Source: Podarcis tiliguerta (Eukaryota). Taken from it: a DNA stretch of 64,000 nt. Below, piece after piece: positions 1 to 64,000 of the stretch. A program made the position numbers and the translations under genes. The stretch lies in NCBI GenBank assembly GCA_965153285.1, contig OZ229111.1. One strand, 5' to 3'. Under the pieces are notes generated by a model. It worked only from the letters and a program-made list of their open reading frames with translations, was not told the origin of the DNA and searched no databases. Numbering within the stretch: the stretch's first letter is position 1; each line of letters opens with the position of its first letter.

Positions 1-1992
1 GACTGTCAAGAGAGACATTTAGGCAGCTTTTTTCATCTGTCTCTCCACAATGACAATACACTAATTCATATTATGCATGTTTAAACTAAATTGCTTTTGC
101 ACTATCTCCACTGTTTATTAGTGCAAGAGGCTGCATTTCTCTAAAACAAAGAAGTGGCCAGCAATGGTGATAATGGGCATCTTTAAGACTCTTTTCACAG
201 GAACAAAAAAGCATGTGCCCATCATATCACATGAATTAAGCAACTACATTTCCAAGGGCTATTGTACTAGTTAAAAATATATTTCCCCATCACATTACAT
301 ATCCTGCCAAAAATATTTCTGTAAGTTCAAATCCCTCCCCCACCCCAATATTAGGGATGAAAGTTATGTTCTTAATATCACTTAAGCAACAGCAAATGGG
401 GCCGTTTCTCAATATTCAAGGGAGAAGCCACAAATTCAATGGGGTAAATTACAACCTTCATTTTTAATACACCTGTAAAAAACTATACTCTTCAGTAAAA
501 AGATGTCTGAGAAGATCAGATCATTAAATTTCAACACCATAATTATTTCTGCTAGATCTACAGGAAAGAGAATGGGGGAAATCACCTCCCAATTTGAACA
601 ACAGAGGAGCTCAGAGGAATCCAACTCAGTAGCATGGGATTTGCTAATGTTGTCAGAATAATAGGAATCTCAGGTTTCATTCTTTGAAAACTCAAGTTTT
701 TACCCCTCATGTTTATAAAGCTTGAAAATGCACAGCAGCACCTGTTCAGAAATTAGATTCAGAAATTAGCGTGCTTCTAGGATGGCCAGGGGAGGGACTC
801 TTACATTCCATAGAACTCTCCATCCTCCTTCTAACCTAGACAGAGTTACAATAGACGTAACCAAGGTGTTATTCTAAGTCGACTCAGGAGGACTGTGATA
901 CAAGTTGCTGCCCACAAAACTAGAGTCCTCAATCAGTTTACTGATAATCTGAGGAGCGCAGTCTTTGCAACCATCATTAAAAGGGCAGTTATCTTCACGG
1001 GAACCAACACTGTGTCTATGTTGCATGAAAAGCATTATTTGGACCCTATTTGGACTCCTATCTTGAATTGTGATGTCTGCACCGTAAACACTTCCAAATT
1101 GTTTTAGCCAGAATAAGCATAGGCACAATACCAGTGCAGAATTGTCTCATGCTGAATTCTACCTCTTTGGTTTTTGTGAAAGCAGACTTGATCACTTGGG
1201 TATGTGGAAAATCATTCTGATTTGTGCTACTGCTCAAATCTGAACCAATATTGAGGGCAGGATGTGGTGAAATAGAATTGTGTATTGATGGAAGGCCATT
1301 GCAGAGCATTCTGCAATGGTCTGCAACATACAACATCTGGCACCATGGAGGATCAGGTTTAAGCTGATGGCTATGCCATTCAGAGGCAGAGTTCAGACAG
1401 CATGAGCGGAAATAGCGAGTCACGCACCGACCAATTTGCATGTGGCTTAGTTCACAAAAAAACAACAACCTGTGTAAATGCATTATGGGATTCTTACAAT
1501 AGGGGACCAAGGTTGTAAGGACTATTTTCACCTGAACAACCAGACACACACACAAAATGGACGCTGGTTTGAAATGACCACATACAAATGATGAGATACA
1601 TATGCGGTAGTTTGTCAATGTGTGGCGATAATGTCTTGCCATGGTCCTGTGACAGCAGAACAGTGAAAACAATCCAATTTGTTTCTCATTATTTTAAAAT
1701 GACTTCCCGCCCCCCTCCGTGAAATGTTCATGTCATAATTTCATAAACATGTTTAGTGTGTCAAATAAGCCATGTCAATTTCATAAACATAACTGGGACA
1801 TCTGAAACCAGTGGAATAAATTTCCAATCTGCTAGTCAATGAGAGCCCTTTTGCTCCAAGGTCTCCCATTGGCTGCAAACCAACATATAATGTTAGGACT
1901 GGTTTTGAGAGCTTGTTAGGCTGCTTCAGCCAGCTGATGGGGCGAACCCTGCTTGGCAGAAGATCAAAGAAAGCTCTGTTGCTTTCATGTAC

Positions 1993-2094
1993 CTATCATG
2001 ATGCCACTCGTGTGGGGCACCGAGCTGCTGTCAAATGTCTTCTCCAGGGCAGCCACTCCGAATTCGTTCAGGTCCAGGTCATCCAAGGCAGACT
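1993..2094 (-). CDS. UNK: UNK exon 12 (ESALDDLDLNEFGVAALEKTFDSSSVPHTSGIMI)
   Basis: cag| acceptor, G|GTACAT donor, 102 nt. Confidence 0.96.
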
Positions 2095-5000
2095 CTGCCA
2101 GACAGAGGCACCAATTATATAATACAAAAAGGACCAACAACTTCAAGGGATAGGGAAGCCCAAAGAGCCTACATGCAGAGATGACACTGCTCTGGACAGG
2201 AGGATCTATAGGGCCCTGCTCCCCACTGTACAATACTGCCATTAGTCAACAGTTGTCTAAACAAGGCAGCTTTTCATATCACTTTCTATTGTTTTTGAGC
2301 CCTAAAAGCTTTCAGCATCAGGTTCTTTCCCACAGATTGACACCAGAAATAAACAGCAATGCAAAACAGATCATCCAGTGACACCTGCTGTACAGCTTGA
2401 CTTTGGGAAGAAATACATCCAAGGACAGCTTGAATGAAGGGTGCCCATCCCAGTCACCTAGTAACCTGGGTATCCATGATGCATGGTGATTGGAATTTCC
2501 CTCTTTTAGGAATTCCACAATGGAGCAGTGACTTGGGTTGCAATTCAGTGGAGGAGGAGATGGGCAGTAGGAATGAGGTGCAGGTATGGCAGTGGAAAGA
2601 AGGGGGTCGAGTGCAGCAGTCAGGTGAGGGGCATCGGGGAAAGGGGATGGATTAGAATACCCTAGGAAGCAGGCTATAGCCAGCAGTGTCCCAACAATGG
2701 ATCAGTGATACATAGCATGGGCATTGCCAGTTGGGATGAGATGAAGCAAGCCTCCACAGGTTCTTCCCAAGTGTCATTTCTAGCCAATTTAATATGTCCA
2801 GCAAATATGCCCCATTAATGTTGTCTCTCAAAGTAAAGTATGGCATGTGTTATATTCATGTTACTTCAGAAATGTGGACCATAAAACAGTTTTCTGTATT
2901 GAAATGGTTGCTCCCCAGCCCCTTTTTCCTCCAAAGCCTGTATTGTGGTTTGGCGTTTTTCCAAAAGGTTGCTTTTCGAGCCTTTCACAAAAAAGACTGC
3001 AATTCCCCACAGGATGCCTATTAAAATGTATAACAAGAGCCTGTTTGGGGCTAAAGAAGTTGCCCTTCCTGTCCTCCACCACACTACTGCAAACTTTTCA
3101 TTTCAAAGCCAGGAATTCTCTCTTGGTTTTTTATCATTCCAGGCAGAAGTGGCTGGGGCGGGGTCACTCTGCTGCCCTTCTGGGAGCAACGTCAGTGTTG
3201 CCTTCTGGGATGGGCAGGGTAGCAGTGAGGTTGGGGTTGGAAGGGTGAACTGGCAGAGCCAATCCGAGCCCTGATCCTGCCTCCACGCTGCCCCTGCACC
3301 ATCCCAGTAAGCAGCAATGGTGCTCCTTCTGGGAGGGTAGTGGCACAGAACTGTTATAGAACATAAACCATTAGCAATCATAATAAGATATCTGGACAAT
3401 GAGAGGCCAACATGAAGCAACACGATATATCCCCTGTTTAGAAATAATAAAAAATAGTAAATAAAGTTGTGCCTGAGGAGAAAATAAAAAGGGAAATGCC
3501 TGCTCTGCACAATATGTGCTATTAATCTCCTTGGGAAATCAGGAGATTAAAATACGGTGACATACCACACCCTGGAAGGGAAGTATAAACAAGGTCCTTT
3601 TAAATCTTCACCTAAGGCACAGACTGGCTATGGACTTCTGCTTGATGTGTACAGATCCGAGTTTCATCCTTGTAAAATTTATGAAAATAGTTGCTCAACC
3701 ATAAATTACACCTGTCACATGAATTAAATAGAGTCCTGGACTGGCCCAATACAGTAGCACTTTGGGCCAAATTTGTGATCTGTAAATTTAGCAAGCATAA
3801 AGTAAGATGAAGGATAGCAAACAAGACATCAATTTCACTACACAAAAAATTCAAAGCAATCATAATATCCAATTCACCATATTGACACATTTTTATATAA
3901 TTCAGAGCTGAAATTATGATGCATGGAAGACTGTGTATGTCATATTAGCCGCCTCTAAAAGAAAGATGGGATTCTGCAAAAACTCCCCAGGTATCTAGAT
4001 CTACAACATGCTCCTATTTCCCAGGCTGATTATATTCCCTTTCAGAGCTGGTCCCCATGAGTATAGGCAGTATTACCTATCACAGACTCCACTGTGTCAC
4101 TGGTTGGGTAGAATGGAAGGGCATTTGCATTCATGCCAGGGACACTGCTTGTGCCTGCTGGACTTGGCGGTGTTGCTGCCAAACTAGAAGTGATACTAGA
4201 AGAGATGCTAGATGTCAGTGGGCTGCCAACAGGAAGAATCCCCAATATATCCTGAAAGAGGAAGACATATATTTAAACACTGGATAATTCATTCTCAGCA
4301 TGCAATTTAAAAAGTGTATGTGCAAGTCCCTAGCTCTAGGGATGCCAACATGGTGCTCATGTGCACAACAGAACTCTTGAGGACTTTCCCTGGTGCCTAT
4401 AAAGCTTCCTGTCCTACTTACCCTTCCATCATGAGATGGAGAGGGTGGTAACTTTTGCTGCCCCCCTCCCCAAAAAGTAAATAGTTCTCAAGGAGGAAGT
4501 TGAAAGAATGGCACCCTTTCCTGCTTTCTCTTCCAGCTCTATCTACTTTTCAAGACTCACGAGTAGAATCTGAGCCTTGAAAAGCACATAACAGGCTCTC
4601 TTCCTCATTTCCCTTGGGAAAGAGAACTCTCTCTCTATATATATATATAATTTATACCACATACTTCTATACCAACATACATTCAGGGCAGTTCACTGTA
4701 GTTTTCATATACAACGCAATGCCAAAACAAATGTATGGTACAGTTATGAAGGACAACTTTGAGTCTTTTAGAACACATCTCATACATTATCAGCGGCATC
4801 ATATAATCATAATTGTGTGCAATTTTATCAGAATAAGGTTCAATGAGCTGTACTAAACCCTTTCTTTAATTATCTCTGCAGCTGAATTCATATTTAGATT
4901 TCTAATTTGGATGCTCCTCTACATGCACAGCCTCAGCATTTGCACATACCTGAATATACATTTGTTAGAGACTATTTAAAAAAAACAAAACTCTTAGGAA

Positions 5001-8000
5001 AATACCACTACCCACCCATACATCATCCAGCATCCACAAGTAGGCTTGGAAGCTATGGATGAGATGGCATAAACACACAGGAATAGTCTAGGGCCAATTT
5101 GGGGTAACATACCTGTTTTGGTTGTAACAGAGGCTGTTCTTGGGTTCTATGTTCCAAGGAATGGGATTTTATCTTTGCCTGCTGCAGTAAACAGAACAAA
5201 AAGAAAGACGAGTGGAGGGGGAGTATACAAATGTGAAATTGCTGACTTCAAGCATTTGAGAAGGCTATGGGATTCTAACAAAACTTTCTCTATTTGGTTG
5301 CTCCCAGAATGTTCAGAGCCCATTAAACAAGGAAAAAAGTATTAGACAATAAATGGTGGTGGTAGTGGGGTTTCCCAGCACATATGGTACTGATAACTTG
5401 GATGTAAATCCAATTGAAATAAATGAAATAAACTTTCCAATTTTTAAACATGCATATGATTGCCCTGTAATCTTTGTACTCCACTGTGACTCATGTGGTG
5501 AGATTAACAATGAAAATAAAGTGTGGAATGTTTTCTTAGTCTATGCCTGGTAAGGAAAAAAATGGGCATTTAAGGAAAAGTTGGTAAGAAAAATCCTACT
5601 CCATAAATACTCCAGAATAAATGTTAAAGTCCCAGTTATGCTGGTCTGCGACTGTAATAAAATTTGTTGTTGCTGTTAAATTCCCAGTGGCTTCTCTGCA
5701 AGCATGAGTTTATTTTATATCTTCATGAAAATATTCAGATATGTCCATTTTAAGTATCATTGCAGTTATATTCTAAATGCCTTTTTTCAGGGATTCAGGT
5801 AGATAGCCATGTTGGTCTGACGCAGTTGAAATAAATAAAAAAATAGTCCAGTAGCACCTTAGAGACCAACTAAGTTTGTTCTGGGTATAAGCTTTCGTGT
5901 GCATGTACACTTCTTCAGATATTTTTTCAGGAAGAAAAATAATCCCTTTAGGCTAAAAATATACCGTGATAAGTGCAATAACACAGATAGCAAGGATGTT
6001 AATTTTCTTTATGCCAAGGAACTCTGACTCGGGTCCTTGCCTGGAAAAAAATGTTTCAAGAAATGTGTCTCTAGACTAGCCCAATAGAAAGTTCCAGGTG
6101 GCTGATTTTGTGGTATGTAAAAAATATGTAAAGTTTGCTTCAGATTCTTTCTTCGGATTACTTGATTATGTATCACAATACCAGGAGCCCTTGTGCCTTG
6201 CTTGTCTAGTGCCACTTTCGTAGCTTAGGGAAGTACCAAGATATTTCACCAACATATTGCAGTGGTTTTGGCAGTTGGTTCCAAAGCCAATATGAAACCC
6301 TTAGGTCCCCTTTCCCTGTACTCCCCACCTACCTGGCATTTGAAATTCTTTAGGTACTCTGCTCCAACCAAGTCTTCCCGCTCAAATCCTGGTGCCTTCT
6401 TGTAGCTGCTGGCTGCAGTTACTGAATCTGTGGGGAAGCCAATGCTTTCCAAACTATGGGGTTTTCCAATGGCACCAGGAGGAGACCCACATATATTAGA
6501 TGGGCTTCCAAGACTGCTATTCCTACAGAGAATCTAATGGAAGAAGGAAGAAAAAACAGCACAGGTCACAACATGAGAGGAACTCATATAGTGTGCAGTT
6601 ACAGATTCCTCCTAGGATTGTAACATTCTGTCTTGCACTACTGCAGATGGCTTTCGAGGGAAAAACCTCCAGATAACTAAGTTGTTAGCTTCAGCTAGGT
6701 CAACTGGGAACATAAATCACAAGTTTTCGTTCTTTAGCGTCTCAGAAATGCACAACCATATCTTGATCCCAGAGACAATCTCATATTCTTCTCACTCAGC
6801 TCACAAGTTCTTCATGCTCTCTCAAGTGAGATTTAGAAACCAGCACAGCCAACATAATCCCATAGCAGAATACATATTTCTAGTGCAAAACCTTGTTGCT
6901 TCTTCAGAATCCTAAAATTCTATGCTTCGAGTTTAAAAGAAAAAAAGTATTAAAAATGTGAAGTCAGTCCATGCTTCAGAAAACAGAGGTGGTTGGGAAG
7001 TGGTTCATAGTGATCATAGTGCTGAATATTTTCACTCAGTGCAGCTTCTTACTCTTATTCCCATAACCCAAATTCTTTGTTTCAGTTTTCCTACATATTT
7101 ACAGCCCCATATGAACCATGTGTTCCATTCTTCCTTGACCTAAACTGATAAATATTTTTTAATGTTTTCATTTATTAAAATATTTACACCCTACCTTTCT
7201 GTAGAAAAATGCTTAAGGCAGCTTACAAGTACAGAATTGAAAGCATCTAAAAACTTTTTTTGAAATGTTTGATTGCATCACTCTTATTGGGGGCTTCCCA
7301 TCCTTCCCTGTCATAAACAACTATGGTTAATGGACCCATCACAACAATGAGAAAAATGAGAGTTCTTTAGTATTTATGCACAACTGGGACAGAGAACTTC
7401 CAAATTATCAGAAGCCACTCAGCTTTGTTTTTTACATATGCAGCCATTCAAGATTGCTTTGCTAAAGAACCATGGACAAAAGAAAAGGAGAGTATCTTCA
7501 GGATAAAATGTTTAATAGCCGAGTGCTTTGTCAGGAATTATGTACTTGAGTTGCTAGGACATGTTTACGTGCATATTCATAATCATAAGGACTAGAAACT
7601 TTTAGGGTATCTAAATTATGTGCCCAACGCCATACTCTGACCGTAAGGACATTGGAAGAGCCTGCTGGATCAGGTCAATGGTCCATTTGGCACAACATCC
7701 TGCTCTCACAGTGGACAACCAGATGCCTGGGGGAAGCCTGCAAGCCGGATATGAGCACAACAGTACTCTGCCTATCTGCAATTCCCAGCAACTGGTATTC
7801 GGAAGCATACTGTCTCCCAACAGTGGAGGTATAACAAGCCATGTTGGCTGGGAGCTACTGATCTGCAAACATACAGGACTGTGGCATACATAACAACTGT
7901 TTCAAAATGTAAAACAGATGAGGCTTGAATTAAGGAAGAGGGGACTCTTGGGAGCCTCTTACAATGACAATTTTCATTCAACCAGCACAGGTTGTGTAAT

Positions 8001-11000
8001 GCTCTCTCTCCCCAGTTAGAGTAGATACTTACTGTAGTAGAAGTGGGGCTAGTTGGCAGAGTTCCTGGTTTATTCCATACCTACAGTCAAAGACAAAGAC
8101 ATAACACAGAATATGTGGGATGAGCAATTTATTTAGCTTTAATCAGTCATACGTAATAGGCATAATTAAAACATCATTCACTCGGCTTGCAGCCTACATA
8201 CACAGCTGAGCAGGCTGAAGTAACAACAGACAAAGGGTGCTTCAGTATGACAAAAGCAGGTGGACTTGGAAGGAGACATTACAATTTGCTCGCCAAAAGG
8301 TGAGAGTGTGAGCTTGCCACTAGACAGCAGGATGTCTACTTCTAAACAGTGACTTGATATGATTCACTAGAAATATGCAAGACTCTCCCAAGGGATAACT
8401 ACAGCTTAATTTTAGCTTAACATGAAAACAGAGGGCAACTACCCCAGGTTAAATTCTTCAAACATATCATAGTACACAAGCTCCAAGGCTGTATTCCCAA
8501 ACATTTAGTTAGGAGCAGCTGCCACTATTCACAAGGTAAGCAATTCAGATGAGACCTATACAAGAGAGCTCAGCACCCACAACAAGAGATTGAACTTTCC
8601 CTTTTATGCTTGGAGCACTTTATTCAAGAGGAGAAAAGCAAAACCATGCAAACATTTTAATGATTTGAATAGGTGTTCTAGAAGCAGTCATTTTCAGATG
8701 AAGAAAGAGTACTTTCCAAATGGGACAAATTCTAAGCAGGGAGCATTACAACAGTATTAAATTTCACAGAAAAGCCTTGGGCTGCTCCATATGGCAGCTT
8801 GAAAATGACTTCCAAGTAAATTTAAAGCAGCTCAGCTTGTCTAATCCAGTTTGAAAGTGGCAGTTGTGATTTAAACCCATGCCACTATGTTCCTTCAAAA
8901 TCTCAGCTCACAGATGGAAACCTGTTTTGCATCCCAGGGCTCTGCCAACCCCCACAAATTCAAAGTAAATTTTATGGGGGAAATATAGGCACCATTTCCT
9001 TAACGCAATGTAATTGAGACCGAGGGGGCAGCTTCTTCTTCTAGAAGGCATTCATATTTAGAGAAGTCTGCAGTAAAAACCTACAAAGTGAAGAACTTTC
9101 AAAATTTCTACGTACATTGCTAAGGTCTGGGGCTTGTGGACTAGAAGGGCTAACGGGAACAGAATCGCCTGCTGCCGAGGGCATATACATTACAGGGCCT
9201 GTTTGTGTAGGACTGGAAACAGAGGATGTTGATTGTAACTCTTCATTAAGTGGAGGTTCTGTAAGAAATGCAAAACAAAAACATGACACAATGTATGCAG
9301 AAAAATGAAAATGGATCTTATGGCTCTCCTAAGTTCCATAGATCCGTATCTATTTGCAGCAATCCTCATACCAACACAGAAATAACAGAAAGTTTTCATA
9401 AGGCAAAGTTGATAAATGTTTGGTTTGTTGCCTTGAGTGTCTTAGCTTTTCCTAAAATTATAAATGACAGATGTAACTATTCATTCAAAAGACCTACTGA
9501 ATCAGGGTTTCCATCTCTAACGTTCAATGATGGCTAAGAATACCTTGACGGTGATGACTGACACTCCAATTCTAAGCATATTTACTAGGTAAGCAAGCTT
9601 ACAATTTCAATGATGTTTTCTTTCATATGCTTGCTTAGAATCATAGCCTGAAGAACGTAAGACTATAACAACCCTCTTGGATCAGACCAACTGTCTACAC
9701 AGTCCAGCATTCTATTTCCAACTATGTCCAACCATATACTTCTGGAAAGCCCAGGTGTGAGGCATGGCTGTAGCCAGGGAGCTGGGGGGGGGGGGGCAGC
9801 TGTCGCACCCAAAGTAAGTAAATAAATAAATAAATAAAAACAATTGTGTTGCAGATAACTTGGTTCCCCCCCCCCCCCGCAACATAAAGTCTGCCTCCCT
9901 GAAATAAATCCTGGCTACGCCCATGATGTGATGCCTAAAGGCAATAGCCCTTTCCCAGTTGTTATCCCTCTGTTTTGGAATGGAGACAGAAAGACCTTAG
10001 TATACTGATTTGATTTCAGATTTTTTTTACGTACGGAAAGATCCCATGTTCCCAATAGAGCAAACTAGACAATTCATATGGCAGAATATGTTATGTATGG
10101 AGAAACAAGAGCTGTTAACAGTTGTTCTGAATCTGCGTGGCAAGCCCACCCTGAAATGTCTGGGGCACCTGGAAGGGAAAGAATATGAAGTAGATCCAGT
10201 CTTCAGCTCAGCAGACAAGATCTGGGTGGGGTTAGGGTTAGGGTTGAATGGAGAGGACCGTCACCGATTCAGACTGGATTTGTGGAGGTGGCTTCACCTT
10301 CATTCCTCCAAAGTGATTTGCAGAGGGTGGGTAGTTCAAAAACCATTTCAGCTTTCTTCTTACATATTTCAGGTTAGGGCAAGACACTGCTTATTTCACT
10401 TTCAATGCCAGTGTTGAGCTACAGCAGGGGTGGTGAATCTGTGCCCCACTAGACGTGGTTGAATAACAACTCCCATCATTCACAACCACTGACCAGGCTG
10501 GGAGTTGAAGTCCAACAGCACCTGGGGAGTCACAGATCCCCCCATCCATACTCACCAGTGCCTTGCTGAAGAGGAAAATCCTATCACTGCTCCTCCCTCT
10601 ATGAAATATGTCTTGATCAAGTGTCCAAAAATTCTTGCCCATCATTTCTAAGACTCCAACCAAGTGATCTGTGCCACATTGATCTGGCTTCTTAAAAAGA
10701 AATCTCAACAGCAGAAAACTCCTTCATGAAAGGATCAGGTCAAATACTACAACAGATGAGTTCTTTCCTTTGCTCCGCAGAAAGAAATTGTGTGTTCACA
10801 GCCTCAGGCAGGCAAATTACAAACCAGCAGCCCAAAATGCCCACAGCAAAACTTAAAACTGTACAATACCTTGAGTGGCCACTGGGTGTCACTTAATTTT
10901 GAGGAAATGCAATTAGAGCGCACACCATCTGGTGGCTAAAGCGTCTTTTCCAAAGTATAAAAGATACAATACACAAAATAAAATCCACTGGAATATTTAT

Positions 11001-13295
11001 TTTTGAATTCTTTCCCATGACTTGCTGAGGGGAGGGGGGTAATTTGTTTTGAATTTTGCTTGATCCAGCAAATGAAGTCCCACTTTGAACCCAGGATGAC
11101 ACTTCTCTCACAGCTTACACTTTATTGCTAGATAAAGATAAGACCACCTACGTTCTACATGTGCAAAGGCACAGAAGGGTCCTCGGGGGCAGCTGCCAGA
11201 CTGTTGCATGTCATTACATTTTGTTGATTTGTAGATCTGGGGGGAGGAAGCACAAAATGTGATGCAAGTGAGCACACATAGTTATCTACAATGATTTTTT
11301 TTTTAAAAAATAGAACTATACCAAGAAATGCAACTGAGTTTGATGTGTCTCAGTTATGCTTTACATATAACTCTGATCCCAAATTATATTTGACATTCAC
11401 AGAATTACTTTTAGCATTATTACTATTGATAATTAATACAGTTGATTAGAACTTCATCACAATATTTGGCACGTCTACTCAAAAGTTTGGGTGGATTTAC
11501 TCCCATATAAGTGTCTATAGGGCTGCAGCTTTAATGACTCTTGGAACTTACTGAATGATGGTCCTGTGCATACACTGGCTCTATCTAAGGATCCAGAATC
11601 AGATCACATGGAAACATTTGAGCAAAAGAAGTGCATGGTATCCATTCAGGAGAAGTGTTTCCATGTGTATATGGATCCATGGGAATCACTCCCAAATCCC
11701 CTACCACCCAATGCTGCCAGAACAGCAGTCTTTGGGGAAAGAGGAAAGGAACCATAGTTGAACTGCTTCAACTATGTTTAACTAGAGTTTGAAAGGATTC
11801 TGCTGATAGACAGGGCAGCCATGTCCCAACAGTAACATCAAATGTTGCTAGAAAACACATGGTCTTCTTATGATAAGGGTTGTGTACACTAAGACTAACT
11901 CTGCTGTCCTTGTATGCACAGGAGGAAGGTGTCGGTTCCCAAATTCATCACACCTTCTGTTCCAACTTTGAAAGCCTTCATGACATTTAGTTCCCCATCA
12001 CTGTTCTGACTTTGCTCTGAATACCTTATAAGACAGAAAAAAATCTTTTTTCGCATTTTGGACGAATTATGTCTCAAATTCAGAAAAACAAAACAAGGAG
12101 CCAGCCTAACCCCTCAGGGTACTACCTAGATCTCATGCACCTCCCTCAGCCTCTTGTCTGTGTCTTCTAGGCTTCCACTCCAAATTTTCTCACTCTCCTA
12201 CATCCAACCATCAAGCCCCATTTGGCCCCTCACCTTGGTTCCTGCAGCCCCTGTCAGCTGTACTCTCAATGTCCAAGGAAACATCCTTCCCAGCATGTCT
12301 AGATGGCAATAGGAGCACTTATGGGTGAAGAATCCAAGATCTCAAGCAATTTCAGCTCCTCAGGACCCCTTGGATTCTTTCTCTTCCAGTGTTCTTATTG
12401 TACTTTTTATTAGAAGTGTTACTGTTTATCAGCACATATAAACCCTGGAGCCCCTCCATTTATCTAGCCAGGCAGCCAACAGGAAGGGTTGCTCACTGTA
12501 CCTCTGGATGAAATTGCTGTTCTGTGCGGGTGTGACAGTACTGGCATGCATCTCCATTGTCACACTTACTGGGATCTCCCCACTCATCTCCATGTTTCAC
12601 ACTGGGGCATGGGGATGACCTGCATAGAGAAGGCAGCAATGGTATAGAATAAGTAACCCGATTCCAACTCGGTACCATCAAATAAACTTATCTCACTGTC
12701 CCAAACAGGGATGCCCAGTCTACTGCTTCCATATATCCCTGCCACTTACTTCTGCATATTGAATACCTTAGCTACCTGCAATATAGCTTTTCCCAAGGCA
12801 GTGAAAGGTTTTACTTCATTATGCAGAACTAAATACATATGATTTCAGGTCACATTGAATTAGGACAGAAGCTGGTGGGTTTCAAGAGGACAGTCTTCTT
12901 TGCCCCCACAGAAGAGGAAAGCACACAACAGCAGGAGACAAGGTAACAAACTGACCAATGCTTGAAATATAGTTTGAACATGAACTGTAGGAGTTTAATG
13001 GAAACCTGTGATCTCAGAGAGATACCTTTTCATGTGGCCTTTCTATTTGAAGTATTAAGTCTCAACGTGTAACACAATTTTCACAAGGACTAGAGATTCC
13101 CACTCTGAAAACTGTGCTAGCACTATGTTGCTATAAAGCAAATTCTAGGGGTTGCACAGAGATTAAAAGATACAGAGTCTAATAGACATGATACATAAGG
13201 AAAAAGGAAGGAGGAAGGAAGAGAACAGCAGTAGAATTCCAGCACCAATTCTTGAAGTTATATCATCTCAACAATTATTAAGTACTACCTTTAAG

Positions 13296-13327
<32 letters not shown>

Positions 13328-16300
13328 ATTTTATTAACAACAGTAACTTGCTTCAAAGTGGTGAATGGCATATTAATACAACAAAAAATGAAGCATGATA
13401 AAAGGCGATAAATTAATCAAACAAAACAATATAAGACAGGAAAATTACAACAGAGAAAAATAAAAGAGCAAAACTTTCTAAGCTAGAAGATTAAAAAGTG
13501 CTCTCATCACCCATATTACATATTATATTATATTATTTATAACCCACATTTTTAGTATCTAGATGCTTGAACAGACAGTGAGAAATAGCAAAATAGCTTA
13601 CCCCAGCTACAAAAATTAAGGGTGCTCTCACCACCACCCATTCTGAACACTCAGAGGTTGCATAAAAACAAGTAACCAGTGTTAAGAAACTGCCCCAAAA
13701 CATTTTCTTAAATATAACAATTAGGATCACTTTCAGTATTAACAGTTGCCAGAAGTATACACACAACCCAGCAGCCCTTATTCCTCTCAAAAACAATATC
13801 TGAACCAATCCTTAGAGCTTAACTTCAAAAGGAATATATTGCTCTCAACAGGACTAATTCAGGGGCCGAGAACCTTTTCCAGTCTTTTCCAGCTGCATTT
13901 CCTCCTAGGCAACTTCCTGAGGTTTCCATGCTAGTTGTGTAGGCAGAAGCAAAAAGTGGGTAGTTCAATGGATATGACTTACCTTTGTGCAGTAGGCTAT
14001 ATTCCAGCCATGCAAAAGTCAGAGATGGCTATACACCTACATGCATTTCTCAATCTATGCAAGAAGGAGGCATTATCACAGCTCTAGGACACATTCCAGC
14101 AAGGCAAAAGCACTCGAGGAAGGTGCAAAGCAGGGCCATTGAGGGGTGCCTGAGAAAGGGTAGCAGGGAGAGTCCTGAGGGTTGGGACAGAGAGGCCTGG
14201 AGGGTCACATTTGGTGCTTGGGCCTGCAGTTCTCACCCCTGGACTTGAGAACTGCAACCTAGAACACACTGTAGTATTTGATTGGGACCCACTTGTAATA
14301 AACAGAACCATTTGTTTTACTACAATCCATGTCTTAACAAAGGAAGTAATCACATAAATGGGTTCAGTAGGTTTGAAGAAAACTCAAAAACTACTGGTCC
14401 CTTCCAAAACACCAGATCTTGAGGCACTGTACCTGTATTTGTGTTTCCTGGGGCTCCTTCTTCTATCTTTGCTATTATGGTAGTAAGGGCAGGCATAACC
14501 CTGTCGACAGAGACGTGGGGGCTTCTTACATTGTTCTGTTTTGTAGTTTCCCAAAACATATGTTGTGTCTGTGAAGACAGGTGTGGCTGGTTAATTCGCG
14601 ATGACAAGCATATTGCTTCCTACATGAAGAACCTTGTGATAGGAGGAGCGGGCAGTCCAAGAACAATGGACAGCCCTATGTAAGACCCTAAGGAACTCAC
14701 CTTGCCACCTTGGCTCTTCACTGAGTATTTTCTCTATCATAGCATGGCTAGCGGCAACTGCAGACTGACCCTCTATGCCACCCTCTGATGTAGTCTGACC
14801 ATTCTGCAAAGCTTCCATGGCCTGAAGCTCCCTTAGGGAACAGAGTTAAATGAACAATAGGCAGGCAGAGAAGATTCAGAGAAAGAGATGTGTGTCTACC
14901 AGATAGGAGTTGCCACAATGCAGGAATTCCCATACATTTATTCTTTCTTTCTTTTTTTGCTAAGCCCACTTTTAGAGATTCAGGATTTGTATGAGCACTC
15001 TGTCCTCCTGCTATTTTGGAGAAAACTCCTACAAGACATATTGCACCCCATTTTCCACTGTTGTTCTATTAATCCCCTATACAACACACACACTTATTTG
15101 CACGCAGGGGCATGGTGCTTCATGAAGAAGGTAAAATAAGATCCTGGTTGAATCTCAACTGGTGTGCATCCAGCAAGTTAATATAGCATAATTAATCCTC
15201 CCCACCTCCCAAAACAAACTCAAGTAAACTCCTAGCACGCTTCACATATTCCCTTTCGATAGCCATAACATAAATAGAACAAATACAATGTCTATTTCCT
15301 AAACTTAAGTATTTTCATCTTACAGAACTATTGGAAAGAATACCTTAGGTCTAATGTTAACATCTCTTTAAACATGCTCTCCCATACATTTAATGAAATG
15401 ATATTTACCTCTAAGGGCCGAAAGAGACACTTGGTTGCAGACTCAGGGCTGGGAACCCCAGTCAGTAACACACAACTACACATCAGCTGGGGGAGGGTGT
15501 GATCTGCAGGGAAGAAGCAGCAGGCAGGGGAAGGGTAATTAATCCTTCCCCTACTGCCACTTTCCCACTGCAACTCCCTCCCTAGTCATGGGACTCAGAT
15601 ATGCATCTGCTGCATTGTGGGACAAAACAGATAAAGTGGTTGTAGACTATGGTGAAATGTGGATAGAAAAAAAGGGTTTTTTCTCAGAGCATATTCCCAT
15701 ACCATAGCATCTTCCCTGCGAATCATGTCCTCTCCCTCTGCTTCACAGATGTATGGGGGTGACCAGAATTCCTAGACCAGTGTTTGCTGCCAATGTCCAG
15801 TTTCACCCAATCTTACATACACTTAGGCTGCCTGTGTCTATACAAATCTTGTTCTAAGAAATTAAAGTCATACCATCCCTTTCTTTAAACTGATAGGTGA
15901 TTTTGACAGTCACCTTGTGGTGGAGATATGCCTGGGGGGGTATAGTTGGAGGGGGGCAGATTTAACCTCTTCCTAGCCACCTTACTATCTTATGTCTAGT
16001 GAAGGCAATGGCTGAGGCTTAGCAATAATCTGGCTTATATTAAACCCATTCACAATAATGGGGCTCCTGGCACCAAGATACTTGCCCAAGTCACCTTGTG
16101 ATGCATAAAAAGTCACAGGAAACGGCCTTAAAGGATTGTATATAACATATTCTTTTGTGTAGGGTGGGGGGGCAGGGGGGGAGGAAGAGAGAAAACAGAA
16201 CACCATCATACTTCTGATGCTAAACACTACACATTCAGCAGCATTTTGTACTCTGATCTGTTCCATTTTGGCTTAGCAAGCATACTTCTGCAGACAAGGA

Positions 16301-19300
16301 ACTTCATCCTCTACTAACCTGATATCATAAACTGGAGAGCGGAGGTCATGGGGCCCATGAGCAAAAGCACAGTGGAGACCGTTCTTGGTGCAGTTTCCTT
16401 TCGAGTCGGTCTCATGGATGCAGATTCCAGTTTTGTAGTAGCGCAGGTGATATCTACGTTCTGTGTCACCAGTAGTTCTATGCAGGAATGGACACCTACA
16501 GGGGAGGGGGGGAAAAGAGAGCTCGTAGAAACTCAAAGGCTGAAACATGCTGCCCAACAAGAAATTCTTTTTAGTCCTCACGGTTGTCAAATCCAGCACT
16601 TTTTTCCCATTTGTATCCTTTGTAAAATAAGGATATAAAATGAGGAAATGATCCTCAGGCCATTAATTTTAAAATAAACCTCACTAATTTCTCTGGGATT
16701 ATTCCAGAGCAAAAAAACCTTTGAATTACAGCCTTCATTGGGGGGGGGGTGGAATATATAGGTGTGGTGCAATCGTAATTAATTTTTTGTTCAAGTTTCC
16801 ACTTCAGCGTTTCCACATTTCTTCATGGGTTCTTCTGCATGATTTTTAAAAAGCTGGTTTGTTGAATTCTCTCCTCTCTGAAAGTGCAGGCTGGAACCTC
16901 CATCTGGTCAAGTTAGATGCAGCCTTGAGTAACTTACTCATCTCCTTCTGGACAGATCCCTGTGGTCTCATCGTATTTGGTGCAGTAAATGTCAGGACTG
17001 TAGTTAAAGGTGCCATCCCGACGGCGGATAGACCGGCGGCGACGCTGGTTGACAAAGTGCCAGTGGAAGCATGTATAGGGCCTATGCTGAGTACACTTGT
17101 GCTGCACAAAGAGTGGGCACTGCTCTGTGCGGAATTCCTTCAGGTATCTGTAAAAAGAAAGAAACTGGACTGAGCAGAGCCCACAAGGTAGATTCAGAGG
17201 TTCCATCCCATGTACAGTCCTGTAGGTAACCCAGTCCCAAAATGATTAGGGCTTTTAAGATTATCACCAGCACTTTAATTTGGGTTCAGAAACACATTGG
17301 GACGGTGCAGATGGTATAATGTAGGCGTAAAGCGCTTTAACCACCCAGCCCCAACCGACTTTTATTTGTTACAGTTGAAGGTTCTTAACCACTTTTAAAA
17401 GCAGCCTCATGTACACTGCAGTTGTCCAGCCTAGATACTCACTTGTGCATAGATAACTGAGGCAACATCCATTCTCTCCAGGTAGAGTTTCAGCTAACAA
17501 ACCAGCCAAAACTGGAAAAAGCACCCCTAGCCACGGCTGCCACCTCATCATCCCCATTTAGCATGGATTCTAGCAGTATTCACAAAATGTGAACTTGATC
17601 GTTCAGGTGAAGTGCAACCCCTTCTAGAATCAGTTACAAATTTCCATACAAAAGTGTATGTTTTTCCTTCCACAGGACCTCTGTCTTATCCGGATTAAGG
17701 TTCATCTTGTTCCCCCTCAGTTGTTCAAAACAGCCTCAATGCAGGGATTCAAGAGTTCAATAGTCTCCCTGGGATGAGGATTGTGTTAGCACCAGTCTTA
17801 CTTACTTCAGGAGGGTGTTCCAAAGCCTGGGTGCCACCAGCAAAAAGCCCCTCTCCTGCAGCCTGAACTCACTATGGCTTGAATCCAAAGATGAATGTGT
17901 GTGAGTAGAGGGGGCGGGGAAAGCAGAACACAAGCTTTTTGAACTTTGGTGTTTCTATAGAAATTTTAATACTCCTCTTGCTGTTATCACAATGGCATTG
18001 GACCTGAACACACCACACTGGTATTGGATGGATCTGCTATAACTCAAAATGAGAGGCCGCAAGGAGAAAATGGGAGTTGATGGAGAACAAGAAAGTGTAC
18101 TAATTGGACCCAATTTAAGACAGAGCCGTAGCTACCGGGGGAGGGGGGGGGGCTAGCCAGGTTTTTTGCCCCAGCTGAAGCCTCCAGAGAAGCACCATCG
18201 AGGCTCCCAACCTGTGTGTGTACGCATGCAAATGTGCATGGGGTGCCAAACTGGTCTTTGACCCAGGTGAAAGAAAGTTTAGTTTTGCCCCTGCTAAATG
18301 ACTGTGTGGGGAAGCAAATCCTTAAGTCTGAACACCCTTGTCAGAACTCTGTTCTGCACAGCACATTTTATGTATGCCACCTTCCCGGCTATACAGTCGT
18401 AACTTGGATCCCAAATGCCTTGGTACTTGGATGTTTTGGCTCCCAAACGCTGCAAACCCAGAAGTGAGTGTTCCGGTTTGCAAATGTTCTTTGGAACTCG
18501 AACGTCCAACAGGGCTTCCGCAACCTCCGATTGGCTGCAGGAGCCACGTTTCGGTTTCCGAACGTTTTGGAAGTCGAGCGGACTTCCGGAATGGATTCCA
18601 TTCAACTTCCAAAATAACTTACCATAACAAACTGAACTATAGAAGCTGCTGATTTATTCTAAGTCACTGAGATAAATGTAACCAAAGCCTTTTCTTTAAA
18701 ACTTGGATTACAGAAGAAAACACTAAAAATGTAGCCACCACAATCAGTTCAGTTTCATTTTCTATCCTATTGGGAAAAGGGCTGCCTGCACATTTAGAAA
18801 ACTGGTTAAATATTAAATAAGATGACAGTATTTTTAGATACAGTCCTATCCAATTCTTATGCGAGCACGTGCATATACATGTGCTTGTATAGGTAAATGT
18901 ACTTGAACTCTCCTAAGAAAATACTGGGTCAGTTACAAAACAAAGGAACACACAAACAGAAACCCTCAAACCCCTTAAGCAGACATTCCTTCACTGCTGA
19001 ATGAATGCCTGAAATTATTCACATGAAATAACTGAAAGCATCTAATCCATTTCACACTATTTCAGTTGAATTATTACTTTTGGATTCTCAAGCACTGGCT
19101 ATTACTATAAAAAACTGTTAGCGTGGAGTGTGTGATTACTAGCACTAAAAGATTACTGTCAGAACCAATGGTACTTCAGTTGCAGCTGGAGAAATCTGCT
19201 GAGAACAAGGCAGCAGATTTCTTCTTGAATGTTTGGGTCTGTACCAGAAATTACATTATTAAACATTCACTATTGACGATAAATAATTTTATTTTAGCAT

Positions 19301-22300
19301 GACCCCTAAAGGTATCAACTCTATGCCGATAAAAGCATACAGAATACCCCTGGGCCTTCAATGGGTAAGCATATTTAAGTTTATGGTGCAACAGCTGCTA
19401 GGACGCACTATGCCACACATTATACTGAGCTACATGCCAGCCTTTTTGCAAACACAGAATTCTTTCATTAGCAACTTCTGCCAAATAATGCAAACAATTT
19501 TTTTTAATAAAAACAGCCAGCCAGCCAACAGGGCTCAGAAACCTGAATAAATCCTGTATTGTCACCCAGAATTGAAGTTAAGTTTCAAGCAGGGTATGAA
19601 GAAAGGGTCTGCCTCTTCCAAGACAATAATGCCCACACATCACAAAGAACTCATAACCCACCTACTCTCAGCAGCCAGAAACATCATAACCAGACACTGG
19701 AGAGTCCTGTCAGGAGTAAGCATGGACCAATGGTACCAAATAACATGGGAAACAGCCTTACTAGAAAAATTAACCAATAAGCTGAAACTGACACGGGGAC
19801 AAATAGAAGAAGACGCCTTCACCCCGGTATGGCTCCCCTTTATCACATACACAGCCCAACAAGACAACGACAAGAATCCACAAACAGCATATGAATCAAT
19901 TTGGCTAACCTGATCCAAAACATCCACCCACCCCACTCACACATGAAAACACAAGTTCATCACAGCCAACCACAAATAAACAATCACACTCTAGGCCAAC
20001 CCCAACCTCTCTCACCACTAAAGGAACACAAGCAAATAGCAAAGAGAACCTGCACAAGTGACGCTGACACAACCCCCCCCCCACATTAAGTAAAATAGAA
20101 ACATTGCCACCCGACCCCACCCCCATTCACCATTCCCCCTCCACCTCTTTCCCCCTTTTCTTCCTAATGTAACACTAATGTCTCAACAAATGAAACTGAG
20201 CTGTAGAAAATGTAACTTGAAAAGAGACATTGCACATACTTTTGTAAACCTAGAAATCTTTAATAAAAATACTTTTTTTACAAAAGAAAGGGTCTGCCAC
20301 ACAACTTCAGAATTCTAGATACTCCACAAAATACAATGAACGGTGAGGTGAACACTACAAGGCATGCACATGTGTGTGGTCTCCTCTCTCAAAAGGTTTC
20401 AGTCTAGGACTCTGAAAAACATCTGCTACTAGGACCTCTCTTTGTCACCACCACCTTTGAGAGGGGCAGAACAAGGAATCACATGATCCCATTGACAGCA
20501 CCTGCAATTCGGAATTGCCAAGGCAGTATGACCTGTCTATAAATCCAGTTCTATTATTGGGAACTGCTTTGAGAAATATTACAGCAGAAAATGAGTACAC
20601 AAATATTGTACAAATATACACCATCATGTGTAAAGAATGCCCACATATCCATTTTACTACATGAGAACAGGCTCAAAAATAGACTTTCCTCCCACAAACC
20701 AAGTAGTTAAGCCAGATACTAAGTAGCTATCAGACATGTGTCCCAAAGGCTTCCTTGCATGAGAGAGGGCTGTTCACATAATGAGTCTTGGATTGAGTGA
20801 GAGCATGCAAAGTCAAAAAATTACTCCAGAATGGATTATTTCTTAATCACAGAAAGTCTTAGGTCCACAACTTAGAGATCTGTCTTCTTAATATCTCAGA
20901 CCATGCCCCTGTTATCACAAAAATACAATCAGGATCATACAGAGTCAGGATCCTAAGGAAATAAGTACATTGTTTCTACCCCCAACATACCGTACACCCT
21001 AACATTTTCACTTCAGAGAACGTAATCAGTTCCTAGGTTTTACTGTGGATAACCTCAAATTGAACTAGCTAGCCCAATTTCAACATATATTTACTCAATG
21101 CGTCAAGCAAGTAGAAGTGGCAGGTACAAGCCAACCAGCAGCAATTCCTCTCGGGTTCATATGGTTTTAAAGCACTGCATATTGTCTTAATCATGACAGG
21201 ACCTTTTTCCTGAACAGCTATACAACTTCTTTCTGATACTACTTTAATACGTCAGAAACTTAACCAAGTAGGAGAGGCACACTATTCTGCAATTATGCTA
21301 CTTCCTCAAAAGCAACCCAAAGAAGCTCTATTTTTAAATGTATGCAAGAATTCCATTTATAGAACAGCACCACTTTTTTTATTCTTTTATTTTCCCTTAG
21401 TTGCTAAATTAGTCACTCACAGGCTACAAAAACTCTCTGTTGACTCAGTTCAATAACTGTTTCTCCAGCTTTGAAAATCAGGAACATAACCCACAATGGA
21501 CCCTCAGAAAATTAAGGTCATCCAAACAGCCTCTCTCTAGTCAAATGAGAGCAGGACACATAGCCCAGGACTCATCCTTTCAGTAAATCGGCAATTTGGA
21601 ACAACTGATTTAGGCATTTGGAGAGATAAAAAGTAAGAACCTCCAGGCCACAGCTTCCTTTGATAGCACAGACTGCTCCAAGAACACTCACCTATAGGTA
21701 AGATTGCTTATATAGGGAACATTTGCAGAATCATAAATAAGGGCAGCTGAAAGTAGAGTTTAAGTAAATGTGCTTTTTTATATACAATACTTTTCTCCAG
21801 AGAAATAAAAGTTTAACAGAACCAATTGTTAATTTACATTACACATACCTACCTACAGCAATTGCAAAGTCACATGTTGTACTCCTCTGCTTATCTCAAT
21901 AAAATATAAAATGCTGCCTAGAACCCTGTGATAGGAAGTTATTCCAAGTGTTAATTGGTTCTGAACTGATGGCCTTATCAGAAATATCCAGTAGGCTGCA
22001 TAAGTCATTCATTCAAGGGCTTTTCCATTGGAAAAAGGAATCTTAAGTCGGCAGTATGCAAATCACCACGAATATCTGTCTGAATTTGGCTCAAATGTGT
22101 TCTGTAATTAACATGAGGCTAACCATCTGCTTGTGCATATTTGATGATCCAGTGTCTCAGTTAAGTGGAAATGCCAGTGCTGGCCAACTCTTCCAAAGTT
22201 TGGCTTGTAGCTGCTGATGCTTAAGAATCAACACCTTGGCCAAATTTAATTTTATCAAAAACTTTCACCTGCTCTGTAAATCAGAATCAACTGCCCAAAT

Positions 22301-25300
22301 GTCAAAGATTACTAGCTAGCTAAGACAATAAACCATACCGTATGCATGGAGTAGCAAATAGGATCTGCTAAAACCTCATGGTGAGATATCTAGAATGAAC
22401 AGTAGCTGATAGACAATGGAAGCAGATGGGACCCACAATGCTTACCAAAGCATGCTAGATGTTGCAAAATGGAATTTTGGAATGCCTGGATATGTACAGC
22501 TGCTAAGAAAGTCAGGCTGGTAGACAGAAAGCATTACATTTCAGAAAGCTAATTGTTCTCCCAAATCCTCTTTCCACCAGATACCTAAAAATCTTTGTTA
22601 TAAGCAAGAGACTATAGATTTTTAGGCTAAGCACCACAGCTCACTTTCTTTCTTCTTTAATAAGGCATTCCTGCATCAAATATGAAACAAGCTGTTTGTT
22701 CATTTGTGTGAGCATGAGACTCATAACCAGCAGCAATAGAAAACTACCTTATACAGAATCAAAAAATACATTCATCTAGCTCAGCATTCTTTACACAGTC
22801 TTCCCCAATCTGGTGTCCTTGGCAGTTGTTGGACCAACTGCCAGCAGCACAGCGATGATCAGGGATGATGGAAGTTGTAGCTCAGCAATGGGAAGAGATG
22901 AGGTTGAAACAGACTCATTCACATTCACTGGGATTTTAAACAGGGGGCTTTCCAAGTGCTCCCTCTCACCCTCCACTTTCCCATACTACAGATGCTGGTG
23001 ATTGAAGCTGGGAACTCCTACACTGAAAACATGCCCTGCATCACAGTGTCATCGCTCTTCTCCAATTTCTGGAGTCTCCAGGCTTCTACAGTGGTACCTC
23101 AGGTTAAGAAATTAATTTGTTCTAGAGGTCCGTTCTTAACCTGAAACTGTTCTTAACCTGAGGTACCACTTTAGCTAATGGGGCCTCCCACTGCTACTGC
23201 GCCACCACTGCACAATTTCTGTTCTCATCCTGAAGCAAAGTTCTTAATCTGAGGCACTATTTCTGGGTTAGCGGAGTCTGTAACCTGAAGCGTCTGTAAC
23301 ACAAGGTACCACTGTATCTGAAACCTTGAAGAATCTCTGAGTCTGTGTAGGCAATACTGAACTAGATAGAATTATGGTCTGTAACAGTATAAGGTGGCTT
23401 CCTAATGTTGAACCTAGCAGCTTTTGCATGCAAACCACTGCTGAACTACAGCCCCCCCTTAAAACATCACTTCATAAGAATATACACATGCCTCTATCTT
23501 AAGATTCCCCTACACTATAACATCCAACTAAATTTTTGAATTTTCTGTATCAGCAATCCAAAGTAAATTGGTTGGCACCATCTAATAAATAGCTGAATTC
23601 TAAATTCTCAAGACACGTCCTGGCATAAAAGTCCAATATGTCTCTTTTCTGAATACAACACTGATTACCATTCCATTATCTCCCTTCCACCAGCAAGACA
23701 TAATTTTGCAAGCCTTGCAAAGATCAACCACCATTTAAGCTGCTCAAGACAACACAAATTTTGTGGAAACAAATGAAATTGGGAATGAAGGGGTGTGGCA
23801 AATAGATGAAAAGGAAAGTGTTTCAATAAATGTACATCTGTCAAGATGACAGTTCTGGCTTGCCTTGAAATAATCTTTAGCACCTAAATAAATATCAACT
23901 AATTAGTACGAAAAAATCATTCAGGTAAGTCTTGCCCACAATTTTAAGCCTCTCATTTTTATTCAGCTCTTACCATACTATTAGTATGATTTCAAAGAGA
24001 TTAAATTTGAAGTGATTTACTTGATACCAATTAATTGTAAACACAGCACTGGTAGGCTCTAGAAATATTTACTGTATCACGTTATCTGTTAAGAATGGCT
24101 ATGTATCTTTGCCACTTAAAAACAAAAACACCTACAGGAATAAAACATATACAGGCAGTGTATTACTGAAACCCATTCAAAAGGCCTGCAAACACCCTAC
24201 CCCGCCCCACTCTGCCCCTATTCCACCTCCACCCCACCCTTATAGTGATGTTTCAGTTACATCTTTATGATGTTTCCAGGTCACTTCCAGGTTTGGTGCG
24301 ATGCCAAACACAGTTGCACACATATTAAACATGCAGAAATGAGGGGTTGCCTGGGTATGTTAACAGCTCTCCCACTTAACACAACTAAAGATTGTAAAAG
24401 GGCAAAATAGCATGGGAAGGTAAAATATCAGGGGGGTTTTAAACTCTCTGACCGAGATGTTTAACATGCTTTTTCAAATGTTTTGTGAAATAAGACAAGT
24501 GAAGCGTCTTCATATATCCAAAGAATGTAGTTAATGATAACATTCCCTGCCCGGGCATGATGTCCAAATGAGTGGTGGCAGTTAATCTTGGAAGAGCCTG
24601 GTTGGATTCATTTCTAAACTAGCTTCATACCTGTTTTTTTGTTTAGTTTTTTTACACAGAAGCAGCCTTGGTTGCCCTGATGCATACTTATGCTGGGAAG
24701 AATGTCAGTGGCTATATTGATACAGGACCTGATACAGCCCCCCCACCCCAGAGATTTTTTCTGCCTTTCAGTACTCCAACACTTCTAAAATAGAATCAGT
24801 GCTGGGTAATAATTTCATTGCAAGAAATGGAACTCTGCCTGTGTCCCTAAGCACATCCTTGTCAAAGGAATCAACCCAAAGGAGAAGATATTGACCAACA
24901 GCTATTTATGTGCTTGACATGGAAATTGTCCTACAGATCATCATATATTTAAGCATCATCTTAAGTTAAATTATCATTATACTGTGTGCAGCATTCATCC
25001 ACTTTACTGGTGATCTGTTATTGCTGCAAAATTAACTTAATTATAAGCCCTGTAACTGATGTATATTAATAATTGCAGCAATCTTATAAGTATTGTGACA
25101 ATGTAAATGTAATGCTGCACTAAATTAAATTCCTGTCCTAATTTCAAGGAGGCATTAAATCTGATCACCAAGTCACCAGAGTTCATTTCACTACTGATCA
25201 AGAAACACAAGTAGAAAAAGATAATGACCCTTGCTATGGAATTATTTCAAGAACTTAAAATGGAATTCTTGATCCTAAGAGATTTCTGGAAACATCGAAA

Positions 25301-28300
25301 TCACAGCCATGACATCTAGCCAAATCACAATACAATGTTACAAAACGGAATTGAGACCAAACTAGAAATTACATGGTAGATACATGTAACACTCTCATGA
25401 TAGTTTTGTAATGAAAAGCAGCTGTAGGAAGTTGTGAACTTGAGTGGAAGAGTTCTGTCCCCCACCCCACCCCCCAGAGAAAAATAGCAGAGGGAGTGTT
25501 GAAGGTAAAAGGTTTAAGCCAGCACCTTAACTATTCCTCTTCACAACCTTTTGTGGCTACTTTTAATTATTTTCTTTTTAAAGGTCAAGGCTCAAGGGAT
25601 CATTACATTTATTTGCGGAACCTCATGTCAGCTAATAGGAGCTGATCTACTATGCAGCCTCTAGTATGGCCAACAGAGGGCAGCTTTGAATGCTTATTTG
25701 GTCCAGATTTTGTTGGTTCGGGTATTAAAAGAAGCTTGGGGCTATGAAGTTCCTGCTAATGACTAAGAAGCTGATACTGGAAAGAAAGAAACTCTCAGTA
25801 ATACAGGGTCCTTTTGCAAGTATAATAATTTTTTACCGGCAAGTACAGTACTACCTACCTAGGCAAGCTTCACAAAATAAACACACAATTCAAATTCTGC
25901 ATTCACTGCCTTGCACTCATACACTATGCATCTTATATTTTGTCATCATTCATATTTATTGCAGCTTAATCCTGAATTTGATTGTTTTGAATTACAGGTT
26001 TACTTTTTAAACTAAAAGAGGCAGATGTACTTCCTTTCAAGGATGCTCAACCATTGGAGAAACTTGCCCCCCCCCCCAAATGAATAGTACATAACATACT
26101 GTGAATAGGTTTGAATCTACAAACAGGGATATATTTATAACAGCTTTACAAGATTAGAAAAGAATAAACAGTTTGAAAGAACTCTTACATGAATAAAATA
26201 CCATTTTAAAACAAGTTCATTTGAAAGATACTGGCACATGTAAGACTTAATATGAACTAGAGCACAGGAAAACTTAGCCCGCAAACACATTTTCCATACC
26301 ATACTCCTACAGCCAGGAAATCCACAATCAGAATGATAGTACCATTAATTCACCTCTGAGAAAGCACGATCAGCCCACACAAGTCTGGTTACTTAGCTTT
26401 TCCTTTCAGGAATGCTTCGTTTTCACACTTGCTAGGCTGGGTGTCATTTAGCGCCTGTCCATACAAATGACAATTATTCCAATGTGTCCACACCAGTATC
26501 TGGTCCTAGGGCTCCTTGAATGCTCACTTACAGAAAGAGCTGTGTTATGAATGGGTTGCCCATTTATTTTAGGGGAGGTGGCAGTCCTTGCATCAATTTC
26601 CTCTCCTCATAAGAAATCTGAATGAAATGCTGGGTCGTGATCAGGACACTGGGTCAGGTTAACTATGGTTTGGTGTGTAACAAGCAGTTCTCAAAGCAGA
26701 GTACAATAAAACCATAAAACACTAAGAAATGTGGGTGGCCAAGGAGCTTCCCAAAATAGTATGAGCTTTGTCATTGGGGGGGGGCGGAGCTACAGTTGGA
26801 TGGGAAACTGTCCAAATTCAGGTGGACACATTGTGCTATTCAATAAAGTCCCTGGACACCCTGGCTTTTTGGGTGGGTGTAGGGGAGAAGGAAAGATAGG
26901 CTGCACTGCAAGCAACCTCTTGCTTCTGCAACCTGTGTATACGCAGACTATGTTCTATAAAACAATAAATACAGCAGAATGAAAAAATATCAAATTAAAG
27001 ATCAAATGTTCGCCTAAACTTAAAGGCATAAACTGCCTGTCTGCACAATCCAAGATTTCAGACCTGACACATCTCCCAACGGCAGGGATTTCTACAAGCC
27101 CAGGACCATGAGGAAGTATATAAACTGGAGGATAGCTGTACCTCTGGTAACAGTGAAAACCATAACAAAGTTTCACTAGATTGGTGCTGTGTATCTGATA
27201 CTAGTAAAAAAACTGTATACACCCAAACAAAAGAAAACCATGTCTGCAAATAAGGAGACTGTAGTAAGTTATGCCTTTTTTAAAGGAAACATTTACAAAT
27301 ATTCAAGAAATGCAATCTGTCAGTATCATTTAAATATTTACTGAAGATTTAAGGTTACAGATCTATGCACACTAACCTGGCAATAAGCTCTATTATACAC
27401 AGTGAGAACTCATTTCTGAACAAAAATGCATAGGATTGTTCTGTTAACTTGGCCCTTATATTGCTTGACTCCTTAAAGATGGTCTCCTTGGGTGCCTTTC
27501 TGGCGGAAATATGAGAAGCAAATGTTACCAATTAATTAAATAACAATCTGGCATTCAAACTAACTGTTAAAGTATCATCAACTTAACTAACAGAAAAACT
27601 AATGTACTTGGAATCATTAAAAGCCAACTATGGCTCACTGGGAATGTATCCTGCCAGTTTTAAAAGATCTTCAGTGACTATTGATTCATTTCTGAGCCCA
27701 GTTCAAGATACTGGTTTTGATCTTTAAAGCCCCTGACAGCTTGGACCTCAGGTACCTTAAGGGCTCCCTACTCCTGAAACAATGTGTCTGATTGGTAAAA
27801 TGTTTCTACCCCATTGCCCTCTGTAGAGTGCCCCTACTAGGAGAGATGAGGCAGATGTCAACACAGGAGAGGTCTTTTTCATCTGTGGTGTCCTGAATGC
27901 AGAATGCATTTAAATATGCACTAGGTGTCAATGCTGCTTGCATCCAAGTGAATAAATCTAAGTGGATCATTTTCAATGTGACTGCTTTTGAATGTGCATC
28001 TCCATTAACATTCTGGCACAACCAGTCATTTTTTAAAAATGAATATTTTCTTTCCTAACACACCTGATCACTTGCTTTCACTTCCTTTGAATACAGCTTT
28101 GTCAACTGGTCATAAGAAATGCTTATTTTGCTTCAGTCTAACATATTCCAAGGTATAATTTCCACACAAAGGTGAAAATCCAATGATCCTTGGGTTTAAA
28201 TTTCAAATCATGTGGAACTCACTGGTATTGCCTTGCAATATAACATCTTCACTTCAGGGAACATGTCAAACTGCAATCAAACTCTCAGTGACTCTACTTC

Positions 28301-31300
28301 TGGGTGTTGTTGGGGGGGGAGGGGAAGTATTGGCATTAATAATGACACTGATTAGTCCCTTTAATAACTCATTTACAAAAATTAAGGAAAGTAGCTAAAC
28401 AGAAGATGAAAACATTCAGTAAGATGTTCACACAATGCCACAAATGTATAAAGCTCTCATCTAACTGCTGTCATATGTAACAACTGCCATGACATTCTGT
28501 TATTTTGTAACATTTCTTGATTCTCTATCCCCACCCAACTCTGGGGAAAAAAACACACACACACCCCACCTCTAAACACAGAGCGCAAAATTGTAAAATG
28601 ATTCATATGACTATGTTTCTGGGGTCTTGAGAGCCAGTAAAACATTTCAAGAACAACGTATTCTTAGTGCAATTATAAAATCGCAATTCAAAATAAGCAT
28701 GTCCTTATATCTATTTCCAGCGAATGCTTCCCAATGCTACAGCCAAAACTCTGTAAACAGATTCCAGGTGCCACCTCAACTCCAGGAACAGGGAAGTATG
28801 TGAGCTATTTTGTCTTAGTATAAACCTTGTAGCCTGCAGCCAACTCCTGAATAATCCCATTGACTTAATTAGATACTGCAGCCCTAGTGTGACAGATTCA
28901 TAACAGAGTTAAGCCAAAGTACTTTGACTGAAAATGAAACCAAAAATGCTTCTCTGAGGAAAAAAATTAATTGCTAAAATCAACAGAATTTTCAGGTAAC
29001 TGCCCCAAACAGGTTTCCCTATTAATCAGCAAGTTAATCAGTTTGACCATGTGTAAAACCAAGCTGCTACATTGCAAAAGTAAAACCACATCCAGCAATG
29101 GAGTAACTTTTGCTCAGTTTGGTACATAAACTACGCCTGAATCGGTCAGCTGTAGGTAGTCATGAGTTCTGTGTTCATAGTCCCCTGGCTAGAAGGAAAC
29201 ATGTTGCCAAGATCAAGATGCAAAATTCCAAAAAAGCATTACTTAGAAATCTCACTGAAATCCTTTTAACACCAACACTGTTCTATTTGCTTATAAAAAT
29301 AGACCACTAGTTAAGTGTTTTGCATGGGAATACTCAAGCAAATATTTCACATGATCATTTTACTATGAAAGGAGACAAACATACCATGCCAATAACTACA
29401 TTTGATCTTCAGCTTCTTCTGCACAATGAGCTTTGTTCACATGGAAATCTCACTGCTTTTCATGCTTATTACTCCTTGTAGTTCTTGTCTAGTAAACTCT
29501 TACTGTCTCTTATTCAGGCTTTCCCTTTTAATAAATGCTCTGCAGATTGCAAGTGGAAGAGCTAATGGTTGACTGATAGAATTAATATGTCATACTCATT
29601 GCTTGAACTCTTGGGGTTAAATCACCTCAAGCAGACACGCCTTTGTTTATAACTTTATTGCAAATTTGTGGTGTTACAAAAAAAGAAGGCAAACTCAGGA
29701 GTGTATTATGATTCTATGATTTCACTCACTTTCTTGCCTTGTTCACACATGACTTTAAACCAGTGGCTCCCATAGTGTGCAGTACAGCCCTCTGGGGTGG
29801 GTGAGATTACCTGGGGGGAGCTTAGAGGCACGGGGGCAGCAGGGAGGTGCTGGAGATGTAAATAACTATATGACTTTGAAAAACTGGTGTCACTGGATCA
29901 AGTTCATCACTACTTAAACGAAAGAGTTTCCATTGCATTTTCAGTGAATATGCAATTAATGGTTATTGTTTTGATTTTTTTGTGTTATTGTATTCCTTAG
30001 TGGCTTGTGCAAACCACTATTCTGAACACAGTGGATGCTCGGGTTGCAAACATGATCCATGCGGGATGCACGTTCACAACCTGCAGTGGCGTGTCTGCCC
30101 AGGTTGCGATTTGGCGCTTCTGCGCATGCGCGACCTCCGAAACCTGTTCCAGTGCTTCCGGGTTTCGGTGGTCCGTAACCCAAAAAAACGCAACCTGAAG
30201 CATCTGTAACCCGAGGTATGACTGTACAGTAATGCTTTTTATACAGAAGGGTAAGGTAGGAAGCCCTAGAGTTGATTTTATGCAACCAAGGGGACGGTGG
30301 CTCGAAAAAGTTTGGGAACCACTTCTTTAAACCATAGTTGAAACTTAACTGTGGTTTAAAACCCTTGATTATTTGGAGAGAAACTTGTATAGTATCAGCA
30401 ACTTGTATAGTAACGATTATCTCAGTTCTCAAAGTTTTCACTTTGCAAAGACAACTGTTTAATTCCTCACAGTGGATGAAGTCATAAGACACTATTAAAT
30501 ACACATATTACTAATTACTTCATAAATATGCATGTAAGAAACAGTCCAGCAAGAAATTCCTTACACTTATAAGCAGACGTTAACTTATTAATAACTTCAG
30601 CACACTTTAGTAACTTTTTGAGAGAAGGGATCAAGGACAGATTACAGTCAGCAGAACCAGAAGACACATGGTTCTCTCATTGGAAAAAAAAGGAAATAAA
30701 TGCCAAAAATATAAGCAAATGAATGCAAATAAATGCCAAGCATTACATTCTGTGAACACAAATGTGTTTGCTGCACTAAGGCTGCAATCTTAACCCCACT
30801 TACTCCTAGGTAAGCTCACACTTACTTCAGCATAAGCCCTGATTACTGTAGTAAAATACGTGTGATCATGCACAGAATAGACTGCATTTGAAACATCAAT
30901 TTGCAAAGTCTACCAGCAAGTTTTGTCTGAGCAAATTTTTACAAGAAAACTGATTTTTAAACCTCACAGATGAGTTCAGTAAACTTTAAAATAATCAAAA
31001 TGCACCCACAAGGCAAAAATGAAAAAACACACCTATGAACTTTATTCCTGGTATCATTTATTTCACCATTTGATTTTGTGTGTGTGTTACAGTCATACTT
31101 GTAAACTAGGCCTGATATTAAAATTGGTTGAGTCCCAATTGACAAGCAGAACAAATAACCCAGGCAATTTTGCACAACAGTTATGTATCCAATTTATTTT
31201 ATTGTTCAACTTTGTCTCCTGAAGCAGTGTACCACATTCTGGCTGGGAAGCCATTAATTTCAAACTTATTAAATAAATGAGCATTTGCATGGAGCAGGTA

Positions 31301-33280
31301 TACTGGAGCATGCTACAGCAGCAGGATCTTCTGTGTTACAAGTAAGACAACTCTGCACTAACATTTGTTATCAGTTAAAACACAGTGACCACTTGTAGCG
31401 GTATTACTAGCTCTGAAGCATTTTATTGATTTACAACATTTTTATTCCACTTCTCCATATCCTTGAGACAATTCACATGTCCAATCAGAAGTATGCCCTA
31501 TTGAGTTCAATGGGTTTAACCAAGGAATGTAGGTACAGTGGTACCTCAGTTTACGAACTTAATCTGTTCCGGAATTCCGTTCTTAAACCGAAACCGTTCT
31601 TAAACCGAGGCACGCTTTACCTAATGAGGCCTCCCGCCACTGGTGCCCTTCCACCATTTGTATTCTGTTCTTAGACCAAGGTAAAGTTTGCAAACCGGGA
31701 CACTACTTCCGGTTTTGCGGAGTTCGTAAACCGAATCGTTCTTAAACAGGGCTGTTCTAAAACCAAGGAACCACTGTGTAGGATTGCTGCCTAAGATAGA
31801 TGAAGGGTTGCACTTTCTCAGTTCTAACCTGACTGTACTGCATTTCTGGCCAATTCCATGCCATATATTAGCTTTGCATTATACCACGACACATACAAAA
31901 ATGGAGGCTGTTTCTAGCGTAGTACCACTGTCCCACAACACTATGCCAAGGTACTAGCATCCTTTGTGGATTTGCACCTGCAGTGCAATGTTACAGAGGT
32001 TGGTGATGTCACCAGTGACACATAATTCACTGTCTGGTCCAAAATACCTGCATTTGCTTAGCCAGTTATTCACAGAATTAGGTCACAAGAGAATTTACCA
32101 GGATTTCTGAATGGAGTGAAAACAATACTTTCCTCACACAATTGCCACAGAACACTAACAGGCCATTTATTTCAGAACTCAGTATCCCTTTGACATTTTT
32201 CTACCAAAGCATTTTGTACTACAGTGACTGAGAAAAAACACTATTTTCTGCTCTCTCTTTTGTTACCATTTCCCCCCTAGAATTATAGCAATTTACTCTA
32301 CATAACGTTTCTCCTGGGCTTGGCATCCTTTACTTCACAGAACACACACCACAGCTCCCCTTATTCTTGAAATTTTAACGGGGCATCTCCTGAGAGAAAG
32401 ACAAACTAACCCAGTGCCAAGGAAGAACAGCAAAGAAAGTCAAAGCTCTGGCAAAGAACAGCTTAGATTTTATGGGATGGTCCCTTTACTCTAGAAAAGA
32501 CAGTTCGAAATAAGATAAAGGATGCCCTTATTTGTGTTTACGACAAGCCCACGGCCATTAACACGAGGTTAGTACTTGAGAAAGAAAGAAAGCGAAGATT
32601 ATATATAAACATAGTAAACTAAACTACTTGTTTTTCCAACATTTGACTTCACAACCGTCCTACTTGGCGGCATGGAAAGACGCATTACCGTTTTACTAAG
32701 CGGAAGAAGGCAGAGCCGAGACAGACACTACCAAGCACAAAACAGATGATCTGGGGAAAGGGGGGCGAGGAAGATTACAAGAGGTACCCACTACCCCCCT
32801 AAAGTCAACGTAAAGGAGCCATGGGGTGCGCGAGCCGCAACGCATCATGGGTATCGCGCGCCTCAGCTTGTGGGGTGTGTGTATTATGTATGTGGGGTTG
32901 TTCTTGCGCGCGCACTCGCGCGCGGGAACGGAAAAGCGCGCGGCGGGGGGGTGTCAGCTCCCGCCCCGCCCCCTCCCACTCAGGCGAAATTCCACCGGCC
33001 CAGGCCGGCCACGACCGGTTCCAGCCGGTTCCGGGCGGGCGGTTGGCTTCCGTGCGCGCGAGCCGCACGCTGCCCGCTGACGTCAGGCGTGTGTGGCGCG
33101 CGGGCGGGTGCCGGGCGGAGGGGTGCGGCGGCGGCGGTCGCAGCAGCAGTAAGTGGCGGCTGCGGGTGTTCTCGCTACGTACGTGTAGTGCTGCGGCTTC
33201 TCGGGCTGCGCCTGGAGCGCGCTGGCGGGCGCCACCGGCCCGGTCGCGGGAGGCCCGGTCGCTACCGGGCCCTTCGACAT
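1993..33280 (-). CDS. UNK: Unkempt CCCH zinc-finger RNA-binding protein, spliced CDS, exons 1-12 (3' part lies beyond window start)
   Basis: Twelve GT-AG exons with consistent phases translate to MSKGP...QAQPEKPQHYTYLKEFRTEQCPLFVQHKCTQHRPYTCFHWH...ESALDDLDLNEFGVAALEKTFD, matching recalled vertebrate UNK; head-to-head with H3-3B as in human. Confidence 0.97.
4077..4251 (-). CDS. UNK: UNK exon 11 (DILGILPVGSPLTSSISSS...FYPTSDTVESVI)
   Basis: cag| acceptor, G|GTAATA donor, 175 nt. Confidence 0.96.
5113..5178 (-). CDS. UNK: UNK exon 10 (AKIKSHSLEHRTQEQPLLQPKQ)
   Basis: cagcag| tandem acceptor, CAG|GTATGT donor, 66 nt. Confidence 0.94.
5792..5921 (-). mobile_element. Penelope-like retroelement terminal fragment with 10-bp TSD
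   Basis: gtagcaccttagagaccaac...ataagctttcgtg...cttcttcagata resembles recalled reptile Penelope pseudo-LTR; ttttttcagg duplicated at 5782-5791 and 5922-5931. Confidence 0.75.
5884..5921 (-). ncRNA. Minimal hammerhead ribozyme motif (Penelope-type, degenerate stem I)
   Basis: Minus strand UAU-CUGAAGA-A-GUGU(ACAUGC)ACAC-GAAA-GCU-U-AUACC: conserved core boxes, stem II and palindromic AGCU in place of stem III. Confidence 0.6.
6333..6533 (-). CDS. UNK: UNK exon 9 (ILCRNSSLGSPSNICGSPPG...YKKAPGFEREDLVGAEYLKNFKCQ)
   Basis: tag| acceptor, CAG|GTAGGT donor, 201 nt. Confidence 0.96.
7645..7835 (-). mobile_element. CR1-type LINE 3' fragment (relatives near 9651-9980 and 59245-59360)
   Basis: aagagcctgctggatcagg..aatggtccat....cagcatcctg..ctcacagtgg.caaccagatgcc shared among copies. 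Confidence 0.6.
8033..8080 (-). CDS. UNK: Putative UNK cassette exon, 48 nt (VWNKPGTLPTSPTSTT)
   Basis: Pyrimidine-rich acceptor tgtctttgtctttgactgtag|, consensus donor |GTAAGT, phase 0/0, stop-free, S/T/P-rich like flanking exons. Confidence 0.75.
9116..9258 (-). CDS. UNK: UNK exon 8 (QPPLNEELQSTSSVSSPTQTGPVMYMPSAAGDSVPVSPSSPQAPDLSN)
   Basis: cag| acceptor, AAT|GTACGT donor, 143 nt. Confidence 0.95.
9763..9925. mobile_element. hAT-like MITE nested in a CR1-type fragment
   Basis: Imperfect TIRs catggctgtagccagg / cctggctacgcccatg; degenerate 8-bp flanks gtgtgagg/atgtgatg. Confidence 0.6.
11152..11236 (-). CDS. UNK: UNK exon 7 (IYKSTKCNDMQQSGSCPRGPFCAFAHVE)
   Basis: cag| acceptor, C|GTAGGT donor, 85 nt; CCCH finger. 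Confidence 0.96.
12502..12619 (-). CDS. UNK: UNK exon 6 (SSPCPSVKHGDEWGDPSKCDNGDACQYCHTRTEQQFHPE)
   Basis: cag| acceptor, GAG|GTACAG donor, 118 nt. Confidence 0.96.
13296..13327. repeat. (TAC)n microsatellite
   Basis: Direct reading. Confidence 0.95.
14433..14568 (-). CDS. UNK: UNK exon 5 (DTTYVLGNYKTEQCKKPPRLCRQGYACPYYH...KHKYR)
   Basis: cag| acceptor, AG|GTACAG donor, 136 nt. Confidence 0.96.
14701..14831 (-). CDS. UNK: UNK exon 4 (ELQAMEALQNGQ...EEPRWQ)
   Basis: aag| acceptor, G|GTGAGT donor, 131 nt. Confidence 0.96.
16319..16495 (-). CDS. UNK: UNK exon 3 (CPFLHRTTGDTERRYHLRYYKTGIC...VYDIR)
   Basis: tag| acceptor, AG|GTTAGT donor, 177 nt. Confidence 0.97.
16938..17147 (-). CDS. UNK: UNK exon 2 (CCCH fingers: YLKEFRTEQCPLFVQHKC...GICPEGDE)
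   Basis: cag| acceptor, GA|GTAAGT donor, 210 nt. Confidence 0.97.
18394..18612. mobile_element. Tc1/mariner MITE, family B, one end degraded
   Basis: TA|CAGTCGTAACTTGG start; CpG-rich interior resembling the reverse complement of 60413-60658. Confidence 0.65.
19614..20283 (+). mobile_element. 5'-truncated L1-clade LINE (ORF2 C-terminus + 3' UTR), antisense in UNK intron 1
   Basis: ORF ...LITHLLSAARNIITRHW...W...EKLT...FTPVWLPF to stop 19913; AATAAA 20262; 15-bp TSD aagaaagggtctgcc at 19599-19613 and 20284-20298. Confidence 0.85.
23089..23314. mobile_element. Tc1/mariner (pogo/Tigger-like) MITE, family A
   Basis: TA|CAGTGGTACCTC...GGTACCACTG|TA; near-identical to four other copies. Confidence 0.88.
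25653..25685 (+). promoter_or_regulatory. Candidate CTCF site (core plus upstream motif) in UNK intron 1
   Basis: TGCAG...TGGCCAACAGAGGGCAGC matches the CTCF core CCAnnAGrkGGCrs. Confidence 0.55.
29761..30324. mobile_element. hAT (Charlie-like) non-autonomous element with nested Tc1/mariner MITE at 30029-30224
   Basis: CAGTGGCTCCCA...TGGGAACCACTT termini; 8-bp TSD ctttaaac at 29753-29760 and 30325-30332. Confidence 0.78.
31536..31776. mobile_element. Tc1/mariner MITE, related subfamily
   Basis: TA|CAGTGGTACCTC...GGAACCACTG termini, different interior. Confidence 0.8.
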
Positions 33281-33570
33281 GCTCCTGCCTTCCACTCCCT
33301 CCGCCGCCGCCCGCTACCACCGAGGAGGAGAGCTTTATTATTCACTCTGCGCGGTCCGCACGGAGACCGAAATGCGCAGGCGCTGCCGCCGCCATTACCG
33401 CCCCGGGTTACCCAAAGCATGCTGGGGCTTGTAGTCCCGGTGATGGCGGAAAGTCCCCCTTTTCTTCTACTGGGCTTCCGGCCAATGAAACTACAACTTC
33501 CAGGGGTGCCCTGCGCTCGCTGCCCCGGATTGTGCAACAGCGCGGGGTTTCATAGGAGTTGTAGTTCGGA
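32820..33570 (-). promoter_or_regulatory. UNK CpG island/promoter with YY1-like, CCAAT and three ACTACA (ZNF143/THAP11-type) motifs
   Basis: Very high GC/CpG density; gccgccatt near 33390; gccaatg at 33481; ACTACA motifs near 33425-33437 (-), 33490-33503 (+), 33553-33568 (-). Confidence 0.85.
33183..33280 (-). CDS. UNK: UNK coding exon 1 (MSKGPVATGPPATGPVAPASALQAQPEKPQHYT)
   Basis: ATG at 33280 in CpG island; donor AC|GTACGT; 98 nt, phase 2. Confidence 0.95.
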
Positions 33571-34144
33571 TGAGTTCCTCCATGGATTGCCATCAAGCGG
33601 ATCTAAGCAGAAGCAGCGCTATGCAAGCCTCGAAGCGTTTTGAACAATTTAGCCGCACGTAAAACTGATACAGCCCGATCCAAACGATGTTCACTTGGAA
33701 GCAAATGTCAGCAAGCGCAGATGTAGGAATGCAGATGTAGGAGTCTGTGCACTAGTTCTTCTGGTAAAAAACTGTAGGATGTTTATGTAGTTTTAAGATG
33801 GCAATTCTGGTTGACAACGACAGCTTCTATAGTGAAAGAAAATCGGGGCTTTCTCATAGACGAGATCCTTCTCATAGAATGTTTTGCTATCATTAGAACA
33901 GGAGGAGCTATTGTCTGCTGTTGTGAGGTGTCTGAGTAAATATAATAGTTTGTCATAAACTATGCCACTTACCTATAAAATGGTTAAACCTTTACAGTAA
34001 TAACTAGATATGTATAGCCATTGTTAATGCAATGACTTTATTGTACATTTTATTTACATAGAACATTTCAGAAGACAAGGTGCTTTACAATTCCTCTTTC
34101 AGTTGTGTAGTTGGCATGGGTCAAATCATATGCAGTACTGAGCA

Positions 34145-34370
34145 CAGTGGTACCTTGGGTTAAGTACTTAATTCGTTCCGGAGGTTCATTCTTAACCTGA
34201 AACTGTTCTTAACCTGAAGCACCACTTTAGCTAATGGGACCTCCTGCTGCTGCCACGCCGCCGGAGCAAAATTTCTCTCCTCATCCTGAAGCAAAGTTCT
34301 TAACCCGAGGTAATATTTCTGAGTTAGCGGAGTCTGTAACCTGAAGCGTATGTAACCCGAGGTGCCACTG
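34145..34370. mobile_element. Tc1/mariner MITE, family A (UNK/H3-3B intergenic)
   Basis: CAGTGGTACCT...GGTGCCACTG|TA termini; same interior as 23089. Confidence 0.88.
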
Positions 34371-37300
34371 TATCTTCCTACTTAAGTATATTATGCTGGT
34401 TTCTATGCAGCACACTGCTATGCATGTTGGCTTGAAAGTGATCCATACACTGTTTAGTGTGGCTTAAAGTTTGCATAGGACTGAAGTCTTATGCTCCCAG
34501 ACTTTTACAATATTTATTCAGAAATGAAGCCATTTGGACTAATTTCCAAGTAAACTTTTGGGCTGAACATGCCTTTTAAACTTTCTTTAGAAGGGTTGGA
34601 ATCTCTCCCCCCCCCCCAACACACTTTTAGCCTCTTTATGGCAATATTTCAGGTACAATGTTTCATCCTGTTAGTGTTATATATGGTGGTGAGAGTAGGC
34701 TTTCGTCTTGCTTATCCTTTAACATCTGGAGTCAAGGAGTGAACATGAGGACTGGAATACTCAGTTATTGCCCAGTTTTAAACTGGTTATGGCCAAAGAC
34801 ACAGCTTAATCCTATCTCCTATTGTATTTGTGATGCAAGCACAGGCTGACACCACAACATGCGAGTTCCCAGAGAGATCACAGGTGCTACATTCTTCCCT
34901 GGTTCTCCTATTGCTTCGGGCTAAGCCATGGCTTGGCCTAGCGGTGTCCTCCAAAGCCAGAACCACGGTTTGTCTAGAGCAAAACAAACCATGAGCCCAG
35001 GTTCAGACATAGTAAGCCAAACCATGGCTTAGCTGATGGTAGTATGGCAGGAGGACGACCAGGAAAGCAGCAAAGCAGCCCCAATCCCCTCCAGGAACTT
35101 GCACATTTACACAAAGCCATGCAAACTGTTGGTGTGGAAATCAACTAGCACAGAAAGGTGCTTGCCCTTAAAAGCAAATGGGAAATTGCTTTGATTCAGT
35201 TCTTAAACAGGGCAAAGCTATACTGGAATTAGAAGCCAAAGATATCCTGGACTGGTGGGATACAAGGAATTGATTGCCTCTCTCCCCCATGTTATAATGC
35301 TTCTGTTATTGGTAAGGGATATGCTTCTTTGAACGTAAGCAGCAATAATAGTGCTATTTGAGTGAAAGATTGCCCTTGTGTGATGCTGGGATCTCTGAAG
35401 CAAGTCTTGTGCTATCAGCAGCAAATCATAAGTTTATGGCTGGGTGTTGGTAGAATAGTTTCATCGCAATACGATTTTCTTAGACTTATATTCTTATTGA
35501 TAGGTGTGCAAGACAGACTTACTAATCTTATACAGTATGTCGAAAGTCTCCCACCCCCGCTAGTTAACTTATTTGTCTATCTCTCTCTTTATGTGTATGG
35601 GTTTTATAACAACCAAGTGGTTTTGTTAAATAAATAAATATCACAAATCTCTAGTCATTAGTCCTACTCCTGCAATTTAGTTCATTTGATCTAATACACA
35701 AATGCTTTGAGGAACCCAATAAATCATTTATTGCATTGTTATTATCATTAAGGGGGACATACTGTATCTATGTGTCGTTTGTCTCATTGTAGACTGACCA
35801 AATAAGTATACCATGGCAAAGAAAAGGAGGAAAGTTAAAGGTATTCAATAGAACAATAATTAGTATTTGATTGTGCAATCAATTTATAAGCATTTAGACC
35901 TTTTTTCTAATGGGAAGGGGTGTGGCAGTGTCGTGGTGTCTGTTCTGTGAAACTTGGGTGTTCTAACACCACAGTAATATATACGTTTACTCAGAAGTCC
36001 CACAAAGTTCAATAGTGTTTACGCCCAGGAAAGTGATTATAGTACATACACTACAACTAAATAAAAATAAGTACACAAAAGTACAACTATTTTCTATGTT
36101 TGATGTTCAGTAACAAAATATAGTGCTTAAAATGAACAGCATTTGGTCACACCTGTTTGGAAATGCAAATGTCGTGCATCCTCATGCCACACGTATTAGT
36201 AATCTTTATCACTGTAATAAAATTTCTGTGAGCCAGTGGAGGAGCAGGATTTCATAAGGTGTGCAGTATATGTCCCATTGTTTATATCTTCAATTTCATC
36301 TTGATTGCACATATAATGTAATTTCAGCACTGAGTGTGAAACAATTTTGAGATGTGTCTTCCTTTCAACAGAAATGCCCAGGCTAGTAAAGATTATGTAA
36401 TTGGTTTTACTGTATCTGAAGGCGTTTTCAAACCTTACCAACAGAGTCTGTCTTTTTTGGTACTATTACCTTATAGAACACTATGATTAGAAAGAATAAT
36501 AGACTTGTCAAAATTGCATCCTGTTAAATAGTAGAACTGTAGGATTAATTAATGTAATCATTAGCTATTGTGTGATCAGTAATACATGAATTTAGAGAAT
36601 GCAATACCTGTGCTTTAATAGAATCAGGTATATTGCTTTTAATTAGGATGCACTTCATATATAAGATGTATAAGAAAATATGTCAATAGTTTTGTACATA
36701 TCAGTAGTCTATACTTCTCATTGCATTTCACACCAGACTGCAATATTAGGCCCGCATCCTAGAAGCTGCAGGGAGTTTGTATAAAGAAGCTAAAATCACT
36801 TAACATAATGTGTATTTGCTAAATAGGAACTTTTCATATTTTAAATGATTTGTTTTGTAAATATGTATATGTTACTTATTGCAGGTATTTATTTGATCAT
36901 GCAAGCCAGCTAGAGTACCAAATAGAGTAATAGTTTTCCTACCAAAGTATTTGTATTTTACCCACTAAATTTGATTAAGAAATATTTGTCTTCTATATAC
37001 TGTTAAATTGAAAAAAATATAAAATTTGCAACCTTAGTATATTTGAGTTATGATTATGTAAAGGGTATTTTAAAGGGGCGTTTTAATGTGTGTTCTGTGC
37101 AATATTGTTTAATAAATAATCCGTGTTCTGTGCAATATTGTTTAGAAAATAATTATTGACTTATATTTGAAGTTTCCTTTATTCGTACCACTTGGTCTGA
37201 CGCTAAACAGTCAGATATATTCAAATACGACTGCAACCTTCCTACCTGGCTTTACCATTTCCCCTCCTACAATAATTTATGTGGCAGTATTTCCTTCTGT

Positions 37301-37409
37301 TTACCCGCCTCATTCAGCCTGGGACACTCCAAACGGACAGCTTTTCTTTCCCATTGACTTTCCATTGTGGAGCTTTGCAACAAAAAGTAGGATCCAAACT
37401 ATGTTTTCT

Positions 37410-37665
37410 GCCGGCCAATCACAACCTTCTCCTGGGCTCCAATTCCGATTGGTCTGCTTCAGCTCACGATGTCCAATCGGAGTGCAGCTTTAGCAACCAA
37501 TCGGCTGTCGAGGTTTCATCCAATCACGGCCGAGATTCGGGGAAACGGCCTTTGTGTCAGTTAACGTCACGGCGCCAACGGAGGTAGACGCCAATGGCTC
37601 CGTGCGCTGCGTGTCTGTATTGTGAGGTCATGACGTTCTCGGCCCCCTCCCTCTATAAATACAGT
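37410..37665 (+). promoter_or_regulatory. H3-3B promoter: seven CCAAT boxes, CRE/AP-1-like sites, TATA box
   Basis: CCAAT at 37415, 37439, 37473, 37497, 37520, 37591 and ATTGG at 37448; aacgtca 37563 and tgaggtcatgacgt 37623-37636; TATAAATA 37654-37661. Confidence 0.88.
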
Positions 37666-37684
37666 GTCCCCGCGCCGGGGAGGG

Positions 37685-37776
37685 GACAGTTGCGGGTTCG
37701 TTGGGGAAGGAGTAGGACGTGTAGCTCGTGGCTGGTAGGAGCGGAAGTGTTTTTAAAGGCTCCGTTCCTGAAAGTG
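37685..37776 (+). other. H3-3B: H3-3B non-coding exon 1 (5' UTR; start approximate)
   Basis: About 25-30 nt downstream of TATA; donor GTG|GTGAGT at 37776/37777; next acceptor cttag| at 38275. Confidence 0.7.
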
Positions 37777-38292
37777 GTGAGTTTCGGCTTGGGGCGGCTG
37801 GAGAGGGGGACGGTGGGTAGGGGCGGGGAAGGCGGACGTGTATTTCTCGTATTTTGGGCCGTGTTTAATGAGTGGTGGGGGAGGGGTGGTGAAGGCCGCT
37901 TTGTTCCGCTTGGCCCGCGGTGTGTATGGGGGGGGGGAGGAATGAGATAGTCCAATAGTCGTAGTCATGGCAACGTAACTACCGGCGGGGGTGGAATGGA
38001 GCGGAATCGTGGCTTCGGTTCTACTACTACCGCGCGTGGGCGGGAGGCAGCGTGACTCCTCGTTCCTATTCCCCCGGGAATGTCCTCCCTTGGCCGCCGC
38101 GGAGGGAGCAGCGCCCTGACATCTGCTACTATTCGTCTTGCGCTGCAGTTCCTCCGAAGAGTGGCGGGGAGGGGAGGAGGTTAGTGGAAACTGGCACGAA
38201 GTGGTAGGGAAAATACTAAAGAGTTAGAAGGGAAGGTATTCCGTTGCTAGCATCTCGTTTGCTTTTTCCTCTTAGTAAAAAAAAATAAATAA

Positions 38293-39092
<800 letters not shown>

Positions 39093-39885
39093 GAGGAGGC
39101 AGTTTTTATGGTGTTTTGTAGTAAATTCTGTAAAATACTTTGGTTTCAATTTGTGACTTTTTTTGTATGAAATTGTTTATAATATGTTACATTTGTACTT
39201 AAGTCATTCCATCTTTCACTCAGGATGAATGCTAAAAGTGACTGTTCACATAAAAACTCAGTGATGTGAGCTTTGTTGCTCAACAGTGACAAGTTGCTAA
39301 TATGCAGAAGGGATGGGTGATCTTTCTTGCTTTTCATGCATGTTTCTGTATGTTAATGACTTGTTGGGTAGCTAAAATTGTAAGGTACTAGAATTGATAT
39401 AAATGTGTACAGGGTCTTTTTGCAATAAAACTGGTTATAACTTGATCCAAGTGTTTAACAATTGGGGCTGTTAAGTCTGACCATACATCACTGTGATAGA
39501 ATGTGGACTTTCNNNNNNNNNNNNNNNNNNNNNNNNNNNNNNNNNNNNNNNNNNNNNNNNNNNNNNNNNNNNNNNNNNNNNNNNNNNNNNNNNNNNNNNN
39601 NNNNNNNNNNNNNNNNNNNNNNNNNNNNNNNNNNNNNNNNNNNNNNNNNNNNNNNNNNNNNNNNNNNNNNNNNNNNNNCATTGTTGTGGGGAAAGTAGTA
39701 TTACTATTTTGTCTTATACTATCCCTGCTCAAATCAAGTTAAGCCTGTTCCTTGCTTGGTATGCAACTCCAATTACAGCAGAAGCTTGCTGTACTTATGT
39801 AACCTAGAGTGATTAAACGCTTGCTAATTTGGAAAATAGTTTTCCCCACGTCTAACTTATTAAATAAACAGAACACTGTCAGACT
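39093..39885 (+). other. H3-3B: H3-3B 3' UTR with two AATAAA signals (39424, 39863)
   Basis: Sequence gcagtttttatggtgttttgtagtaaattctgtaaaatactttgg... closely resembles recalled mammalian H3F3B 3' UTR; 3' end approximate. Confidence 0.85.
39513..39678. other. Assembly gap or masked segment (166 N)
   Basis: Run of N inside the H3-3B 3' UTR. Confidence 0.99.
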
Positions 39886-40644
39886 TGGTGTTTTTAGGCC
39901 TACTTTTAGTGATCAAAGTACTCGAGTGGTATAAATTTGGTCTTGAGTGTTAATACCCTATCCTTGCTGCCTTGGTTGGTCTCTTCATGTCCCCTTTTTC
40001 TCTTACACTTTTGGGTTTGTTTTGAACCAGTTTGAGTGATCTCGCCATTTATATTTTGAAATGCAGCTTCCATTTCTATAACCAAAGCGGACAATCAGGC
40101 TGTTATTTTTTTGGGAGTGGAGTTAATTCTTCACCTAGGCTGCTAGTCGACAGCCCCTGGCAGCAAATAACAAAAATTAAAGGAGTAAAGGGGGTGTACC
40201 GAAAAGTGTATATACAGTGTTCTTCAGATTCTGATTTCTTTAAACAATGTAAGCACAAAACTAGTAACGTTACACACTGAAAAACTGAACTGTCACAGTA
40301 AGTTATGCTTGACTCATTACATTGAATCTGTCTCATTTTTAAATGTAGAAACTTTGGTTAATACAAATAGTATGCAAATCCATGGCTTCAGCTTGATTTT
40401 ATTCCAAATTCTGAAAATGTCCGTATAAACATGAAAACGCTTGTAAAAATTCAGTCTTCTGTTGTAGGAGGTAGCCAAAATACTATTTCCAGTGTAGAGT
40501 TTTAATCCTTTCATAGTGCCGCCTTAATCCAAGAGCAAGCCTGGCAGCGTATCACTGACTGAAACTAGGCCCTTTTGCATGCCAGTTCAGCTCCAAAAGT
40601 AGGTCATTGGCAGAAACCCAGAAGCAGAGCATCATGCATCTCAA

Positions 40645-40679
40645 TCAGACAAACCATTCTGTGTGTTTAAATCCAGCAG
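40645..40679 (-). CDS. RUN-PDZ-PTB gene terminal coding exon (AAGFKHTEWFV*)
   Basis: tttag| acceptor, TGA at 40647-40645; minus-strand AATAAA at 40403-40398. Confidence 0.87.
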
Positions 40680-43600
40680 CTAAAGAAACAAATGGTCATT
40701 AATCTTAAAATAATATTCCTGAAGTTGGCAGTGCTTGCTGCTCTAGCCATGGTTTTGAAAGAACAGAATTTGTCTCCTAACCACTAGCATGCTAGATATT
40801 AGGTGATTGGGATACTGACCTGGAAATCCTCATAGATCAAACAGAAGACTTCCTACTGTATTTCATACTAAACCCAAGTCCTTGAACATAATTAGAAATG
40901 CAGATAAACAATTACTGCGAAGCCTAATCTTATTAGCTTTCTAAGTCTTGGAATTACTAGCTTGCAAGTACACTAAGTATGCTTCATTAACAGGCTATAG
41001 AGGCCTTGCTACTTTTTAGTTGTACACCAAAGAACAAATATCCTTACCAATTCTTCTTATTATTTCCTCACTTTCATCTTCAGTGTTTGATTCAAATACA
41101 AGACAGTCGAAGGTGCTTTGTTCCGAAGACTCAGGTGAAACCCTATACAGTATAATGTATTGAAAATTATTCTTGCCTTCATTGCCAAATCAATCAAAAC
41201 AGGTTACACTAAAATACACATCCGCCTATGCGGATTTTGCAGGTGTATTATTAAACAAGATTGACACAATAGTGGATTAATTCCACTTCACTAGTGATGC
41301 TTCCTGGATGTTACATTATTGTGCAACGAACTTTAAAAGCCCTGAAATATTTGTGATGAGAAGTCACAGGATTTCAGAAGGAAGCTATGGCCTGTGCACA
41401 GCATTGAAGGCAGAATCATACATAGCCAGCTTGATACCCAACATCAGTACAAATGAATGCACAATAAAAGAACATCTGGAAGAGCCTTAAAACACAGCAG
41501 GGTAAAATAACAAAGTGACAGAACACAAAAAGATTGGGCAAATAAATGCAGCTGACTCCGAAAGCATGTAAGAATCTGGGCTTATCAGATTGGCAAAGGG
41601 AGGGAATCCCATAATGAGGTACTGATGACAACACACTGGGCAATATATTTGATATGCATGTGGCAGAATGAATCTTTGTTCATTCTGCCCCATCTTAAAT
41701 TTAACACTAATCCTTTAAGCACACTGGCAAGCTGAGGTACTGCCAACACATCGCTTCTGACCTTTACAGGACCTGGGGCCTAGCTCTTCATCCAAACTTG
41801 GGGGCATATTTCATTGTGAAAGTGCTGCTGTTGTGATGCACTGGAGTCAGGCTACAGACTCCAGCAGCAAATCTGGGGTCCCCCCCCATTATTTTGCTTC
41901 AGTTTTACAAAAGCATCAAAATTATGCTAATACATTGATGCATAAGCAAAGCCTGATCTACCAGTGGAAGATCAATGCTCTATATATACTTAACCCTTTT
42001 CAGAGATGGCACAAACCTTTACCCCAAACAATGCATGGGGGGGGGCATATTTGTAGTACTACTGTTGGGACGCGCCTAAGATCAGGTAGTGACTGGGTAG
42101 CAGGTCTCAACCCACCAGCTGAAAGGCCAGTGATGGCTAAACTAGGCCAGGGTGAATTTCCCCCCAGACAACCCAAGGTGCCTTGGGGTATTCCAAAGAG
42201 TATGTGCTCAAAAGCATGATTTACATAGGCTCGGAGTGTATAGTAAGGGATTTCAGCAGAATTGTTGGCAGGGAAAACTGAAAAGATCAACTCAAACTTC
42301 AGTCTGCTCTAAATGTATTGCTGCCACATGCAACTACACAGCCTGGGATAATAGAATCCTGGTGTAGTGTATCTCTAGGTATGTGGGTGGTTGTTATTTT
42401 TAACTCACACACTGCAGAAGGCGAAGAGATTGTTGCTGTCCAGACGCCGTCCCACACAGGAAATGTCTGTATAAGAGTAACGAAACAGAACCTGGCAACA
42501 ACATTGAGTGATCTGATAAGGCAGTGGCCTAGAACTGATTATTTACAATTTTATGCTCTTTGTTTTCTAAATGTGTGTGAATGGACCATGATCCACACAA
42601 TCAAATAGAGATTTTGTTGTTGATTTAAACAAATAGCTCCTCTACGTGCAACCTATCTTCCAGTAAATCACACACGTTATGGGCAAGTTCTACCTAGCAG
42701 AAAGCAGCTAAATTCATTGGCCTGCATTCTATGAATAGTTTTGACATAAAATATTTAAATATAGTCAGGACAAGCACAAACAGTAAAGAAAAGTACTCTA
42801 ACCTTTGAAGCAGCTTTCTCTTGAACAACGACTTCTGTTTCTTTGACATCAAATAAAACCTCCTGTGAAAATATATTCAAAATGTTCGAAACAATAATGG
42901 GTAAGTAAAATGCAGTGTTAACTGTCAAAACGCCTGCAACAGAAAATTAACAGATAAGGCCTGAGCATTTTGCTGGGATTTCAAGTCTTTTCCTCATTTT
43001 TGCTTCCTTCAACTTGGTGTGATTTGGGGTAGAAATAATCACAGTGATAGCCTCAAACTGATCACTTAACAGACTGCATGATTTTCACAAAATTGTCAAT
43101 GTAAACATTTTTATGTACGTCAGATAAAAATAGTTGGTGTCAATTTACGCTCTCAGATTTGCCCTATTGTAGTTTATAGCACTGACTTCAGTAGCTGTAT
43201 ATGGATTTTTTTTAAAAAAACCACAAAGTAGTTCTACCAATCTATACGTTTGATGTATTAATGTATTCACAAAAGAGTAATTTAAGCTCAGTCTCACCTA
43301 CCCCACAAGGTTATAGTGAGGATAAAGTTTGGGGGTAGGAGAGAAAGCAGAACAATGTACACAAGCCTTGAGCTTATTAGACAAAAGAATAATTTAAACC
43401 CACTGCTTTAAATTATGTTCCTGACATGAAGCACTCACCTGGGTTGAATAAAGATGCACATGTGAGTAAGTTGCTACATTATGAGCTACCCAGAAAACAA
43501 ACCAGTAGCAGCCTTGAGTGCCTTCACTGGAACAGCAATTGACTTTCTCCAGCACTGGGGAAACACAAGTCGCATGCTATGCCAGCTCATTCTGGCAACG

Positions 43601-46600
43601 GGGTGAAACAAATGTCCTTATTTATTTACAAAGCTCATCCACCCCATCTTTAAGAGGGAAACACTTGGGCATTCTGAGCTGCATAGCTCAGAAAGGGGCC
43701 ATGCAGCTAATTAATCTCCCTTTGGTCCATTCATGTTTTGTAAGCATTTCCTGGTATGGTGCGATGGCGCATCCGATGGTGGTGGCATCTTGCAGGTACA
43801 ACGGGCCGGATTCAGCTAAGTTAGTGTGCTAGCATAAGTCCCACTAAGCCATGGGGCCTTCCCCCCTCTTCCCATGGGATATGGTTCCATAGGGCAAGCT
43901 GAAACGCCGATGGAACAACTGGAACAGCGCAGCATTGAATTCCTCTTGAGTAGCAGCTGCTCTTGCATTGCTGCAGTGGATACTACTGTGGCTTATAATA
44001 AGGTCTCAGCGCTGTGGTCGTTTCAAACCACCTCCATCACTTGTTTGCTGGTGGGATCAGGCGTTTTTCGAAAAGCTCAGTCTCAGAAACCCACAGTAGG
44101 TGAGTTGTTGGCCAGGCAGACAGACTGGATGAGTCTAGAACCAAATTGTACAGAGAGAAGAGGCTGGGGCCCTGTATGTTTTCACTAAGATGGTGACACA
44201 ACTTCAAACCTTTATGTCCATATTTAAATGGCAAGGACTCGTGCGCAAGTAGTAAATTGCAAACATCAGCTTCAAGCAGTTTTAAGAGTAACTGTAGGCT
44301 GGGGTGATTGTCTGATTAAGCCCCCCCCCCCTTTTCTTTTTTGACAGCTTCATCTTCCCACATATGCAGGAGGGAGAGAAAGAAATATATCCTGTGTGTT
44401 TAATGGACTATAACCTTGAATTTTTATTTGCCTGCATTTCTATAGTACCCCAATATAAAGCGCTGTGCTCTGTCATAGAAATACAATCAAGGTGAAAAAG
44501 CATACAGTGGTACCTCGGGTTACATACGCTTCAGGTTACTCCGCTAACCCAGAAATATTACCTTGGGTTACAAACTTTGCTTCAGGACGAAAATAGAAAT
44601 TGTGCTCCGGCGACGTGGCAGCAGCAGGAGGCCCCATTAGCTAAAGTGGTGCTTCAGTTTAAGAACAGTTTCAGGTTAAGAACGGACCTCCGGAACGAAT
44701 TAAGTACTTAACCCGAGGTACCAATGTACAGGCAAAAATGCAATGGTCTTGGGAGCATAGGAGAAACATGAGAAGCTCTATACCATTCTTCTTTTAAAAA
44801 ATGGTAGAAAGGGGGGGGAAGGATCTCTTTAGCAGGTAGTGCATTAGAACTCAGGTCTCTCACTCCTCACAAATTGCATGCCAACCTGACAGGAAAAAAG
44901 GAGGTTGTTTAAGGAGCCAGGCTGTAAAGTATGTTGAGGAATGTGTGCTGTCTCTCCAAATCCTGACCTGCTGGTAGACTTATAAAGGTCTGCAACTAGA
45001 GATACGGCCACCATTTGGGTCTCTCTGTTGATTTTGTAGCCTTCTGTCTGGAATAAAATCAGTTTATGTACGTTTAGTGACTTGCTGCAGTGTTGTTTGA
45101 AGTGGCGACTTCTAGCTGCTGCAATTAAGTGACTGGTTGAGAAAAGTTCACTCAGGTCTCATATCCAATCTGGGACAGCAGTTCTATACTCATCAAGGCC
45201 AGGACTAGGCCTGGTGGTAGCTGACAGTGTGGTAGGGTAGAGGAAGAGGGCACACATTAAACACATTTTGGTGGTGGGGTGCATTAACCCCCCCCCCCCG
45301 AATTTTAAGAATTTACATATCACACAAAGGTACCTCAGGAATTTTAAAAATCTGAGATAGTCAACTCTTTTTCCTCACGCACATGATTTAAAGGAGGGTT
45401 CTCAGAGCTATTTCTAAAGAAATGTGCAACCGAGCGCAGAAGGTATTACGGAAACTGCTAACATGCAGAACTGAATGCCCAAAGAAGTAAAACCTTGTAG
45501 TAAATTAGCCGGTGCAGGCAGGGGCTGATGGGAGTGTGTAGTCTGCAGGGCAGCAAGTTGGGGGGGGGGGACCATAATGAATTGTTTGTGGTGAATGTGC
45601 CAAGCTAGGTTGCTCTGCTCCTCCTCACTCTGGCATTCCCTGAACCAGCCTTGCTCCTCCTGAACCATTGCTTGTAGTTTGTTTCGCTCCAACAAACCAC
45701 AATCTGTAAGCCAAGGCCAAACTTTGGCAACAGGTCAAGGTTTGTGGAATGTTTGATGGAAACAAATCATGACCTCTGGGTTCAGATGCCGAACGGTAAG
45801 ACAGGGATTATAGTTTGTTTTCGTCAAGCGTTTCTTGGCAGCTTTCATATGAAATTGTAATTCCTAGACTTGTAGAAGGGGGTATATATTTAGAGTATTC
45901 TTTCTCCAAAAGATCTACCAGAATTGTTATCACTATACTGCACAAATTCAGCGAATACAATTAAAGTTTCACTATTTAATAGCTTTTCAGATTCACCAAG
46001 TCTTTTTAAGCAATTATCTGCTTGCTGCTATTTTGTTTCTTTCCCTTCCACAACGATGACTACTGCTTAGTTGTCACAAGCCATTTGATCAAAGGAGGGA
46101 GAAAAGAAATACTTCAGTTCCAAATAGATTCTTTATTTTTTCCTCACAGGCTATAGGAGTACAAAAGTTGGGCCTGTCTCTCATCTTGTGTTCTTGACTG
46201 GAGAAGCTCAATAATTTTTGCGTACATCCCAAATTGGAGGGTTTTTGGTTGCTAGGCAAAAGCGTCTTTTCCTTTGAGAGACCTGGTTAAAATTTGGTTA
46301 GTTTGCTGGACTAGGGCTAGAGAGATCTAAGTTCAAATCCCACCTCAGTCATGAACTTCAGTGGGTGAATTTGGGCCAGACACCATCTATTAGTCTAATG
46401 TATCACAAAGGGTTATTGAGAAGATAAAGTTTGGCGGGTGGAGAAGAGAACAGAACATTGTACACTGCCTTGGGCTTACTTGAGGAAAGATAGGGGAAGA
46501 ATGAATAAAAAAAGTAAGGTTTGACTCTCCCACCTATCAGTAATTTTGCCCTCATAAGCTATAATCTGATTTAGCAATTCCTCACAAAGAAAGAATGGGC

Positions 46601-49600
46601 AAAGAGTTATTGCGGTCAAACTTCAGTCTGCTTAAAATTAAAAAACGAACAAAAATTGAGAGGAAAAACCAGACGTATGCAAAGGCAGAAATATACAAGA
46701 ATGCATCTAACAACTGTAAGCCCTACTCGTGTGCCAGTCTCCACATTTGGGAAAAATGTCTCCACATTTTGCACTGTTAAAGCAGGAAACGTACCTGTCG
46801 TGGCAAATGTTTCTCTAAAACCATAGGTATGCCTTGGTCTAACACCTCTTTGCTTCCATACTGAAAATAAGAATCGGAAAGGTGTAACAAAAATAAAAGA
46901 CATAAACCAATAGCAAGGAAAGCTAAACAATCCTCCCTTCTCTGTCCAAGACCCAGTCTCACCTTTCCTACATTGACGTGGCCTAAGTACCGCAGGTTGT
47001 ACAGCAGCCTGAGGAGAAAATGGTCACAATAATTAATCCACGGTGTCTATAAGTAGCTCATTCGTTTAGAGCAGGGGGAGGGGCTGGCAGTTCAAGCGAA
47101 ACAGGCCGATACCAGAACAAAATGTACATGGTGTGCAACAATTGTGACAGGCGTGTGCACATTTATGTGGCTGCTTTTCTCCACAATAATCAAGCGGTGA
47201 TTGCACACACCAAAATGGATCTCCTCCTTCTGGGTATATAATGAGAAAAGTGCCCATTTAAACATGCACGCACTAGTCACAATTGAGATCCATATTGTTT
47301 AACCATACCAGAGTGTAAAAACGTAACGTCGGCCCTACTGGCTCTCCACGATAACTACTGGCTCTGGGCAAGAGGTCTGTGCCACAAGAACAGGCTCTAA
47401 ATATGTGCACAACAACTGAAGTGGAATTCCTAAGTTGGCTTGACCTTAGAAACTGCTTTAACTCACTCCCCACTCACCTCAACTTTCACTGAAATCTTGT
47501 TTTGAATAAACATTCACAAACTTTTTATTTATAATAATCAGCTAAATAGTTTGAGGATCTATACAACTTTGCAACATGCAGAAAACAGCATTCTTAGAGA
47601 AACCAAAGACTGGAACTGAGGGAAGTCGTGGGGGTGGGGTGGGGGGGATTTTGTGTGGGAGGGGGGAGGGAGGAAAAATGGGGGGGGCAAGGATGATATG
47701 TTTTTGGATAATATGTCTTGTTATAATTTTGAATTTAAAAAAAAAACTTTCACTGAAATCTTATGTGCCTTCCCCTTTCAGTCCTCCTCATTCAACAGGG
47801 TACGGGGAGCTATTCTCTCTTTGGTAATATGCAGGGGTTGTTTTTTTAGCCCAAACACACTGGAACTCCATTCCAGCATCTCTCAGGTGGGCGCCATTGC
47901 CGTTATAAGAGAACAAGGGAGGCATTCATGATGAGTTCCGGCACCTATTTTTCCAGAAAAATAGCACTGGTAATATGGACCTTCCAAATCTTCCTCTCAG
48001 TTTGGCGTGGGATTGTCCCTTCATGGCCCTAGGTGTCTCAAAAGCACACCCAGTTGTAAACATAACACTGTTTTGCTGCTGTTGTGTGTCTCTCTCACGA
48101 ACCACGTGGTGATCAGCCTAGAGCTGTGTGGCAGGTGGAAAACAGCCCAAGGACCGTAACGTTCCCACCTCAATTACAGGCTGCATTCAGAATGAATCCA
48201 TGCTGACTACCTTTATTGTTACCGATTGCCGAAAGCTGGAGCCTGCAACCGTTTTGCTGCCGCTCTGCTCCCCTGGCAGCCCCTACCTGCCCCCCTGCAA
48301 GCACCGGTCCTCTTTCTTTTCCTTGTGCGTGTGCTCATGCTGGAGCTGGAAGCTGGGGATTTTCTCCTGGAGGATTTTCAGGTAGGGGAGAAGCGGCTTG
48401 TACATCCCTCCATCGTGCCACTTCCAGCGGATCAGACGGAAGCTCAGAGGCTTGCCCTTGTACTTCTGTAGCACTGTCCCAGCCTGAAGAGAAACAGAAA
48501 GGTTGAGAGCATGGGCAAGAATTTCTAGCACTGCTCACCTGGCACTAATCCCAATCATAGAGGTTACAAGCTTTTTTTCTGTGCTGTTCCCACAATACAG
48601 TGGTACCTTGGTTCTCAAACACCTTGGTACTCAAACAACTTGGAACCCAAAGTGTTTGGGTTGCGAACCTTTTTCGGAAGCTGAACATGCTCCATTTTGA
48701 GTGTTACACTTCTGATTTTAGTGTTACGCTTCTGATTTGAGTGCCACACTTCCGTTTTGAGTGTTACGCTGAGGTCTGTCTGTTTTTGCTATTTATTCTG
48801 CGTTTTTGTTTTTGCAGGTCTTTTTTTGTGTGACTGTGTGGAATCCAGTTCAGCTACTGATTGATTGATTGATTGACTGACTGCAGTACATTGTTTATCA
48901 CTTTCATTTTATGGATCAATGGTCTTGTTAGATAGTAAAATTCATGTTAGATTGCTGTTTTAGGGGTTGTTTTTAAAAGCCTGGACCGGATTAATCCATT
49001 TTGCCTTACTTTCTATGGGAAAGTGCTCCTTGGTTTTGGAATGCTTTGGTTTTGGAACGAACTTCTGGAATGGGTTAAGTTTGAGGACCAAGGTACCACT
49101 GTACATAAAGGAGCACATCTTCATATTTTTCTCCCATAAGGAGGAACGGGTCCAATAGAGGGACTGGTACATTCAGTCTGGGAAAGACACAATTCAGAGG
49201 CAGTATGACAGCCACCTTGAAATATCTGGAGGAGCGTCACATAGATGAAGGAGCAAAGTTCTTTTCTGGTAATCTAGAAAGGCTCAAACCAGTGTCTTTA
49301 AATTACAAGAAAAAGGATTCAGGCACTAAGTTCCAGAAAGAACTTCCTGACAGCACAAGCAGTTTGTCACTAGAAGAGATTGCCTTGGCAAAGTGGAAGT
49401 TGTAACTCTGTGAGTGGTACATTACAGTGAATAGAATTCTTTAAGGGAAGGAATGTGTTTCAAATGTGCTTTAAATATATGGCGTCCACACAGCCTGACT
49501 AGTCCTGCATGGGATTGCACAGTCATTAATTTCCATCTGTCAGGCAAGCCAGATCTGACACTTACATGGAAAGCATGAACAAAGCTCCCGGGATAAGATA

Positions 49601-50077
49601 TTCTGCCCCAGCCCTGACAGAAATACATGTAAGCAAACAGCTTGATTTGTTCAACTTTGCTATACTCAGAGGAAGCACAGTAAAAAAATTCTCTTGATCC
49701 AAAAAAATGCTGAAATATTTAAGTGATTGTTTTGTTTGTTTGTTTTTAAAAAAACTAATTAATTGTATCGCTAGCTCTATCACAACTGTCTGAATACTGA
49801 GGTTCAAGAAAGACTGGGCAATTTGTTTATAATATTAAGCTGTGGTTTCCCCACTAGCTGCAGTAGACAAGGAGTCTATAGCTTGCCGTGGTTTCAAGCA
49901 GATTCCTATGCATCCCCAATAGTTGTCTTGATCCCCACATTTCTCATACCTATAAACATTGTAAAAGAAAACTTTAAAAGTGAGCAAACCACTGGTATCA
50001 ATTTAATTTCTGAATTAAAGTAATTATAATAATTCTATTCATTCCTGCAGTGCAAAGCTCTATACTTTTTAGAAGAA

Positions 50078-50121
<44 letters not shown>

Positions 50122-53100
50122 CATTTTGTTTCCCAGTCTTTCTGTATCCCTCCCATACCCTCAATTCTTCACCATGATCTCCAGGTCAAACACCAGAGCT
50201 TTAGCTCTGCACAGTTCCCATAGCAACACCACACAGCCATCTCTTCTGCTCCTTTCTCAGGATCTCAGGCAACACAGCAGCCTTAGTCCCCCGAGATCAG
50301 AGCGTTCCCTTTCACACCTGTCCATTGCATGCGTTCCTCAGTGAAGATCCATTTATCTCATCAATAACATCCCCAACCAGCACCACCTCATCCACTGCTG
50401 CCTGGCTTTGGGGGAGCACATTTACGATGAAAATCCGTCCATCCAAATATCTGTGATGAGAAGAGAAGAAGAAGAAGAAGAGTTTGGATTTGATATCCTG
50501 CCTTTCACTCCCTTTAAGGAGTCTAAAAGCGGCTAACATTCTTCTTTCCATTCCTCCCTCACAACAAACACTCTGTGAGGTGAGTGGGGCTGAGAGACTT
50601 CAGAGAAGTGTGACTAGCCCAAGGTCACCCACCAGCTGCATGTGGAGGAGTGGAGACGCGAACCCGGTTCCCCAGATTAATGAGACTACCGCTCTTAACC
50701 ACTACACCACACTGGCTCTAGGGAGGGAGAGGAAGGGGTGGAGAGAGACAAGCCAAGGGCTCGCATTGAAGAGTTGAGGTACCACATACTTGAGGCAAAA
50801 GAAGGAAGATCACAGGGGAGAAAGAAATGATGAATGTCTTTTAAAAGAGATTTCTTTCTTTCTTTTGCTCAGAATGATGGGAAAATAATAGATTCCACAC
50901 CAGGGATAGGGAACTGGTGGCCTTCCTCATGTTGTTAGACTTCAACTCCCATCATCCCCGAGATCAATGGCGATGTTTGCTGGGGCTGATGGGAGTTTGA
51001 GTCCAACAACATTTGGAGGGCCACAGAGTTCCCCATCAACTACTCGTTCATACATTCTTATTTTCTGCATCTATAGGCTACCTTTCAGGGTTTCTCTTTT
51101 CAATGTGGTTTCCAACAACCACCACCACAACCTTTAATGTTAACCAAACTAGCACAAGCTCCTTGAAGATGAAGGGCTGCAAATGGCATGGTTAAGATCA
51201 ACCCAAACTGTGCAAGGCAACCCTCACACAAGCAGCTTGCTTTGTGGATTTCTTGTCCACTCGGCTGTACTAGAAGAAACCACCCACATGATCGGTTGCT
51301 TATGCAAACGGTGTCTTTGGCAAACATGAAAAATGGGTGTAGCATTTTGTGGGTCAGGCTTCACCAAAGCCCCCTTCATTAGAGGCTCATATGTAGGTGG
51401 TAAAAATATGTACTCAATCATTGGCACTGCGCCTCTTCTACTTCTGCAAAATTCTACTTCTGCAAAATTATTAGGGCAAAAAGACTATTTGGCTCGGATA
51501 GCCCACGGCGTTTAAAACCAGCAGTAGGTTGCACAAAGACAAGGCACAACGGAAATCCTTCGCAAGCCAGAGCGCAGCAGCTAATTTGCACATCTGTTGT
51601 GTACCATCAAGGTAATTGCACAAGCTTGATGGATGCCAAAACTGGCAGACACATTACCGTTCTTGAGAGACATCCTTTTATGAAATGCTTAAGCCTCATG
51701 GGGATGGGAATCTCAAACGTGAATGAACAAAACTTGGAGGTGGCTCCTCAAAAATAATGAATTGCTAGAAGTTACTGTGTAAGCCTCCCAGCAATTGATT
51801 ATACATCACTGTTCTTTCTTTGTACGTTCCTCTTTATGTAGCATTTGTTACTAAATAATAAAAATGATTTTTTAAAAATCAAATAATTATTGGAACTCTT
51901 CTTAGCTGGTTTCTGTGGCGTTTGCACTTATTCCCATCTGATTTTTTCCTTCTGCAATGCTGTTGATTGGGATTCTTGGGGGTTTACAAGCTCCTCTCAG
52001 AAGTGCTCTAAAAGGCCATGTACGGCCTGGGGACTACATGTTGCACAGTAGTAGGCTGAACTCCCTTGTCAACACTAGGATTTCTACCTTGCAGAAAGCG
52101 CTAATCTTTATTGCTAGGCACAGGCTCAGGTCACGGTTTGTCAAAGCCACTGCTCTTAAGTTACAAATAACCAGGGGCGAGGGCATTCAGTCATTCTGTA
52201 CGAGCACAGAATTTGCTACTGGGTACAGAATTCATTGAAAATGACAGGATTTGTTTTTAAAATCCAAGTTTATGGTTACATTTTTAGTTTGCCTTCCCTC
52301 CAAAGAGCTTCGCAGAGAATGCATGTTTCCCTCCCTTCCTCCTCACAATAACCCTGCGAGGTAGTTTAGGTCAGGCGTAGGGAAACTCGGCTCTCCATCA
52401 TCCCTGACCACTGGTCCTGTTAGCTAGGGATGATGGGAGTTGTAGTCCCAAAACATCTGGAGGGCCAAGTTTGCCGATGCTTGGTTTAGGCTGAGATATA
52501 GTGACTGGCCCAAGTTTGCCCGGCAAACTTTGCAGCTGAATGTGCATTTGCACTTGAATCTCCAACGTTTTATAGTCCAACTATCAAACCATGGCGGTTT
52601 CCCTTTGTATCCTTTTATGGATGCAAAGATTAGCACATTTGCAAAGTCAATCAGGATCCAATATGGTTTCAAATAGGATGGGGGACAGCGTGTTAAGATT
52701 CCATTGCAGGGGGCTGGACTAGAAGACCCTCTGGGTCGCTTCCAACTCTACAATTCTATGATTAGTCTGGATGAATGTGGGCAATGGTTGGTGAGATCTC
52801 AGAAGTCAGGCAGGGAGATGGATGGAATTTCCAGGCCTGGGAGAGGCCCTGCCCCTTGCCAGCTCCATGCTTTTAGCACAAGCGGAATACACTCCACAAA
52901 ACTGTATCAGGCTGGCCTTCGTTTCAGTGACCGACTCTCATTGTTCCCTATGGGCTTTATCTTACAGATCCACACCAGGATATTTATTTAAAACAATGGA
53001 TTTTGTGCAGAGGAAGTTCAAAGCAACGTAAGGATGTGCCAGGTCTCTTACCTGAGCACCATTCCCAGCTCCCTGCAGGGGACAGTTTCGTAGGTCAGGC

Positions 53101-56100
53101 ACACCTAGAAAGCAGTGCAGTGGTACCTCAGGTTACATACGCTTCAGGTTACATACGCTTCAGTTCACAGACTCCGCTAACCCAGAAATAGTGCTTCAAG
53201 TTAAGAACTTTGCTTCAGGATGAGAACAGAAATTGTGTTCCGGCGGCGCGGCGGCAGCAAGGGCCCCCATTAGTTAAAGTGGTGCTTCAGGTTAAGAACA
53301 GTTTCAGGTTAAGAACGGACCTCCAGAACGAATTAAGTACTTAACCCGAGGTACCACTGTATTTATCAGTGTGGTATCCAGCAAGCTTGAATAAATCCTC
53401 CTTCAGAGCCTTGGTGTAGATGAGAAATTTTGCTTCTTATAGGGGCGTTGGCTTTAAAGGAAGGCAGTGGAAGGCCCTGAAGCCTCAAATTCTCTATTTA
53501 TCCGCAAAAGGCTCATTGGGATGAAACACTGTCATGATGCTATACTGCGTGACTTCAAGGTTAGAGGCTTCTATTGCAATCCACTTTTAGATATCACCAC
53601 ATCTTAAATTAAATGATCCCTAATCTGCAGAGCAAATGATCAAAGCCCAGAGATGCTTGACTCAGACAAGCAGACCAAGCATAGTCTTGCCCTGTCTTTA
53701 CTGATAACAAACAGCAAAATAATAAAAATAAAATCAGCCACAGGCCAGTGTCACAAAGCCAAGGATGGAGAATTTGTGATTCTCCAGATGCAGTTAAGAC
53801 TCCAACTCCCATCAGTCCCCTGTCATTACTGCCAATAAACAGGAATAATGGGAGTTGAAGTCCACCAATACTTGGGAGTGTCACAGAGTCCCCATCGCTT
53901 CATGAGGTCAACCTGAGGCTGATTTTGGCAGTGCAGAAGTACTTCAAATAATGTACCACAGATCCTTCCCCTACCCCAAATACCACAAACGGAAAGATGC
54001 ACACATATTTAAAAACAGCTTAGATTGATGCAAACTGGAATCCTTGTTCTGTGGCCTAGCTGAAGCCAGAGCCCTACAGCATTTCAGTATAGCTGAAGTT
54101 GTCCAAGTACAATGATTTAAAATTCTAAGTGTAGCTGTCAATGGACTCGGGTTCAGACTCAGTTCAGAGAGACATAGAGTTCAAGTTTCTCAAATAGGAC
54201 TTTATTAAAAGGTTGAATGAAAGACCCATAAAGCACTTTAAAAATTCACAAAGAGCCACAAAGTGATTTAATCAAGCAGAGAAATCCCAGAGGTGTTACC
54301 ATTTCCCTGCCACAAACCTCCATGCTTCTGAGACATTAAAATGTAAATAGAAAAAAACCACCACATAAACATAAAGTTCCAGTCCAGACTAGAGCTGCCA
54401 TTTTTGGCCTGTTGGTACAGGTGTGAAACAGATGGTGCCATCCCTATCTGTAAGCAGCAAGATGGGAGAATATCATGAATTGTGCAAAAGGGGGTATTGA
54501 GAGAGAGGACTAAAGCTTCTTACCGGAAGTTGCCAGCTTTCATCCAAGAAACTGGAATTCTACAAACAGAAAGAATGGCAAACTATGAGAGGTCAAGCCA
54601 GAGGTTAAAAGGAAAGATGGGAAAATACAGCTATTAATCCAGCCTTGTTCGGACTACATCTCTCGTCAGAACCAGCCAGGATGTGCTCCCTGGAGCTGCT
54701 GGGAGTTGTAAATCAAAACATCTGGAGGGTATTAAGCAGTGGAAGCTGCATGAAACTTAGGTCCCCAAATCATCAACTACTGTACCTGCAAATCTAGGGA
54801 GAAATTCATTTCTGTCACCACCAGCATCAGAGAGAGGAAAGGCTCTGGAAGGAGGAAATAAGAGAATCAAAAATTGCTGCCGGATTTCTGACCAACTTTA
54901 TACATTCATTTATCGGTAAGTCAAGGGACACACTGAGAATACGAACCAAGAAATCTCAAACTTGCAATGGAAGCAAGACTCCCTAAAGTAATATTTGAGC
55001 CTTTCAAAAATGTAACCAACACAGAACAAAGGCAAGTTTCTCAGCTGGCGCCACTCACTTGTACCTCACACAGATTGAACAGAAAATAAAATCTTTACAA
55101 ATAGTAACGGTGGTTCTCACAGATCAGCTGCATCATGCCTTGGTGGGCAGGTGTGTGAGGTCACTCAGGTTGCACCAACAGGTTGAGAAGGCGAAATGGG
55201 AACTTTGCCCACAGGCTCAATCAAGCCGTATACACGAGAAGGATTCAGCAGCTGCTTATACCGTGTAGCAGTTAAAATTGTGTAGAGATCTGCAATCCCT
55301 CCATAGCTACTCTGGGAATCTAAAGAAGCAGATTGGTGGTGACTCTGGATCTAAGCACATAGCTGGAAGCTTCAGGCAGTCACCTTCCTAGGAAGCTATA
55401 CATGTCACACTATCAGCTTGTAAGTGACAACTGTGCTGCTCTGAACCATATGAATCTCCATAAATTTAAATAATTTTTTAAAATATGAGTTGAGGCGGCG
55501 GCTGTGTGGGACTTGCATTTCCCCAAGCAATTACCTGCCTCTCCTCAGGGAAGCCTGCCTCACATCCAGGAACCACGGCAATAAAGTCTCATCGCCACTT
55601 GGCATTCATCTCCTCAAACCAGATTGTGGGGAATTCAGTGTCCAGAATTCAACTGCCTTCCAGGTGAAGTTGTTAAATGAAGCCTGACCCAGTAGCGGAT
55701 CCCACAACAGTGATAAGGAAAAAGTCACCATACAAATAGCTTTTGGGATGATATTCTAATAGAAAACAGGTAAGGAAATGCACTTTTCTGCACTTTAATC
55801 CACAACACATTACCCTTCCCCAGAGAAAAGCACTAAAAGGAAGTATGGCTCTTTTCTCTTCTCGTTCCCAATAAGGACACTGCAACCTTGGCTATGAGCC
55901 AAACTGTAGTTGCCCTCACCTTCATGCCTCCTGGTGCCACTGAGATCTGCTTCCCATGTAATGAAGGCAAACACGAGCTTACCACTATTGTGTGTGCACA
56001 TGGTTAGAGACCCATGGCTAGTCCCAGCTCCCTGGGTGCTAAGAACATAAGAGCTGTTGGAAATGTGTGTTTGTCACATACAAACACAAAGATTTAAACA

Positions 56101-56521
56101 CATACATTAGAGACCTTGACCTCTTTGGAAGGCTGTAAATAAAATGACCTAATTGAACATGGCAAAGTGTGAAGCAGACTTCTTTGTTGCTGCACATGGA
56201 CAATTATTGGTGGGAGAGGTGAAAGAGAAGGGTGAAGGGGCCAGGAAAAGTCACAGATCAATCCTCAGCAATACTACAGAACACTTACGTTTACTATTTA
56301 CAGCAACATGATTGAGGAAAAAGCTGAGAAGAGGAGTAACGGAAGAAAAATGTGGAAACAAGACAAAAGGGAGTAACATAAAACTCAAAACAGCAGAATC
56401 CTGTAACTGATCACCCTTAATGAAGTAACAAATAATGAGCCACAATTTTAATGAGTCCTGAAGAAGATTCAGTTGCTTGCATTTTGAAAGGCTCGTTATG
56501 GGAAAACCTGCCGGTGTTACT

Positions 56522-56571
<50 letters not shown>

Positions 56572-59500
56572 TTTTGGTGTAAGAATGTGCAAGCTTATGA
56601 ACGGCATGAAGGCTTTCATCCTATTTTTTTAGGCCTCCAGACAGCAATGGCACAATCTCGACACGTCTGGCACTTCAGAAACCTATATAATACATTGACT
56701 AGCTGGAGGTTAAGGATGATTTTAATAACCCCAGAGCTCAAAACAGATGTTGTTACATACTACACAGATAGTGCCTCCAAGGCAAGCATGAAACGGTGCA
56801 TCTGCCTTGCCAGCAAAGCTTATAAAAGGACCTGACAATCTGTGAGTCCAGAAAGGAGGGTATCACAATGAGAAAGACAAAAACCAGCCACTGATGTGGA
56901 GGGAGGGCACAGCAGAATTCACTGGCAAGGGAAACGTGGAGCTACCAGAGGCTGCAAGCCTTTTCACAGGTAGAGGGCCTCAGCAGCATCCTGGATGCCA
57001 CGGGTTAACAGGGCACACAAAGAACTCAAGTGTACGGCCTTAACCACCTTATCACCTAGCATTGTTGTTGGATGAGATTCCACAGTGGGACTGTGCAGAA
57101 TATCATATCTACATTGGTCCTGCAATATGCCTGTACTTTATTGAAACAAATATGCCCGTTCACAACTTTATAATTAGCAACCTTGGGGATGCGAGGGTTT
57201 TTTTTAAACAAACAAACAAACAAACAAACAACATTAATTGCATCCTTTTAATAATAAAATGCGGTTATTATGTAGCCAATATGCAACACATCACTGGGCA
57301 AACTAGACATGTTGGCAACAGACTTGTGTGTCAGAAAGTTTCCTGATTCCTTATAAAAACTGGAGTGGGCAATATAAAGTGCTACACTTACTCTGCCCCT
57401 TACCTGGGCATCATTTGCCCTATACATTTAAAACAGTATCATACCACTTTAGGCTAAGGGCATTTAAACTTGTTAGGACGCTCTGGTACTAGGTTAGGAC
57501 ACACCTGTTTAAGATGTATGGTGAAGATGGGCCTTAACTCCAATGAAGAATAAATTTAGACATCAAGAATGCTGCCATTGAGCTCTGGTACCTTTTCAAC
57601 TTTGTACAGTGCAGAACCCAGTAATTCAAAAGCAAGGTTGTTATAAAGCAAGGCACAATAAATTTCAGTAACATACTGTGCTACAACAGAATGCAAAATG
57701 ACTCTCAGGGCACTTGTTATAACTTCCAGAGGCAGCCATGTTAATGCATTTTGTAGCCAAGCAACAAGAAGTCTTCTAGCACCTTAAGGCCTAATACATT
57801 TAATACAGCACAAGCTTTTGGAGAATAAGAGTCCACTTCATTAGTGTGATGACCTGCTCTCTTGCACAATGCAATGAGTGTACAGAGATGACTCTTACCA
57901 GATAAGTCTTCATTGCCTAGGATGGAGGTCATTGGATCATACCACTGAAATAAAAACAACTCTGAATAATTATAATAATTTAAATAAGCTGACCACAAAG
58001 GTACGTACGCATCAGGAACAGGAAACAATTATTAACCATCATAATATCTAGAAAGGAGCATTAATTTAGGTTTGGGATTTTAGGGTCGTCGTTCCCCCCC
58101 CCCCCCCCCAGTTTAGGAGCTAAGTATTACCACTAGCAGGATCACAGGAAGCTGTCTAACACTAAACCAGGCCATCGGTCCACCTCAATCAGTACTATTC
58201 ACACTGACTAGCAATTGGCTCTCCAGGGGCACAGGAAGGAATATGCCACATCTACCTGTAGGTGGAACTTGAGATGTTCTGCAAGTAAAGCATATGCTTT
58301 GCCGCTGAGTTATAGCTCTTCCCCAAATGGGGCCATAGGTTTAACTGCCAAGTTATAATGAACAATTGCAGATTCTTTCTGTTAAAGAACATTAGCCCTA
58401 GACTGAGTACATTTAAAAATCAGCACTGGTTTCAAGATTATAAGCATGGCGAATACAGGAATATCCCGCAGACCAGGTCTTTAGCAAAGCACACCTACTA
58501 ACTTATGTGTCCACCCGACGGAGGCCCCAAGAAAAGAGCATAACAAAGACAGGTGTCTGAGTACTCTTATTATTCAAAATAACTTCTCCTTTTAATTGCT
58601 CTGAATTACGTCATGTCCCCACCTCAAGCAGCCTGGAAGATCTGATCAACTGCTTAACAGCAACAGCTAGTAACTTCCTATTCAAAGCCAGGCGCAGGAA
58701 GTACCGCCCTCGTCCTTGTGCTGTCAGCACCTTCTCACAGGAATTAGTTTTCTCAATCATCATTGACAGGAGGGTCATGCTATAGGAAGAAAAGACTTTG
58801 TTATCACGGGGTACAGAAACAAAAACCACGTTCAAGTCACTTCAAATGGAGATGGTTCTATTTCAGGGTGAAAAATTATGCCCCCCCCTGCCATCCTTTC
58901 CTTGATACCCCTCAAAAGTCAGCATGAAGGATTCTGGGAATTGTGACTCCCCTGTGAAGCAGGTCAGATTCCTAATACCCCCCACTCCCACCACAGGCCA
59001 ATTTGGACAGGTGAGCAGGACCACCCATCTGTCAGTCATCTGGCATCATGGTGATGTCAATGTGACTGAGAGCTTTTAAAGTTCAAAGACGGTCCCTGTA
59101 AAATGGAAGTCTAAAGGAAAATGGCCATTGTGTGAGACACACACTCTCTTGAACTTAAAAGAAGGTGATGCCAAAAGCCAAACAACCGTATGGGTATTAT
59201 TACAAAAACTATGAGCACCTCTAATTGTGGGGCGACCTCGGAGTGTAAGAAGAACCCTGCTGGATCAGGGCAAAAGCCCATCTAGTCCAGCATCCCATTT
59301 CTCAGAGTGACCAACCAGATGCCTGTCGGACAACCAGACGGCCACAAACAGGATATGAACACCATAGTTACTCATTTATGGACATCAGGTTAAATAAGAA
59401 GAATTGTGAGAGGAGGATAAGAAAAAGCAGAAAATTAATAAAAGCCTGTAGCTGTAATCATGCTTATACAGTGGTACCTTGGGTTAAGTACTTAATTCGT

Positions 59501-61510
59501 TCCGGAGGTCCGTACTTAACCTGAAACTGTTCTTAACCTGAAGCACCACTTTAGATCATGGGGCCTCCTGCTGCTGCCGTGCCGCCGGAGCACGATTTCT
59601 GTTCTTATCCTGAAGTAAAGTTTTTAACCTGAAGCACTATTTCTGGGTTAGCGGAGTCTGTAACCTGAAGCGTATGTAACCTGAAGCGTATGTAACCCGA
59701 GGTACCACTGTATATAAAAAGGAAAAGCAGAAAATCAAGTTCCTCTTACATTTGCAGTATCATAAAGTACAGGCCACCCACCTGGGATGGGTTACTTGCG
59801 GAAGCTGTTCCAGCCAGTGCCAATAGTCCTTTCTCTTGAACCCCAGAACGGGCTCTGAGGAAGACAAGACGACTTTCCTTTAGGAAGAAAAGCAGCACAG
59901 CAAAGCGCTGCATCGCACAACCAAAGATTACAGGCACCATTTCCTTGGCACCAGGAGGTGCTCAGTTAGAGCACATTTACACTGGACGCATTCCTTGGGG
60001 GTTCAGGGTGCTGCCAGGAAGGCTCTGGTTCACTCTGTTGCACACATCGGCAATCTGTGCATGGTGAAAGGCTGGCAAGTGTGATGTTTTCTACTGCAAC
60101 CCCCCTCCACACACACACCAAACGCTTTTGCACCAGCAGAAACTGCAATTAGATTTTGCAACTTATGCAGATTTCTGATATCTGCAACAAGACACGAATC
60201 CCTCTCCCACCTCGGTCTCTGTACTGCAGTGGTCGTCTACATTGCCACTGCAAACTCCCTCATATGACATGCCTGATCAACCCTTCAATCTTCAACAATT
60301 TTAAACTGCATTGATGGAAAGAACCCTGGAAACCCTAGTTCTGGAAGGGTACTAAGACCTCTGAAATATAAAAATTGTAGTGGTCAGAGTTCTTTGGGAA
60401 CAATAAAAAGTACAGTCAAACCTTGGAAGTGGAACGCAATCCGTTCCAGAAGGACAATTGACTTCCGAAATATTTAATTTCCGAGGCGCAGCTTCTGACT
60501 GGCTCTTGCAATCAGAAGAGCCAATCGGAAGCTGCTTGTCTGCCACGTCAGACGTTCGGCTTCCGAGGCATGTTTGAAAACCAGAACACTTACTTCCGTT
60601 GACGTTCGGGAGCCGAAACGTACGGCAATGTAGACGATCGGAAACCGAGGTGTGACTGTAGATTTATGAGATTAGTGGTCTTAAAAGGGCTGGGGGAAAA
60701 CTGTCTTTTCCTGGCTACAAAGGACCCCAAAGAAGCCACCAGATGAGCCTCTCTGGGAACAATATTCTGCTGCTGAAGTGTCATCATCACCACCGCCAGC
60801 AACAAATTACGCTTAGGGCCAGCATCATGGGTGGGCATGGCTAAGCACTTGCCTAAGGCCCACACCTCAGGAGGGGCTCAGTGACTGGAGCCCCCGGGAC
60901 CTGCTTCTCCTCTTCACCACTTATCTGCTTCTCACTCTTGCAAGAAGGTGGTGGTGAGAAGGAGGTGGAGCTGCCACTGCCTGCTTGCTCACTGGGTCTG
61001 TTTGCCATGTAAGCAGGTGGCAGCAATGATGAGGCAGAGGAGGAAACAGCAGCTGGCAACAACGGCAGGGAGGGGGCAGATAGACAGGGGGAGGGAGTCT
61101 TGCCCTGGGGCCCCCACCAGCAGAGATGGCACTGGCTGCACCTTACCTGGCAGTGAGATCAGCTTCACAGGGCTAGGGCCTCTGAAGTAAAAATCCAGGG
61201 AGATACATATAGGAGGAGGTGAACTTTCAGGGATTATTATTACTTATTATTATTAAAAATACTTCCAGCCCACCTTTCCTTGTAGGGCTGGTGCCGTCCC
61301 ACTATTGCCCCCAACTGCAGTGCAACCCGCTCCCCGCAAAGGGAAATCTCCATACACAGTATTCAAACACTGTCCATCTTTGGTACAGAAAAAGCCACTC
61401 ACGTTTTATTCCTTTGCGAAGGATCATTTCCAGGACCTCACAAAAGGACTGTAAGTGTGGGGAGGTGTCTGTGTAAGGGCTGCTGCTCCCCTGAAGGTTG
61501 AGGATACATA
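40645..61510 (-). CDS. Uncharacterised RUN-PDZ-PTB domain adaptor protein, 15 coding exons in window (414 full codons + stop); first coding exon probably beyond window end
   Basis: Exons 61403-61510, 59782-59854, 58623-58779, 57899-57944, 54786-54844, 54524-54559, 53052-53104, 50318-50450, 48287-48483, 46963-47008, 46795-46860, 42803-42862, 42409-42491, 41048-41142, 40645-40679; all AG/GT bounded, phases chain without stops (1247 nt = 2 + 415 codons). Confidence 0.92.
41048..41142 (-). CDS. RUN-PDZ-PTB gene exon (VSPESSEQSTFDCLVFESNTEDESEEIIRRI)
   Basis: tag| acceptor, G|GTAAGG donor; PTB FxCxVF strand and C-terminal helix. Confidence 0.9.
42409..42491 (-). CDS. RUN-PDZ-PTB gene exon (VLFRYSYTDISCVGRRLDSNNLFAFCSV)
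   Basis: cag| acceptor, GT|GTGAGT donor; PTB IS...FAF motif. Confidence 0.9.
42803..42862 (-). CDS. RUN-PDZ-PTB gene exon (EVLFDVKETEVVVQEKAASK)
   Basis: cag| acceptor, AAG|GTTAGA donor. Confidence 0.87.
44505..44726. mobile_element. Tc1/mariner MITE, family A (opposite orientation to 23089)
   Basis: TA|CAGTGGTACCTCGGGTTAC...CGAGGTACCAATG|TA. Confidence 0.88.
46795..46860 (-). CDS. RUN-PDZ-PTB gene exon (YGSKEVLDQGIPMVLEKHLPRQ)
   Basis: cag| acceptor, CAG|GTACGT donor. Confidence 0.88.
46963..47008 (-). CDS. RUN-PDZ-PTB gene exon (LLYNLRYLGHVNVGK), PTB start
   Basis: cag| acceptor, AAG|GTGAGA donor; YxxxYLGxVxV PTB signature. Confidence 0.9.
47832..47969. mobile_element. Degenerate hAT-like MITE
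   Basis: cagggg..tttttt / aaaaatagcactg termini with internal inverted ggaactc/gagttcc. Confidence 0.5.
48287..48483 (-). CDS. RUN-PDZ-PTB gene exon (AGTVLQKYKGKPLSFRLIRWKW...DRCLQGGR), PDZ end and linker
   Basis: cag| acceptor, AG|GTAGGG donor, 197 nt. Confidence 0.9.
48598..49101. mobile_element. Longer (about 500 bp) Tc1/mariner non-autonomous element with internal 20-bp tandem repeats
   Basis: TA|CAGTGGTACCTTGGT...ACCAAGGTACCACTG|TA; tttgagtgttacgcttctga-like units near 48695-48770. Confidence 0.82.
49130..49385 (+). mobile_element. Decayed CR1 LINE fragment
   Basis: ttcagtctgggaaagacaca..tcagagg..atgacagcc...aaatatctg...gaaagaacttcctgac is typical of the CR1 ORF2 end. Confidence 0.6.
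50078..50121. repeat. (GAAA)n microsatellite
   Basis: Direct reading. Confidence 0.95.
50318..50450 (-). CDS. RUN-PDZ-PTB gene exon (YLDGRIFIVNVLPQSQAAVDEVVLVGDVIDEINGSSLRNACNGQ), PDZ core
   Basis: cag| acceptor, CAG|GTGTGA donor; IFIxxVxxxSxAxxxxxxxxGDxIxEING PDZ pattern. Confidence 0.93.
50466..50718 (-). mobile_element. tRNA-derived squamate SINE (Squam3-like) with (TTC)n tail
   Basis: Minus-strand head GAGCCAGTGTGGTGTAGTGGTTAAGAGC (A box)...GGTTCGCGTCTCC (B box); older relatives near 46282-46500 (+) and 63770-63925 (-). Confidence 0.82.
52372..52483. mobile_element. Short hAT MITE inserted in an older SINE
   Basis: caggcgtagggaaact...agtttgccgatgcttg; 8-bp flanks gtttaggt/gtttaggc; relatives near 10424-10560, 22800-22890, 50901-51040, 53758-53900, 54640-54740. 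Confidence 0.7.
52705..52763 (+). mobile_element. CR1 3' end
   Basis: ggactagaagacc...ttccaactctacaattctatgatt (CR1 ATTCTATG terminal unit). Confidence 0.7.
53052..53104 (-). CDS. RUN-PDZ-PTB gene exon (VCLTYETVPCRELGMVLR), PDZ GLGF-equivalent loop
   Basis: tag| acceptor, AG|GTAAGA donor. Confidence 0.88.
53118..53359. mobile_element. Tc1/mariner MITE, family A (same orientation as 44505)
   Basis: CAGTGGTACCTC...GAGGTACCACTG|TA; duplicated internal unit ggttacatacgcttca. Confidence 0.88.
54524..54559 (-). CDS. RUN-PDZ-PTB gene exon (NSSFLDESWQLP)
   Basis: tag| acceptor, CCG|GTAAGA donor, 36 nt, phase 0/0. Confidence 0.85.
54786..54844 (-). CDS. RUN-PDZ-PTB gene exon (EPFLSLMLVVTEMNFSLDLQ)
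   Basis: cag| acceptor, CAG|GTACAG donor; RUN C-terminal FxL block. Confidence 0.88.
56524..56570. repeat. (CA)n microsatellite
   Basis: Direct reading. Confidence 0.95.
57899..57944 (-). CDS. RUN-PDZ-PTB gene exon (WYDPMTSILGNEDLS)
   Basis: cag| acceptor, G|GTAAGA donor; RUN WYxxxSIL motif. Confidence 0.88.
58623..58779 (-). CDS. RUN-PDZ-PTB gene exon (MTLLSMMIEKTNSCEKVLTAQGRGRYFLRLALNRKLLAVAVKQLIRSSRLLE)
   Basis: tag| acceptor, GAG|GTGGGG donor; RUN core GRxRxxxRLALxxKxL. Confidence 0.92.
59469..59710. mobile_element. Tc1/mariner MITE, family A (same orientation as 23089)
   Basis: TA|CAGTGGTACCT...GAGGTACCACTG|TA. Confidence 0.88.
59782..59854 (-). CDS. RUN-PDZ-PTB gene exon (QPVLGFKRKDYWHWLEQLPQVTHPS)
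   Basis: cag| acceptor, AG|GTGGGT donor; RUN DYWxxLE-like motif; this frame is not in the ORF track. Confidence 0.88.
60413..60658. mobile_element. Tc1/mariner (Tigger-like) MITE, family B
   Basis: TA|CAGTCAAACCTTGG...CCGAGGTGTGACTG|TA; related to 18394-18612. Confidence 0.78.
61403..61510 (-). CDS. RUN-PDZ-PTB gene exon (xCILNLQGSSSPYTDTSPHLQSFCEVLEMILRKGIK), RUN block A
   Basis: (CT)n-rich acceptor cag|, C|GTGAGT donor; FCxxLExILxxGxK RUN motif. Confidence 0.9.
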
Positions 61511-61616
61511 CTGAAGGAGAGAGAGAGAGAGAGAGAGGTTTCAAATACAGACTGGCAATAGAATGAGTTAAAATCTAATATTTGTATTTTTGCTATACTT
61601 TTCTTCTGTTAAGATA

Positions 61617-62145
61617 GGTAAAGGTAAAGGGACCCCTGACCGTTAGGTCCAGTTGCGGACGACTGTAGGGTTGGGGTGCTCATCTTGCTTTATTGGCCAA
61701 GGGAGCTGGCGTACAGCTTCCAGGTCATGTGGCCACAGTGGCGTAGCGTGGGGGGTGCAGGGGGGGCCGGCCGCACCGGGCGCAACATCTGGGGGTTAGG
61801 GTTAGGGGCGCAAATCCACGGGTTAGGGGGCGCAAATCCACGGGTTAGCGGGTGCAAATTACTTGCCTTGCCCCGGGTGCTGACAACCCACGCTACGCCA
61901 CTGTGTGGCCAGCAGGACTAAGCCGCTTCTGGCGAACCAGAGCAGTGCATGGTAACGCCGTTTACCTTCCCGTTGGAGCGGTACTATTTATCTACTTGCA
62001 CTTTGATGTGCTTTTGACCTGCTAGGTTGGCAGGAGTAGGGACTGAACAATGGGAGCTCACCCCGTCGCAGGGATTCAAACCACCGACCTTCTGATCGGC
62101 AAGCCCTAGGCTCTGTGGTTTAACCCACAGTGCCACCCGCGTCCC
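61617..62145 (-). mobile_element. Sauria SINE, full length, interrupted by a hAT MITE
   Basis: (ACCTTT)n tail (ggtaaaggtaaagg), tRNA-like 5' head GGGACGCGGGTGGCACTGTGGGTTAAACCAC on minus strand; TSD ttctgttaagata at 61604-61616 and 62146-62158. Confidence 0.9.
61736..61903. mobile_element. Young hAT MITE (168 bp) with TTAGGG-containing internal repeats
   Basis: Perfect 17-bp TIR cagtggcgtagcgtggg; perfect 8-bp TSD tgtggcca. Confidence 0.9.
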
Positions 62146-62769
62146 TTCTGTTAAGATACCAAAGCCCTAATTGATAAGACTATAGTACAGAGCTTGGGAA
62201 GGTGTCTTTAAGAAGGGCAGTTCCCCATTCCCACCCTCCAAAGCAAGCTATCATGCCCTGATGCTACAGAAGTTCCCAGCTCTCCTTTGTCTCTGGGTTG
62301 GCAACTGGAGAGGAGGGGCTAGAAGGTGTACCCCACACAGCTGGAATTAGTCCAGGGCCATCTGGTTGCTGACTTCTGCAAATCTTAAACTACAAGGCTA
62401 CTCCTTCCCTGATCATGGCATGTACAGAATCTCTGAGAACACAACTTTGGGTGCCAAGGCATGGTCCGAAGCACATTATGCAACCACCTTGCTAAAGCTG
62501 TCTCTTCCTTTTGCCAGTTCTCAGAACTTTTGGGGAGTGGGGGTATATTTCAAATAATTTGAAAACTGGGAGGTACTGTTCCTATTTACAGAGAGGTAGC
62601 CTTCTTTATCTATCTGCAGCAGCAGAAATAGAAAAAGGTTTTGTGGCACCTTGAAGACTAAGAGATTCCAGAGTTTAACACGCACTACATCAAGACTTTC
62701 TTCTCTCTGACCTGAATCTTCCAGCATTTGACTTCCCTGAATGTCCATGAGTTGTAGTCTTATGAGAAA

Positions 62770-63310
62770 GAAAAAAACTTTCCTGTATCCACTTTCTCTG
62801 TGCCATACATAATTTTGTAAAGTTCCATGGTCTCCTACTTGCCTTTCTCTAAATCTTTAAAAAATCCCAAATGCTGCAACTTTTCTTCACAAGGGAGTTG
62901 CTCCCCCCCCATCATTTTATTTATCCTTTTCTTAACCTTTTCCAACTCTAAAATATTCTTTTTGAGATGAGGTAACCAGAACTGTACACAGCATTCCAAA
63001 TGCAGTTGTACCACATATTTGTCGTATTATATTAGCCGTTTTATTTTCAATTCCTTTCCTGCTGAACTGTGGCATGGAATTTGCCCTTTTCAAGTCTGCT
63101 GCACACTGGGCTGATGTCTTCATTGAGCTATGAACTACTACCCCAAAGTCTCTTGTCTTGATGCATTACTGCCACTTTAGACCCCATGAGCATATACGTG
63201 AAATTAAGCCCTTTTTTTGCCCCAGAGTGCATCACTTTACACTTGTTTGCACTGAACTGCATTTGCCGTTTTCCCACCCATTCACTCAGATTGGAGAGGT
63301 CCTTACAGCA
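62770..63310 (-). mobile_element. Decayed CR1 LINE ORF2 fragment
   Basis: Translation KDLSNLSEWVGKRQMQFSANKCKVMHSG...FTYMLMGS is typical of the CR1 RT C-terminus; frameshifted. Confidence 0.8.
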
Positions 63311-64000
63311 GCCCCAAGATGTTCTCCTGAACAATCCCATCTGAAATGAAAGGCAGCTCTCATCCATTTCAGAAAAACCTCCCAGTGCACACAGTCCAGT
63401 GCACACAGTGCATATCATGTTTTATTCTATGTCTGTAACCCACTTCTAGTGCTGTTGGAGCCAAAGGGCTATAAAGAACTGTTTTAAACAAATAAATAAT
63501 TAAATGTGATGGAAGTCCTGAACCAAGAGCCAGCTTGAGCAAATATTGACAGTTCTTTAGGCTGCTGTACTCCACCCATTCATTCCACTTGAGGCAAATC
63601 TGAGAAAGAAGTTCCCTTTCAACAAAGCTTCTCTTTTACTTGTTGGATTATCAGTGCAGTGGATCCAATACTTCACCACCACCACCTCCCAGCCCATAAT
63701 ACGATGTTTAGGCCAATTTCCTCCCTCCTTCTACTTATATTCCACCCTACCTCTAAAGAGCTTTGGGTGGTATATGGGATTTAGCAGCCCCTCCATTTTA
63801 TCACAACTACCCTGCACAGAGAATAGCCCAAGGTCATTGCGTGAACTGCACGCGTGACAAAGGATTTGAACCCTGGACTCCAGAATGCCAGTCTAATGCT
63901 CTAACCATTACATGACACTGGCCATTCCTGTAAAGTTTATTTTGGAGATATCAGTTTATGCTAAACTAATATTGAGTGGAGAGGTGGACGTGCACCTAGC

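What the first reader, a model, noticed from the sequence alone, without database searches (positions are those of the whole stretch)
40645..61510. Intact, uncharacterised RUN-PDZ-PTB adaptor gene next to H3-3B, apparently absent at the human locus
Seen: 15 small minus-strand exons, mostly invisible in the ORF track, splice with canonical GT-AG sites and consistent phases into one stop-free frame of 414 codons. Established: the motifs match a RUN domain (FCEVLEMILRKG; DYWHWLE; GRGRYFLRLALNRKLL; WYDP..SIL), a PDZ domain (ELGMVL...IFIVNV...GDVIDEING) and a PTB/PID domain (YLGHVNV...ISCVG...FAF...FDCLVF...IIRRIAAGF). RUN domains bind small GTPases (Rab/Rap/Arl8) and motors, PDZ domains bind C-termini, and PTB domains bind NPxY sorting motifs. 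From memory, CDD lists a function-unknown family with this architecture (chicken LOC417372-like), and human H3-3B is followed by GALK1. Inference: a minimal GTPase-to-cargo trafficking adaptor kept in sauropsids and possibly lost in mammals.
Basis: partly seen in the sequence, partly recalled or inferred. Interest (0 to 1): 0.85.

Follow-up and report, generated by a model that had tools for sequence, protein, structure and literature searches.

The report
Uncharacterised RUN-PDZ-PTB adaptor gene, lizard
This is a real, intact lizard gene for a three-domain (RUN, PDZ, PTB) adaptor protein that is conserved from worms and insects to birds, has never been studied, and has no counterpart among the mammalian proteins searched.

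Summary
Fifteen minus-strand exons (61510 to 40645) all have AG/GT splice sites and matching phases, and none contains a stop. Exon by exon, and at all seven complete split codons, they equal residues 14-427 of a 427-aa Podarcis protein named only "uncharacterized protein LOC114590625". Exon 1 (12 codons) lies beyond the window.

Pfam, a family profile against PDB sequences, and an AlphaFold2 model (pLDDT 88.5) searched with Foldseek all give RUN (about 1-176), PDZ (about 181-256) and a Dab/Mint-like PTB (about 300-420).

Orthologues occur in every jawed-vertebrate class except mammals, and in annelids, nemerteans, molluscs, a hemichordate, arthropods and probably flatworms. The gene tree follows the species tree. 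Every database name is "uncharacterized" or an obvious mis-name, and no paper was found. Loss in mammals fits the protein searches but was not tested on mammalian DNA.

A new point is the last nine residues, G-F-x-[R/H]-T-x-aromatic-x-V, which are the best-conserved segment across Bilateria. They look like a class II PDZ ligand.

The function, a bridge from a small GTPase to receptor tails, is inferred and not shown. The gene is already annotated, but the family has not been studied.

The parts
61403..61510 (-). Coding exon 2 (108 nt): residues 13(split)-48 and first base of 49. Start of the RUN region (motif ...FCEVLEMILRKGIK).
   Evidence: AG acceptor after a CT-rich tract, donor GTGAGT. Identical to P0171 residues 14-48. 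tblastn hits.
59782..59854 (-). Coding exon 3 (73 nt): residues 49-73 (partly split). RUN motif KDYWHWLEQL.
   Evidence: AG/GT sites, junction codons CAG=Q49 and AGC=S73. Identical to P0171 residues 50-72.
58623..58779 (-). Coding exon 4 (157 nt): residues 73-125. RUN core (QGRGRYFLRLALN).
   Evidence: Pfam RUN 24.5 bits against threshold 22 on the open segment holding this exon alone. 39 library hits with this exon as query. Identical to P0171 residues 74-125.
57899..57944 (-). Coding exon 5 (46 nt): residues 126-141 (WYDPMTSILGNEDL).
   Evidence: AG/GT sites and phase. Identical to P0171 residues 126-140.
54786..54844 (-). Coding exon 6 (59 nt): residues 141-160. Last long RUN helix.
   Evidence: AG/GT sites, junction codon GAG=E141. 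Identical to P0171 residues 142-160.
54524..54559 (-). Coding exon 7 (36 nt): residues 161-172 (NSSFLDESWQLP). Nearly invariant RUN-to-PDZ connector.
   Evidence: AG/GT sites. Identical to P0171 residues 161-172. Nearly invariant columns N161 to P172 in 129 sequences.
53052..53104 (-). Coding exon 8 (53 nt): residues 173-190. First PDZ strand and the carboxylate-binding loop (ELGMVL).
   Evidence: AG/GT sites. Identical to P0171 residues 173-189. G186 nearly invariant.
50318..50450 (-). Coding exon 9 (133 nt): residues 190-234. PDZ core.
   Evidence: Pfam PDZ 22.7 bits against threshold 23.2 on the open segment holding this exon alone. Junction codon AGA=R190. Identical to P0171 residues 191-234.
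48287..48483 (-). Coding exon 10 (197 nt): residues 235-300. End of the PDZ, a conserved helix (263-275) and a disordered linker (about 287-299).
   Evidence: AG/GT sites. Identical to P0171 residues 235-299. pLDDT below 50 at 287-292 and 296-298.
46963..47008 (-). Coding exon 11 (46 nt): residues 300-315. First PTB strand (YLGHVNVGK).
   Evidence: AG/GT sites, junction codon AGG=R300. Identical to P0171 residues 301-315.
46795..46860 (-). Coding exon 12 (66 nt): residues 316-337. First PTB helix.
   Evidence: AG/GT sites. Identical to P0171 residues 316-337.
42803..42862 (-). Coding exon 13 (60 nt): residues 338-357. PTB strands.
   Evidence: AG/GT sites. Identical to P0171 residues 338-357.
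42409..42491 (-). Coding exon 14 (83 nt): residues 358-385 (ISCVGRR...FAFC). PTB strands.
   Evidence: Acceptor AG, donor GTGAGT. Identical to P0171 residues 358-384.
41048..41142 (-). Coding exon 15 (95 nt): residues 385-417. Last PTB strand and the C-terminal helix.
   Evidence: Pfam PID 16.1 bits on the open segment holding this exon alone. Junction codon GTG=V385. Identical to P0171 residues 386-416.
40645..40679 (-). Coding exon 16 (CDS part, 35 nt): residues 417-427 (AAGFKHTEWFV) and the TGA stop at 40647-40645. Holds the conserved C-terminal tail.
   Evidence: AG acceptor, junction codon GCT=A417. Identical to P0171 residues 418-427. Tail conserved across Bilateria.
40398..40403 (-). 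AATAAA on the minus strand about 245 nt after the stop. Candidate poly(A) signal, which would give a short 3' UTR.
   Evidence: Pattern search. This is the only minus-strand AATAAA between the stop and the H3-3B 3' region. It is not verified with reads.

Best explanation
SHOWN. The interval holds coding exons 2-16 of the lacertid (Podarcis) orthologue of a single-copy gene. In zebrafish the gene is called si:ch211-250n8.1, and elsewhere only 'uncharacterized protein LOC...'. It encodes a soluble protein of 427 aa.

The domain layout is:
- an N-terminal helical RUN domain (about 1-176);
- a PDZ domain (about 181-256), joined to the RUN domain by a nearly invariant connector (161-182);
- a conserved helix and a short disordered linker;
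- a Dab/Mint-type PTB domain (about 300-420);
- a 9-residue C-terminal tail, G-F-x-[R/H]-T-x-aromatic-x-V, conserved across Bilateria.

The gene lies tail to tail with H3-3B. It is found in all jawed-vertebrate classes except mammals and in many invertebrate phyla.

INFERRED. It works as a cytosolic bridging adaptor. The RUN domain would dock on a GTP-bound small GTPase. An Arl8-, Rap2- or Rab-type GTPase is suggested by its nearest relatives, the RUN domains of PLEKHM1, SKIP, RUFY3 and FYCO1. The PTB domain would hold an NPx[Y/F] motif in the cytoplasmic tail of a receptor, without needing phosphotyrosine. The PDZ domain would hold a C-terminus.

The protein's own tail has the conservation pattern of a class II PDZ ligand: position 0 is Val, position -2 is aromatic, and position -1 is free. 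It is either captured by another PDZ scaffold or by the protein's own PDZ domain in another molecule.
For: Gene model: AG/GT sites on all 15 exons, consistent phases and no stops. There is 100% exon-by-exon identity to P0171, including the junction codons.

Domains:
- Pfam on P0170 gives RUN 56.3 bits (threshold 22), PDZ 21.5 (threshold 23.2) and PID 20.0 (threshold 20.9). PDZ is above threshold in orthologues at 28.1, 25.7 and 24.0 bits.
- The family profile against PDB sequences finds FYCO1 RUN at 4.5e-10, PLEKHM1 RUN at 2.8e-9, a PATJ PDZ at 3.2e-11, and the ANKS1B, ARH and GULP1 PTB domains at about 1e-5.
- The AlphaFold2 model has mean pLDDT 88.5 and pTM 0.65.

Conservation:
- 333-378 homologues were found.
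- The maximum-likelihood tree follows the species tree with short branches.
- C36, E40, W60, R98, R102, G371, G419, F420 and T423 are invariant in 129 sequences from lizard to insects.
- The tail is the most conserved segment, with a mean top-residue fraction of 0.90.
- The tail reads THWFV in lophotrochozoans and THFAV or THWAV in arthropods.

Transcription in other species: Logan contigs of about 1.5 kb encode the full 423-457-aa protein (P0160, P0242, P0245, P0259, P0275). They must therefore be spliced mRNA.
Against:
- No binding partner is known for any member. RUN domains do not all bind GTPases.
- In the lizard protein the PDZ and PID Pfam scores fall just under the curated thresholds.
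- AlphaFold2 does not dock the tail into the PDZ domain in the same chain. It draws the tail as a low-confidence continuation of the last PTB helix, with pLDDT 34-56.
- P0171 may have been predicted from this very assembly. Identity to it shows agreement with an annotation pipeline. It does not show expression.
Confidence: 0.8

Rival explanations
1. The protein has the same architecture but acts as a signalling or junctional scaffold, not as a vesicle-cargo adaptor. The RUN domain would bind Rap2 or a related Ras-family GTPase, as in RPIPx/RUFY3. The PDZ and PTB domains would cluster adhesion or polarity receptors at the plasma membrane, as Mint, CASK, Numb and afadin-type scaffolds do.
For: RPIPx/RUFY3 RUN domains are among the best sequence and fold matches. 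The best PDZ matches are polarity and junction proteins (PATJ, ZO-1, CASK, MPDZ). Numb and Mint PTB domains are among the best fold matches.
Against: Equally good RUN matches are the endolysosomal transport factors PLEKHM1, SKIP and FYCO1. The present data cannot separate the two readings.
Confidence: 0.25
2. The gene is not lost in mammals. A mammalian orthologue exists but is too diverged, unannotated or fused to another gene to appear in these searches.
For: Only the best 120 of 333-378 hits are shown by the search tool. Many of the fragment hits are unnamed Logan contigs.
Against: The lizard query lists chondrichthyans and ray-finned fish at 55-61% identity but no mammal, although mammals are closer kin and heavily annotated. 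Pipelines that name proteins by their best curated match gave orthologues the names RUFY4 or a tensin-like phosphatase, which suggests that no named mammalian orthologue exists. To my knowledge no human RUN protein carries a PDZ or PTB domain. That last point was not tested here.
Confidence: 0.07
3. The exons are a decaying or never-expressed gene relic, or an artefact of annotation.
For: There are no reads for this species. Exon 1 and the promoter lie outside the window.
Against: The reading frame is intact over 414 codons and 15 introns. Identity to sharks is 60%, and residues are invariant out to insects. The gene tree follows the species tree with short branches. Full-length spliced mRNA contigs exist in other species.
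Confidence: 0.02

Closest known systems
RUN domains of PLEKHM1, PLEKHM2/SKIP, FYCO1 and RUFY3/RPIPx (PDB 8jc5, 8jca, 7bqi, 2dwg/2cxf)
   Same: The N-terminal 1-176 aligns over the whole RUN fold. phmmer gives 3.3e-7 to PLEKHM1 and the family profile gives 4.5e-10 to FYCO1. Foldseek target TM is 0.64-0.76 at 20-25% identity. The typical RUN blocks are present (..LE.ILRKG.., DYW, QGRGRYFLRLAL).
   Different: Those proteins continue with PH, FYVE, coiled-coil or LIR modules. None of them has a PDZ or PTB domain. The GTPase partner, if there is one, is unknown here. The Arl8b-contact residues could not be compared, because the paper describing the 8jc5/8jca structures was not in the library.
Mint/X11/LIN-10 (APBA1-3)
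   Same: This is the best-known adaptor that combines a Dab-like PTB domain with PDZ domains, and it has a conserved C-terminal tail that is itself a PDZ ligand. Mint PTB structures (4dbb, 3sv1, 1aqc) are among the best fold matches. PID+PDZ clusters, one of them named lin-10-like, are the nearest unrelated clusters in the ESM Atlas, with a score of 0.78, which is only a lead.
   Different: The domain order is reversed and there is one PDZ domain, not two (RUN-PDZ-PTB against PTB-PDZ-PDZ). No Munc18- or CASK-binding N-terminus is present. PTB identity is only 15-18%. No docking of the tail into the PDZ domain of the same chain is predicted.
Single-PTB endocytic adaptors: ARH/LDLRAP1, GULP1/CED-6, Numb, Dab1/2
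   Same: The PTB fold and the family profile match them (ARH 3so6 at E 1.1e-5 by profile and target TM 0.74; GULP1; Numb; Dab1). The C-terminal helix ends in an invariant G-F (G419, F420). From memory this is the position of the Phe that contacts NPxY peptides in Shc and Dab1. That correspondence was not tested here.
   Different: Those adaptors carry clathrin/AP-2 boxes or coiled coils after the PTB domain. Here the PTB domain is C-terminal and is preceded by RUN and PDZ domains.
Zebrafish si:ch211-250n8.1 and RefSeq LOC114590625 (Podarcis), LOC103277829 (Anolis) and similar
   Same: These are the same gene. The window exons are 100% identical to the Podarcis lilfordi protein and 97-99.8% identical to those of other lacertids. 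The tree is congruent with the species tree.
   Different: Nothing differs. These are automatic gene models with no assigned function and no literature.

Membership tests
RUN domain (Pfam PF02759) | Profile match above the curated threshold | tested here: met
   24.5 bits against 22 on one exon of the window. 56.3 bits over residues 34-160 of P0170.
RUN domain (Pfam PF02759) | All-helical RUN fold superposable on solved RUN domains | tested here: met
   Foldseek finds FYCO1 7bqi at E 4.7e-8 with target TM 0.71, and also RPIPx, SKIP, PLEKHM1 and NESCA.
RUN domain (Pfam PF02759) | Binding of a GTP-bound small GTPase | not testable with these tools
   Complex prediction accepts no eukaryotic GTPase reference. 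This needs a pull-down experiment.
PDZ domain (Pfam PF00595) | Profile match above the curated threshold | tested here: inconclusive
   The lizard protein scores 21.5-22.7 bits against 23.2. Orthologues score 28.1 (stickleback), 25.7 (caecilian) and 24.0 (snake). The family profile against a PATJ PDZ gives E 3.2e-11.
PDZ domain (Pfam PF00595) | Carboxylate-binding loop (x-hydrophobic-G-hydrophobic) before the second strand | tested here: met
   The sequence R-E-L-G-M-V-L lies in exon 8, and G186 is nearly invariant in 129 sequences. The strands and helices are in PDZ order in the model.
PTB/PID domain (Pfam PF00640), Dab-like class | Profile match above the curated threshold | tested here: inconclusive
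   20.0 bits against 20.9 in P0170. A precomputed PF00640 hit is recorded for skink, Pogona, Anolis and several invertebrate orthologues. The family profile against ANKS1B, ARH and GULP1 gives about 1e-5.
PTB/PID domain (Pfam PF00640), Dab-like class | PH-like beta sandwich capped by a C-terminal helix, superposable on solved PTB domains | tested here: met
   Foldseek probability is 1.00 for Mint1 4dbb, ARH 3so6 (target TM 0.74), AIDA-1 8ym2, Fe65 PTB2 (0.77-0.81), Numb and Dab1.
PTB/PID domain (Pfam PF00640), Dab-like class | Binding of NPx[Y/F] peptides without phosphotyrosine | not testable with these tools
   This needs peptide arrays or ITC.
Orthologue group si:ch211-250n8.1 / LOC114590625 | Full-length collinear identity and a place inside the vertebrate clade of the gene tree | tested here: met
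   100% identity to P0171 exon by exon. The squamate clade has 100/99 support and the tree follows the species tree.
RUFY family (some databases name orthologues RUFY4) | RUN domain followed by coiled coils and a C-terminal FYVE zinc finger | tested here: not met
   Pfam finds no FYVE domain. The C-terminal half is PDZ plus PTB.
Mint/X11 (APBA) family | PTB domain followed by two PDZ domains, with an N-terminal Munc18/CASK-binding region | tested here: not met
   There is one PDZ domain and it lies upstream of the PTB domain. The N-terminus is a RUN domain.

The most novel reading that the evidence does not exclude
This is an ancient bilaterian adaptor that escaped study because it is missing from mammals and did not turn up in the fly or nematode proteins reachable here.

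Its RUN-PDZ unit would recognise an Arl8- or Rab-type GTPase on endolysosomal or secretory carriers. Its PTB domain would select NPx[Y/F] receptors of the LDLR, APP or integrin type. Its conserved T-x-aromatic-x-V carboxy-terminus would plug into the PDZ domain of a second molecule, or of a partner scaffold, and so switch or polymerise the adaptor.

Mammals would then have lost a whole cargo-sorting link and rewired it onto other adaptors.
Probability: 0.15. Interest if true: 0.7.

Novelty: new variant of a known kind. Interest (0 to 1): 0.55.

Why it matters
All three domains are textbook modules, but no studied protein combines them in this order. The family is single-copy and about 430 aa long. 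It is under clear constraint from insects and annelids to birds, yet it has no name, no paper and no known partner.

Its apparent absence from mammals probably explains the neglect. It also makes the gene a clean case of an old cell-biological component that mammals dropped. The gene is present in zebrafish, Xenopus and chicken, so its function can be tested directly by knock-out, localisation and GTPase or peptide binding.

The conserved C-terminal tail gives one concrete, falsifiable handle. For genome annotation, the gene is already predicted, and this work adds a domain-level description and a phyletic pattern.

Tried and rejected
- Exon 1. A regular-expression scan of all three minus-strand frames from 61511 to 64000 for the conserved N-terminus (M..K-E-P-L-L) found nothing. 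Exon 1 therefore lies beyond the window.
- Complex prediction of the PDZ domain (166-262) with the C-terminal 32 residues (396-427) returned no verdict (score 0.31, mark 0.34, controls not run). This is evidence neither for nor against binding.
- Docking of the tail within one chain. Two AlphaFold2 runs leave residues 421-427 at low confidence and do not place them in the PDZ groove. I do not claim Mint-like autoinhibition within one molecule.
- Literature. Searches for the zebrafish clone name, four LOC numbers and architecture phrases found no paper on this gene or architecture. The paper on the PLEKHM1/SKIP-Arl8b structures was not in the library, so the Arl8-contact residues were not compared.
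- The other 19 of the 39 representative hits. Ten were looked up and are unnamed Logan fragments. They say nothing about taxa.
- Earlier notes of the scan held nothing on GALK1 or on this gene.
- Joined model. Exons were searched by reference, one at a time. Whole-protein analyses used the database proteins P0170 and P0171, the latter shown to be identical exon by exon.
- dN/dS was not computed, because no orthologue DNA was available.
- The N run at 39513-39678 was left untouched.

Full report
THE SEQUENCE. The window has about 40% G+C and one N run, at 39513-39678. Nine of these open stretches were sent to Pfam by reference. Three single-exon pieces already score: RUN at 24.5 bits (threshold 22), PDZ at 22.7 (threshold 23.2) and PID at 16.1 (threshold 20.9).

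FINDING RELATIVES. The largest RUN exon (58778-58623, 52 codons) was searched against 1.84 billion representative proteins. It gave 39 hits, several of them full-length proteins of 360-435 aa. Their source names are all "uncharacterized protein LOC..." or "hypothetical protein". They come from birds, a turtle, a gecko, teleosts, a sturgeon and a tube worm.

EXON MODEL.
- tblastn of these proteins against the window located 15 collinear exons.
- Reading the flanks fixed the boundaries.
- Every exon has an AG acceptor behind a pyrimidine tract, and every exon but the last, which ends at the TGA stop (40647-40645), has a GT donor.
- The phases are consistent and there is no internal stop.
- The total is 1247 nt.
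- Each exon body is letter for letter identical to P0171, the 427-aa Podarcis lilfordi protein "LOC114590625 isoform X2".
- The split codons give V13 (only its last two bases lie in the window), Q49, S73, E141, R190, R300, V385 and A417, exactly as in P0171.
- Podarcis raffonei and P. muralis differ at 2-3 residues and Zootoca at 12. The window is therefore lacertid, most likely Podarcis.
- The first 12 codons and one base belong to an exon that is not in the window.
- A minus-strand AATAAA at 40398-40403 is a plausible poly(A) signal.
- Whole-protein work used the database entries P0170 and P0171.

SURROUNDINGS. Two H3.3 exons, carrying the H3.3 signature A-A-I-G, lie on the + strand at 38704-38853 and 38955-39092. 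H3-3B and this gene are therefore tail to tail, a few hundred bases apart. UNK zinc-finger exons lie on the minus strand at 11-16 kb. CpG islands sit at 32.5-33.5 kb and 37.5-38.5 kb. UNK and H3-3B are thus head to head.

DOMAINS.
- On the full lacertid protein, Pfam gives RUN at 56.3 bits (residues 34-160), PDZ at 21.5 and PID at 20.0. The last two are just under threshold.
- PDZ passes in snake, caecilian and stickleback.
- A profile of 49 family members against all PDB sequences hits RUN domains (FYCO1 4.5e-10, PLEKHM1 2.8e-9, RUFY3 1e-7, SKIP 1.1e-5), PDZ domains (PATJ 3.2e-11, ZO-1, PSD-95, CASK) and PTB domains (ANKS1B 9.3e-6, ARH 1.1e-5, GULP1 2.1e-5, Numb-like).
- The single protein alone reaches PLEKHM1 RUN at 3.3e-7 over residues 5-176.
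- AlphaFold2 with 49 sequences gives pLDDT 82. With 129 sequences it gives pLDDT 88.5 and pTM 0.65.
- Foldseek against the PDB returns FYCO1, RPIPx, SKIP, PLEKHM1 and NESCA for the RUN part. For the PTB part it returns Mint1/2, X11, ARH, AIDA-1, APPL1, GULP1, Numb, Fe65 and Dab1, all at probability 1.00. These PTB domains all belong to the phosphotyrosine-independent, Dab-like class (established knowledge).
- The connector 161-182 is nearly invariant and is modelled with pLDDT above 90 in the deeper run. This suggests that RUN and PDZ form one unit, which is an inference.

DISTRIBUTION.
- A profile search lists birds, teleosts, lizards, snakes and a caecilian.
- The lizard protein as query gives 333 hits. 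The 120 shown run from lacertids (97-100% identity) through other squamates (about 72-87% for full-length entries), a turtle, an alligator, birds (about 58-73%), caecilians, a newt, an axolotl and many frogs (57-72%).
- The same list continues with a lungfish, a coelacanth, sharks, rays and a chimaera (about 58-61%), a sturgeon and a tarpon (55%). It contains no mammal.
- The tube-worm protein as query adds nemerteans, a chiton, bivalve and gastropod molluscs, an acorn worm, decapod and stomatopod crustaceans, a centipede, a termite, a katydid, sawfly and gall-wasp Hymenoptera and a sea spider.
- The ESM Atlas has a third cluster of this architecture in which the commonest phylum is Platyhelminthes.
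- A maximum-likelihood tree of 43 sequences follows the species tree with short branches: chondrichthyans, ray-finned fish, lobe-finned fish, amphibians, squamates, then turtle plus alligator plus birds.
- The gene is therefore an old, single-copy bilaterian gene inherited vertically. Mammals sit inside the tetrapod clade, so their absence means loss, provided it is real.
- The caveats are that only the top 120 rows are visible, and that no mammalian DNA could be searched here.
- Some pipelines named orthologues RUFY4, and one named an orthologue a tensin-like phosphatase. These names point to the absence of a named mammalian counterpart.

THE TAIL.
- The last nine residues are the best-conserved segment of the protein.
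- They read G-F-K-H-T-E-W-F-V in nearly all vertebrates, G-F-E-R-T-H-W-F-V in annelids and nemerteans, and G-F-Q-R-T-H-F-A-V or G-F-H-R-T-H-W-A-V in arthropods.
- G419, F420 and T423 are invariant, and F426 and V427 nearly so, in 129 sequences.
- The pattern is a terminal Val, an aromatic residue at position -2 and a free position -1. This is what a class II PDZ ligand looks like (established knowledge of PDZ motifs; an inference here).
- The models do not dock the tail in the protein's own PDZ domain.
- A PDZ-plus-tail complex job gave no verdict.
- Whether the tail is read by the protein's own PDZ domain in a second molecule or by another scaffold stays open.

WHAT IS KNOWN. No paper in the library mentions the zebrafish clone name, the LOC numbers or the architecture. 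The gene is catalogued by annotation pipelines but has not been studied. It is not a RUFY protein, because it has no FYVE domain. It is not a Mint protein, because it has one PDZ domain and that domain lies before the PTB domain.

Synteny outside the window and RNA support in this species are therefore missing.

VERDICT. The phyletic range is much wider than he inferred, and the conserved C-terminal motif is a new point. The mechanism is inferred from the domains.

Noticed in passing
window 11159-11218, 14477-14530, 16357-16422 (minus strand); CpG island at 32501-33500: CCCH zinc-finger exons of UNK lie on the minus strand. Its CpG-island promoter faces the H3-3B promoter island at 37501-38500, so the two genes are head to head.
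   Followed up: partly
window 38704-38853 and 38955-39092 (+ strand); N run at 39513-39678: These are the last two coding exons of an intron-containing H3.3 gene (signature A-A-I-G), tail to tail with the RUN-PDZ-PTB gene. The N run lies in the region downstream of its stop and was left untouched.
   Followed up: partly
window 44538-44734 (+), 53118-53362 (+), 59461-59710 (-): Three copies of a dispersed SINE-like repeat of 190-245 nt, 88-92% alike, lie in the introns. The copy at 53118-53362 ends 12 nt from the acceptor of exon 8, so part of that exon's upstream splice-site region lies in repeat sequence.
   Followed up: partly
window 62838-62999 (minus strand): An open stretch here resembles, from memory, the C-terminal part of a CR1/L2-type LINE reverse transcriptase, inside intron 1.
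   Followed up: no
window 61501-62000: A mildly CpG-rich stretch (G+C 0.54, CpG observed/expected 0.69) lies just upstream of exon 2. It could be an alternative promoter or first exon for another isoform.
   Followed up: no
window about 56520-56570 and about 50050-50160: A (GT/CA)n microsatellite and a GAAA-type simple repeat lie in the introns.
   Followed up: no
proteins P0198, P0271, P0273, P0251: Public records name orthologues of this gene 'RUN and FYVE domain-containing protein 4' or 'RUFY4' (Komodo dragon, alligator gar, a sea slug). One record calls the orthologue a 'tensin-like C1 domain-containing phosphatase' (spadefoot toad). These are mis-names taken from a single shared domain.
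   Followed up: partly
protein P0006 (Grus americana isoform X3), against window exons 10-11: Some bird isoform models skip the region encoded by exons 10-11 (end of the PDZ domain, the linker and the first PTB strand). This is either alternative splicing or a model error.
   Followed up: no
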